DNA of 64,000 nt from Botryllus schlosseri. Its lineage: Eukaryota. The notes under the pieces are model-generated. The model was not told the DNA's origin. It worked only from the letters and a program-made list of their open reading frames with translations, and made no database searches. Within the stretch, counting starts at the first letter, position 1; each line of letters starts with the position of its first letter. Made by a program: the position numbers and the translations under genes. The stretch lies in assembly GCA_051294905.1 (NCBI GenBank), contig CM119378.1:7440001-7504000 (forward strand), in the 5' to 3' direction. Shown piece by piece: positions 1-64,000 of the stretch.

Positions 1-1061
1 TGACATTTCATCGGGCCACGACATGGCTTAGCATGCGACTTTCTAACCCCAAAAATATTGCTGCATGCTATTGTGTTGCATGCTCATCGCTCTCATGTCC
101 AATCGATGCACTGTGGTGTTATTGTTTTCAATATGTGTTTAACTTCTTAATTGCATTGGCCCAAATAAAGTGGAATGTTAATTGAATTTTGTACTGCGTA
201 CCATGGATATTTCTGACACATGGAATGTTTATGCAGGCCTTTTACAAAAACATCATTATAGTTACTCTTACATTGACGGAATTCATACTGCATCTAAATA
301 GAATGAGACTGTATAGTCATATCGTTGCTCAGAAACAGCATATAATTACCCTTGTTTTCATTACTAATTGATACTGTTCATTCTAATATATTCCCGCTCC
401 CTGTATAATAGATTGAATATGTAATATATTCTTATTGAAGTAATATTTTTGGCTGACCATCATCATTGGCAATCGTCAGCAACTTGTAGAGAATTGAAAA
501 GGACGCTGTATTGTTAATGTTGACATTGTTTATATACGACGTTATTTTCAATTCCCTGCTAATTGCTGACGACTACCTCGTACAAGTATTAGCCAAAACT
601 ATTCGAATATATTTCAAGATGAATATAGTTCCATATCTCCAAGAGTTTGTTGTATAATAGTTTCTTGGAATAATCTCCTTGAGTAGATTTCAGTACAATA
701 TACTAATATTTAGATTCTCAATTGCCTGCTCCTATCGTCAACAAATGCAATAGCTTGCAGTCCAGCCTTGCTGTGCAACAGTTTCTTTACTCAATAACAT
801 CAATATTGATTTCACGTTAGATGTTTGTGATGGTTTTCATCCAAATGAATTAAAATATATTTTTTTAAATATTCTGTTGTAATTTTATTGTGATCATTAT
901 TATAGTCCTATTTTGAAATTGTAGTCATAGGAAAAGGTCTAAACACAAGATATCTTCTTTTCGATAACATTGTCACATTGACTTAACTTACTTGAATTAT
1001 TCCCATACGTGCCTGCAAGTAGTTGTATATGTGGCATAACAAAAGAATTTTTGATTCCTAG

Positions 1062-1941
1062 CTGCTATTTTGTGATCATCAAAGTGTTGAACGCTTCAAT
1101 GAATTCCTCGGAAGTGATAACCTCAATCGATATGTTGATGCAAGCGAATTCCACCATGGAAGCCGGGGACAGTTACATTGCGTTTGCCGCCAGAAGGTAT
1201 TGTCTTGTATAATCATAGTTTTGATCAATGCCACCAATTCTCAAGATTACCTGAAGGTTTGATGGGGAATTGAAATTGCGATTTGGTGGAGGAAATATAA
1301 CTTGCTGCAATATCAGTGATCCTAATGGGATCTGCAAATCGTTGCCTGAAAGAAAAAGGAAAAAGCGTGCCACACAAAATCCTGACGTAGTCTACGGAGA
1401 AAATCATCCTTTGAATCCAGACTTCTCCTATCGTCACTATGTTTTGGTATCGACTCCTAATAGTGACGGGGGCATACCAATCCTCACAGCCAGCCCACTG
1501 TCAGCAAGCTGGAGCACTCCCGGTTAGTATATGAATAACCCGGGTGAAACATTGAGAGACTGACGTTATTAATCTGTTTAGGTGATAGGGACAACGCCTT
1601 TAGCAGTGCTGGTATTGCGATGATTGCTGTTGCGATTATTGTGATAATGGTCCTGGTCGTTATCGGATTCCTTATGTATCGCAGGTGAGATATTTTGCAA
1701 ATGTTGAATAAAACTTTGTGTCTTCGTCTTGAAGCATTGCTGAGTCATAATTGCTGACATGGGTTGAATCCGTTGATTCTTGCTTCATGCCTGTTGGTTT
1801 TTGTCATAAGCGTATTTTCACTCGGGAAAATAGCGAGACACAAGTTGAGAGATTATTTGCTTTACTTACTGCCTGTTCCATATTTTGTTAGGAGGTCATC
1901 AAATGCTAAAATGTTTCGTATGGAGCCAAGAGGGGATCCAG
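1062..1941 (+). CDS. RPTP juxtamembrane ectodomain and transmembrane exons
   Basis: Reads CYFVIIK...RKRKKR...[16 protein letters not shown]...ASPLS, then TM exon 1582-1684 ([24 protein letters not shown]) followed by the basic stop-transfer RRRSS. Confidence 0.88.
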
Positions 1942-4900
1942 GTATGTAACAAATGTAAAGTTGTTCAACTTGTATATTCAAAGTTCACGTACGCAACAGC
2001 CTTGTATTGGTAAAGTTTACAGCTAACTTGCTGATGATTTCACGGTAACATTTCCTTGCTGACATATTCCCTGACTGGATAAAATTGATATATGTGCATC
2101 AATCAAGTCCTGGGCATTGGCGGGTGAATTTGTTATTGGTCCTTTACCAGGAGCCAGCTTTATAATGCAATGTAACCTCCGAAGCTGCGTACAATGTACG
2201 AGTTACATCAATGGCATGATCAACCGATTTGGCGTTTTTGGGGCTAAAAGTGATTTTGTAGTTAATGTTATTTCGAACCATTTTAGTCTGACTTTCCGGC
2301 TGACAGGAATGAAAATTCTGATATAGCACAATCTAACTTCTTTATTGCATACAATGCACACATTGCCGCAGCCGATTTGCCGTTTTTCGAGTTATAACTG
2401 ATTTCATGGTATGCATTAATTCAGAACCGTTTCAAACATAATGATATTGTTGACTGCGGCGAAAAATGTTGTTTTATAAGTTTGCTTGAATCTCTACCTC
2501 AATAGATTGATGGATTCGTTCATATTTTCATGCCAGTGAAAATCTTGTTACGGCCATTCTCGTATCAATTATTATTATACTATTGTCATAGTAGTGATTT
2601 GTTGATATATATATATGCTGTGCGCAATGATTCGAGTACTTGAATCCAACTCGAGTGGAACGATTCGAGTCAAGTAGTGGGAGACGATTTATTCGAGTAC
2701 CGGTACTTAAATTACATGCCCCTTATCACTGTGAGTTTTTATTTTAACAACAATAATTATTGTTTCAATACTTACTTCTCAGAGCGGGAGCCTTGAAATC
2801 ATCTTGACATATAAATCACGTAGAATAAGGCTGTGCATCTGCATTGTGCACTTTAGCGGAAGGGACGTTTCTGTGAAATAATGAGCAACCCCCAGCATTG
2901 TCATAAAAGCGATATGAAATTGATATGGTAAAAAATACCAAATTATTTTTAACTTTAACTGATATTGTGTTATTACTGGTCGCATAAAAGTTACATTAAC
3001 TCTTCAAGACATCCATACTGCCATGATGCCCTAATGGGTAGCACTCGATTTGAAACCATATACTCTATTTGGAATTCGAATCACCTTGGTACTCGATTTT
3101 CCACAGCCCTAGTAATTACATGCAACTTAACAATGGAAATAAAAAAGTCAGGCTCTGCTATAACATTTTATTTATGTTGTGGTTATAATTCAATTCCTGA
3201 TAGGAGTATAGTTAATCAGATTTGAAGTCAGCAACAATATTGAATGATCAAAATGGTAGGATAGGGTGTATGTCTTGTTCAACTGTGAAATATATTTTAC
3301 AACTTGGATTTTTCAATCCCTAAAATTTTAACAGAATCCCTTTCAATAGAGCCGGGAGAATACATTGATCTTCCGGAAAATCCCGAATCTATAATTAATC
3401 GAGAGCTCGCCGGGTATGCGATACGTTTGAACGATCTGTTTCGCACGATAAACACGAAGAGAGAAAACGAAGATCTCGAATTTCTCGAGGAATTCAAGGT
3501 GACGCACGATTCTCTTCTGTTGCTTACGTGTTAATTTACAAGATAGGCAAGAATATTTTTACAACTTTCAGGGGGCGTTGGCTCGAGCCATGAAGCAATG
3601 CCATCTCACACACGATATTGCGACTTTGCGTGTTAACCTGCCAAAAAATCGCTACAAAAACATTATTCCATGTAAGTTTATAAATTTATGTGAAGTCGAA
3701 CAATATTCAATCGCCTGATCTCTGCTTCAGATGACCGGTCGAGAGTTGTTCTAGAAAGTATACACGGAGTTGAATTTTCCGACTACATCAATGCTTCTTA
3801 TGTGGATGTAAGTTGCGGTACTTTTTAACGCCTAGTGTCACATACTGATGTTTTAGATGAGGCATATATGGATCAATATCTCAATCAATTATATTAACTG
3901 CGTAATGCTGTAGTTGGTTTTGCTGCTGAGCATCAAATATGTTTCATTTGTGGTTGGTTTTAGTTATGTTCATTGTGTACTGTAGAAACCTATGACTAAT
4001 TTGATGATATGGCATCTGCTTCCTATAATATATTCCGATGACGTAACAATCAACCAAAACAATCACATGGCTGCGCTACGAAATCTGGCATTCACAGATT
4101 AATATGCCTTGTATCTGCTTATAGTCACATAGGCCCAAGTGGTGGTGTACTGCATACTGCGAGAGAAACTCCTAACAACCGAGCAACAGGGTTGTAACCA
4201 AGTCACAAGGTTCCATCTCACAAGTCAATCTCACTTTTATAGATTTGACTCGAGTCATTTGCAATCGACCACCGATTCAAATCCGAGTCCAAGTCAGCTT
4301 GTAGAGGGTTGAGTCCTAGTCATAGTATTTGACTCGAGTCCGAGTCCAAGTCATTATGTTCACTGTTCAGTTTTCATTTCAATCCGGTTCAACCCACTTT
4401 TTCGACTCTGCACTAGTGATATGGAACAGCTCGCAGTCATAATATTGTAGTTTTCCTCAGTCTTGACAGTGTCTGGCCCTATTTTTCAAGTATCGTCACT
4501 AATAGACGAAATACCAATAACGTGGTAACTTTACTATTCTTCGAAGTTACAATAACATGTATGACTTGGTTTGAGTCATGCACAATGACTCGTACAAGTT
4601 CGAGGCAATACAAATGGCTCGAGTCGAGTCATTTTACGAATTTGTAAAAATGACTTAAGTCACCCAAAAATCGCGACTCGAGTCATTACAATCCTGCCGA
4701 GCAATGCGGGAATCATATATTATCTACTCATAAACCACTGAGACAGTTATCCTTGACACTAGTTTCCATACAATTTGCCAATGTAACGTTCTTATGTTGT
4801 GCGATCGACTTAGACAATAATTTTATCTCAGGGTTATTCCCTTCGCCGAAAATTTATCGCGACCCAAGGTCCGAAGCCGGAAACCACGAATGACTTCTGG

Positions 4901-7900
4901 CGCATGATCTGCGAGCAAAACTGTAGAGTCATTGTTATGTTGACGAGACTGAAAGAGAGAATGAAGGTTTGAAAGTATTAACTGCGTGTCTCCTTGGCAT
5001 ACTTTTGTTAAGTGACGAGTAAAATCTGTTATATACACAATGGCTGGTTGTGACATAGCCAGTGGATGTAAGGTGCCTTCCTCCTAATTGGCGATTTAAC
5101 CTTCATTGTGATGTTACCACTAACTATTACAGCAGAACGTATCTAAAACGTCACTTCATTGTGAAAATTTACCTCACAAACCCCTCCATTTTTCTTGCGG
5201 ATATGACTAAATACATGGGGTTATCTGTGATATGCAGAAAATATATAGTATTCGATTATCCATAATTGTAATGGTGGCTATTGTAGACCAACTTCTGATG
5301 TTGGATTTCTCAAAATCCTCTACTTCAATAAACTAATTATAGTTATACTTCACCAAACTAATATCTGCGTCATCATTATATTCTGTAGCTAACAGCAGCC
5401 ACCTTTCAGGTCAAATGCGCGCAATATTGGCCAGACGAGGCAGACACCTACGACGATATTACCGTGAAATTGCAAGAGACCGTTTGTCTTGGCGATTTCG
5501 TCCAAAGAAGAATCACCGTTACCAGATCCGATCAAGTAGGATGGAAAATATGGCAATGCCATTTGTTCAGTTGCTAATCTGGTATCGTCCGCAGACGTTT
5601 GACGTGACTCAGTTTCAATTCATTGCGTGGCCAGATCACGGAATACCTACCGTGACCTCGAGCGTTCTGAGATTTCACGAATATGTGATCGCTTCGCAAC
5701 CTCCCGATGCTGGTCCTATCGTCGTGCACTGCAGGTTGGTTTTCTTGGTGGCGGTTAGCTTTGCGATCTGCGTTTCCTCAAAATCACAAGTCGCTTGTTA
5801 AGCGTCATTCGCAGACGAGAGCGATTTTAGTCGTAAAATACTGTTGAGTTTCTTAATGATATGACATGTCTGTTGCTGGCAAACTGTGTACGGTTTCAGT
5901 TTCAGTGTATAATTAAAAAATCCATTTATTCAATGCACCACAAGATTGCGATGCAATTTAAAGATAGGCAGGTATCGAAAGAGCTTGGAGTAGTCTGTGA
6001 AATAAGACACCCACCTGTAGGGTTACCATATTTTGGAAATCTGAAAAGAGGGCACTTTTTTAAAAAATCTCCAGACTTACAATACCGGAGTGAAATCCGG
6101 AAAAAATGGTAAATTTAGTTGAGTTTTTAGTTGGTTGACTAAAAAAAACATATAAAAAGGTCATTTTTCCGACTCGACTCCAGAAATATGCCCTTTTATT
6201 GAATACTCCTCCGTTGTTGACTAAAAAACAGGTCAACTTTCTGGCTCAACTCCCAAAATACCCGCCGGAAGGTTGCTTCAGTTCTGATTTGCTATATCTC
6301 AGTTCAATTTCAACATACCTCTAACCAAAATTTTCAAAATGGAGGACAAATTCTCAAAAACGAGGACATTTGCGCGTCCTCCGAGGACACTTTCAAAAAT
6401 ATCAAAAAAGAAGACGTATGGTGACCCTACCTACCTAGGCCTAGCCGATGTAAAAAAATGGGCATGCACACTGAATGAAAAGTAAAAGAAGATAACATTA
6501 AAGAACAAGCGACAAAATGAGGTGTCACATGACCGAAGGCAAGGTCTATATAGCAGATCGTGATCCAGTAATTTCGAGTGCTGACTAGCGTTTAGTGTAG
6601 TGGTATCTATTCTACAAGTGCAGCATTGATTGCTTCTGAAAGCGACCAAAACATGTCACGAGATGCTGGTTGCTGGTGTGAGTTCAAAGTGGCGTGACTC
6701 AAATTCGAAATCTCTTAACCATTGTGTGTCGTGAGCAGGAAGTATTCTGATTTCATGTCGAGCCCTTACTCCACCCATCTTTCATACAATGTTCTTACAT
6801 GTTAGTACGTGCACTCGAAACTTAGTAAAATGGTTTCCACCAACTGTTCAACTGACAAATCTCATGTCGAATCTATGCGTCTTAACAAGCTGGTGGGAAG
6901 ATCAAAACTTTCCACCTCTTTAAAAATCGAAAACCCTATTTTCTATTACGAATATACAAATACATAGCAGGCTTTGTTTGCTCATTTGCAATTTAACAAT
7001 AGATTGCACAGTATAATACGAATATATGACAATGTCGATTTTATTAGCTCATTGGTCAAACACAATTCAACAATGTATTGTGTTTATCCTGAAATGCAAT
7101 ATACTAAGTTTAAGCAAAAGTCAAGTCTAGGTAAGAAGTGCTTCTTGCATGCCATTGTCCGTCCACAATTGCCCAGCCTCCGTGTTATTATCTCAAAGAT
7201 GTTACTGGCTCCATTAATGACTAGGGCATTTTCTGACTACACAGTGCGCATGCACAGTATTTCAAAACTTGTCGCTAATGACTCAATTGGGATATGGTTG
7301 TTTCAGCGCTGGCGTTGGCAGGACTGGAACTTTCATCGCACTGAATCATCTCTTCGATGAAATTATGGAAAGTGAAGAGATCAACATTGCCGTCATCGTG
7401 GGGAAAATGCGTACCAGAAGACCCGACATGGTTCAGACGCTGGTAAGCCACTGGCATCGTATACGAAAATGCCATATTGTAACTGCACTGTCACGACAAG
7501 TGACTCATTTCCTTCATTTTCAGTGAAACTTGTATTAAGTGACGTGAGTCATGGTAGAAATGGGATATTTATTACACGTAACCGTGAGAGCAGTAATTCG
7601 TATGACTGCACGGTTTGACTAAATTTGTCGCAAATTCCTAGTTCGAAAGTGACTTGGTAATGGTCAACGTGCATGAACCAGTGCATATTTCGAAATGGTT
7701 GCGATTGCAAAACATTGCTGAAATGAGATTACCATCAACAACTGCATGACATTAAAGCAATGCCAATAGTAGTGCAGTCTGTCAACTTCGTACAATGGCG
7801 AATTCCAGTACACGTGAATTGACCAGCCTAGATGATATTATAGGACTGAATATGAATGTGTGGCTCTTCCCATGAATATTGATCCTTACAATTTCACATT

Positions 7901-10900
7901 AAATATATACATAGCGTTTGACAACATACATATGTGTGCCGTCTACTCACAATCATTTACTGATAGCAATCGGTGTTTGAAGGCAGAATGATCCATTTAT
8001 TTCATCATACCTGTGAAAATCCTGTCTGGCTTTGTGCAGACATGTTGATGACTTACCCTTTTATGCCCACTAGTGGAATTGGGAGGCATCCTGAATTGAC
8101 GTCGTCTTCTGAAGTTTCATTCTGAAATATTAATGACTAAAACTGGGTGCCAATAGCTGTCGATTGCCTATTCTGTATAATATATCCTGAAATATGTGAA
8201 CTCCACACTCCCATTTCCTCTACAGGAGCAGTATATCTTCATCCATAAGCTGGTTCTGGAGTTGTACCAGTTCAGGGCAAGTGACAAAGATGTTTCTGAA
8301 TTCAACGCTGCTGTTCGGGATTGGAAGAGGTGAGCTGAAATGCCCGTATAGTGTTTCATTCATGGTAAAAGAACCGGTATTAATAATTCTCAAGAATGCT
8401 TTGTCCCCTTTGATTCCACTGTTCTGCAGAGCCATGGATGATAAATTAGCAAGTCCTTTGACTGCTGGCTTAACTCGATAGGTTCTGCATTTTAAAAGAA
8501 TTACTTGACTATGAGTCAGATCAGAGGTATTACAACCATTGAAAGCATTGAAACCTGTTTGACTTATTCACTCCTGATTTTCTAAAAAATAACAGGTCAT
8601 ATTTCTACCATCTTTCATATAAAATATCGTTATAACATATGACTACGGGATCGTGGGTTGTTTGTGGTTCTGTTCAGTTCAATTTATTGAGAATTTCATC
8701 GATTTAAAACACCGCAAGATTATGAAAATTATGAAAATGAAGAGATTGGGACACCAATTAAACAGTGCATCTAACCTGCCAGTCACAACGATATAAGTTG
8801 GCAGATTTCTATGCTCCCTTTATTTTAGTTGTGATGCGGTGTTGACCCTGCAGATATGCGTTCGTTCATTCATTTATTTATTGATACTTCCATCAGTTCA
8901 AAATACCACCAGATTGCAATAAAATGGAATGTAGGAAGGTTTCAAACACCCACACTGAAAATTAAAAGTAACCAATAACACAAATGACTAGAGAGGAACG
9001 TAAAGTTGCATGTGTTGGTGGCATTGAGTTCGATAGAAGGAATTTGAGATGATTGCAATGAATCACACTAATACCAGTTCAATACAGGTCACTTTTTGAA
9101 CCAAACACCGCGATGCTAAGTAACAACCAGTATGAGTAGAAAGGAAAGAATGAAACTCGCATCAATTTGAACTGACCGTACTCGCATTGCATTGTTTTGT
9201 ATTTAGCGGAGACTCGAACGTAGTCAGTATGGATGTGGAATTTGCTCAGCTCGACTACTTTTTACCACTCGATACTGACCAAGATTATGCGCACAAGGAA
9301 TGCAACCTACAGTTCAATCACGATCCTGCTGTTTTGCCTTGTGAGTCTAGTTGATGGTGCTTGATTTTACATTCGGTGATAGCAATCTATGAGAGGAACG
9401 TTGCTGATGTAATGTCGATAAAACATTATTGTTGGAAAGATCAAAGAAGTGCGGTAAATCTTTCATTTTAACTTGGTTTGTATTGCACGCAAGTCTGCAG
9501 TAAGAACCAAACACCTACGCTTGAGATGAAAATAATGGTCTGGAAAATTTGTCGTGTCAGTGCGAGCTTTTGGCGCTTCCAATAGAGACAAGTCCTAATT
9601 GTCTGTTATTGTAATATTATATTTTGGCATCCTTTGCAGAGAGTTGATATATTGCCAATGAAGTAGGAACACGAATACTGCCTTAACCTTATGTCTTGGT
9701 ATTTCAGTGAATTTGGAAGTCTCTGTTACCATTATTACATTTATTTAATCGAGCAACGAATCTATACTTTGTCTTCAGTGCAACCGTTTTATGGATTCTG
9801 TTTTAATAGCTTTCCTCACGTATCGGTATTAGATTCAAGGATTTTTTCGGGAACTTACCTCAACTTATACCCTATTTTGAAAGTCAGCCTGAACTAAGGT
9901 CATTGTTGACTGAAAATTGTAGTTCGAATAATATATTCAGATTGAAATATACCTGAGTATTTTTAGGGACCAACTGGTAGAAAATCGGAAAAGAACATTA
10001 TATATCAACATTTGAATATATTATTAAAGTGTATATTGAAGTTCTTTTCATCCAATAGTCTCTTGAAAATTATAGCGAGAGAGAGAGAGAGGGATCAGAT
10101 TGATTATCGCCTGCACCATGGAGAGGCTTTGACGATGGAGATGCGATACGACCTTTGAGTAAGGTCATCTAATCTGCACTACCAATTTTTCACCTCCATG
10201 TTATCCGTGAATGCTGAGCGCCTAGCAAGATAGCCCGCAGATACCAGTTTTCAAATCTTTGGTCTGACCTGGCCGGGGATTGAACCCATGACCTACCGAT
10301 CAAGAAGGCGGACGCATCACCGTTACACCATCTCGCTCGTCTGCCAACCTCAGATAACACTCTCATCCGTCCGATACATAAATTCTTTGAATTTCTTTAT
10401 TTACAGACAATCACAACCTTGTTTTCATCCAAATGCAGCCCAATGACAAGCAAACGCCTTACTACAATGGAAGCTCGGTTATGGTCAGTTGATCTGCATC
10501 AATTTTATCGTTCAAGTCCATGAAGAAACGTTTGTATTTTCAGAGTTACAGTGCCTCCAACCGATACATAGCAGCTCAGAATCCCCGCGAGAACAGTTTC
10601 GATTTGTTTTGGCGAATGGTTTTGGACAACGATGTCGACGCCATTGTTGCACTTGGGCAGGTTTGGTATATTGATGTTTGCTAACAATGTCTAGGCATAA
10701 TTGTTTATTGATTTTTGTTCATTTCAAACATAACAATGAAGTATACCGGCTGACGCCTAGATTTCAAAGAATAATTGATTTTTTCTAACCTATAATGCCT
10801 ACTTATCCAGGAGGGAGAATCGGATATGCATTCCTACTGGCCAAAAGTGTCGACTACCGAGAAATATGGAATCGCCACGGTTCGCACGTTGGATGAGAAT

Positions 10901-13900
10901 AAGGATAAAGGCCTGACTGAGAGGACATTTGAGGTTTCGCATAAATCTAAGAAGGTATGCAAGGACCAAATTCCTCATCTTTGTAGTACTGGTATGTTTG
11001 TGGCCGCCAGGCGTTATTGCTTATATGGCTCAGCAATGCAAATGGATCAATGGAGGAATATTATTCGAGGACAAACCTCTAGTATTTTAACACAGCCTTG
11101 CGATTTGAAGTGCAATTCTCAATGTTTTGCTTGCCATTTACAGTCTCAATGTAAGTGTCATTGTGTGACAGATGGGTTTGTCTATTCCCCAAATCTGTGC
11201 AAATAAATAAAAATGCTAGTCGATTTTCATTTCCAGCTGTCAAATTCCTGGTAAGCAATTTTCAGGTTACAGGACTCTTGTAAACATGAGACCAATGCCT
11301 CATTGCGTCACTTTAAAGAGTTCATGAACAGTTTACTGTTGTACAGTGACCTTCGGACGAATTGATCAAGTTCAGAAATAGGTGTAAGGTTAAAATTATT
11401 TTCAGATTGTTGTGTCGCAAATTAGCTACGACGGATGGCCGAAAAATCAAGCGCCTTCCAAGGCCGGCGCCATTCTGGAGATCATCTCAAAAATTGAAAA
11501 GTGTTATCAAGCTCTGTCTGAACAAGAGACCAGGACAACAGTTGTGCACTGCAGGTATGGTTCGCAGTATTCAGTAGTTGCACTCCTGTCTATTAATTAG
11601 AGAAATGAAACATGAAATTTTAAATTGATTTCGAAGTTTGGAACGTGTCCTCTGCATGGTGCCGTAATAGACATAGGTCATAAGTTTGCGATGTACTTTG
11701 GGAGTGCGTCACAATGGTGCAACTGCTGTACGTAACTGTTTATAAATAGCCTACACAACTTGTTTGCGACAAGTTATATGTGAAGGCTTCGGAGACTTTT
11801 AAACAGACTTCTTTGAATTAAGCAAAACTTCTCAGCATAATAGAGGCTATAGCAAACGTCAATGTAGCATTTCTATCAAAGGATACCGAACAATAACAAA
11901 CAAGTTAGGCTTCAACAGCTACGTGGCGAGCTTCCTCTTGCATAACCACGTATAAATATCTAATATCAAAGAGTCGGCAGAAAATCATGCATATCCAATA
12001 TTACATTGGATATGCATACATTTGTCGCAATAAAAGTTTTACCTGTCCGCGAGGTCGAAAAGGTTTAGACCACTGGTTTAAAGGCATCCTAGAACTCGTT
12101 TAGGATCGGTCATGTCATATGTGAAAGCTGTAAGGAAACGCCTTAGCAAAGTGTGTTAAATTTACAAGACGGAAGCACCTGCAATGTGTTGCTAGGCGAC
12201 AAGGTGTGCCATTCTCTGTAGAAAACATACTGACCCATCCTGCCACAATTTCCCCACCAATAGAATTTGTTTTGCTTATAGGAAGAGAGATGTAATGGAA
12301 TAACGTAAAGAGAATCGACCTGGGGTACAAGGCCGAGCACCATAATACAATACCAGCAACAACAACAATGTACCACGTGTCTCATATCAAAAGTCAGCAT
12401 TAAATGAAGTTTCCAATGTTTGCTTTTTAGTTGAATACATTTGTTTTGATTAATTTTGATTATCAAAGGTTTGTCAGTCTGCTATATTTATTTTCATATT
12501 ATACCGTTCTGTAAGGTCGAACGGGTTGAGAACCGCTGGTATAGCGAGTTTGTTCATGATGATTTCACTCGTAAAATTGATACGAGTTTTTTGTCAACAA
12601 CTTTTACTTGAATAAATATGAAATGTCAGTGCAAAGCATTTTTTCTTCCAAAACTACTCAAGTACAGGTGGAAGTAATCACGGTTGTAACCAAGTCCCAG
12701 GGTTCCGAGTCACAAGTCAATCTTACTTTCATAGCTTTGTCACTTCGAGTCACTTTCAACTTACCGCCGAGTCAAGTCTGAGTCCAAGTCAGTTAACAAA
12801 TGGTCGTGTCCGAGTCATAGTGTTGAGACCCGAGTCCAAGTCATGGTGTCACAGTTCAATATTGAGTTAATGTCAGGTTCCACTACTCTTGGGTGATATC
12901 GTAGGCCTCGCATTCATTATATGCTTGTCTTTCTCACTCTTGACATGTCTATTCAAACAGATAAAACACAGTTTCTGGGCTTATTTTTCAAGTATTGGCC
13001 CTGATACACGAGATTTAAATCAAGACATACAGAATATCTCGAGTCCTATGACTTGGTTGCAGGGTTGTAATGACTCGAGTCATTTTCTCAAAATACGGAC
13101 TCGACTCCAGTCAATCTGTGTATTGACTCAATTTGGACTCGAGTCATTGCGCATGACTCGAACCAAGTCATATGACCCGAGACTCGGACGGCCAAGACCG
13201 ACATTTTATTGTAATTTCGAAGGATAGCAGAGAAACCACACTATTGGGATCTCGTTTATTGGTACTGGTACCTGAAAATGCGACCTGGAACTGCTTAAAG
13301 TGGGGTAATTAGTATGTTATAAATGCGAACCATTCGATATCACCAAACATTGTTATAAAAAGTGGGTTTAACTAGACTTTAATGGGAAACTGGGCAGTCA
13401 ACACAATGACTTGGACTAGTACTCGAGTCATAATACCATGACTCGGACTCGGCCCTCTGCTCGCTGACTTGGACTCGGACTTGACTCGGTGGTAAATTTA
13501 AAATGACTCGACTTGATTCGACTGAAAACTATAAAAGTGAGATTGACTTGCGACTCAAAGCCTCGTGACTTGATTACAACCCTGCTTGGTTGCAATGATT
13601 CTAGCACTAGTCGAGTCAATGCAGAACGTGACTCAAATCGAGTCTAGTCGTTTTCCATTTTCAAGCAAATGACTCAGGTCGAGTCATTACAACCCTGAAA
13701 GAGATTGAAAAACAAAAACACTTGTCTGAGCACTGAAGATTGAGGCGGCTGACATGACAGTATACACTCGTCGAGCATGTCCACATGCAAGTTGAAATAC
13801 AAGCAATTCTGAAGAATAAATAATACTACTCAGCCGTCAGCCCCCAAGTTTACCGACCACGACCTGACATATCGATCTCGCCTTCAGTCACATGCCACCT

Positions 13901-14640
13901 CGATTCGTCACTTGTCCTTTTGTATTATCTTCTTCTCTTCACTCAGTATGCATGCCTCCTCTTTACATCGCCTATGCCGAGGTGGGTGTCTGATTTCATA
14001 GACTTGCTCCAAGTTGTTTCGACACCCTCCTATCTTTTCATTGTATCGCAGTCTTGTGGTGTTTTGAAATGATGTAATTCTTAATAGTAAACTGATACTC
14101 AAAACCAGTAAAGTTATGGTCGATTGGACGGGAAATGAATACCATTTCATATGATGTTAGGTCATCTGACCATGTGTGAATGTGGTCTGTGGTCAAATAG
14201 GCTTCCAACTCGTATGAGCTCATGTTACGCTCGCTCCCCTTATCTAACTGAAATGAAACAGTCCTAGCTAGGTCTTCAAGTGATTTCGACGTTGGTGCGT
14301 TCAAAATATACGAGTGGCAAGATTGCCTCCTGCCTTTACAATGAAATTGACAATTCTGTGACATGCCTTTAGTGACGGATCGGGCAGGACCGGGACCTTC
14401 TGCGCCATCTCGAACCTCATCGAACGACTGAAAAACGAAAACAGAGTCGACGTTTTCAGAACAGCAAAAGACTTGCGCGACCTCCGACCCGGTATGATCG
14501 GGACCAAGGTAACCTACACAAATGTCTTCTAAGGTTCATTTCTCTGACGCATTTGTGACTTTTAGGAGCAGTACGAATTTTGCTATCAAGCAGTTTCCGA
14601 ATACTTGCAGCTTTTCGACTTGTACGGGAATTTTGATTAG
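1062..14640 (+). CDS. Receptor-type protein tyrosine phosphatase with tandem PTP domains, 5'-partial, 19 exons
   Basis: Exons with GT-AG borders and compatible phases: 1062-1196, 1257-1522, 1582-1684, 1892-1941, 3335-3498, 3572-3671, 3731-3807, 4832-4966, 5410-5535, 5595-5734, 7307-7442, 8226-8329, 9207-9340, 10407-10483, 10544-10660, 10811-10954, 11406-11554, 14373-14508, 14566-14640 (TAG). The joined frame has no stop (about 788 aa) and carries a TM helix plus two PTP domains. Orthology cannot be assigned from sequence alone. Confidence 0.95.
2617..3111 (+). mobile_element. Diverged MITE related to family D (TAGGGCTG TIR), left end eroded
   Basis: ATGATTCGAGTA subterminal motifs and a right end ...CCACAGCCCTA resemble the copies at 18165 and 21347. 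No clean TSD. Confidence 0.6.
3335..8329 (+). CDS. RPTP wedge and membrane-proximal PTP domain D1 (predicted active)
   Basis: Motifs [59 protein letters not shown] (split by intron 5735-7306) and MVQTLEQY. Confidence 0.95.
4187..4696 (+). mobile_element. hAT-type MITE, family A (TIR CAGGGTTGTAA)
   Basis: TIRs CAGGGTTGTAA / TTACAATCCTG; perfect 8-bp TSD CCGAGCAA (4179-4186, 4697-4704); many GACTCGAGTC subterminal repeats. Confidence 0.9.
6018..6429 (+). mobile_element. hAT-type MITE, family H (TIR TAGGGTTACCATA)
   Basis: TIRs present; TSD CCCACCTG/CCTACCTA (6/8). A homologous uninterrupted site lies near 13980 on the minus strand. Confidence 0.8.
9207..14640 (+). CDS. RPTP membrane-distal PTP domain D2 (predicted pseudophosphatase) and C-terminal tail
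   Basis: Motifs YIAAQNP, LFWRMV, SYWP, WPK (for WPD), [21 protein letters not shown]; tail [13 protein letters not shown]. Confidence 0.92.
10077..10341 (-). mobile_element. tRNA-derived SINE
   Basis: Minus strand: A-box-like TGGTGTAACGG, B-box GGTTCAATCCC, a central domain and a (TC)n tail. Homologous to 16455-16715. Confidence 0.85.
12679..13697 (+). mobile_element. Family A MITE containing a second family A copy
   Basis: Outer ends CACGGTTGTAAC and TTACAACCCTG. The outer TSD is degraded. Confidence 0.8.
13060..13584 (-). mobile_element. Family A MITE nested in the opposite orientation
   Basis: TIRs CAGGGTTGTAA/TTACAACCCTG; perfect TSD CTTGGTTG (13052-13059, 13585-13592). Confidence 0.9.
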
Positions 14641-14967
14641 CCCAACTTTTGCACTGAAAGTGTCAATATGGAACAGTCACTTATATGTCACAGAATTCTA
14701 TGCATGTTATACATTTTATGCAATGTTACATCGTGTTTCTGATTTTAATTGATTATTATGCACACCGTACCAATGTATTTTCATGTTTCAGTATAACCTT
14801 GTAATCATTTCGTACTGACAAATTGTTGTCATGATTTTGTTTTATAAATGTATAAATTAGGTTAAGTTAGAAGTGTAGTGTAGGCTGGTTGTGTTAAGTT
14901 TTAGCTCGAGTTTATACTTGTGCCATTTACCATAATTTGACACAATAATGAGTGTGTTTTTCTTGTG

Positions 14968-14988
14968 AATAAAATTTATCATAATAAA
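14968..14988 (+). terminator. Candidate polyadenylation signals of the RPTP gene
   Basis: AATAAA at 14968-14973 and 14983-14988, about 330 nt after the stop, followed by a GT/T-rich tract near 15000-15015. Confidence 0.55.
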
Positions 14989-15415
14989 AGTGTCATGACC
15001 TTGTTTGCTTTTGTATGCGTCCCGAATTGTTTACTCGTTGGAGTCGGTATTCTTTGCTGCTCAACAAACGTCAAAACCTAACCTTAGCTGGTGTCCGAGC
15101 ACGACTATAATTGTAGCGAAGAAGGTTAGTGGCTACTCTACATGCGGGGGGGGGGGGCATACTTAGGGTTACCATGTTTTGAGATTAGGAAAAGAGGAAA
15201 CTTTTTACAAATCACAAAATTTACAATAACGAACGATAAAACGGTTGATTTGGAAATTTTCACAAGAAATAATCTTGTGTTGGAGAAATTACCAACTCGA
15301 CTCCTGGTAGACCCACACTAACGTAATTTAGGTTGTGGTTGACCTTTATTATAGTCATTCTTGCCGCCACTGCCGTCGAAATTCGCATTTCTTGTCATTT
15401 GTGGCGTATCTAGTT

Positions 15416-16799
15416 TAGGGTTGCCATACGTCCGGAATTTCCCGGACATGTCCGGAATTTCACTGAAAAAATTGCGTCCGGGAGGAAATTTTAAAATATG
15501 CCTAAATTCCGGAATTTCAAAGGCTTAAAGTGTGCTCAAAAGTTTTTCGTAAATCTACATAAACAATATCATTTTCAAGCAGATTTATGCTATTTAAAAT
15601 TTTTATTCGCGCTGGGCGCGAGTTAATGCAACGTATATTGATATTAGTATGGGCACCAGGCATACCGCCCTCGCCCAAAATGCAATCAAAAATAAATATA
15701 AATACAAAAACCATCACTTACTAAAATAAGTCTAATTGTAATCGCGACTATAAGCTAACGGTATATTCCTAGAGTTGGTTAAGGCCGATCGGGTGCTTCA
15801 GTCACAGACAGTGGTTCCGAATCTTGGGGTCGTTTGCCTTTATCTGGGCATCGCGATGATGTTGGACGTAATCAACCTCCTAGGCCGTGAGTAAGTTCGG
15901 GCAAGCTGAATTTTTTTAGTAATCAGCTTATCAAGTTATGAGCTGGGCCACGTAACATTTTCAAGTTGGAATTGAGGTCGCGACCATAACAGGTTGGAGA
16001 TCACCGGATGTGCAACCTGCTGGTGCATTTTATAGTTGCCTAATATATGGAAGAATCAACATTATTAACAGAATTCATTAATGAAATTTAGCAACCAGAT
16101 GCCCATAGTAAGTGCCCAAGAAGTTACATCGATTACCCTATTGTGAGCCTAAGATCAGTACCTTTTTTTAGGGGGGGGGAGGGGGAAAATGTTGTTTCAG
16201 ACCTAATTAAAACACAAAACCAGATAGCCGCACCGACTCAACAGTATAGCAGGGCTGGCAAACACAATCGCGACAGGCCAGACACGGTTCGCCAGACGAT
16301 TTCATCCGGCCCGTGAAGAAATCTATTGCAGACCCTAGCAAGTAGCAATCACCAGAGCGCACATTACAAATGGCCCAATTTATTACCCATGTTCCACTCC
16401 ATTCCTGTATACAGTCGATGGTCAATGCTTTGCTGGTGTGACGTCATATTGACAGACCGAGCGAGATAGTGTAATGGTTATGCGTCCGGCTTCTCGAGCG
16501 GTAGGTCGTGGGTTCGATCCCCGGCCGGATCATACCAAAGACTCGAAAATTGGTATCCGCAGCTATCCTGCTAGGCGCTCAGCAATCACGGACAGCATGG
16601 AGGAGAAAAAAAAACGGGGGCGCAGACTAGATGACCTCATGGGGACGTATCGCAACTCCGTCGTCAAAGCATCTCGATGGGGCAAGCGAAAAAGAATATC
16701 ATATCTCTCTCTCTCAATGTGTTACACCTCATTTTTTAAATCCGCTAGTGGGCGCTAAAGAGTGTCCGGAATTTGCTTCACAAAAATATGGTAACCCTA
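15416..16799. mobile_element. hAT-type non-autonomous element, family G
   Basis: TIRs TAGGGTTGCCATA / TATGGTAACCCTA; perfect TSD ATCTAGTT (15408-15415, 16800-16807). Both ends are homologous to 18748-21181 in the opposite orientation. Confidence 0.88.
16455..16715 (+). mobile_element. tRNA-derived SINE inserted in the family G element
   Basis: A-box TAGTGTAATGG, B-box GGTTCGATCCC, (TC)n tail. Absent from the matching position of the other G copy (near 20140). Confidence 0.85.
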
Positions 16800-18164
16800 A
16801 TCTAGTTGTGCCTGTAGAATCGCCTGGCGGTTAATGCTATGAAGGTGGACGCATTCCCAAAAAGAACTTTTGGACGTCCTGCAGGATATTTTCGAATTCT
16901 TGAAAATGGAGTACGTAGGGGTAGGCCATGGTAACCCTAGATTACGGCAATGACACATTAAATATACGCAAGGTGCTCTGTGACCAGATGCGACACACTT
17001 GAGACCAAGTGACAGTGGTTCGGTGCAGTTTCCACATAGTTCATGCAAATTGAACATTCAAAGAAATTGGATCCTTGAACGTTTTTCAACATGTCGTTTA
17101 GAATCATTTGTGAATAATTCTGAAGGTGATTATGTAATTTTCAGCATGCAATATATTGGTGAGCTATGCATATATGCTTCGCGATTCGAAACGACTTAGA
17201 ACTAGTACAGATCTTGGTAAACTGACAGCTTCGTTAATTTGATACCTAAAACTGGTTGTCCGACTAGAGATTTGCAGATGATCCTGGTTTCAATACACAA
17301 AAAAATAGGATCGGGCGGAGCTCGGCTCGAGATTACCGGACCATAATCTGGCGAACTATTCTCGCCTACCGTCACTTTACCACTTGATTTTCATCATCCG
17401 TCCTCTCGCGTTATGTTATCTACTGTTACTTTTTCATTGCTGTGGTATCAGAGTTAGCTTACGCTTATTTTATACATCAAACTCAATTTAGGTCACGGGC
17501 CTGATTAAAACCTTTTGATCGCTCAGGTGAAAGGTTGAGTCGGCCTATATGTTCCATGTAGCAATCAGGCATGAACACATGGCGAGGTCCCGCACAATGT
17601 TTTGCCGCAAGTCTGAAAAACGTGACGACCCGCCACATTGTCTTTGAAATCAAATGAGTGAATCTGAGTTCGAAAAAGCACGGAACTGAGCTCCCATCCT
17701 GTCTCTGCCATCCCAATATTATTTCATGATATATGTACTACAAACATCACTAATCTGCGGCGGATTACCAAACGCACCTCACTCCATCCAAGGCACTAGA
17801 TAAACGGGTTGCACGATCGTTGAGTCCATCAAGACAAGAAATAAGTGACAACTTATATTTTGTTCGGAAATGCACAAACTTGACAAACATATATGTATAT
17901 TTCAGTAAAACATATTGTTCAACAGCAAGAACACTGGTGTCGCGCCAATGGAACATACCAATACGTAAATCGTCACGTAGTCTTGGCGGCTGTGATTTCA
18001 TTTGGCAATTGCGTTAGTACCGATGACGAGTCATCCGCGCTATCCATGAAATGAAATGTTATGAGACGGGGACGGCTGCAGCGGAACGAACATACAAGAA
18101 CAAAGATTCGCGGGCCGGATCAACGCAGCTGGCGGACGTGATCGTAGTGCTGGAGGTTGCCGAG

Positions 18165-18690
18165 TAGGGCTGGGCACAAGGATTCGAGTACTCTTAACCT
18201 GAATCGAGTAATAATTTTAATGATTCGAGTCGAGTAGTAGAAGACGATTATTTCGAGTACTGAAATTATACGCTTCTCGCCACTGAAAGTAAATTTATTA
18301 ACAAGAATTACAATTTCGATACCAATTTTCACTGTTGAAGCCTTGAAACGTTGTTTGACCGTATCGTAGCATACGAAACATATAGTATAAAGCTACGAAG
18401 GTTACTGGACGTAGCGCATTTCCGAAGTCATGATAATCCCACAATATTTTCACGAATTGGGATAAAATCGGTATATGGTCGAAAAAATACTAAAGTATCA
18501 TTTACGAGATGGATAACAGGTATATTCTTCGTGGCGGCAAAAACGGTACATATTTGAACTTTGACGTATTACATTCTGTTATGACGTCATAATGGGTGAT
18601 ACTCGATTACTCGACTCGACTCCCAGCATAATACGGGATTCAGAATCGAATCACTATTCACTCAGGTATACTCTCTTTTTCCCAGCCCTA
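18165..18690 (+). mobile_element. hAT-type MITE, family D (TIR TAGGGCTGGG)
   Basis: TIRs plus perfect TSD TTGCCGAG (18157-18164, 18691-18698). Confidence 0.92.
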
Positions 18691-18747
18691 TTGCCGAGAC
18701 CTGGTATAAAATGGTTTAGGTCGGAGCTAGCAGATTCGAGGTTTTGA

Positions 18748-21181
18748 TAGGGTTACCATCAGAGGTGGCCAGTAACGAAGTACTTCTACTTTTTCGAAGT
18801 ACGCAAGTAGTTTTCCCCTACTTGTGGTACTTACTCAAGTAGATCTGATTTTCGCTACTTCTACTTCGTAATATTTTGTGATCTACTTACTTACTTTTCG
18901 CTATTTTCAGTTTGTCAAGTAGAAGTAGTTCAATCTTCAATCAGGAAGATAGCCTGAGGAATTTCGGGGCTGTTTTCACGGAGTATCAACATTGAATTTT
19001 CATAAAAGTTGGGTAAAGCCCAAAATTTTCGTCGCGCTTCGCGCGCAGGGGATACGGGGCTGTCAGTATGATATCACGATAGTATCGATGAATATAATTT
19101 AGGTAGCGGGTTGGCGTGGTTCCGTTCACACCTAATTGTCACCCTTCGCACCTATGAAATAATTCATCACAGTTTATATGGCTCACCCTAACGTTTGAAT
19201 CTGATGTTTCGCAATCCAGTATTTACTTGTGATATCGTAATTTAGCAGTCCATGGCTCGTCCTAGCCTGGAAAAGTGGACTCTGACTTTTTTTTTTGTTC
19301 GTTTTAGAGGTGTTTCAGCATACCACCTTTGAAACTATATGGACTGAAGGCATGAAATACATGTTCCGCTTTTATAAGTAGTATTTATGTTTCACTTTCA
19401 ATTCCCAGTATCATGTACTTTGAGTTATAAATGATATCAGTTCTTATGCCTGGATAACATACAATACATGTTGGAGTATAAAAGCAAGTGTAGTAATGTT
19501 TTTAATTTACGGAATTAAAGCTACTCAATATGGTATTTTTACGGTCCACCATATTTTTTAGTAACGTTTACTAATCGCGCAAAGTGTTTACACCGTATGC
19601 TATACAACTTCTCCGTATTGCTCTTTGACTAAACTATGGCCTTATAATATGGGGGATGGCGCCATACCATGCTATTTTATAAAACGTGCTGTTCGAGAAA
19701 ACAGAGGAATAGTATCGCATTTCCATATCAATACTATCATTTTCATCCCATGATGTGGACGAATGCTTATTTATCGAAAATTGGATATCTGCTTGCTGGC
19801 ATGCATCAATATGAATCAAGCTCGTCACCTTTCGCATAGTTCAATTTGCACCTTTCCACAATCCATGGGAACGATGAATTAGGATTGTTTTCACAACTAA
19901 TTACTTACTTTAGTAGGCTACTTTTAAAGTCAGTCAATTCTACTTCTACTTCAAGTAGTTTTAGGTTGCTTGTGGAGGAAGTACTTCTACTCGTAATTGA
20001 GTAGATCTATTCTTCGCTACTTCTACTTCTACTTGAGTAGCTTTCTTGACTACTTTGACCACCTTTGGTTACCATATTTCTGCGACCCAAATTCCGGACA
20101 CTCTTCAGCGCCCACTAGTGGATTTCAAAATGACTTATGACGTCACACTAGCAAAGCTTTGCTCATGCACCAGAGGTGGTCACGATCCGGTTCAGGAGTA
20201 TGTGGTCGTGTGTTGTGTAACCGGGACCGAAAGCACATGATTTCAGCCCCTTCCCGCCCAAATAAACAATGATTTTGAGCCCACACTATGTGGTAATCGA
20301 TGCAGCTTCTGGTGGGGTGCTTGCTATATGAATCTGGTTTCTATATGCATCTGGTCATTAAATTTTTTGAATGAATTTTGGCAATACTATTGGGTTTTCC
20401 GTATATTACTCTATAGATACTACTCTCCGCCCACATGATTAGAGTTGGCGGTAGAGATGGTGGAGGATGATGAGTTCGAAAATACAGGGAGCGTAATTGC
20501 ACATCGTTAAGTCATGTTCATGTCCTACCGATAAGATTGTTTATCGGCCTTATGGCGGTGCGCACCACGGATCTTTATAAACACCCCAGATCCAGTGGTT
20601 TCCAACCTTTTATGGTCGCAATTCCATCTCCAATTTGAAAATCTTCCATGACTCAGATCAAAATTTGACGAGTTGATTACTAAAGGAAGTAAGCACATTT
20701 GCTCAGACTTACTCACGGTCTATTTCGGAAGCTGATTACGTTCAACATATTCGCAAACCCCAGAATAAAGGCAAACGACCCCAACGTTTGGAACCACTAT
20801 CTTTGATTAAAGCATTTAAACGGTCTTAACGATCGCTAGGAATATACCGTTCTACTATAATTGCGATTACAATTAGGCTTATTCCAATAAATGTAGGTCA
20901 TTTTTATTTGTGTTTAATGCAGTTTTTGCGAGGGTGGTAATCCCTATATTAAAATCAATATAAATGTGATAGTAAATCGCGCGCAGCGCGAAGAAAAATA
21001 TCATGCGTCAGCATAAATGGTCCCAAAAGTAATGTTTTTATGTTGATTTACGAAAAAATTATGAGCCTACGTCAAGTCTTCAAAATTCCGGACATTTGGC
21101 ATATTTCAGAAATTCCTCCCGGACGCTAGCTTGAACAGTGTCCGGACTTGTCCGGGAAATTGCGGACGTATGGCCACCCTA
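18748..21181. mobile_element. Family G element interrupted in its left TIR by a family F element
   Basis: Ends TAGGGTTACCAT and TATGGCCACCCTA; flanks GGTTTTGA/CGTTATGA (6/8); homologous to 15416-16799. Confidence 0.75.
18760..20067 (+). mobile_element. hAT-type element, family F (TIR CAGAGGTGG)
   Basis: TIRs; perfect TSD GTTACCAT (18752-18759, 20068-20075); CTACTT-rich subterminal repeats. Confidence 0.9.
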
Positions 21182-21346
21182 CGTTATGATAGTTTAGGTA
21201 GTGGTATGAACAATTTTTTTTCATGCGAAATTAAATTGTAGTATTGTCACTCGATCACTGCGGTGTTGATGAACGCTAATGATTATAGTATCAATGTGTC
21301 ACTCAAATTGATTGTATTTAGAGTCATTCAAATGATTTGTAACGAG

Positions 21347-21850
21347 TAGGGTTGGGCACAATGATTCGAGTAATCGAATCGGAATCGAGTATTAATTGTA
21401 ATGATTCGAGTCGAGTATTAAGGCGCGATTTTTGCGAGTAGTAAAAATATACGCTCCACGCCACTGACAGTTAATTTATCAACGACAAGTATAGTTCTGA
21501 TACTAGTTCCCACTTCGGAAGGCTGCAAACCTTGATTAGCCGAATGGCCGTATCGCAGCAGCTACTAGCGTTACTGGAAACATATTTCCGAAGTCTTAAT
21601 CAACCCACAACATGTCAAAGAGTACAATGGAACCGGTATGGTCAAAAGACACCAAATATTATTTAATGTGATGGATAACAGCCAGGCAATATACTTATTG
21701 CGGGCGTGTAAACAGTACGAATTTAAACAAGGACATCTTACGTACTGTTATTACGTCATAATGAGTGATACTCGAATACTCGACTCGACTCGAAGCATAA
21801 TGCGTGATTCAGAATCGAATCACTCAGGTACTCGATTTTGCCCAGCCCTA
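21347..21850 (+). mobile_element. Family D MITE, first of a head-to-tail pair
   Basis: TIRs; flanked by GTAACGAG at 21339-21346 and 21851-21858. Confidence 0.92.
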
Positions 21851-21858
21851 GTAACGAG

Positions 21859-22383
21859 TAGGGCTGGGCACAATGATTCGAGTACTCGAATCTGAATCGA
21901 GTATTAACTTTAATGATTCGAGTCGAGTAGTAAAAACGATTTTTTTCGAGTACTGAAACTATAGGCTCCTCGCCACTGAAAGTTAATTTATCAACGAGAA
22001 TTATAGTTTCGATACTAAGTTTCGCTGTTGAAGCCTTGAAACCTTGATTTGCCGTATCGTAGCATTCGAAACATATAGTACAAAGCTACAAACCAACAAA
22101 CGTTACTAGAAATGACACATTTTCGAAGTCATGATCATCCCACAACATTGTCACAAAGAGCAATGAAATCGGCATGGTCGAAAAAATACCAAAGTATCTT
22201 TAATGTGATGGATAAAAGGAATTATAGTCTTTGTGGTCGCAAAAAAGGTACATATGTGAACTTTGACATATCACATTACGTTATGACGTCATAATAAGTG
22301 ATACTCGATTACTCGACTCGACTCGAAGCATTTTACGTGATTCAGAATCGAATCACTCAGGTACTCGATTTTGCCCAGCCCTA
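21859..22383 (+). mobile_element. Family D MITE, second of a head-to-tail pair
   Basis: TIRs; flanked by GTAACGAG at 21851-21858 and 22384-22391. Confidence 0.92.
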
Positions 22384-24078
22384 GTAACGAGTAGTCGATA
22401 TCGGTATAACGATTCGCAACTTGAACTTTCCAGTAGATGCGATATCAAAATTGAATGGTGTTCTCCGGTAAATGCGACGGGAAAATAGACTGTTGCGCAC
22501 AAACTGCGGGATCGACAATTCGTGACTGTTGCCATTACTATTCACAAACTCTTCGTAAAGGGAATATACCCTACATGCTATTACGGCTCATTTCAGGCAT
22601 TCATACAAATGCCTGAAGCAGGAAGCGATTTTGCGAGTTTGCGGTTTCCAGGGTTTATTGTGTGTCGCTTATCGATAGGAAACTAGGCGAAGATTATTCA
22701 TTCAGCACGGTATACACAGATCTCCGTCGTAGTATGTTCACAGAATAGATGGTTTATCAAATTGGCGTTATTGCAAATCATTCTGCACACCTGGATCGTA
22801 AAGACAATGAAATTCATGAAAGGGAATCGGGATATAGTTACTGGAATTATAATTACGTTTTACGTGCTGCACTTTGTACCTGCTGTGTTTGCAAGCGGTG
22901 AGTTATTGCGCATCAGTGAATCACTTCGATGTGGTGTAGGCCTGCAGGAGGTAGAAACCAGCTTAATAGATATATTTGATATGCCGAAGTTGAGTTAGTG
23001 TACCGTACTGCACCGCCACGACAGGTGGTAAGTAGCGAAGAGAGAGTGAGAGAATTAGAAAGTACTTCTACTTTTTCGTAGTAGCCTGCTCCTGGTCACT
23101 CGAGAGGTTGTTGTTGTTCTACTATCTCCATTTCTACTAGAACAGTCTTCTTTAAGCACAACTAGGCTCTACTTTCTTTTTACAATTTGAATTTTGCAAC
23201 GTATAACAAGTAGTTTTAGCATAAGCTTGCATCGTTTTTATGAGTGATGTTTCATACAATCAGCGCGAAACAGATTGGCCGTCCCTGTCTTAGCGTCCCT
23301 AACATCGTCAGACGGGCGGTAGGGCTATACGTTTTCCTCTACGGTGCATGAAACATCGCAACACAGTAACGGGTGCTTCTTCCAGCGTTGTTGAATTACG
23401 AAAGTATGAGTAGGCTACTGAGTAGTACGGTAACTACCACACTATCGATGGATGGTTTTATACGAAATCTGGCAGTTTTCGTAACTAACCATTCAGAAAC
23501 CTCACTGGTATTGGTACCATACTAGGCCACCGTAACCTGCTCGCATTGATCGATTGTCAAATACTTTTATTTCATTATATGTCTATCAATACATACTTTA
23601 TCAAGATGCTAGATTTTCAACCCTCAAATGAACTAAAAGGAGTTCTCAACAAAGTATTGCATATCAAAGCCACACCGGAGCGGTGGTGAACAGTAGGCCC
23701 TACCAAGGGCGAGTAAGAGTAATCAGGGGATTTGGGTGCAACGTGCAAGACCGTACGATAGGGCTTGGGGTTAAGAGCGTACAGTAGGTCTTCTCAAGAG
23801 CGGTTAGGGTGCAAGAATGAGTAGTCCGTAGATAATACACAATTTCCCGATTTTATACTGCAATATACAACGGCCTATAAGGGATGATGCGTGATATCGA
23901 CAATAATTCTACCGAATCAAATTTCTCTCCGTAACGGTTCTTCCCCAACCAATTATAGTTTGCCAAACTATAGATTACTAACGTCCGTGTTCACCGATAC
24001 CGGCGATACGTGATTGTGGTAATGTAGCAGTATCTTATTTCAAGACGCCTGACGCCGGCGTTCGAATTCAGAAGTAGG

Positions 24079-24496
24079 TAGGGTTACCATACGTCCTCTT
24101 TTAAGAGCTAGGATTTGTCCTATTTTTTACTTTTTTGATAGTGTCCTCGGAGGACGCCCAAATGTCCTCTTTTTGATATTTTGTCCTCTTTTTTGAGAAT
24201 TTTGGTTATATATAGGGCCAAATTCGACTGAGACACAATAATTCAGCTCTGTAAAGCTCCGGCGGCTATTTCGGGAGCTGGACCGGAAAGTTGACCTTTT
24301 ATTTTAGTCAACCACCTGATTATGTGAAAGAAAAACTGAAATTTTCGGGAATTGAGCGAAAAAGTTGACATTTTTTAGTCAATCGACCATGAAGAGGGAA
24401 AAATTTACGATCTTTCTGGATTTTCCTCCGATTTTGCAGGTTTTAAAATCTTGAAAAAGTGTCCTCTTTTCAGATTAACAAAATATGGTAACCCTA
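24079..24496 (-). mobile_element. Family H MITE
   Basis: TIRs TAGGGTTACCATA/TATGGTAACCCTA; perfect TSD GAAGTAGG; reverse-complement homolog of 6018-6429. Confidence 0.9.
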
Positions 24497-25029
24497 GAAG
24501 TAGGTGTATGCATAAGTGTCGGACGCAGGTATTTAGGATGTATGTCGCGCCTGTCTGATAAATATTTGGGCGGCATACCCACAAATCCTCAAGCAATTCT
24601 TAGTCAGCATGTATCGGCCAAAACTAGCTGGTGAATTGTGCGATTTAGAAATAATTCGCAAGGTATTTATCCTACATGCTGCTTACTATGTGAGCAAATT
24701 AGCAGCACAACGTTGATCGAAAGTGAGTATCTGAGTAATTAGGTAAGCGAGGCGAGATTACAACATCGTAACATGGCTAACAAAGACGGAGATTTCTACA
24801 CGCGCTGGAATCTCGTCTCTCGGTTTGATGAAATGCTTTCAATGAGTGACAATCAAAAGTGCACTGCACCCCTGCAGATTGGTAATTTGTTATGCGCGCG
24901 GGTGCTGGTGACGTAGCATCTACGCTGGTAATCTGTTGTGCAAACGAAATTGCATCTTTGTCTCTTTTCGAGCTGCTATAATAATATACGTGCGAAAGTT
25001 GGGCTTATACAGGCTTACATACATCATAT

Positions 25030-25625
25030 GCGTACGTTCAAACAGGAAGCTGATCTGATTGTTGTATTAGACACATTAACGCATATACTTGAAACCCTAC
25101 TGAATAGATATAACATTGATGAATTTGCAAAATTTTCACACCTCCTATTTTTCAACTCCATTCTTTTCTCGGCTATGTATCGGCCGTTTGCTTGATATAG
25201 TTTCGTGATTTTGTCACCTTGCAGAATCAACTGCATAATGGTAGTCAGTGGTAGTCTGAAAAACAAGCGAATTCTTAGCCGAGACAAGCAACAATTTTTA
25301 GAATGCAAAACATTGTATTTACAATACAATTCACTCAGATATAGGCCTAACATATGAAACGATGTCATTCCACTGTCCTGATACATGCTTTCATTAAACT
25401 GCTCCAGCATGCATTTCGTAGGTTTGAAGTCGGTACAGCAAACATTTTGTACGAGGGTATCACAAACCTTGACACCAACCAGCGATAGAATAGTAACAGA
25501 TCATCCTGTATTTTTAGATGATCTCCAGATTCGGTCTGAAAAAGCTTATTGATTTTGTTGAATTGTTGCAAGATTGGTGTCAAAAACTGCAAATACAACT
25601 TGTTAACAGGCTCACCATACATGTT
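25030..25625 (-). pseudogene. Decayed hAT-like transposase fragment
   Basis: The minus frame reads MYGEPVNKLYLQFLTPILQQFNKINKLFQTES...DDLLLFYRWLVSRFVIP, which resembles hAT transposase C-terminal regions by recall. Frameshifted downstream. Confidence 0.55.
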
Positions 25626-26071
25626 TGATAAAAAATCAAACAAGACCAAAAACAAGCAACCCGCGACTCCTGAAAATAAACCGCGAATCGCGAAAACGAC
25701 AAGCCCAAATTCGCGGGAAAACCGCGAGGTTGGCAACACTGATGGTAGTATTACAGGCTTGCGACGTTTCGAGTCGAGTATTTCGAGTATCACTCATTAT
25801 GACGCCACAACCGAATGTACTATATGGAAGTTCATATATATATCTTTGTTTTATGCCACCGCAAAGAACATAATGCCTGTTATCCACCACATTTAAGGTA
25901 CTTTCGTATTTTTCTCGACCGTACCGATTTCAATGCACTTCTTGACAATGTTGTGAGATGATCATGACTTCGGAAATGTGTTATTTCCGGTAACGTTCGT
26001 AGCTTTTTACTATATCTCGTATGCTGCGACACGGCCAATCAAGGTTTCAAGACTTCCTCAATAGGTAATAG

Positions 26072-28893
26072 CAGTGGCGGCTCGTCCTATAGGGCAACTG
26101 GGGCATTGCCCCACCTAAAATTCTGTTCAATAACAATTTAACCATTTATAGAAGCACAGCGCTCAATATATATCGAGATCACAGCGAAACCCGCGTTCTT
26201 CTTGTGCTTTCGCTTGCAAATGCCCATACATAGCGAAGTCTCCGCGAAAATCGAATTCTCTTCTGTGTTTTCGCTTTGTGAATGCCTAGCCGGGGCTTGC
26301 CCCGGTAGCGCTCAAACAAGCTTTCACTATCTATTCTCTCAAAGCTGCGCACAATTAAGAAACGTTGCTTTACTCTCTCCTATTCGTAAAATGGCCGAGC
26401 AACCGGGGCAAATATGCTTGCTCGCCCCTAAGGTGTGATGTAACAATCGTATCTATATCTGAACTCGGATACCGTGATATGCGTTGAGTCGACCGTTGCT
26501 GGTACAGGTCGATTTTGATGGTGTTTCACACCATGATAATTCTTGAAACTTGGTATGTCATGTCGTGATGGTGGTATTTAACACTGTCCTAAGTTTCAGG
26601 GTTTCTACTCAAAGTTTAGGGTAGTAATTCCGTTTCCAAAGTCGAGTGTGTGCTGATCGGTCATGTATCGCAAACAGTGGCGGCTCGTGACAATATCGGG
26701 TGGTGGGGAAAGGGCTGCGAGCGACTTTTATCAACATGACGTCACAATGGCGTTTTCCAACGTAAAAAAGTAACTTTATGATGGTCACATGAATTTCCCG
26801 ACAACAGTGATTTTAACGTAGGTGCCGCGAGAGGTTTGCCGGTGAGCCGTGACTTGAAGTGTGGTAACAAATGTTTTATTCATTTATTTTTAATCAAAGG
26901 ATTATTTTACAAAATGTACGTGAACTAAGAATCGTCCCTATGCCACGAATCAAGTATCAGGTCATCCTTAGTAGCATGCGTTTTGATTTCATGGTAGAGT
27001 TATAGATTACGCAAATCGATAGACCCTAAAATCCGACCGTCACCCCAAATTCGAAATCCGGATCCAGTCCGGCCAGGTAAAAAAACATTGAAATCCTGCT
27101 CCGGCTCCTGAACCGGACTGTGGCCATCTCTGGTTACGACCAGGTGATAATAGGCAACCAAAGCGGAGGCACCCGGCGTACGATTGGATCAATAGACTGG
27201 ACAACTTCTAGACCTCTCATTTTCGCTCTATCGCAAACATATTTCACGCAAAGCCGGTATTGGTCTCCATTGATTTTAACGATGCTCCTTAGCTAGATCC
27301 GTCATGAACTTTTACATGGTATGTCTTGATTTTAGTATCGAACGCTGTGCCAAGTCTCAAGGTTGACACTCAATGATTAGGGCAGCAATTTCGTTATTAA
27401 GTTCGAGTATGGTAGAGATGTGCGCTGATCTGACACTTAGCCTACCTAACGCATTGCGGATTTCACGCAAAAGCCGGTGTATCTGTGTTCCATACTGAGA
27501 TAGGTGATGAGATGATGATATCATGAAACAGTTTACTAACATCCTCGGTTTGCATTCAACTATTTAGTTTTATTTTATATTCTCCAATGTCAATTTCACC
27601 GTGGAATGGTGGCCTTCGGGCCATTTGCTCACAATTACAACCCCTGTCAAGCGCGATAGCTGTTTCGTTTTCGATGGCGGCTAACAGCTGATCGCTTGAT
27701 CAGCCGATTCCTCAGTAAATATTACGCAAAATTCGGCGTTGATCTGTTCGTATTAATTTTGACAGTGTACCATACCGAAAACGGTCATGAGGCTATACTT
27801 CTCGATGATTTCATGTAACAGTGTACCAAGTTTTCGGCTTTCATCCACGTATTTATTCGGTAATATATTTTCCGAAGGCGATTTTGCAGCAGACATATAG
27901 ACACTATAGACCGTAAGCCGTATGTGTCGTGTGACAGTCTCCAGCCTCAAGGCCAGAATCTCCCAAGCTGTACCGGGACCGAATTTCCGAGGCTGCTATC
28001 CGTAGTTCTTCAGAATGATGTTTTGGATTCAATATGACATTTCCTTGTCCAATCTATGAGATAACAATTACGTATGTGTCCGAACTCGTTGACCTTTCCA
28101 GTTAGGCATACGCAATCTCTCGATTTATAGTCATTTCCATTTCTGCAGATAAGTAGTCAGGTCAAGTGCGAACATGAATCGTGTTGAATCTTTGCTCCGT
28201 ACGCCGTTTAGCCAGCTGCCTTTAGAGCAAAAATTAGAGGTAAAGCGACTAGGTCCGTATCAGCCTAGAAATTGCCCATTGATCCAATCGTACGCCGGAG
28301 GAAAACGCACTCGTGCCTTTTCTTCAGAGCATTTCGATAAAAATAAATGGCTTACTTATGGCGAGGATAAAAACGCCTTGTTTTGCTTTTACTGTCTTTT
28401 ATTCGACAGTGCCGGTACCGGAAGCAGTGGCTCTTGTTGGAACAAAATTGGTTATCGCGATCTGAAGCATTTGTCAGAGCGTCTGAAAACGCACCAAAAA
28501 TCCCAAGAGCACATGGCTAGTGCAGTTAAATATAAATTGTTTGGCAGAGTAAATGTAATGTCGCAGCTCAATGAAAGTTATCGCGTATCAGTCTGCAAGC
28601 ACAATGAGCTTGTAGATAAGAATAGGCATGTTCTCTCTCGGGTGATTGATGCCATTAAATTTATTGGAGTTCATGAATTGCCCCTTCGAGGCCACGATGA
28701 ATAAAACATTTGTTACCGCACTTCAAGTCACGCCACCGGCAAACCTCTCGCGGCACCTACGTTAAAAATCATTGTTTACGGGAAATTCATGTGGCCATCA
28801 TGAACGTTGAAAAACGCTACTGTGACGTCATATCGATAACAAGTCGCTTGCGGCCCTTGCCCCACCACCCGATATTGTCACGAGCCGCCACTG
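26072..28893 (+). mobile_element. Internally deleted hAT transposon
   Basis: TIRs CAGTGGCGGCTCGT / ACGAGCCGCCACTG; TSD GGTAATAG/GGAAATAG (7/8); contains a transposase N-terminal fragment. Confidence 0.85.
28174..28704 (+). pseudogene. Truncated hAT transposase N-terminus (TTF-type zinc finger, ZMYM1-like family)
   Basis: 176-aa ORF with WLTY...ALFCFYCLLF...W.K.GY.DLKHL...H.KS.EH, ending HELPLRGHDE* at the junction with the element's right end. Confidence 0.85.
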
Positions 28894-29629
28894 GGAAATA
28901 GTATCAAAATTCAAAACTATCATTCTCGTTAGTAAATTAACTTTCGGTTGCGAGGAGCGTATAACTCCGGTACTCGAAAAAATCGTCTTTCACTACTTGA
29001 CTCGAATCATAAAAATTAATGCTCGATTCCGATACGAGTACTCGAATCATTGTGCCAAGCCCTACTTGCGAGTCGCTCTAATACTATTTATTTAGCTTTT
29101 ACACAGTCTATTTGTTAAGTCTGACGTTTTATGACATCACCCTTCTGTGACGTCATGGAACCCGCATACCGACGGACAGTTAGCGACCGGCGCCTATGCA
29201 TGATCAATGATCATTGATCATTGATCAAAACCTCTCGTAAATTATGTAGGCCTGCAACTTCGGCCACTAACTAGGAGATGTATCAGACGCTTGCTTGCCT
29301 CTCATTGCTCCAGGCCTGGTGCGATTGAATGTACCGTACATAAAGGTCAGTAGCTGCGTAAACATTGAAGACTAGACTAACCGTCCTCTGTCACTGCAGT
29401 AACAAATCATTTGTTATACGGTGTTCATTTTAAACTGATTTTAATACCATTAGCTTACTTAACAAAATTCCGAATGTTTTTAGGCTACTTCTAATTGAAA
29501 CTTGTCCTTGGAGAATGTGGTTCATAGAACAGACGAAGTTCAATGAATAAGATTGTCGATGTGTTTTACGTAAAATAGACCGATGTTTTTTCAACATGGT
29601 TCATACCGAGAAGTGTTCCTCACAATGAC

Positions 29630-29889
29630 CAGAGGTTGTCAGTAACGAAGTACTTCTACTTTTTGAACTACTTGAAGTAGATTTCGCCTACTCACACTAC
29701 TTTTTAAGTAGTTATGATTTTAGACTACTTCTACTTGACAGTTTTCTGTTTTGTAGGCATAAATAAGCGTAGAATACCTACTTACTTACTTACTTGTGAA
29801 CCACCACTCCTACTTCTACTTGAGTAGAAATTCCGGCGTTACTTCTACTTCTACTTGAGTAGCGACGGTGACTACTTTGACCACCTCTG
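29630..29889 (+). mobile_element. Family F MITE (short derivative)
   Basis: Ends CAGAGGTTG.../...CCACCTCTG; perfect TSD ACAATGAC (29622-29629, 29890-29897). Confidence 0.9.
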
Positions 29890-30933
29890 ACAATGACCAA
29901 AATAAATGTGGCATTTTGAACCGAAAAAGAATACTAACTGAGGAACTGAGTTGTCTGAGCAGTCTATAGAACAAAAATACATTGTTATCGATAGATTGCT
30001 CATAGTCTAAGACAGCGGTTCTATGACTTTTTTGGATGCGCCCCCCTTTATGATAGTAAAGAATTTTGCGCCCCCTTATTGTTATATCGCAAAATAATAA
30101 AACAAGCCGTCAGGACCCTAGAAATCTCAACGGTTAGTATTATGGCATGGAAGGTTATGGTTATTGATAGGAGAATACTCAAATTTGAAATTCGTGCTAT
30201 ACACAAAGCAGAAACTATGAGTTGGAGGTACGAGCGTGCCAACCGCGAAAAATCTTACAGTATACTGCGGCTTCGCCCCCCGCCCCCTTTAGATACCTCC
30301 ACGTCCCCCAAGGGACGGTCAATTTCTTGGTGATGGAAGAGTGGAAGATTAGTAAAACTAGGCTTCACAATCGTTTAATTACTCCAGTTACTCCTATGGG
30401 TCACACCGGCGTGTATATAACATGTACGTACATTGCACAATCTGTGCATGGACCCTTTACAGGTAGCCTACATTTTGGTTGACATCGATTAGTATGATTG
30501 ATAGGAAATGAAAATTGAAAATTTCCCTTTGAGTTACGCGTCAATCTACATTTCTGACTCGTGGAATCAAGTAATAGAACAAGTTGATTTGAGTCTTTAC
30601 TTGAGTCACCCCATTACTACTCCTTACCTCTACATTTCAAGATGTTACAATCTATGCAGTATTTGGTCATTGTGGTACCACTGGTAGGCATATGTGTACG
30701 AGAGTTATCTTTGTCGTACTTTCTACTGCGATCAAGTCTGAAGGAGCACTTCAGTTGATTAACTCTTACTCTTGGTCAGTGTAAGATTCCCGGTCTGGTC
30801 ATACATGTTGAGTAGTGCTACGTAAGTTTATCAGACACTGGTGAATAATACGAATTGATGGATTTCAGTTATTTTAAATCAAGCCATTTTATATGAAAAT
30901 TCAACATCAGAAATACTTTCTAAAACATTGTAG

Positions 30934-31137
30934 ACATTGCAGAGCAAGGGTCATGTGAACCAATAACTGAAGAAACACTGCAACAGAAAAACTACATGAC
31001 TACAAGTTGTAACACAGCAGCAAATAGTCAATGTACCTTCACATGCAAACAACATTTCGCGACCGATCTCCGAACCAGTGAAGTAACACTGACATGCACA
31101 GATGGAACTTGGGATGCTGATCTTCACAAATGTGAAG
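30934..31137 (+). CDS. Six-Cys sushi/CCP exon 1
   Basis: SCEPI...TSCNTAANSQCTFTCKQHF...LTCTDGTWDADLHKCE; phase 1-1. Confidence 0.85.
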
Positions 31138-34100
31138 GTGGGTCATTTTCCTTGGCTGCATGTATTTAACATTTTGTTTTCATTCCAGCGCTTTCTAGCT
31201 TTAGGAAAGGAGAATGCTATGTTTGTATAGTAATATGAATTGGTCATTACTGGACGTTAGGGTTCTTTAAACATCTTTTCTAATAACTTTGTCAGATTTT
31301 TGCTGCTATTAGCTAAAATTGTTAGGTTTGTAACGTTGCACACCAAATATGACTGAATTCCGACTGGTAGAAGTAAAACTATCAGAGCTGGAAAAATTTG
31401 AATTTATCATGAAAAATAATTTTTTCAGTTTTGCTGGGCTAACCCATGAAATAGTTAAGTTGACTACAAAAACTATGCAAAACAAATTCGACTCAGTTCC
31501 AGCCCGTAGAATTGACTGTTGACATGACTTTGATCATGACATGACATGACTTTTACCAATATTGAATGTTGGCACTCCGTGAAAACAGCCCCGAAATTCC
31601 TAAGGCTATCTTTCGTATTGGGGGATCAAACTACTTCTACTTGACAAACTGAAAATAGGGAAAAGTAAGTAAGTAGATCACAAAATATTATGAAGTAGAA
31701 GTAGAGACAATTAGATCTACTTGAGTAAGTACCAGAAGTAGAGAAAAACTACATGAGTACTTCCAAAAAGTAGAAATACTTTGTTACTGACCACGTCTGG
31801 CATCAAGTATGCCCTCCTCTCCAACACCAAAGAGATATATGGTTACCCAACTGAAAAACAATAAGCTTCGATCTTAGGCATTCTGTTTTCTCTGTTATTT
31901 ATACAGGAATTATCAATTCATTTCCATAAGAACCCTTTTGTGCTTTTATGAAATCAAGCCTTTGAGCATATGGCTAGGTTTGTCTAAATCTTGAATATTA
32001 TGATAAATTTTCGGGTTTACAAGATGGTGTGATACAATGTCTAGACCAAAAGCTGTCGAAACATAAATTTTACTACTCAAACAGTCCTGTCACATCTACC
32101 TAGGATAGTACTGAAACAGGAGTCTCCCAAGAGATTATAATCATGTGCATAGTGCAGTTATGCACATGATCGATTCTTCAATAAGCGTGGTTTCTTTGAA
32201 CCTGTAATTAAAATGTTATATCAGCAATCAAGTACGAGACATTTAATAAATTGAAGGCAATATCAGAGTGTCGAGAGTATCAGAGTACACGACAGGTACA
32301 GCGACATAGTCGACACCGATTTCTTGATGAGTTGAAATTGACTCGGAAATTTTGGTCCGAGTCCAGAGTCAATCCACATTTTTGAAACGCCGAATCAAGT
32401 CATTTTTGCGAACCAAGTAATCTGAAAAATTGGACAGACGTGAGTCGTCCCAATACTGATACATAGGCCTTCTTGTCATTGCAAAAGCCACTATCTCGTT
32501 AAGAATTAGAATATATGATGGCGAGACTTGATAAAATTCAATTTTAAACCACTCATATAACAATTATTTCGGTGTGCACAGCGAAAATGATTATCTCCCA
32601 AGTCAGTATATGCATAGTGCATGTTTAGTGTTGTTCGGGAGAACGAGGGTGATACTTTTTCATTGCCGGATCACAATGTTAGGTCATGACGAGATGCTGA
32701 AATTTGCAACTGGAATAGTTGAAATTTCAAATTGTAATAACTTCTCTACTACTGGTTGGAATAGAACTAAATCTTGTGTCCCATATTATTTTAGGCAACT
32801 ACCGTAAATATTTCCCCAGGTATCCGGCCAAATTAAAAAAAATTATTTTCAACAGCCTCAACAAATAAGCTTGATCTGGGTGATGTCATAAGAAAAAATT
32901 GTTTTAGAAAGATATATTTTTAGAGATCAAATGCCCAGCCTAAACGTTGCGAGACCCCGATCATTACAATGTTACCTCCTGTCCTGGTGATTCAAAGATT
33001 GGATCAAGCTGTTCAATCACATGCAAAACAGGTTATAAATTGCAGTCCGATACTGAAATAAAGGCGTGGACAGCAACTTGCAAAAATCATGATGATGGGA
33101 TACCTGCCTCTTGGAGCTTGGGTTCAGCACCATCCTGCGAGGCTAAGAGAATAATGAAATGAAAAAAATGAGTCTTGTATCGAATATATCAAAAATAAAG
33201 ATTATTCTAATGACCTATTTAAAGTGTCTGTATCTCAATTTTAAAATTCTTTTCACATGAAAAATTATCATAAATCCAATTATCCAAGTCTACACAAATA
33301 CATTTCAATCAGACTGCCGCCTTGAAATCACTTTATTATTAATGACTGTAGCAACGTCAAGCTGGCATAGCAACCAATAATGAAGTTGGAGTCGTGCAAA
33401 TCCATCTGGTACATGTAAACCAGACAGACTTCCATGGATAGGCGTAGGAAAGCATATTCAACAGTTAAGGAGCATTTTCATATCATACTTGGGTGTAGAT
33501 ATCCAGGCAAACCACTGCTTTCTGATGGAAGTGCGTCCTGGCAGAATTTGGAAAGATGTCAAAGTCACAAGAGCCCTCCCATTCTACTTATCTGCTAGAT
33601 CATTGATTCACAACGGTGTGCAGGAATATGATTCATTACCTTTTGCCAGATGCTTGTATGACTATGAACCAGACTTTAGATTTGGGTCTTATACAGGACT
33701 GTGGCAAACATTTATTTTTTTCATGCGCTGCTGCATATTGGCAGTGATTACCAAACTTTTTGGGTTTTGACACGCTGGAAATATCATATATCGCTGGAGG
33801 CGCACTTACAAGAAAGTTGATTAAAAAACTATCCATGAGTTAATGCAACAGGCTATACTTGTTTATACAAACATTTATTCGACTGAAATAATGTATAATT
33901 GTTGACAAACATGCCCGCATTTTATCGTTTTCCAAGCATTGTCTCCCAGTTATGGCTTTTTATTCAAGTCAAAACCAGAAAAAATAACTCACATACCCAT
34001 TACGAGGCAAATGACAACAAATTGATTGCAGTCGTCATGGAATAGGATTTGGATGAATGAGACATCCGAAACTTTTCGTGACAACAGCATTTCAAAAAAC

Positions 34101-37100
34101 ATGTCTTCTAGTAAATCAATGGGCCCTTCATCTTCTGCAAAATATTTGCTCGATTTATGGCTTCCAAATGGATTGATTGATTTTTTTACAGCAAATCCTG
34201 AAAAGAATTGTTGCAGTGTTAAGTTTAATTCCAGACAACGTGCTCAAGATTTGCGGCATCATTTCTAATTCATGATTTGATTTGAAACGAATCAAAGAAT
34301 TTTATTCAGACATCGCCGCCCAATTATTGTGGGGACATTACTCTATTCATCGGCTATGCCATAATTGGTTTCATGAACACATCTGCTTATATATCCACTG
34401 AAGAAGTCACATCTGCTTGTCTGCAAGCCTTAACCTCAATGTTATTACAGTATTTTTCTAAAATCCCAGAAATACTCGCGGCACACCTGAGAATCGGCGG
34501 TGGCACCCAGTTTGAGAATCCCTGCCTTATCTGGTCAATTTTACAAAATGAATACAAAATAAATTGTACTCACTGCTGAAAATTATGTTCAAAAGTAGTC
34601 CGAAGTACTCGATAGCACAAGTCAGAAAACTGCCATGGATCATAAATTCTTTTTCGACAGCTATCAAGTGTCAACCCTTTGCCCTGCGAGATAGCCATCA
34701 ACATTTGAATGAATATTGTACTGGAACACAACCAGTTGCATCACAATGTCGCATCGGATGTCAGGCAAATTACAGATTTTCTGACGCTGCTTTTCGCGAT
34801 CAATCAAGTATCACTGTAAGTTGTCAGTTGGATGCCGATCGAAATACCGCATCTTGGAGTAGAGACCCAATGGAAACTTCTTGTGAAGGTCTCGTATATA
34901 GAACTGCTATACATGGAGGACAAGTATCTCATCTTGTTTTCTTATATATTGATAGAAGTGAAATGCCGTTCCAAATACGTTCCTGTGGAAAAAAACTACG
35001 AAACACTAGGATGTTCTGAAGGGCATGTTGACGGCTCATGCCGACTCACATGCAAGGAGGGATACATAGTTGCTTCCAATTTAATTGAGTGGACTGCTTC
35101 TTGCAATTTTATCGCAAACAGCATTAGTACTGCAATTTGGAACTTGGAGAGTGCGCCTGTTTGTGAAGGTGAGATAGCAAATATGCAAATCTGGTGATTA
35201 CAAGGTTTTGGCTGGATTGTGAGTGCTATAGCGAGAACTTGTCAATTACCGCAACTGTGTCACAGATAACCATACTTGTAGTTTATGAACTATACTGAGC
35301 CATGAATAAATTAAACAAAATTCTGCTTATTGTCCCTCAATGTGTGCACTAAACTTCAAATGTTAAAGCAGGCCCTGGCGGTTCATGTGTGTTCGATTTT
35401 TTTTGTTTAATTGACGATCTCCGGGCATATCACAATCAGAGCTGGATCAATTACATTAATTCAGTTCAATTACAATTACTCCCATGCATGCTTCAATTAC
35501 ATTACAGTTATAATACTCCATGCTAAAAATATCAAATTACTATTACTGTTAAACATGTAATTGATTAATCATAAATTCAACTTCGATAGAGTGGTGCTCT
35601 TCAGGTTCATTTTAATATGAATAAACTATTCAATTGTATACTGAAGTTCTGTACCTCCGAGAAGCTCTTTGACAACCAGAGCGATGTAATTGGAAACAAT
35701 CACAAGCTTTACATGTTTCATTCATGACATATAGAGTACACTTTAATTCGAAAAAACTGTAACGTTTTCGAAATATTCATAATCATGAGTACTGTAAAAT
35801 ACAAACACAGAAAAAATTTTAAAGTGACTGTTAACAACCAAACGTTTGAACGACTGGCAACGACTAACAACGAATAGGTTACAAGACAGGCAATGAAATG
35901 TAATCATACGAATACGCTGAGCTGAGTAAGGCAAATGAAATGTAATTGGTAAGGCATCAGCGATAAGGATGATAGATAAAGTGTGTAAAAATGAAGTAAA
36001 TGCAAAAGGAATGACGCTCCTGATAACTACAAATTACAAAATTGGGGCTCGTATTTACATTTTCACTTGCTCAAAAACTGTCGGATTGCATTTGATGAAC
36101 ATTAGGGTGCGAAAAGTTTCTGGTCCCAGTATATTTGGCTAAGATTAGGGGTGAGATTGGGAGAACATCTCTTCAAATGCGTGATCAAGTTTGATGAAGC
36201 CTTGGTTGAAAACTTGAATTTCTTTTTGCAATTGTTGCAGCAAGCCTCAGGACTGGTCAAAGATCTTAAAAAAAAACTCAGTGGTGTGAGTAATGGTTGA
36301 GCTCAGGTTTCGGAACTGTTTATTTGCTGTTCATCCATTTTTGAAGTATTAAGATTTAGACCATATTGTAATTTACTAACTTTTCTGTTGCTACTGAAGT
36401 ATGGGAAACTGTTCAGCATGGCTGAATTATTTAGTTAACGATGCACGCATAGCACACCTATGTAAATAGGCCTCATTATTTTATGTTGTGATTGTCAGGT
36501 TTCAATAACAATGCGCTGTAATTGAAATTGTAATTTGGTAAAATTTTTATAAAATTACAATTACAATCACAATTACACAAAATATAAATGCTCTAATTTA
36601 AATTACAATTACATGGAAAATGTAATTTATTACATTCAGCTCAATTACAATTAGCAATTGATCCAACTCTGATCACAATCATATCAAAATGGTAAGATTG
36701 AAGAGTAATCGAACGAATTTTACTGATAGGCCTTGTGTTATTGAAATTTTTGTCAACATTTTCATTGAGATCTTCAACATACCATCTTGCTTACTATGAG
36801 GACAGCTAGGTGGTTGATGCCAGGGAGCGTTTGATCCCAATAAACTATTGTATGTTATGGTAGAATATACTGCCAAAATCTATACTCGGCATGTTCTCGA
36901 TAGTCAACCATAGTCTAACCTGATTTGTAATAGCGTTCTCACATGTAATACTCACCTTGCTATGCAATCCTTGACTTTTTTTAGGGAACACAACAAGATT
37001 TCCAGAGAATATTTCCAAATCAGCTATTTTCAATTTCGGTAAATTAACTTGAGTGATCTGAAAAAACTGTCCTCCTTTTCCGATTCCAAAATATGGTAGC

Positions 37101-40100
37101 CCTAGTCCTGGCAGAATTTGCAAAGATGTCAAAGTCACAAGAGCCCGCTCGTCTACTGCTCTGGTGGATTATTGTTACACAGCCGTGTGCGGGAATATGA
37201 TTCATTACTTTTTCATGCCTCTACATTTTCTACGGCTGTTAGATTACTATTTTTGGTAATGAGAAATAATGATGAAATAATCGGTGGCAGATGCGTTTAT
37301 GAGCAGACTGTAGCAGACTTCATATCTTTATATTATACGGCACCGTGACAAACACATTTGTTGATTATTTTCTCTCATGCAATGCTGGATATTGCTGGAT
37401 TTTCAAATCCTAATATAGTCAATTTTACAAAATGAAGACAAAATAAACTGTACTCGCTACTGAAAATTTGGTTCAAAAGTAGTTCGAGAAGTATTTGATA
37501 TCACAAGTCAGAATACTGCCATGGATCATCTTCCTTTTAACAGCCATCAAGTGTGAACCCTTTGCGCTGAACCGTAACCATCAATATTTTATTGGACCTT
37601 GTACTGGTACACAACCAATTGCATCAGAATGTGGCATCGGATGTCGAACAAATTACAGATTTTCTGACCCTGCTTTTCGTGATGAATGGAGTATGACTAT
37701 AAATTGTCAGTTGGATGCGGATCAAAATACCGCATCTTGGAGTAAGAATCCAATGGAAACTTCTTGTGAAGGTCTCGTTTATAAAGCTGTTATACATGTA
37801 GGACAAGTATCTCATCTTATATGGTTATATGTTTATAGAAGTGAAATGCCGTTCCAAATATGTTCCTGTGGAAAAAAACTACGAAACACTACAATGTTCT
37901 GAAGGACAAGTTGGCGGCTCATGCCGACTCACATGCAAGGAGGGATACAGAATTGCTTACAATACAATTAGGTGGACTGCTTCTTGCAATGTTATCACAA
38001 ACAGCAGAAGTACTGCAATTTGGAACGTGGAGAGTGCCCCTGTTTGTAGAGGTGAGATAGCAAATGCAAATCTGGTTATTACAAGGTTTTGGCCTAATTG
38101 TGAGTATAATGAAATAGCGAGAACTTAGCGGTTACCGCAACTGTGTCATAGATAGCCATACTTGCAGTTTATGAACTATACTGAGCCATGATTAAATTAA
38201 ACACAATTTTGTTCATATCATGTCCCTCAATGTGTGCATTGAACTTACAATATTAGTGCAGGCTCTGGCAGTTGAAGTGTGTTTGATATTTTGTTTCATC
38301 ACAGAGTAATATTGACGATTCCCGGTCATATCACAATCATTAGAAAGGCAAAATTGAAGAGTAACGGATTTTACTGATACTGTCAACATTTTCAATGATT
38401 TCTTCAACTCACCATCTGGCTTACTATGAGGACAGCTCGGTGTTTGATCTCAATGACTATTGACTGTTATCGTGGAAACTACTGTTATTATTACTCAAAG
38501 TGTTTATGTGGACCAGAGTTGGATCAATTGTAATTTGTAATTGAGCTGAATGTAATCAATTACATTTTTTCATGTAATTGTAATTGTAATTGAAGCATTT
38601 CTATTTTGTGTAATTGTAATGAGATAAAAAAATTGTTCAGTTACAATTTCAATTACATTGTTACGGAAACCTGACAATCACAACATAAAATAATCAATCA
38701 AATCATTTATTCGTCACACCAGTGAAAATCCGGTACGGACCAGGATGACGACGAGGGGCCGCAAGGTCTTAAGGCCTTAGTACATAGTCGCCACCTGTGA
38801 TAATTATCCGATTTATATCGGTGTTCTATGCGTGCCGTGTTATAACTATATAATTCAGGCATGCTGAACTGCTTCCCATACTTCAGTAGCAACACAAAAC
38901 TTTGTGAATTACAATATAGGCTAAACCAGTGATTCTCAAACTGGGGGGCGTGCCCCCCTTGGGCGGCGTGAAAGCATATGAAGGGGGGGGGGCGCAAAGC
39001 CCGAGTAAACTGAAATTTTTTCCGGGCTTGGCGCGATTCACCTCCATTTCATAGTTATTGCTCTGTGCATAGTCTGAATTTCAATTGGAGATTTCTCTCA
39101 TCAACAGTCATAACCTTCCGTACCATCAAACTATCTGTAAGGATTGCTAACATTCTGTTTTCATTGTGTGATATGACGATAAGAGTGGGCACGAAATATT
39201 TCACTGTCATAAAGGGGGCGTGTCTAAAAAAGTTAGAGAATCAGTGGGCTAAATTAAATCTTAATATTTCAAAAATGGATAGACAGCAAATAAACTCTTC
39301 TAAAACGTATGCTGAAGCCGAGGCTTGCTGCAACAATTGCAAAAAGAAATTCAAGTTTCCAACCAAGGCTTCATCAAACTTGATCACGCATTTGTAAAGA
39401 TGTTATCCAGGGTTGTCATGATTCGACTCGAGTCACGATTTTCTGATGACTTGACTTGACTAGAGTCATTTTATCAAAATACGGAAATGACTCGACTCGA
39501 CTTGAGTCAATTTGTGTATTGACTCGACTTGGACTCGAGTCATTACGCATGACTCGAACCAAGTCATATGACTCCAGACTCAGACGGCCAAGACCGACAT
39601 TTAATTGTAATTTCAAAGAATAGTAAAGTAACCACACTATTGGGATTTCGTACGGGTACTTGAAAATGCGAACAGAAATTGCTAAAATGAGCAAAATTTT
39701 TATAATATCAATGTGAACCATTCGATATCACCAAGTAGAGTTATAAAATGTGGGTTTGACAAGACTTCAACAGGAAACTGAGCAGTCAACACAATGACTT
39801 GGACTCGGACTCGAGTCATAATACCATGACTCGGACTCAACCCTTTGCTCGCTGACTTGGACTGGGACTTGACTCGCTGGTGAATTGAAAATGACTCGAC
39901 TTGACTCAAGTCAAAACTATAAAAGTGAGATTGACTTGTGACTTGGTTACAACCCTGATGTTATCCCAATCTTACCTCCAATCTTGGCGAAATTTACTGA
40001 GGCAAGAAATTTTCGGACCCTAATGTTCATCAAATGCAATCTAACAGTTTTCGAGCAAGTGAAAATGTAAATGCGAACCAAAATGTTGTAATTCGTAGTT

Positions 40101-43100
40101 ACTAGGAGGCTCTTTCCTTTTGCATTTATTTTAATTTTACAGACCTTATCTATATCATCCTTATCGCTAACGCCTTACCAATTACATTTCATTATCCTCA
40201 CTCAGCTCTGAGTACTGCCTAATCGTTTGATTACATTTCATTGACTGTCCTGTAGCCTATTCGCTGTTAGTCGCTCAAACTTTTGGTTGTTAACAGTCGC
40301 TTGAAATATTTTTCTGTGTTTGTAGTTTTCAGTACTCATGATTAGGAATAGTTCGAATGCGTTCGAGTTTTTGTCAAAGAACACCTCTCTACCGCATCAA
40401 TTACATGTTTAACAGTAATTGTAATTGTAATTTGATATTTTTAGCATTGAGTAATGTAATTGAAACATGCAAGAGAGTAATTGTAATTGTAATTGAACTG
40501 AATTATTGTAATTGATGCAACTCTGATGTGGACGAATAGCCATCAACTACATTCGGCATATCATTGATATAGTTAACCATGGTCCAAGCTGAGTTGTCAT
40601 AGCATTTTCACATGTAATAGGCCCACTCACCTTGCTATGCAATCCAGAGCTAGTTGACAGTTGTGACTTGCAGTATGTTTTACAACTCATTGAGTAGGTT
40701 CCATATATTGTGTGTCTTTTATTGCATTTCAGCATCTATACTATCTACACTACACTATCTCACTGAAATTTTTCCCTTTGTATTGACTAATATTGTCATT
40801 CCGTAGACCATAAGTGTTTTGCAGTGCCAATTCATGTTGCAGTTCCCGATGTACTGAACATGCTGAAGCCGGCATCTCTCATACTGCTGAATTTTCAATA
40901 TTCCGAATATTTGATCGGGGGATAATCCAAGAATTTTCATCGAAAAACTGGAATAACTCCGCTTCTACGGCTTGGAATTGAGTAAAATTTGTTTTGCATA
41001 GTCTTTGAAGACAGCCCAACAATTTCATGGGGTTGGCAGAAAAATTTGAAAAAAAAAATTTTTTGCGTTTCTGGGCCAATTCAAAATTTTCAAACTCTAC
41101 GTAAACCGCGAATATTGGTTGGAATGAATTCAAATTTGGTGTGCGTCGTTTTTAAAGGCAACCTAACGACTTAATCAAGTATCCTGCAAGATTACGGAAA
41201 AAAGGTTATTTTTGAACAGCCCTACTGTGCAGTATACGGTGTTTGAGTTTCTAATTGTAACATAGGTGTAAGGCAAACATTGAATCAGTGATAAGTTCAT
41301 ACAATATCTTCGGGTTGATTGCAGGAGTCTCACGAAGTCTCCTGATCCAAACTGGACTCTACTTAACTGAGAAACCTTGAAAAAAACATCTATCCTGAAA
41401 GAGAATTTAAAAGCATCAAAGTCCTCGTTAATGCGACATTCATTCTATCTGAGTAAATGTAGACAAAAATATTGTGCATAATAGTGCTTGGCTAATGGCT
41501 ACTATATTCGGAGTACTACGATATGCTCCTGATGTGTGTTCAAAGTGGGCATACCATAGATATAATATGTTTTTTGTTGTTGCAAAGTTTAGCACATCGA
41601 CTGGAACATGTTTGTTTTCCTATTATTTATTTTTCGACAGCAAAGTAGTCATTAACCGCGTTGGGATGACTTGAGTCATCATTTGACTTGAGTGGGACTC
41701 GATTTACATTTTTCCAATGGCTAGACTTGATTTGACGGATGAAAAATATCGAATGAATCATGACCGCGAGTCAACTTTGCTATGTTATTTTTAAGTGTTC
41801 TAGTATTTTACTTAGCAAAGCTTGCTCAGGATTTCAGCCACACTGTGATAGATAAATGGTAGATCACATATTTGCCGTAAATGGTATTGTGTGTTTGATG
41901 GTGACTAATCCATTCAAGCAATTCTATTTGCCCCCCCCCCCCAGGTTGTGGCAATTTCACATTGTACGAAGCCATCAAATATTACCCGGGTTTGGGTTCT
42001 GGACTCTTTGTTATCAAAGTTCATACTATACGCAAAAATAGCTTTCACCCTTCCGGTCTTGGTTGATTCATAGATGCCAGATATATAGGGCCTGAGGAGT
42101 TTATGAGCATTACAATTGGCTAATTATGTTAGAATAGTGCAAATATACCATAATCCTCTAACACGTCATCAGCCGCGGCATAGAGAGGAAATTAACGCAA
42201 TTCAATGCAGAAAAACAAACAGAGCAAACGAACAATAGAAGATGTTTATATCCATCTACCTTGGATTGGCCCCATTTCCACCCGCTTTGAAAAACAATTG
42301 ATTTCTGCGGTCAGTAAGTGTTACGACACAGTCAAAACCAATGTGATTTTTACAATAACACAACTGCTCCCTTCAACACGCAAAGACGTTCTCCCTGCGC
42401 TTCAACAAAGTAATGAAGTGTACGAATATAAGTGCCACTGTGATTGTGGCTACGTGGGAAGAACGTCAAAATGTCTGCAGGAACGCATAAACCAACATGT
42501 CCCCAGATTTATCAGAACACGCGCATCACGCTCAGTGAAAAGCTCACCCTCAACTCATCCGTGTAATCAAAGGCCATTAATTCTGCCATCGGCAAACATC
42601 TGTTAGATCAGAGGTCTCAAACTCAAATGTGCTCACGGGCCAATTTTCCAGTTTTTACGACGCCGCGGGCCGCAGCATCAATAAGGGTCTTTCCAAGTAG
42701 GCCTTATTTGACGGGATGAAATTGTCCTATTGAAAGTGAGCCGATACAGCAGACTGACATTCAACACACATCATAAAAATGTCATTAACTCTTGTATCAA
42801 TTTAGGCCTGGCATGAAAAAAATCATCACATTTATAACTAACTGAATAGAAGTGTTGTTGTAGCCTACTTGATATATATTAATTATAAGATATAGATACC
42901 ATGTGAGCGGAAAATATATAATACTATCATAAAAGCTATCACGTTATAATTTTGCAGCTACTATGAATATTGTGAATTTAACAGATTGATAATAGAGACT
43001 GATCTGATATCAAAACATTTTTAGGTGGAGCATTGTAATTCTAATCCAGGATTCGGGTATACTTCTGATAAGTAGGCTATTAATCTCATGGCCAAATATC

Positions 43101-46100
43101 TTCAAATATAGGAGCGAAAACAAATATAAATATAACATAAATACATTAATGAATGTGTCATAGTTATAGAAATTCCGGAACGCCGAACAACCCATTGTTG
43201 ATACATCGTTTGGAGCGTACCGCTACGGCACTCAGTACATTTAAGTGGCCTTAATAACATGGTTTAGCGACCCACGATGTAACTAATAGATTGCGAATGG
43301 TTGCCATAACTACTTGCTTAGTAAGCGAAATACCAAGCTGCGATATTCTGATCTATTACTATTCCCATGACTCCGTGTCCACTCGGGTCATTTTCATTTG
43401 GCCATCGAGTCAGCTTAAGTCCGAGTAATTCTAATAAAGGTCGCTTCCAAGTCTAACTCACAAATTTCAGTCACGAATCGTCTATAATCATAGTGCTGTA
43501 AACGACTATCGTCTAAGGGTCAAGGTTATATTTATCATCATGAATTGGAAATGTGGCGAAATAGTGAATCTTCTGCGGCATGGACGCGGATAGTGAAGTT
43601 TGATGAATAGTTTTAGGCTTTCGGAGCAATTTAAGAGCGAATTTTCACTTTAAAACTTGAAAAGATATATGTGGCACTTATATATTGTAAAATTAATGAA
43701 AATCTAAAATGTCGTCGCGGGCCGCACAAAATGATTTGGCGGGCCGCATGCGGCCCGCGGGTCGCGTGTTTGAGACCTCTGTGTTAGATAATCCGATTTG
43801 TGCGAATAACTATCGAGACGAACGATTTCGAATCGTTGGGCGGGGCCGTTCACAATTCCATTTGTGTGCCTTGAAGTAAACTATTATCAAAATGCACCAA
43901 CCAAAACTCTGTCAACAAAAGAAGTTTGTGTACCACCTAAAATAGTACATTGAACGCTCTCTCTTTCATGCTGGTGACGTCATATTCTGTGATACGATTG
44001 TTGATATACAATGTTATTTCCAATTCTCTACTAGTTGCTGACGATTATCCCTGACGAGTGTCAGCCGAAAATATTCGGGTTCATTTCAATATGAATATAC
44101 TATTCAATCCTCTAACAGTATCCCAATAGGATTTAGATGGAGATAACTGCACTCAATAATTCAAAGATAATGAAGATATTGAAATTTTTGATTTGAAACC
44201 GTCTCATAGTTGGTAAATCTGAGATGACCTGACTCAAGTTACTTCCAAAATTTGCAACTCTAGTGAAAATTCAAAATGACCTGCGACTTGAGGGTAGTGT
44301 CTTGATCTCTACGCCAGTCATCAATAGTTACAATGTGATTTGGTAACTTCATAAGTCTGCACTGTTGGGATCAAGTCACTACCTTTGAGTCAGTAGTCAT
44401 CTCGAGTCATTCCACATTTTGACTCGAGTCAAGCAAAGTCATGATTCAAGTCAAGTTGATTCTTAGAAGTATGAGGCATAATTCCGTCAATGCATTTTGA
44501 TTGCTGTTTGACGAATATAGAGCCGTCGTATTGGTCACGCATACGTAGAACTGCTAAACTAAGTATAAGTAACTGTATCAGACTCAGTCTATTGTTATCA
44601 GTCAAAATAGAGAATAGGATACGAAACCTCAAAATCGAATTGATATGAGCCCATCTACACATCCGTGAGATACAATCTATGCCTGCGCCGATGGTTGGCG
44701 AGTAATAGAACCTTATAAAACTCGATTTAAATCTTACAAGAGGTTTGGTTAAAGTACCGACTCCAATGACCTTCACGGTCTTATCGATCATTTCTATCAA
44801 ATACCGAATACTGTGCAGTGTGCGCGCATATTTTCTGTACCACCATCACTGCTATGTGTTATGCATTTTGGTTTGATGAAAATAAAGACTCTTTTTCTAT
44901 GGAATAGAGATAGATACCTTGCCATTAGATTACTTTACTACTAGTTTACGACAACCTAAGCTGTAAGATCCAATCACTTCGTTTGTGGTCAATTTATTTG
45001 TGGTAGAACAATGGAGGCTCAGTAAAACTCTGAATCATTGAGTGATTGATTACTCTAACACAGTGATTTTCTAACTCTTTTAGTCACGCCCCCCTTTATA
45101 ATAGTGAAAAATTTTGCACCCCCGCTCCCCCTTATCGCCATATTACAAAATGAAACCAGAATCCTAGCCATCCCAACGAATAGTTTGATGGCATGGACGG
45201 TCATGACTGTTGATGAGAGAATTCTGATGTATGAAATTAGGACTATGTACAGACCAATAACCGCGAATTGGAGGCAAATCGCGCCAAGCGCAATAAATCT
45301 TTTCAGTTGACTCCTGCTTCACGCCCCCATTCAGATGCTTTCACGCCCCCAGTTTGAAAACCACTGCACCAACAGGTCATACCAGTGTTTTGCGCACAGT
45401 CCGAATATATGTAAGATCAGCCATTTTTATCGACACCATGACTTGAGGACTTGAAATTAACTCATAAATTTTGCTGCGAGTCACGAGTCAATCCGCATTT
45501 CTGAAACGCCGACTCAAGTCAAGTCATTTTTCCAAGGTGACTCGAGACAATTCAAGTCATACGAAAAAGGTGACTCGAGTCATCCCAACACTGTAAGCCT
45601 GGCCTGTGGAATTGCATAGTATGAGCATGGCAGTATGTTTATCGTATTACACGAAATCAATTTATTTCTAGAAATTTTGTGTCCTTGGACGAAACTGAAG
45701 GGAAACTACGCACGTGCGACTTGTGTGGAAAGATCAATCAATTCACAATGTCAAATACAATGCTTGAACGGCTTTAAGTTTGGTAACAACAAGACTGAGC
45801 AAAATATCGTCTGTACTTTAAATGAATTCGAGAAGACTGCATTTTGGCCAGCTCCAAGGTGTAACCGTAAGTGTCATTTTTCTGGTTGATTTCGACACTA
45901 TAATTGATAATCCGACTATTATTTTGTAAGTCGCCGTAGTGTTTTTGTATTTACGCTGAATTCGTTACCGGTGCGGGATTTAGAGCTTATTGTCTCTGGT
46001 GATCTGTATTAGAAGCGTGGCTAACCAAATATCTTGGGATTTCGGCTATACTTGAATACTTAACTCAGAAGCTGTTCCTTTGGTGAAGTTCTTCGTAACA

Positions 46101-49100
46101 GATATATACTCAATACAATGGTTTATTCAGAACGTTGTACAGTAGTTTGCGTGAGTCTCATAATCATAGTAAAAGGTAATCCTCTAACACGTGTTACATA
46201 CACTTATATAGAAGTCTCGAGTAATCACAAGAAGAAGTAGTTTCTTATCCGAGACATAGTGAAATATCATGGGCGAGTGATCACAGCGGAATAGCTGCAT
46301 TATTTCCACTCGAAAAGGGAATTAATTAGGAATAATTAAGGAAAAAGCCAATTAGAATATACGACCATGAATGACAAAATCGATTTACTATGTCGAATAC
46401 AAATTTGGTACATAAAGGTCACCCCGTCCCCCATTAAAAAAGGAAATCGGATTGTAACAACACGAGTAAAGACTTTAAATTTCAACGACCATTTAAGTAA
46501 TTAGGCTACATGAAATGTTATCAAACAACTACAATGAATTAGGCCTATACAGTTCCAGCTTAAGTATGAGAAGTTGCAAGAGCAAGGTTTTATACTGCTT
46601 TTCTAATATACAAGTTATCCTAAATTGGAATAACATAAAACAATGTAGTCCTAAGCAATTAGTAAGCCTAAACAATTACATATACATCCACGTGACAGCC
46701 CAAATCATCATGAGTGGTACCGCCGCTGTTCACGTGAAGGCAAAATTAACTTCAGTGTGTGGCCGGTATATATACAATAGTGGCCAGTTCAAACATTGCA
46801 ATATCTCGGTCGATATTGTGACTTAGAGTAACCAACATACTCAAGTCCGCGTAAACTTCAGTTCCGGGCCGTGGCCTATATGCACCAGTGTGTTCCTGGT
46901 CAGTGAAATCCGTACAAAATCTCGATCGATAATGTACATGTGTTTCCGGCGTACAACTTGTTACTCAACTCATGTGTGCCTGCACTGTTGTGCGCGTGCA
47001 GGTTTCCTGTGGGGTCTGGCATCGTCTCGGGTTGTAAGAACTGCATAATTTTCGTCTGCGATTTGGTTTGTCTGATTGACACAGACTTCAGCGTATATAG
47101 AGCTCACTTAGACGCTGTGCGGGGTTGCAGATTCGACGTGGTTACGTACGCGTGTTGGCGCTGTCGGTCGGCCGATCGGTCGCGGAATATCGGTGTCGTT
47201 TCGTCGGTGGAATAGCGGCGGACTGTTGCTGTCAATTGCTGTAGTGCGACGGCACGTGGTGTCAGAATCGTCCCGAGAATATTGCCAGGTCGTTGTTGAA
47301 TTTGTCGAAAGCGTTTTGATGACGTCCCACACATGAGTAGAGCTTGGTACGCCGGAACGCGGAAGCGTGGACGACGGACACGAATAATTCGTCAATTCTG
47401 TAAAAAACCTCACGACAGCATGACGAAGAAAGGGAATATACTAGCACGATTACAACTAGCAGAAAATAATGAATACAAGCATGAAATAAAATACAAAGTC
47501 TGTCAATAAGTAACCAGTCTGAGAAGGCACCGAATTTAGCACGGTGTCAACAATATCAGAAACAATTAAAGAAATAATAAGGCACGCTGTTCCTACAGCA
47601 ATGCAAGGCAAGAGTTACTCACCGTGACTTCAATCACTGGAAGCTACGAATAAAAATGCGGGAAGCCGTGCTAAAAAATTTGCACGTGGTGAGGGAAATT
47701 TAGAAAAAATAACAGGAAGTCTGCCAACAACTAGACGGCGATTAGGGGTGACGGGAAAAGTCCGCGTAATCGAGAACCACGTAACAAAAATTCCAATGAG
47801 TAACGAAACTGTCAGTCAAATCCCATACAATAAAGATGGTATGCGACAGAGGCGGTAATGTGTTTGAGCCACTTGAATAGGGTGAAAATTCCCATTTAAT
47901 GTAAAATTAATGCAACGCTATTTGTAAAGAAAGCTGCGTCATACTAAACCCATGCTTTTATCTTGATGAAGAATCTTGCCGATCATAAAACCCGGTATTT
48001 CTCCTATGATCAGTTAAGTGGCGGCTGGCTACTTAGCATAATCGTATTAACGAAACAATGACGAACCCTAATGATTGTATCTGAGATTATGCAAGTGCCG
48101 CGGCATCTCTGAACAAAGAGCGGTATAGCGAAATTACCCTTGCTATCGAAGCGTTACGTAATGTATATTTTATTTATTTGAATTTGAATCCCCGAGCACG
48201 TGGTGATATCGCGTCTGCTAAATTGCGATTCCATAAGCGTTGCAAGCAAGGGCGACTGTGGAAAAAAAATTACACGTGGTGAACGTAAATGCGACTTGGA
48301 CAGGAAGTCTGCTAACAAACGAACTCCTTGTAATCAAAACATGTCTGCTAAATTGCTATTCAAGTAATAAATCCTCGGTGTATCAGGGATCGGTTTGCGT
48401 AATTTTGACATCGGATCTGCGTTTGATATGTACTGCTGCGTTTTATAAAGCGAATGCCAAACATTAATTCATCACAAGTCAATCAACTCTCCAGAAAGGA
48501 TAAAGCAGCGCGTTATGGCGTTTGTACAGAATTGATATTAGTTGGTTATCGGGTCATTATAAGACTGTTAAAGAACGTAAAAATGATTCAAACTTGAAAG
48601 ATACGTTATGAGCCAGTTCAATGGTAGTTTGTTCAAATTTATATCGAAACTGAAATTTAATGGGTGTGTATTGTGTAAGCATAAGCACGCGATGCCGTGA
48701 AACATAAAAGTAGGGTAGCATTAGTAAGCGATTAATGAAATAAACTGAATGATAGAGATAATAATAAAATTAAAAACTGATACGTAAGCTAAATCATGAT
48801 ACAGATGCCACAAAGCACGGTCTCGGCAATTAAAAAAATAGTCCCGAAGTCGTCTCATATTTCCACTTGCAAGTTTATACATTGACGTGTAACATGTGGA
48901 GTAAATTGTAGAAAAAAAAATTCAAGCAGGAAGTCATGCCCTATTACGTCAGGTCAACAAGCAAACCAGATAGCGTTTATGAGTGGCGGAATATATGCCA
49001 CGTGCGCAAGGTCTGGCGCGTAATCGCAAGCAATTTAATGATATATTAGAAATGTAAGTGAGTAATTACAATATCAGTCAAACTCACATTGATCTTGGCA

Positions 49101-52100
49101 TAATGTTATGATATACAGAGGAGTGAGAGGGCTGTTATGTGTCTGTAAATATGTGAAAGCTGAAATCTCCATGAAATCACTATTTGGACTGCCGTCAGAA
49201 TACCATTACTCAATGTGGAGTAGGGTTACGGAATGGGTTTTTGAATGACAGAGGCGTCATTACGCATGATCGCTTAAAAGTACAATAGACGGGCAAATTA
49301 GCATAATCCGGTTAGACACATTAATGTTGGAACCGAATGATTTATGGCGATTATGCTGAACAAGAAATCTGTATAGCGAAATTACACTTCCTTGCTAAAA
49401 GTTACGAAATTTAAGAAACCGTTGGGTTTAGACTCAGCGTAACATGAACGTGGCGATATAGCGTGTGCCGTATTAATATCGAAAGCTGAAATTCAAATTC
49501 GCGTTATGTGATAAGGTATCCGTTCACGAATTTAAAAAACGATTTCCGTAACTAGTCATTTCTTAATATTCACGTGTCCGATATCTATGAATCCAAACCA
49601 ATGTACGCTGTTCAGTTATTATTCGACTGAACAAGATATGACATATTAAATAGCGAATTTTACAATAGGTCTATATATTGAGCTGAGATGAGAACATTAC
49701 GGTCGTAATGTTAATAAATTTGAAGTCACCGATAACACCTTAACTTAGCAGAGGCCATTAAGCTATGAAGGTTGATAAAAATGCGTTGTAGGCATAAATG
49801 AGATGCTGATCGACATTACAATCAATGCATATAAATCTGACACGAGACTGCGGTACCGGTCAAAGGTTCTATCGTGTGGACATTGGAATGATCGCTAAGA
49901 GGCCGCCTTAAAACCTTCGTCCGTCCAATCTGCAGGTTTGTTCGGACTAGGAAGCGTTTAGCCCTTAACTTCACCCCGTACGCCACACACCCGGGTCGAA
50001 TGAATGACCAGTTCCCGATTTCCCGCATCTCAATTCCATATACAATGAGAGGTGTCGTGTAATTGCACAAAATCGGTGATAATTTCTCAGTAATGTGGGA
50101 CATATAACCATTATTAGCGCGAGGTGATCCCATAAGATATAGTGCTAGACGAATTCAACGATTGTGGGATAAGTTAATTTGATCTGTGCACAAGATGAAT
50201 CCCATATTAACGAATTCAAGCAAAAGATACCTAAGACCTAATTCACATTCGACCATATCTTAGCGTAATATTTTGGTTGGAAATCATAGGTTAGACGTTA
50301 GAGACACGGGTAACGCGTATCGAATGTAATGCGCTCATATATTCATTCCTCTCAGAAAAATTAGCGCCGGCTCTCTGGGCAATGGTCAACAGTTGTTCAT
50401 GTATGCTAGAATGTAATAAGTAGTATGTAATGCGCTTCATTTTGTTAACAACCAAAGTCATTTGCCTCTGCGCGTCAATCATATATTGACTCAGAAAAGC
50501 TGAGCTATCATTTACTGACGGCGCGACACAATTTTGAACGGGAAGGCGATTTGATTCTTGCGGGTCGTCGGCCCTGTGCTCTGATTGCCCCGGCGGTCCG
50601 GAGAAAATGGCGTCGTTATTTTGAACAATTTTATCAATCTGATTAACTGGAGCTTCGCCTAAATACGTAGGCTCGTTTATGGCAGTGTTGGGATCAAGTC
50701 ACTACCTTCGAGTCACGAGTCATTCCGAGTCATTGGACATTTTGACTCGAGTCAAGTCAAGTCAATCGATTTTCAAAGGTGACTCGAGTCAAGTCAAGTC
50801 AATCGATTTTCGGAGGTGACTCGAGTCAAGTCGAGTCAAGTCAAGTCAAGTCACGAGTCAAGTCACATTTCAAGTCAAGTTGCATTTTCGAAGTGTGAGG
50901 CATGATTACGTCATTGTATTATGCTAGCTGTCTGAAATACAGATTGAGTGGTCACTGATTCCAAACCGATGAACGAATATAGAGGTAAATATACACGCTA
51001 GAAGACGTTGTATCGCTCACGTATACGTAGAACTGTTGCATGGCCTCAGTTGATAGTCACCAACCAAAATACAGAATGGAGAAACGAAGTGATAAGATGT
51101 AATACATTACCCATTTAAAATTAGATATGATACAATTCGAGCATGCGCTAATGGTCGACGACAATATAACGTATATTAGAATTCAATTTCAATAAAACAA
51201 GAGGTTTGGTAAAGGTAAAAGAACAGAGACAGAATATACACTTTGCTATTTTATTACTTTACTGTACTACTATAGTTTACGACAACATAAGCTTCGATCA
51301 CTTCGTTTGCGGTCAATTTATTTATGAGAGAACAATCGAGGCTCAGTAAAATGCTCGATCAATGAATGATTGGTCGCTTTCCAGGGTTACACCAGCGTTT
51401 CGAGAACAATCCGAACATATGCAAGATACAGTGATTTTTATCGACACCGATCACTTGATGACTTGAAATTGACTCGTGAATTTTGGTCCGAGTCACGAGT
51501 CAATCCACATTTCTGATACGCCGAGTCAAGTCAAGTCAAGTCATTTTAGCAAAGTGACTCGAGTCAAGTCAAGTCATACGAAAAAGGTGACTCGAGTCTG
51601 ACTCGAGTCAAGTCATGACTCGAGTCATCCCAACACTGGTTTATGGCACAGCTGATAGGAAAGGCGTGCCTAATTCTTTCATCGGCAATACCGGGTAAAG
51701 CAACTGCGTGCTTAACATCTTTAGCGTGACCGATTTCAGAGTATAGTACCTTCTCAGCTGGTAGCAAATTTTTACTCGCCATTTAGACACTTTAGTAAAC
51801 ACTTGTCTATGGCAACATTGAATATGTAACGACAATATAACAATAACACTTCCAAAATCATTAACACATACACAATTCAATAGGGTCAGCTGTCATGAGT
51901 TTTCAACAGAAATTGAGAATTAAAAACGTGTACCGTGTTCGTCCGTGTGGGTGTAGAATGTCCTTGTCGTCGATAGCAAACGTCCGTCTTAGTATTGAAG
52001 ATGTATATCTCACGACTGACTCGGCGGCGCCATGCAGGATTTAGAGCTTATTGTCTCTGGTGATCTGTATTAGAAGCGTGGCTAACCAAATATCTTGGGA

Positions 52101-55100
52101 TTTCGGCTATACTTGAATACTTAACTCAGAAGCTGTTCCTTTGGTGAAGTTCTTCGTAACAGATATATACTCAATACAATGGTTTATTCAGAACGTTGTA
52201 CAGTAGTTTGCGTGAGTCTCATAATCATAGTAAAAGGTAATCCTCTAACACGTGTTACATACACTTATATAGAAGTCTCGAGTAATCACAAGAAGAAGTA
52301 GTTTCTTATCCGAGACATAGTGAAATATCATGGGCGAGTGATCACAGCGGAATAGCTGCACCGGTACAGTGATTGCATGAATGATAATAATAAAAATGGG
52401 TTGATATGTCACTGTTATTATCAATTCTGCATTGGCAAACATGTTAAAGGTTATTCAATGTGCGATTCCTTACCAAGTTGCTGCAGTTGAATCATTGATA
52501 CAGAATTACAGATATGTTGAAAATTTTGTATTTACCATTATTCACATTTTTGGCACGAGGCAGGTCAGAAGTTGAACTGATACTACTATAATGGTATAAA
52601 CTTTTCAGAAGTCAGATGTGAAATTATAACAGAGAGAAGCTTTGGTACACCAATGGATCAATACCAGCAAAAGATACCTACGCTTTCACAAGATTGTATA
52701 TATGGAACAGTTTGTACAGTTTCTTGTGCGCGGGGATATCAGTTCGCGGTTGGTAAAGACAGAGCAACCTTAACCTGTGGTACCCTTAGTGAGAAATGGG
52801 AATCGACTCCTGGTGATGTTGGACTCTGTGAGCGTAAGTCTAATTTATGTCCTTTGAAGCATTGGTTGATACACTATCGTTTTTTTCCAGCAATCATTGA
52901 AACAAGAAAGAACTGTCAATATTGGTTTTCTGGAACCGAAAGAAGATCGGAAACCAATGCCAAGAAACATTGCAAAGATGTGTTAGGGGAAAACGCAGCT
53001 CTAGCCATTCTCAAACAAAGTGATTGGATCGCATCTTTACGATTACTGGAACCACGTCTAGTGGGAGCTTACGTCAAGAAGAAGGGGTATTGGAATGATG
53101 GAGTACGGATTAAAGGTATATGCAGAAGTGATAGGCTACTGATAGATTGTGTGTGTTTAGTTAGGGTTGCCATACACCCTCTTTTAAGAGGATTTGTCCT
53201 CTATTTTCTTAAGGATGATGCCCAAATGTCCTCTTTTTTGAGAATTTTGTTTAAATGTATGTCAAAATACAGCTGAGATATAGGAAATCAGTACTCAAGT
53301 ATCTTTCGGATCATTCGAGCAAGTAAATCGACCTTTTTTTAGTCAACCAACTACAAACTCACAATAAATTTACCAATTTTTCCGGATTTTACTCCGGTAT
53401 TGTAAGTAAATGGAAATTTTGGAAAACTGTCCTCTTTTCAGATTCTCAAAATATGGTAACCCTAGTTCAGAAGTTCAGTATTTAGCTGTCGGTAATACTC
53501 CAGCGTCAGGATTAGCCTAGTGCCGTCATCATTGGGAAAATTAGCTATTTCATTTTGACCATCGACGCTGGCTACTTGTTGCTCACATACTGTGCTTGCA
53601 TGCATACAAAGTGGTGAATGACCATTATAATAGCAATTTGGACGAGTTTGTGTCGATTGGACTTTGTAGTAGACCATTTTTGATTGAAATGTCATGTTTT
53701 ACAGGAATTTGTTTATATTTGAACGATTACCAGTGAACTCGGCCCTTGGTGAATTCGGCCCTCGGGAAATTTTGTAAACTATTAATACGAACTATTAAAC
53801 TAATAATATTATTATCAATTGATTTGTCAATATTGTACGAAGGTCAGGGCATGCATAGATCACGAGATCACGGATTGAGTAAGCGCGGGAGATAACGCGA
53901 CGCTCACATATCAACCACGCGTGGTCTGCTTGTTTACTTTGTGGTATTCATGGTGTTTCTCGACTACTATGGCCCTCGGTGAATTCGGCCCTCGAACAAT
54001 TTTGCAATAAAAATGCATTTAATGTGATATATGATTCTCAGGTAGGGAACAATCACGTGCCGTGGTAGATCTCGCAGTGCAAGAGCCTGATATCGAAGAC
54101 TCCACCAGCACGCACGCTACCGGTTCACCGTGATTGGTTACCGGAATTAATCGAATGTAAACAATAAACATGGAATGGCAACGACCGATTTTGCAGCTTT
54201 GCTGAGGTTATATTAGGAATTATTTTGCAGCAGCGACTGTAGGATTTCTGGCAATTCAAAAGTTATCTTCCAGAGAACAGAATTTACTGAATCCGGTCTT
54301 GATCAAAAGCTACTGTCGCACTGATTCCGAAAATATAAAGGAAATGGTTGGGGGATATTCATGTCATGGCACCCTAATCTTGGGATACCCTAACCCTAAC
54401 TTGGACCCTAACAAACTTCAACCCTAATATCCCCCTCCTCCAACCCTAATACCCCCCAACCCTAATATCCCCCTCCCCCAACCCTAATGACCCTCCTCCC
54501 CTAACCCTAATCTTGGGATACCTTAACCCCAACTTGGACCCTGACCCACCACCAACCCAAATATCCCCCAACCCTAATCTAGGGATACCTTCACCCCAAC
54601 TTGAACCCTAACCCACCACCAACCCTAATATCCCCCACCACCAACCCTAATATGCCCCTCCCCCAACCCTAATGTCCCCCTCCCCCAACCCCAATGTCCC
54701 GCACCCAACCCTATTGTCCCCCTCCCCCAGCCCTAATATCCCGCCTACCCAACCCTAATGCCCCACCCCCAACCGACAGTTGCAATAACGAGCAGACCAC
54801 GTGTGGTTGATATGTGAGCGTCGCGTTAACTCCCGCGCTTACGCAATCCGTGATCTAATCACGCCGTGACTGCGTGATCTAAGCATGCCCTGACCTCCGT
54901 ACAATATTGACAAATCACTTGATAATAACATTATTAGTTTAATAGTTCATATTAATACACTTCATTACAAAATTTCCCGAGGGCCGAATTCATCAAGGGC
55001 CGAGTTCACCGAGGGCCGAGTTTGTAAGGCCGAGTTCACCGGCAACCGTTTGAACTGAACAACCATGTGGTTTCCCTTTGCAACTTGGATATATGTGGTT

Positions 55101-58100
55101 AAACATGTACCCAACACATTCAGTATTATCAAATATCCATGAGTAATTGCGTTTACTGCACTTAGTGCATTCAGCTTGTAACTTTGAGTGCCAGTCTGAT
55201 GAATGAGGCCGATTTTTTAAATCTGTGTAACGCCCCTGCTTTGCAACAGAACTCAATCTCCTCCATTATTCGGCACTTCTTCGATGGCAGTCAGAAATCG
55301 AAAAGTGTTCACCATGATCACCAATGAATGTTTTCCATGAACACAAACAAAAATTTAGAAACGTCAAAATGTATTGTTTTTGCGTTTGGAGAGGGTTAGG
55401 GTCAAAGTTGGGTTTAGGGTATCCCAGGATTAGGGTTGGTGTATTAGGGTGGGGGCCGGGGATATTAGGGTTGCGGGAGGGGGGATATTGGGGTTGGGGT
55501 TAGGGGGATATTTGGGTTGGAGTTAGAGGGACATTAGGGTTGGGGGGTTGGAGGTGGGTTAGGTTCAAAGTTGGGGTTAAATTACCCCTAACCGGGGTTT
55601 AACCCACCTCCAATCTCCCTTTCCTCCAACCCTAATATCCCCTCTCCCACAGCCCTAATATCCCCCTAACCCCAATATCCCACAACCCTAATACCCTCTA
55701 CCGCAACCCTAATACCCCCCCTAACCCCAGCTCTAATACCCCCTCCCCTAACCCTAGTATCCCCTCTCCCACAGCCCTAATATCCCCCTAACCCCAACCC
55801 TAATATCCCCCCTCCCACAACCCTAATATCCCCCCTCCCACAACCCTAATATCCCCCTCATGCAACCCTAACCCCAGCCCTAATATCCCCCTCCCGCAAC
55901 CCTAATATCCCCCTCCCACAACCCTAATATCTCCCTAACCCCAACTCTAATATCCCCCTCCCGCAACCCTGATATCCCCCTCCCACAACCCAGAGATGAG
56001 CGGATTTGAAATTTCTATGTCCTAATCCAATCCAAATCCGAACCTTCAAATCCAAATCCTAATCCATAACTTTTTCATATTCAAGTCCATGTCCAATCCT
56101 AATCCGATTCCAACTGGAAATTCAGAAAAAATACTAATTTATGCAATGGATGGATTCGAAAATTTTCTTTCACAACCAACGATTCACTTGATATAAGATA
56201 ACTTAGTAACCATAAGTACATTTATAACTGATCTGAATAAAGTTTGTCGCCATTCGCCACACGACATTTCAATCTCCCAGAAAACAGGTAAATCCAATCC
56301 AAATCCTAATCCGTTCTGAAAAAATTGTCTAATCCAAATCCGACAAAATTTCACAAATCCTGTTTTTTCAAAACCTAATCCTAATCCATGCTCATCTCTG
56401 CCACAACCCAAATATCCCCGCTCCCAAAACCCTAATATCCCCCTTCCCTAATCTTGGGATACCTAATCCCAACTTTGACCCTAACCCACTTCCGATCTCC
56501 CTTTCACCCCAACCCTAATATCCGTCTCTCCAAAGGCACAAAAAACATTTATTTCGACGTTTATAAATTTTTGTTCGTGATCATGGAAAACATTCATTGG
56601 TGATCATGGTGAACACTTTTCGATCTCTGACTGCCATCGAAGAAGTGCCCATTATTCTACATACTGCTGTGATATGCTGTACCATTCCAATACCAACCAA
56701 TATCTTTCTCATAGCATCCTAGTCCTTAGTAGTTTTACGCGATCTCAAGTTTTTCAATGCTACTAGGCTCATTTCAAAACAGAGGAACATGTGTGAGTTT
56801 GGATAACGCAAAGAAATTGATTCCATCGGCATGTGACTCAAAGCATATGTTCATATGTGAAAAACCACCACAGGGAAGTAAGTTCTGTATTATTCGAGAA
56901 ATCTGAATTTTCAATTTACCTATAATGTTAAAACATGAAGGGAATCCATGTGATGATTCTAAAAACTGTTCCGGTAATGGTCACTGTACTCCTGTTGGCT
57001 GCTCCTTTCTTTGTAAATGTCAAGATATATACTATGGAAGGTATTGCAACAAAGGTGAGAACCATTGATAACAATATTTTTCCTGGCTATAATGTCTTAG
57101 TAATTGCAGGGCCTTTAACTATTGGAATTGCGAAGACTTCAATAGTAGGACAATACGAGATAGCACTCAAAAACGATGCTGACAACTATACAGGAGTATT
57201 CTATTTTCTGGTTAACGGCAAGGAAGAGAGGAATGTGACCTTGGGCCCTGAAGATAAGGAGAAGTATGATACAATGCAATTTGTTGAGAGTGGTGCCAGC
57301 ATTCTGTAAAAATCCTGAGGGGCATGCTGAATTTATTTTTATGAATCTCTCGTGGAAGCTGTTGCATCATTAATTCCAGGTTTGATTACAACTTGGAAAA
57401 GCCTGTGATGAAATATGAGACATACCTGAGCGTAGAAGCATCATTACTTGAAAGGCCAGTAACGGTGTCGGAATGTAAACGCATTCCTGGTCTAGAAAGT
57501 CTGACAAACATCACCAATGATGAATGCAATGGACATGTTTTGAATGTTTCTTGGCCAGGATTTGTTGATGACGCGCAGGATTCAAGGCCTTATTCTGTGT
57601 ATATAATGGGGAAACTGTAAGCGTTTTGTTATAATCAGCATTAGTGTTGAGGTAGTAACTCCCCTTCATAGAATACAAGGACAATATGAATTGGTATCAA
57701 AATTAATTGCAGTAATCTGGATGTCTGTCTCCAATGTAATTAGTTCTATTGACTGTCTCGGCAAATACCTATACCAGCCACCTACGCCATGTAGCACCTA
57801 TTATAAAATTTATATTGATGAATCATATGTTTGTGTTGAAAGCAGGGCACGGTATGGTATGGAATGGGAATCTTCCATACTCCATACCCTCCCAATCGTT
57901 CCATACCATACTTGACAATTTTCCATGCGATAGCAACATTATTCCATACCATATTTGACACTTTTTCCATACTGTCGCAACTTGACCAACCTCTTAAGTG
58001 ATATTATATTTTTGATGTGTGGAAATGTTCCGGCGTTTATATTCTAATTATTTTGGATGAGATTATCTATTTAAACAGCCCCGATGCACCAATAATATCC

Positions 58101-61100
58101 CCAGTTTCTTTATATCATATGTCGTCAGCGATTTACGAACATATACTATAGGCCTATACACACGTGATTATTTGAAAATCACAACAGAATTTCACGGCAT
58201 GTAAATCTAGTGTGGTAACGCACTGCTAGCAGTAACCTCATCAACAGAATTACATAAAACAAAGGTATTGTCAAATAATAAGATAGGTTCCCAACCTTTA
58301 CACACTTTAAAATTTCTCCTCCAATAAAATTTGGTAAGACTTTATTTTGTAAAGACTTGCTATTGGTGAAATTTAAGACCCCCGGAATGGAACAGCACGC
58401 AATAAAATTAATGAGCAGTGAACTGGCAACCGTACACGTGACGTTGCGTCTCGGTAAAATGTGTATGTAAGGTGAGCCTACAGAAAAATAGGAAAGGTTT
58501 GAAATTTTTCCAAATGTACCAATGTAGCATCAATTTACATATGTAAATGACGAGTATATTGCATGGATCAGATAAACTCCCTGGTGTTGACGTACTTATG
58601 CGTATGGTGGATATAAGCCACCATAACCTACACTGTCGCTCGCTACTATAACTCGAGCGGCAAGAAATATGTCATTTCATCAGTAACGAGTCCGGCTATG
58701 TTATCAATTAGCGATTCCACGGTCTCCCGTGAATACATATTCATATACATATGAACTTAATTTTAACAAAGCAGGTGATTTCAATCACACCAATTCGCAT
58801 ACGAATGAATAACAACCTATATGAGGGAAATCGCGTGACGCTATATCCAATCGATTCTCGCTAATTGGAGGCACTGATAATACGAATTGCTGAATTGCAA
58901 ATGAGCGAAGAAATATTAGTGATATATACGATCGGCATTTCATACAGACGTTTAATAAACGAAGTTAAAAATGTAAAGAATTTGTTTTCCAATTGAGTCT
59001 ATTCCCAACCAGAAGCCCCCATCGGTTGGAAACACCTGCATTAGAATATATCTTGAAATACAATTTTACATCAGTACAACCATTTTGCGACAGCTGATCA
59101 AATGTCTATTTTCCGTGCCTATCTGTGGATCACACTCATTAGCTTTATTAGCCAACATCAAGGTGTCCGCTTTCCATTACATCAAAAATAACCAGATTTC
59201 ATGAAGTCACAATGCGTGTTGTAGGCCGGCATATCGTAACGTCACTCCAAGACAAGCTACATATTACAATGATGGTTCAGTCAAATAGATATTGCGTGAT
59301 GATCATTCTCCCAAAGCGCAGAAAATTATTTCCAAGTTCAACAAATTGATAAAAATATTCATGTAACTTCTACTTTCTCAGAGTCTGCGATTATAAAACT
59401 TCCATTGGTTATTTACGCAGTGGAAAGTTACGATGAGCGAAATGCAATTGTAACGCGACAGCGGTCGAATATCATTCATTTTTATGATATTTGAATTGGA
59501 AGAATTATCAATAACATTATTTTCATTGATATTCGCGTCACGAAACTTTGCTGTCTTCAAATAGATGTCGAACGGGATGGGTGAGTCATGATTCATGAAT
59601 CACAATTTGAGATATGAACTTGGACAGTGAGTGATTTTCTGTGGTATGCAATCAATTTGAGAAATCGAAAGTAGGATTATTGTCATGGTTCTGGCAGAAC
59701 TGTCAAAGTATGAAAACAGTACAGAAGTATGGAGAACACGTTCCATACCATACTTGGTAAATTTCCATAAAATACCATACTTGCACTTTTCCATATTCCA
59801 TACCGAAATTTCGTTCCATACCATACTTCATACCATACCATACCATGCCCTGGTTAAAAGGCAAGATGAATATCCTTATAGAAAATTTACCCCTAATATG
59901 GACCATTTAGCATGAAATGCAATTCAATAGACTTGATTTTATGTTCTTTAACAATCGTTATTCACGGCTTCTGACCTCATGTTCAGGATCGGAAGATCAC
60001 GCGCAGGGGAATGGTTTCAAATCTCTGAACTAGATCCTGGTCGTAACACTCTTGTCCAGGTTTGTACTCTGCTTGCAGGAAGCGAAACCACATTTGTAAT
60101 TCGACATCACATTTTAGGTTATTCCGCATGTTCGCGGATGTGACGGTCTTAACATACAAAAAGACTACGAGAAGATTATCACCAGAACAGCAAAAGGCCC
60201 TCCCGACTCTCCTGTCGTTTGGGCACCAAAGAAAGCAATTGGTATTCTGCCTGACCAAAGCTGTCACATAAACTGGACATTGAACGGGAAGGAGAATGCT
60301 GGTGGATATAAGGTAAATTTGTTGTCTGGGCTGAGGAGTTTATTGTTTCACGTACACCCGTTCTCATCCAGGTGAAGATCGTTGAATTTGCACGATCGTC
60401 GAAAATGGCGCATGGAAATGAAAGCATTTTTAATATTCATCCTACTAATGACACCTATAATTTCACAACAAAACCGAATTCTGTTTACAACATATCTGTG
60501 GGAACGGTAGCCCTTCCCATATGTCCAGATGTTCCTGTGAATTGGAGTCCTACAGTTAGTGGCTGTACTAGCGAAACTAGTGGTAAGTGAATCGTAGCAG
60601 TGATTTCCAACCCTTTTCTCCTCATGTAATGGTGATAATTCAACCGAGGTCCGTCAAAGATTGTTCTAATTTTGATGTATTTGAACGAAGGCTCTTAAAA
60701 TTGCAAAATTTTTAGTGGCCAGTTTACAACGTTGTTTTGTTTTGGCAGCTATAAATTTATTCTTAGTTTGTAGTTGGTTGACTAAAAAAAGGTCATCACT
60801 ATGATTCGACTACCGAATTACCCACTTTTCCCGTTAATGTTGTGGTATTGACTAAAAAAAAAGTCGTCTTTCTGGTTCTACTCCCGAAAGACCCGCCTGA
60901 GTACTTGAGTACTAATTTCCTATATCTCAGTTTAAATTTCACATACATTAAACCAAAATTTTCAAAAAATAGGACAAAGTCTCAAAAATAGGACAGTCGG
61001 CCTATTTCGGCTCGTTCGTGAATCGCATAATATTGTTTGCAAATCTGGTGTTTAAAGGGTAGAGATAAAATTACCCGTTGGGGTAAGAGGGGTGTGAGCG

Positions 61101-63365
61101 ATTTGTCCCCTAGAGATTAGCGTGATCGTCCTATGAGGGTGATTTTGAACCGGTGAATGTGATTCACGATATTAAAGTTTCATTGTCAAAAACGCAATCA
61201 GACATAAGCCGACCTAGTTGCAAAAGAAATTGGCTACGCCTGTCACATTGACACCATAAAATCAAACATTTCGTTCTGAGCTGATTTTGTAAGGGTCCGT
61301 GAGTCATTCAAAAAATTGCCACGTGACCATTTCGTGAATTTTTTTCAAAAGTTTGAGAACCACTGTTCTAGATGATTTCATAATGTATAATTGTTGATCA
61401 AATATATATTTTAGAGATCAAATGCGCAACCGAAACGTTGCAAGACACGGATCACTACAATGTGTCCTACTGTCCTGGTGATTCAAAGATTGGATCAAGC
61501 TGTTCAATCACATGCAAAGCTGGGTATAAATTGCAGACCGGAACTGAAATGAAGGAGTGGAAAGCAATTTGCAAAAAACATAGTGATGGGTTACCTGCCT
61601 CTTGGAACTTGAATTTAGCACCTTCATGCGAGGGTAAGAGAATAATGAAATTTAAATAATGAATCTTTCATTGTATATATAAAAAATAAAGATTATTCTG
61701 ATTATGACCTGATTGAAGTGTATGTATCTCAGTTTCAAAATTATTTTTTTGTGAAAAATGATCATAAATCTAACTATCCGAAACTGCATGAATACATTTC
61801 AATCAGACTGGGCTCTTGAAATTGCTTTATTCATAATGATTGTAGCAACGTTAAGCTAGCATAGCAACCAATAATCATGTTGGCGGCATGCAAATAGATC
61901 AGGTACATGTAAACCAGATACACTTCCATGGATAGGCGTAAGAAAGCGAACTCGCAGTTAAATGTCATGTATTAGTTTGCGGCAGTCATCACCGTCGGGA
62001 TGACATGCAAATGAATATAGTCTGCTCTACCAAATTATACTTCTCGCTCGCATGGTCTTACCAGTATGACGCGGGCATGATGTTGACATCCTTGAAGCAG
62101 AATCACGTCTTCAGCATTTCTGCATCATCAATGGTACAGTGACCTACATGCTGCAAGAAAGTTATTTACAGCAAGGTCTGCATATGTAGTCTGATTTTTC
62201 CTACTGGCAATAACTTCATCACAATTTTTCGAAAATGGTGATGTTAGTCAATGTTACATTGCATGGCGAGTTTTGACTTGAAATTCATGAATCCATCCAT
62301 CAAGCGTACATTCAAATATTATCATCATCAAATTTGACATTCATGGGCTATATCAGTTACGCTAGACCAGTGGTTCTTCATCTTTTTGTCTTCGCGGACC
62401 ATTTTTTTCAAATTTAGCTCTTCTATCGTGCAATCGTCATCTGTCCTCTGCAAATATCAGCTACATGCTAGTGACAAACAGCAACAAAATTACCATTCTT
62501 GAAAATAACATCATGGCCTACTATGTATGTAGAAATTGGAAATACTTTTATTATTTCAAAGGTAATTCTGTAGCTGAATTTCTTGAGATACGCAGACGTG
62601 TCTTGAAAATACACACCGTCTATTTCATACGAACTACCGTAAGTCATCTAAGTTTGGTTTGATTTTAGATACAGTCCACCACTTCTTGCCGGTTTTGAAC
62701 AAATCTACTTTTTCAACTATTTACTTGAGTACCTTCCAGATCCTTCGTTTTCTACTCCCTCTTAAAGTAGTTTTGATAGATCTTGGGAATTGCTACTTGT
62801 AATTGAGTAGAAATTTACTTCCACTTCTATGTGAGTAGTAACGTTGACCATTTTAACCCCCCTCCTGGAAAAATAACAACAGAAAACTACATTACTGCTA
62901 TCATAATATGACTATGAATCAGATAAGAAAGTCAAATTTCCGGTAGCTAACCAGAACCCATACTAAACCTGCAAGCAGCCCAGTTTTGCAGTTTTGGGTC
63001 ACACTTTGCCGACCACTGCTGTAAGGTGTAAGTTGGATATTGGATAGCGATGAAAATTCCTCATTGTGGTCCTGGTCTTCCACGTTATATTTTTGAGAAG
63101 ATGTTATGTTAGATAGCTATATTGATTGAAATTTTAACATTTTATATGGTTATATTAACAGTGGGGTGCAGATCCATGAATGTACCAAGTGATAAAAACT
63201 ACCATACTAGACAATGCACAGATGAAGTTGTTGGGAGATCTTGCCTACTCACATGTAAGGATGGTTACAGAATTAATTCAACCTCAAGGCAATGGAATGC
63301 TACATGCAATGTAATCTCAAATAGTGTTGGAAGATGGGACTTCGACAGTGCCCCTAGTTGTCAAG
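30934..63365 (+). CDS. Mosaic extracellular or receptor protein: sushi repeats, C-type-lectin-like, EGF, FN3-like, sushi; probably 3'-partial
   Basis: Frame-compatible exons: 30934(or 30943)-31137, 34661-34888, 34956-35168, 37544-37771, 37839-38051, 45672-45866, 52609-52833, 52891-53115, 56941-57054, 57110-57263, 57380-57616, 59987-60059, 60118-60312, 60372-60582, 61415-61633, 63162-63365. That they form one transcript is an inference. Confidence 0.7.
32924..33142 (+). pseudogene. Inactivated sushi exon (pseudo-exon)
   Basis: In-frame TAA at 32941-32943 (GAA in the paralog) and donor CTAAGA instead of GTAAGA at 33143. Same 219-nt length as the intact paralog 61415-61633. Confidence 0.85.
34661..35168 (+). 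CDS. Two sushi exons (34661-34888, 34956-35168), duplication unit 1
   Basis: Six Cys plus Trp pattern in each, GT-AG borders, phase 1-1. Confidence 0.88.
35437..36671 (-). mobile_element. hAT-type element, family B (TIR CAGAG(C/T)TGGATCAATT), with BED zinc-finger relic
   Basis: Perfect TSD ATCACAAT (35429-35436, 36672-36679); empty paralogous site near 38330; minus-strand relic CNNCKKKF...SNLITHL. Confidence 0.92.
37544..38051 (+). CDS. Two sushi exons (37544-37771, 37839-38051), duplication unit 2
   Basis: Same lengths (228, 213 nt) as unit 1, open frames, GT-AG borders; the flanking introns are also homologous. Confidence 0.88.
38927..39246. mobile_element. Buster-type hAT MITE, family C (TIR CAGTGATTCTC)
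   Basis: TSD GGCTAAAC/GGCTAAAT (7/8, central TA); related copies near 45061 and 30013. Confidence 0.8.
39408..39957 (-). mobile_element. Family A MITE nested in family B
   Basis: TIRs; perfect TSD ATGTTATC (39400-39407, 39958-39965). Confidence 0.92.
42205..43944 (+). pseudogene. Penelope-like retroelement relic (GIY-YIG endonuclease region)
   Basis: VYEYKCHCDCGYVGRTSKCLQERINQH, then after a frameshift SAIGKHLLD|NPICANNY...FHLCAL...P.LCQQKKFVY across the MITE insertion. Confidence 0.8.
42609..43781. mobile_element. Buster-type hAT non-autonomous element (TIR CAGAGGTCTCAAAC)
   Basis: Perfect TSD TGTTAGAT (42601-42608, 43782-43789), central TA. Confidence 0.92.
44360..45593 (+). mobile_element. 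hAT-type element, family E (TIR CAGTGTTGGGAT), with a nested family C copy at 45061-45366
   Basis: TSD TAAGTCTG/TAAGCCTG (7/8); homologous to 50683-51638. Nested copy has flanks CTCTAACA/CACCAACA. Confidence 0.82.
45672..45866 (+). CDS. Six-Cys sushi exon
   Basis: ILCPW...ATCVERSINSQCQIQCLNGF...IVCTL...FWPAPRCN; AG/GTAAGT borders, phase 1-1. Confidence 0.85.
45972..46299 (-). repeat. 3' LTR
   Basis: Direct repeat of 52033-52360. On the minus strand a TATA-like TATATAAG precedes AATAAA. Confidence 0.92.
50291..51782 (-). pseudogene. 175-aa ORF of unknown function at the gag position, interrupted by a MITE
   Basis: Removing 50683-51638 plus one TSD copy joins 51782-51639 (48 codons) in frame to 50674-50291 (127 codons plus stop). 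Confidence 0.6.
50683..51638 (+). mobile_element. Family E element inside the LTR element
   Basis: TIRs CAGTGTTGGGAT/ATCCCAACACTG; perfect TSD GTTTATGG (50675-50682, 51639-51646); (CAAGT)n and GACTCGAGTC subterminal arrays. Confidence 0.92.
52033..52360 (-). repeat. 5' LTR
   Basis: Direct repeat of 45972-46299; terminal TGCAG...CTGCA; abuts the PBS-like motif at about 52015-52032. Confidence 0.92.
52609..52833 (+). CDS. Six-Cys sushi exon
   Basis: VRCE...QDCIYGTVCTVSCARGYQF...LTCG...KWE...GLCE; phase 1-1. Confidence 0.85.
52891..53115 (+). CDS. C-type-lectin-like exon (N-terminal two thirds of the fold)
   Basis: CQYWFS...AKKHCKDVLGENAALAIL...LVGAY...YWNDG follows the CTLD pattern (C-Y-F, A..C, A.LA.I, W.DG). 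Divergent, and no canonical Ca2+ motif is seen. Confidence 0.6.
53162..53464 (-). mobile_element. Family H MITE (short)
   Basis: TIRs TAGGGTTGCCATA/TATGGTAACCCTA and homology to 24079-24496. No clean TSD. Confidence 0.75.
53730..55042. mobile_element. Foldback-like element with about 200-bp TIRs and an internal minisatellite
   Basis: Arms about 53730-53932 and 54789-55042 are inverted copies starting CC(A/G)GTGAACTCGGCC. No TSD identified. Confidence 0.75.
54378..54775. repeat. C-rich CCCTAA-containing minisatellite
   Basis: Degenerate 20-24-bp units such as CAACCCTAATATCCCCCTCC. Confidence 0.85.
55272..56649. mobile_element. Foldback element with long TIRs starting GGCAC (possibly Merlin-type)
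   Basis: About 120-bp inverted arms; perfect 8-bp TSD CATTATTC (55264-55271, 56650-56657); interior of inverted telomere-like minisatellite. Confidence 0.85.
55991..56400. mobile_element. hAT-type MITE (TIR CAGAGATGAGC)
   Basis: Perfect TSD CCACAACC (55983-55990, 56401-56408); AATCC subterminal repeats. Confidence 0.92.
56941..57054 (+). CDS. EGF-like exon
   Basis: NPCDDSKNCSGNGHCTPVGCSFLCKCQDIYYGRYCNK; donor GTGAGA. The acceptor (AAG) is less certain. Confidence 0.85.
57110..60582 (+). CDS. Five exons encoding a beta-rich linker and FN3-like modules
   Basis: 57110-57263, 57380-57616 (LNVSWP...YSVYI), 59987-60059 (FQISELDPG..LVQ), 60118-60312 (PPDSPV...INWT), 60372-60582 (KPNSVYNISV); phases 1-2-2-0-0-1 are consistent. 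Confidence 0.72.
57843..59852. mobile_element. hAT-type non-autonomous element with (GGTAT)n subterminal repeats
   Basis: TIRs CAGGGCA(C/T)GGTATGGTATG; TSD GTTGAAAG/GTTAAAAG (7/8). Confidence 0.85.
61415..61633 (+). CDS. Six-Cys sushi exon (intact paralog of 32924-33142)
   Basis: IKCATE...YCPGDSKIGSSCSITCKAGY...ICKK...SWNLNLAPSCE; AG/GTAAGA borders. Confidence 0.88.
63162..63365 (+). CDS. Six-Cys sushi exon (diverged relative of 34956 and 37839)
   Basis: GCRSM...KNYHTRQC...SCLLTCKDGYRI...WNATCNVISNS...WDFDSAPSCQ; AG/GTGAGA borders. Confidence 0.85.
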
Positions 63366-64000
63366 GTGAGATCATAAGCATTTCATAACAAATTAATTAT
63401 ATGCTGGTCTCGAAGAAGTAGAGGTTTTGGGCTGGGTTGCAAGTACGACCTACAGGGTTGGCGTGATTGCATGCAAAATAAGGTCAGCCGTGACACTTTG
63501 GGTGTGGGGGGGTTAGTCGCGCATGAAGCCAATTTTCAAATCAAACTTTTTTCTTATAGAATCAAATTAAAATATGTTTCCTAGAGCAACTCCAAATCCA
63601 AATTGTGCTTTGTCATACCAACATTGAAATTTTATATCCAAATCCGAACATACCCGTAATTTTCCATGTATAATGCGCTAAATTTAACTGATTTTTTGCC
63701 CTAAAATAGGGGGTGCGTATTATATAAGGGTACAGCAAGCCTTTAAAAAAAATTCCTCGATCAAAACTTGAAATCACACCTTTCTTCATGTTTGTTTAAA
63801 TCGCGCATTACCTCCAGCCATTGGGCCCCGTAATTCGTATTATAGAGTGTAACGCGCTGCCAAATAGAGAAGCGTGTTTCTAATTAACGAGAGTCGTCTG
63901 CAAGCACGCGATCTCTTGCTGAGTTGGTTTGCAGTTTGTACGCGAGCAAAATCAGGTCACTGATTGCTACAAGCGTGCGCGGCAATCCTTGTTGATTCAT

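What the first reader, a model, noticed from the sequence alone, without database searches (positions are those of the whole stretch)
30934..63365. Selectin-like module set in an unfamiliar order next to an RPTP: candidate variable recognition receptor
Seen: all ten sushi exons have six Cys and phase 1-1 borders. The order is sushi x7, lectin-like, EGF, linker, FN3-like, sushi x2, with no stop or TM reached in the window. Established: six-Cys sushi repeats with a lectin-EGF pair characterise selectins, and FN3 arrays characterise RPTP ectodomains. I do not recognise this architecture. Inference: it may be the ectodomain of a second, tandem RPTP paralog, part of a cluster of phosphatase receptors with shuffled immune or allorecognition-type ectodomains. 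The window does not show the link.
Basis: partly seen in the sequence, partly recalled or inferred. Interest (0 to 1): 0.72.

Follow-up and report, generated by a model that had tools for sequence, protein, structure and literature searches.

The report
Ectodomain-only copy of receptor phosphatase gene
The exon array is real, but it is a young partial copy of the outer half of a neighbouring membrane tyrosine-phosphatase gene that has no membrane anchor or phosphatase part of its own, so at most it makes a secreted protein; its RNA has not been seen clearly.

Summary
The module exons exist where stated. Nine of the ten sushi exons are intact, with six Cys and phase 1-1 borders. The second, 32924-33142, is dead: an in-frame TAA and a GT>CT donor.

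With 200 kb fetched downstream, the array proves to be one unit (u1) of a tandem cluster on one strand. Four units (u0, u2, u3, u4) carry membrane-proximal, transmembrane and tandem PTP exons. Five carry a signal-peptide exon plus ectodomain exons. u1 is the odd one.

From 30.9 to 60.7 kb, u1 is about 90% identical to u2, introns included. It then breaks off before the membrane-proximal, TM and PTP exons, and none lies in the next 34 kb. The last two sushi exons, su9 and su10, come from other duplicated segments, though their phases fit.

The 14 compared exons have no stops or indels and keep all splice sites. dN/dS against u2 is 0.44, and the u1 lineage alone shows constraint (33 synonymous, 45 non-synonymous changes).

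Four RNA runs gave no reads on FN1a, su9 or su10, and about four on FN2b.

My best reading is a secreted ectodomain-only paralog. A dead relic or read-through into u2 remain open. The scan earlier noted other sushi/lectin phosphatases elsewhere in this genome.

The parts
22816..22897 (+). Signal-peptide exon of unit 1. It is 27 codons long, starts with ATG, has a hydrophobic core and ends in a phase-1 GTGAGT donor. It lies outside the finding's coordinates.
   Evidence: The copy ahead of u2 at ext 79988 is 85% identical in protein and 89.5% in DNA; weaker copies lie ahead of u3 and u4.
30943..31137 (+). Sushi exon 1 (su1): six Cys, phase 1-1. Alternative acceptors lie at 30934 and 30949.
   Evidence: Pfam Sushi E 6e-5, above the cut-off. 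Borders. 92% identical to u2.
32924..33142 (+). Dead sushi exon (su2). It has a TAA at 32941-32943 and the donor GT has become CT. The u2 copy shares the donor loss, has a different stop and has also lost its acceptor.
34661..35168 (+). Sushi exons su3 (34661-34888) and su4 (34956-35168), separated by a 67-nt intron.
   Evidence: The su4 model has the CCP fold.
37544..38051 (+). Sushi exons su5 (37544-37771) and su6 (37839-38051). They are an internal duplicate of the su3-su4 pair.
45672..45866 (+). Sushi exon su7.
45969..52364 (.). 6.4-kb insertion in the su7-su8 intron. It is absent from u2, where that intron is 343 nt.
Evidence: Collinearity gap.
52609..52833 (+). Sushi exon su8, followed by a 57-nt intron (52834-52890).
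   Evidence: GTAAGT donor. The intron is shown by a stop there in u2 and a frame change in u4.
52891..53115 (+). First exon of the C-type-lectin-like domain (CTLDa).
   Evidence: Borders. No Pfam or PDB sequence hit. The AlphaFold model has low confidence, pLDDT 50.
56767..56877 (+). Second exon of the C-type-lectin-like domain (CTLDb), ending in the FICE motif.
   Evidence: Pfam Lectin_C E 0.016, 16.3 bits against a cut-off of 22.6; it matches profile positions 77-107 of 107.
56941..57054 (+). EGF-like exon: six Cys, phase 1-1.
   Evidence: Pfam EGF_2 E 0.018, below the cut-off. 97% identical to u2.
57110..57263 (+). Linker exon L, phase 1 to phase 2. It is conserved in u2 and u4.
57380..57616 (+). 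Exon FN1a, the first half of an FN3-like domain. Its strong GTAAG donor is phase 2, which does not fit the next exon's phase 0. This junction is unresolved in all four units.
57842..59853 (.). 2-kb insertion relative to u2 and u3, in the intron after FN1a.
   Evidence: A few RNA reads map here from repeats.
60118..60582 (+). Exon X (60118-60312), a 59-nt intron, then exon FN2b (60372-60582). Together they form the second FN3-like domain. The FN2b donor is GTAAGT in phase 1.
   Evidence: Four-unit alignment, in which u4 conservation starts exactly at the acceptor. Third-position excess of changes. No Pfam hit.
60718..60718 (.). 3' breakpoint. Collinear homology with u2 (to ext 120729) and with u3 ends here. 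u2 and u3 go on to their membrane-proximal, TM and PTP exons; this unit does not.
61415..61633 (+). Sushi exon su9: intact and of the su2 type. It sits in a 600-nt segment that is 82% identical to the su2 regions of u1 and u2.
63162..63365 (+). Sushi exon su10: intact. It sits in an 860-nt segment that is 90% identical to a u3 segment at ext 180329-181198.
1255..14517 (+). 3' half of the upstream unit u0. It has a membrane-proximal exon (1255-1521), a juxtamembrane exon (3301-3528) and D1 and D2 PTP exons with the KNRY, QYWP, WPD and SAGVGRTG motifs.
   Evidence: The nearest solved structures are PTPRE and PTPRA.

Best explanation
What is shown. The finding is unit 1 (u1) of a tandem cluster of lineage-specific receptor tyrosine phosphatase genes. 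It is a young partial duplicate (dS about 0.12) of the 5' half of the next gene, u2.

It keeps a signal-peptide exon, seven usable six-Cys sushi exons and one dead one. It also keeps a compact C-type-lectin-like domain, an EGF module, a linker and two FN3-like domains.

It ends at 60718. That is upstream of the point where the complete paralogs continue with a membrane-proximal exon, a TM exon and tandem PTPalpha/epsilon-like phosphatase domains.

Two intact sushi exons from other duplicated segments follow, and their phases are compatible with u1.

What is inferred. u1 is still a gene. It most likely encodes a secreted, ectodomain-only protein, ending either just after FN2b or after su10. Such a protein could bind the same partners as the membrane phosphatases without signalling, as a soluble competitor or decoy.
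For: Structure. The collinear match with u2 covers 11.3 kb of aligned blocks, introns included, at 89.7% identity. The membrane-proximal, TM and juxtamembrane exons of u0, u2 and u3 have no counterpart between 60718 and ext 94600. Nor do PTP motifs.

The genome holds 4 sets of membrane-proximal, juxtamembrane and PTP exons against 5 ectodomain units. Each unit has its own signal-peptide exon.

Integrity. Fourteen exons (864 codons) align to u2 without gaps or stops, and every AG and GT is kept. dS is 0.116, dN 0.052 and dN/dS 0.44. All Cys are conserved.

The proximal modules have pN/pS of about 0.24. That is below the 0.5 floor expected if one copy were drifting neutrally.

Changes polarised with paralogous exons give the u1 lineage 33 synonymous and 45 non-synonymous changes. 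That is omega 0.37-0.49, with P between 2e-5 and 0.002 against neutrality.

End of the reading frame. Reading through the FN2b donor gives a stop after two codons, and AATAAA-type signals lie 365 and 590 nt downstream.

RNA. About four reads in run X15 match FN2b with only two SNPs. That is closer than u2 or u3, which are 92-93% identical.
Against: There is no transcript evidence of weight. Four bulk RNA runs, subsampled to 1.1-1.9 Gb each, gave no reads on FN1a, su9 or su10, no splice joints and only about four reads on FN2b.

No terminal exon or poly(A) site has been shown.

The FN1a-to-X junction has a phase mismatch with the strongest donor. This is true in all four units, so the exon model is incomplete.

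The polarised counts could be biased by gene conversion among paralogs. u2 and u3 are closer to each other than to u1 in the X-FN2b region.

su9 and su10 have good splice sites. A transcript that passes them has no obvious terminator before u2.

The decoy function is pure inference.
Confidence: 0.4

Rival explanations
1. Non-functional relic. u1 is a truncated duplicate that is not expressed, or no longer is, and is on its way to decay.
For: It lacks the 3' half of the gene. One exon is already dead. Large insertions have entered three introns since the duplication. There is almost no RNA signal. No spliced product is present in the protein collections searched.
Against: The dead exon was already dead before the duplication, because u2 shares the donor loss. 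The other 14 exons have no stop, no indel and no lost splice site across 864 codons at dS 0.116. The u1 lineage shows omega of about 0.4-0.5, significantly below 1. The RNA runs had no positive control for the family, and this species' RNA is not in the indexed assemblies.
Confidence: 0.3
2. 5' extension of the next gene. Transcripts would start at the u1 promoter and run through su9 and su10. They would then splice into u2 exons and so reach the TM and PTP exons. The result would be a phosphatase with a doubled ectodomain or with alternative ectodomain cassettes.
For: All relevant borders are phase 1: the FN2b donor, su9, su10, the u2 su1 exon and the membrane-proximal exon. No terminator or terminal exon has been found after u1. 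Selection on u1 fits any coding use.
Against: u2 keeps its own intact signal-peptide exon and upstream region, as do u3 and u4. The jump would be 31 kb, or about 60 kb to reach the membrane-proximal exon. No reads lie on su9 or su10. No other unit in the cluster shows a doubled module set.
Confidence: 0.2
3. Assembly artefact. u1 would be the other haplotype of u2, wrongly placed in tandem.
For: The earlier notes call this an ascidian genome, and ascidians are known to be highly heterozygous. u1 and u2 are collinear over about 30 kb.
Against: Divergence is about 10% and dS is 0.116. The copies differ by several kb-scale insertions, by a 6.3-kb stretch holding three sushi exons in u2, and by different flanks on both sides. 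RNA reads match u1 more closely than u2 at FN2b.
Confidence: 0.05

Closest known systems
Selectins (E-, P- and L-selectin)
   Same: They also combine six-Cys CCP/sushi repeats, one C-type-lectin-like domain and one EGF module, with each module on its own phase-1 exon.
   Different: The order is reversed: here sushi comes first, then lectin, then EGF, then FN3. There is no TM or tail in this unit. The lectin-like domain is compact, lacks the EPN/WND calcium and sugar site, and fails the Pfam cut-off. Pairwise comparisons with one canonical lectin domain, the selectin-type CTLD + sushi-array protein P0003, found no significant similarity.
Receptor tyrosine phosphatases of the PTPalpha/PTPepsilon (R4) type
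   Same: The complete paralogs u0, u2 and u3 have a single TM and tandem D1-D2 domains. The PTP exons were tested for u0 only, and their best solved relatives are PTPRE and PTPRA.
   Different: Vertebrate R4 ectodomains are short and unstructured (PMC10815196). These paralogs have large modular ectodomains. The unit under study has no TM or PTP part at all.
Phosphacan, the secreted ectodomain form of PTPRZ (from my own knowledge)
   Same: It is a soluble protein consisting of a receptor phosphatase ectodomain without the catalytic part.
   Different: Phosphacan arises by alternative splicing of one gene. Here a separate truncated gene copy would do the job, and its secretion has not been shown.
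Soluble members of tandem immune-receptor clusters, such as LILRA3 (from my own knowledge)
   Same: It is a truncated paralog in a tandem receptor cluster that keeps the signal peptide and ectodomain but lacks the anchor.
   Different: The domain types and signalling partners are unrelated. The comparison is by analogy only.
Other sushi/lectin receptor phosphatases noted by this scan in the same genome (s1-246864, s1-262585)
   Same: They show the same theme: PTP domains behind sushi, lectin and FN3 modules, described there as a fast-evolving ascidian group.
   Different: They lie on other chromosomes and are intact genes. The nearest PTP exons outside this cluster are at most 59% identical. 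Their claim of database copies was not reproduced for this cluster: the su8 + lectin-like query, the only search that could return full-length proteins, found no full-length relative, and the FN2b search, limited to short hits, found one fragment.

Membership tests
Sushi / CCP module (PF00084) | Pfam profile match at or above the gathering score. | tested here: met
   su1 scores 23.8 bits and su2 24.3 bits against a cut-off of 20.7. Five further exons have E between 0.001 and 0.13, and three have none. All ten are homologous to one another.
Sushi / CCP module (PF00084) | CCP fold, with conserved Cys pairs and a conserved Trp. | tested here: met
   Five Cys columns and the Trp are invariant in the alignment of nine exons (A3). 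The remaining Cys sits in a shifted position in su8. The su4 model has pLDDT 89, and its top PDB matches are almost all CCP modules, with TM about 0.5-0.6 and weak E of 0.13 or more. A sequence profile against the PDB gave no hit.
Selectin | Architecture, from N to C: lectin domain, EGF, CCP repeats, TM, short tail. | tested here: not met
   The order here is CCP x8, lectin-like, EGF, linker, FN3-like x2, then CCP x2, with no TM.
Selectin | Calcium-dependent sugar site (EPN and WND motifs) in the lectin domain. | tested here: not met
   The joined lectin-like sequence has no EPN or QPD, and no WND after the third Cys.
C-type lectin-like domain (PF00059) | Pfam match above the gathering score, or a recognisable fold. 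| tested here: inconclusive
   The C-terminal exon scores 16.3 bits against 22.6 (E 0.016), and the N-terminal exon has no hit. A profile against the PDB found nothing. hhalign against a canonical lectin domain gave probability 7%. Smith-Waterman scoring was not above shuffled controls. The AlphaFold half-domain has pLDDT 50, though its strand and helix order fits. The Cys pattern and the WFS, ALAI, WNDG and FICE motifs fit on reading.
EGF-like domain | Six Cys in EGF spacing and a Pfam match. | tested here: inconclusive
   Six Cys are present. EGF_2 has E 0.018 and 15.9 bits against a cut-off of 22.1.
Fibronectin type III domain | Pfam fn3 match or a confirmed fold. | tested here: inconclusive
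   None of the half-domain exons has a Pfam hit. Only the motif pattern fits: PPxSP, a Trp in strand B, GYKV, and a Tyr-x-Ile-x-Val strand. The joined domain could not be submitted for folding.
Receptor-type protein tyrosine phosphatase | A transmembrane segment and at least one PTP domain with the WPD loop and HCX5R motif in the same gene. | tested here: not met
   This unit has none between 60718 and ext 94600. The paralogs u0, u2 and u3 do have them.
Pseudogene (unprocessed duplicate) | Disabling lesions, or neutral evolution with dN/dS about 1. | tested here: not met
   Only su2 is disabled, and that lesion predates the duplication. The other 14 exons are clean. dN/dS is 0.44 overall, and omega on the u1 lineage is 0.37-0.49 with P of 0.002 or less. 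The missing 3' half and the lack of RNA keep this reading open.

The most novel reading that the evidence does not exclude
The cluster works as a variable-ectodomain phosphatase locus. Under this reading, ectodomain units with their own promoters, u1 among them, would be spliced onto a downstream membrane-proximal, TM and PTP block, in the manner of clustered protocadherins or UGT1A. One phosphatase module would then be presented with alternative sushi-lectin recognition heads.
Probability: 0.07. Interest if true: 0.8.

Novelty: new variant of a known kind. Interest (0 to 1): 0.4.

Why it matters
Receptor tyrosine phosphatases are usually described with Ig, FN3, MAM or carbonic-anhydrase ectodomains. 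A tandem cluster that puts sushi, lectin-like and EGF modules in front of PTPalpha/epsilon-like domains widens that picture. In this cluster the tip of the ectodomain evolves fast, the base is conserved, and exons die or are added without breaking the reading frame.

The cluster also offers a simple model of how modular receptors diversify by phase-1 exon shuffling.

The unit studied here could be a naturally made soluble form of such a receptor, if it is expressed. Its binding partners would then point to the ligands of the whole family, which are unknown.

If it is a relic, it is an ordinary by-product of segmental duplication.

Tried and rejected
- Upstream sequence. Only one lectin-like exon of u0 is known, from a genome search.
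- Full-length relatives. The representative search with su8 plus the lectin-like part gave 8 hits, and the close ones are only genomic fragments. The two long hits are unrelated sushi proteins without PTP domains.
- FN2b search. It gave one fragment, from the same 3.6-kb Logan contig, and the DNA of that contig could not be read.
- Lectin-like domain. The following all failed: a PDB profile, hhalign, Smith-Waterman with shuffles, ESM Atlas, which returned only irrelevant phage families, and an AlphaFold half-domain with pLDDT 50.
- Sushi profile against PDB sequences. No hit.
- Candidate exon 'Y' (57685-57840). I considered it as a way to mend the FN1a-to-X phase mismatch and rejected it. It has frame-breaking indels among the units and stops in u2 and u3.
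- Sushi-8 and the lectin-like part as one exon. Rejected, because of the GTAAGT donor, a stop in u2 and a frame change in u4.
- RNA.
- Literature. No paper on sushi/lectin phosphatases in tunicates was found. The Botryllus FF/FcoR allorecognition families are unrelated in architecture.


Full report
Coordinates. The window is G000:C8:7440001-7504000, + strand. I fetched the next 200 kb as L009-L028. Earlier notes of this scan call the genome an ascidian's. I did not test that.

1. The observation

Stop-to-stop reading of the window shows Cys-rich open stretches on the + strand at the stated places. Ten of them are sushi-type exons.

Nine have six Cys, a pyrimidine-rich AG acceptor, a GT donor and phase 1-1 borders. 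Pfam Sushi is above its cut-off for two exons, weak for five and absent for three. All ten hit one another by tblastn.

An AlphaFold model of su4, which has no Pfam hit, reached pLDDT 89. Its best PDB matches are almost all CCP modules of C1s, factor H, MASP, CR1, IL-15R-alpha and CD55, with TM about 0.5-0.6 and weak E-values, as expected for a 70-residue domain.

The second exon (32924-33142) is not intact. It has a TAA at 32941-32943, and its donor reads CT.

Between su8 and su9 lie these exons:
- a lectin-like domain on two exons, 52891-53115 and 56767-56877;
- an EGF exon, 56941-57054;
- a linker exon, 57110-57263;
- three exons that read as FN3-like: 57380-57616, 60118-60312 and 60372-60582.

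Two mini-introns of 57 and 59 nt are supported by comparison of the paralogs.

The lectin, EGF and FN3 labels are weak. Pfam gives Lectin_C E 0.016 and EGF E 0.018, both below the cut-off, and nothing for FN3. Every further test of the lectin-like domain failed or was inconclusive.

The joined lectin-like sequence has the Cys pattern and several hallmark motifs of a C-type lectin-like domain. It has no EPN/WND sugar site.

2. What it is

Using the window's exons as queries against the 264 kb shows a tandem array, all on the + strand.

- u0: its 3' half is in the window at 1.2-14.5 kb. It has a membrane-proximal exon, a juxtamembrane exon and D1 and D2 PTP exons. One lectin-like exon lies 10 kb upstream of the window.
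- u1: this is the finding.
- u2: signal-peptide exon at ext 79988, the sushi array from ext 94637, the lectin-like, EGF and FN3 exons to ext 120588, the membrane-proximal exon at 122132, the TM exon at 122421-122564, the juxtamembrane exon at 123314, and PTP exons from 123547 to 131446.
- u3: ext 136.7-214 kb. It has no lectin-like exons.
- u4: from ext 229.7 kb, running on beyond the sequence fetched.

Genome-wide there are exactly four copies each of the membrane-proximal, juxtamembrane and PTP active-site exons, all in this cluster. There are five ectodomain units.

The KNRY, QYWP, WPD and SAGVGRTG motifs are intact in u0, u2 and u3. The nearest solved structures are PTPRE and PTPRA.

u1 matches u2 collinearly from 30940 to 60718, which corresponds to ext 94634-120729. 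The match includes introns: 11.3 kb of aligned blocks at 89.7% identity. The signal-peptide exon at 22816-22897 and its surroundings are also duplicated, at 89.5%.

Relative to u2, u1 lacks 6.3 kb that holds three sushi exons in u2. It has gained a 6.4-kb element in the su7-su8 intron (also noted in s1-258732), a 2-kb insertion after FN1a, and two insertions in the lectin intron.

Homology with both u2 and u3 stops at about 60715. After that come:
- a repeat;
- a 600-nt su2-type segment carrying su9, 82% identical to the su2 regions;
- an 860-nt segment carrying su10, 90% identical to a u3 segment;
- about 15 kb of repeats with no convincing ORF;
- the upstream region of u2.

No membrane-proximal, TM, juxtamembrane or PTP exon is present there.

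3. Is it alive?

Fourteen u1 exons (864 codons) align with u2 without a gap or a stop. Every splice dinucleotide is kept in both copies.

dS is 0.116, dN 0.052 and dN/dS 0.44.

The distal sushi exons su1-su7 have pN/pS of about 0.76, with all Cys kept. The proximal modules, su8 to FN2b, have about 0.24. The difference is significant (Fisher P 5e-4).

A ratio well below 0.5 is hard to get if one of the two copies has drifted neutrally since the split.

I polarised the differences with paralogous exons: su5/su6 for su3/su4 and the reverse, and u3 or u4 for the rest. This gives 33 synonymous and 45 non-synonymous changes on the u1 lineage. That is omega 0.37-0.49, with P between 2e-5 and 0.002 against neutrality.

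The u2 lineage has 20 synonymous and 48 non-synonymous changes, not distinguishable from neutral. The two lineages do not differ significantly from each other (P 0.12).

One caveat applies. u2 and u3 look homogenised in the X-FN2b region, so gene conversion occurs here and may bias such counts.

The dead su2 exon shares its donor loss with u2, so it died before the duplication. Each copy has since acquired its own stop. Because all sushi exons are phase 1-1, skipping su2 keeps the reading frame.

4. RNA

Only raw-read RNA runs of this species were offered. I laid four bulk runs on 57450-63449 at 96% likeness or more.

This gave no reads on FN1a, su9 or su10, and no joints. About four reads in run X15 fell on FN2b. 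They carry two SNPs not found in u2, u3 or u4. FN2b of u2 and u3 is only 92-93% identical to u1, so these reads fit a u1 allele best.

This is a hint of transcription, no more.

5. How the reading frame could end

The FN2b donor is phase 1, like the acceptors of su9, su10, the u2 su1 exon and the membrane-proximal exons.

- Unspliced reading past FN2b stops after two codons.
- Unspliced reading past su10 stops after seven codons.

AATAAA-type signals follow both.

Three outcomes therefore remain: a secreted ectodomain-only protein, read-through into u2, or no product.

I rank them 0.40, 0.20 and 0.30, with 0.05 for an assembly artefact and the rest unassigned.
- Each unit has its own signal-peptide exon, which favours separate genes.
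- The selection signal argues against a long-dead relic.
- The missing terminator and the silent RNA keep the other readings open.

6. An unresolved point

In all four units the strongest donor of FN1a is a conserved GTAAG with an in-frame TAA lying across it. It is phase 2. Exon X clearly starts in phase 0.

A candidate bridging exon fails on indels and stops. Weak phase-0 donors exist a few codons upstream.

The exon model of this family is therefore incomplete here. This affects the complete genes as much as u1.

7. Comparison and novelty

The module set recalls selectins. But the order is reversed, the sugar site is absent and FN3-like domains are added.

The complete paralogs are receptor phosphatases with PTPalpha/epsilon-like catalytic halves and an ectodomain type not listed among the vertebrate subgroups (PMC10815196). 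It is also not described in the papers I could search.

The scan has noted two other sushi/lectin phosphatases elsewhere in this genome (s1-246864, s1-262585). The theme is therefore not unique to this locus.

For this cluster, the su8 + lectin-like search, the only one able to return full-length proteins, found no full-length relative, only short genomic fragments at 67% and 84% identity. This fits a fast-evolving, lineage-restricted family.

u1 itself is an ectodomain-only offshoot of that family. Functionally it resembles phosphacan or soluble members of immune-receptor clusters, by analogy only.

Noticed in passing
window 57600-57620 and 60110-60120, and the same places in u2, u3 and u4 (L014, L022, L027-L028): In all four units the strong GTAAG donor at the end of exon FN1a is phase 2 and carries an in-frame TAA, while the next exon starts in phase 0. 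Either a weak upstream donor is used, or a small exon is missing from the model, or this site yields a truncated isoform.
   Followed up: partly
window 57750-57842, with counterparts at ext 119800-119880, 197400-197480 and 255747-255812: A block of about 60-90 nt in the intron after FN1a is conserved even in the most diverged unit, at about 73%. It has frame-breaking indels and stops, so it looks like a conserved non-coding element or a decayed exon.
   Followed up: partly
It therefore inserted after the u1/u2 duplication.
   Followed up: partly
window 53711-56653: Two insertions of about 1.4 kb each, relative to u2, lie in the lectin intron. The stretch at 54-56 kb is C-rich (GC 0.48, GC skew -0.30) and reads as proline-rich repeats in one frame.
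   Followed up: no
L012:1298-2438 (ext 95298-96438): A sushi exon of u2 is split by an insertion of about 0.9 kb. u2 also carries an extra intact sushi exon at ext 99404-99607 that u1 lacks.
   Followed up: no
L017:973, L019:6276 and L020:6860 (ext 144973, 170276 and 180860): u3 has three su10-type sushi exons spaced 10-25 kb apart, and the first has AA in place of the AG acceptor. u3 has no lectin-like exons. This shows repeated local duplication and loss of single modules.
   Followed up: partly
window 28153-28701: A 183-aa open frame starting with ATG lies in the spacer between u0 and u1. It has only a faint match to a C17orf113-type zinc finger (E 0.24) and may be a transposon remnant.
   Followed up: no
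window 63654-64000: This is a high-copy repeat, with dozens of copies at 83-93% identity on many chromosomes. It starts 290 nt downstream of su10.
   Followed up: no
window 58850-59850: A few RNA reads of run X15 map here on both strands, with clipped ends and small indels. The site is inside the 2-kb insertion, so they most likely come from other copies of the repeat.
   Followed up: no
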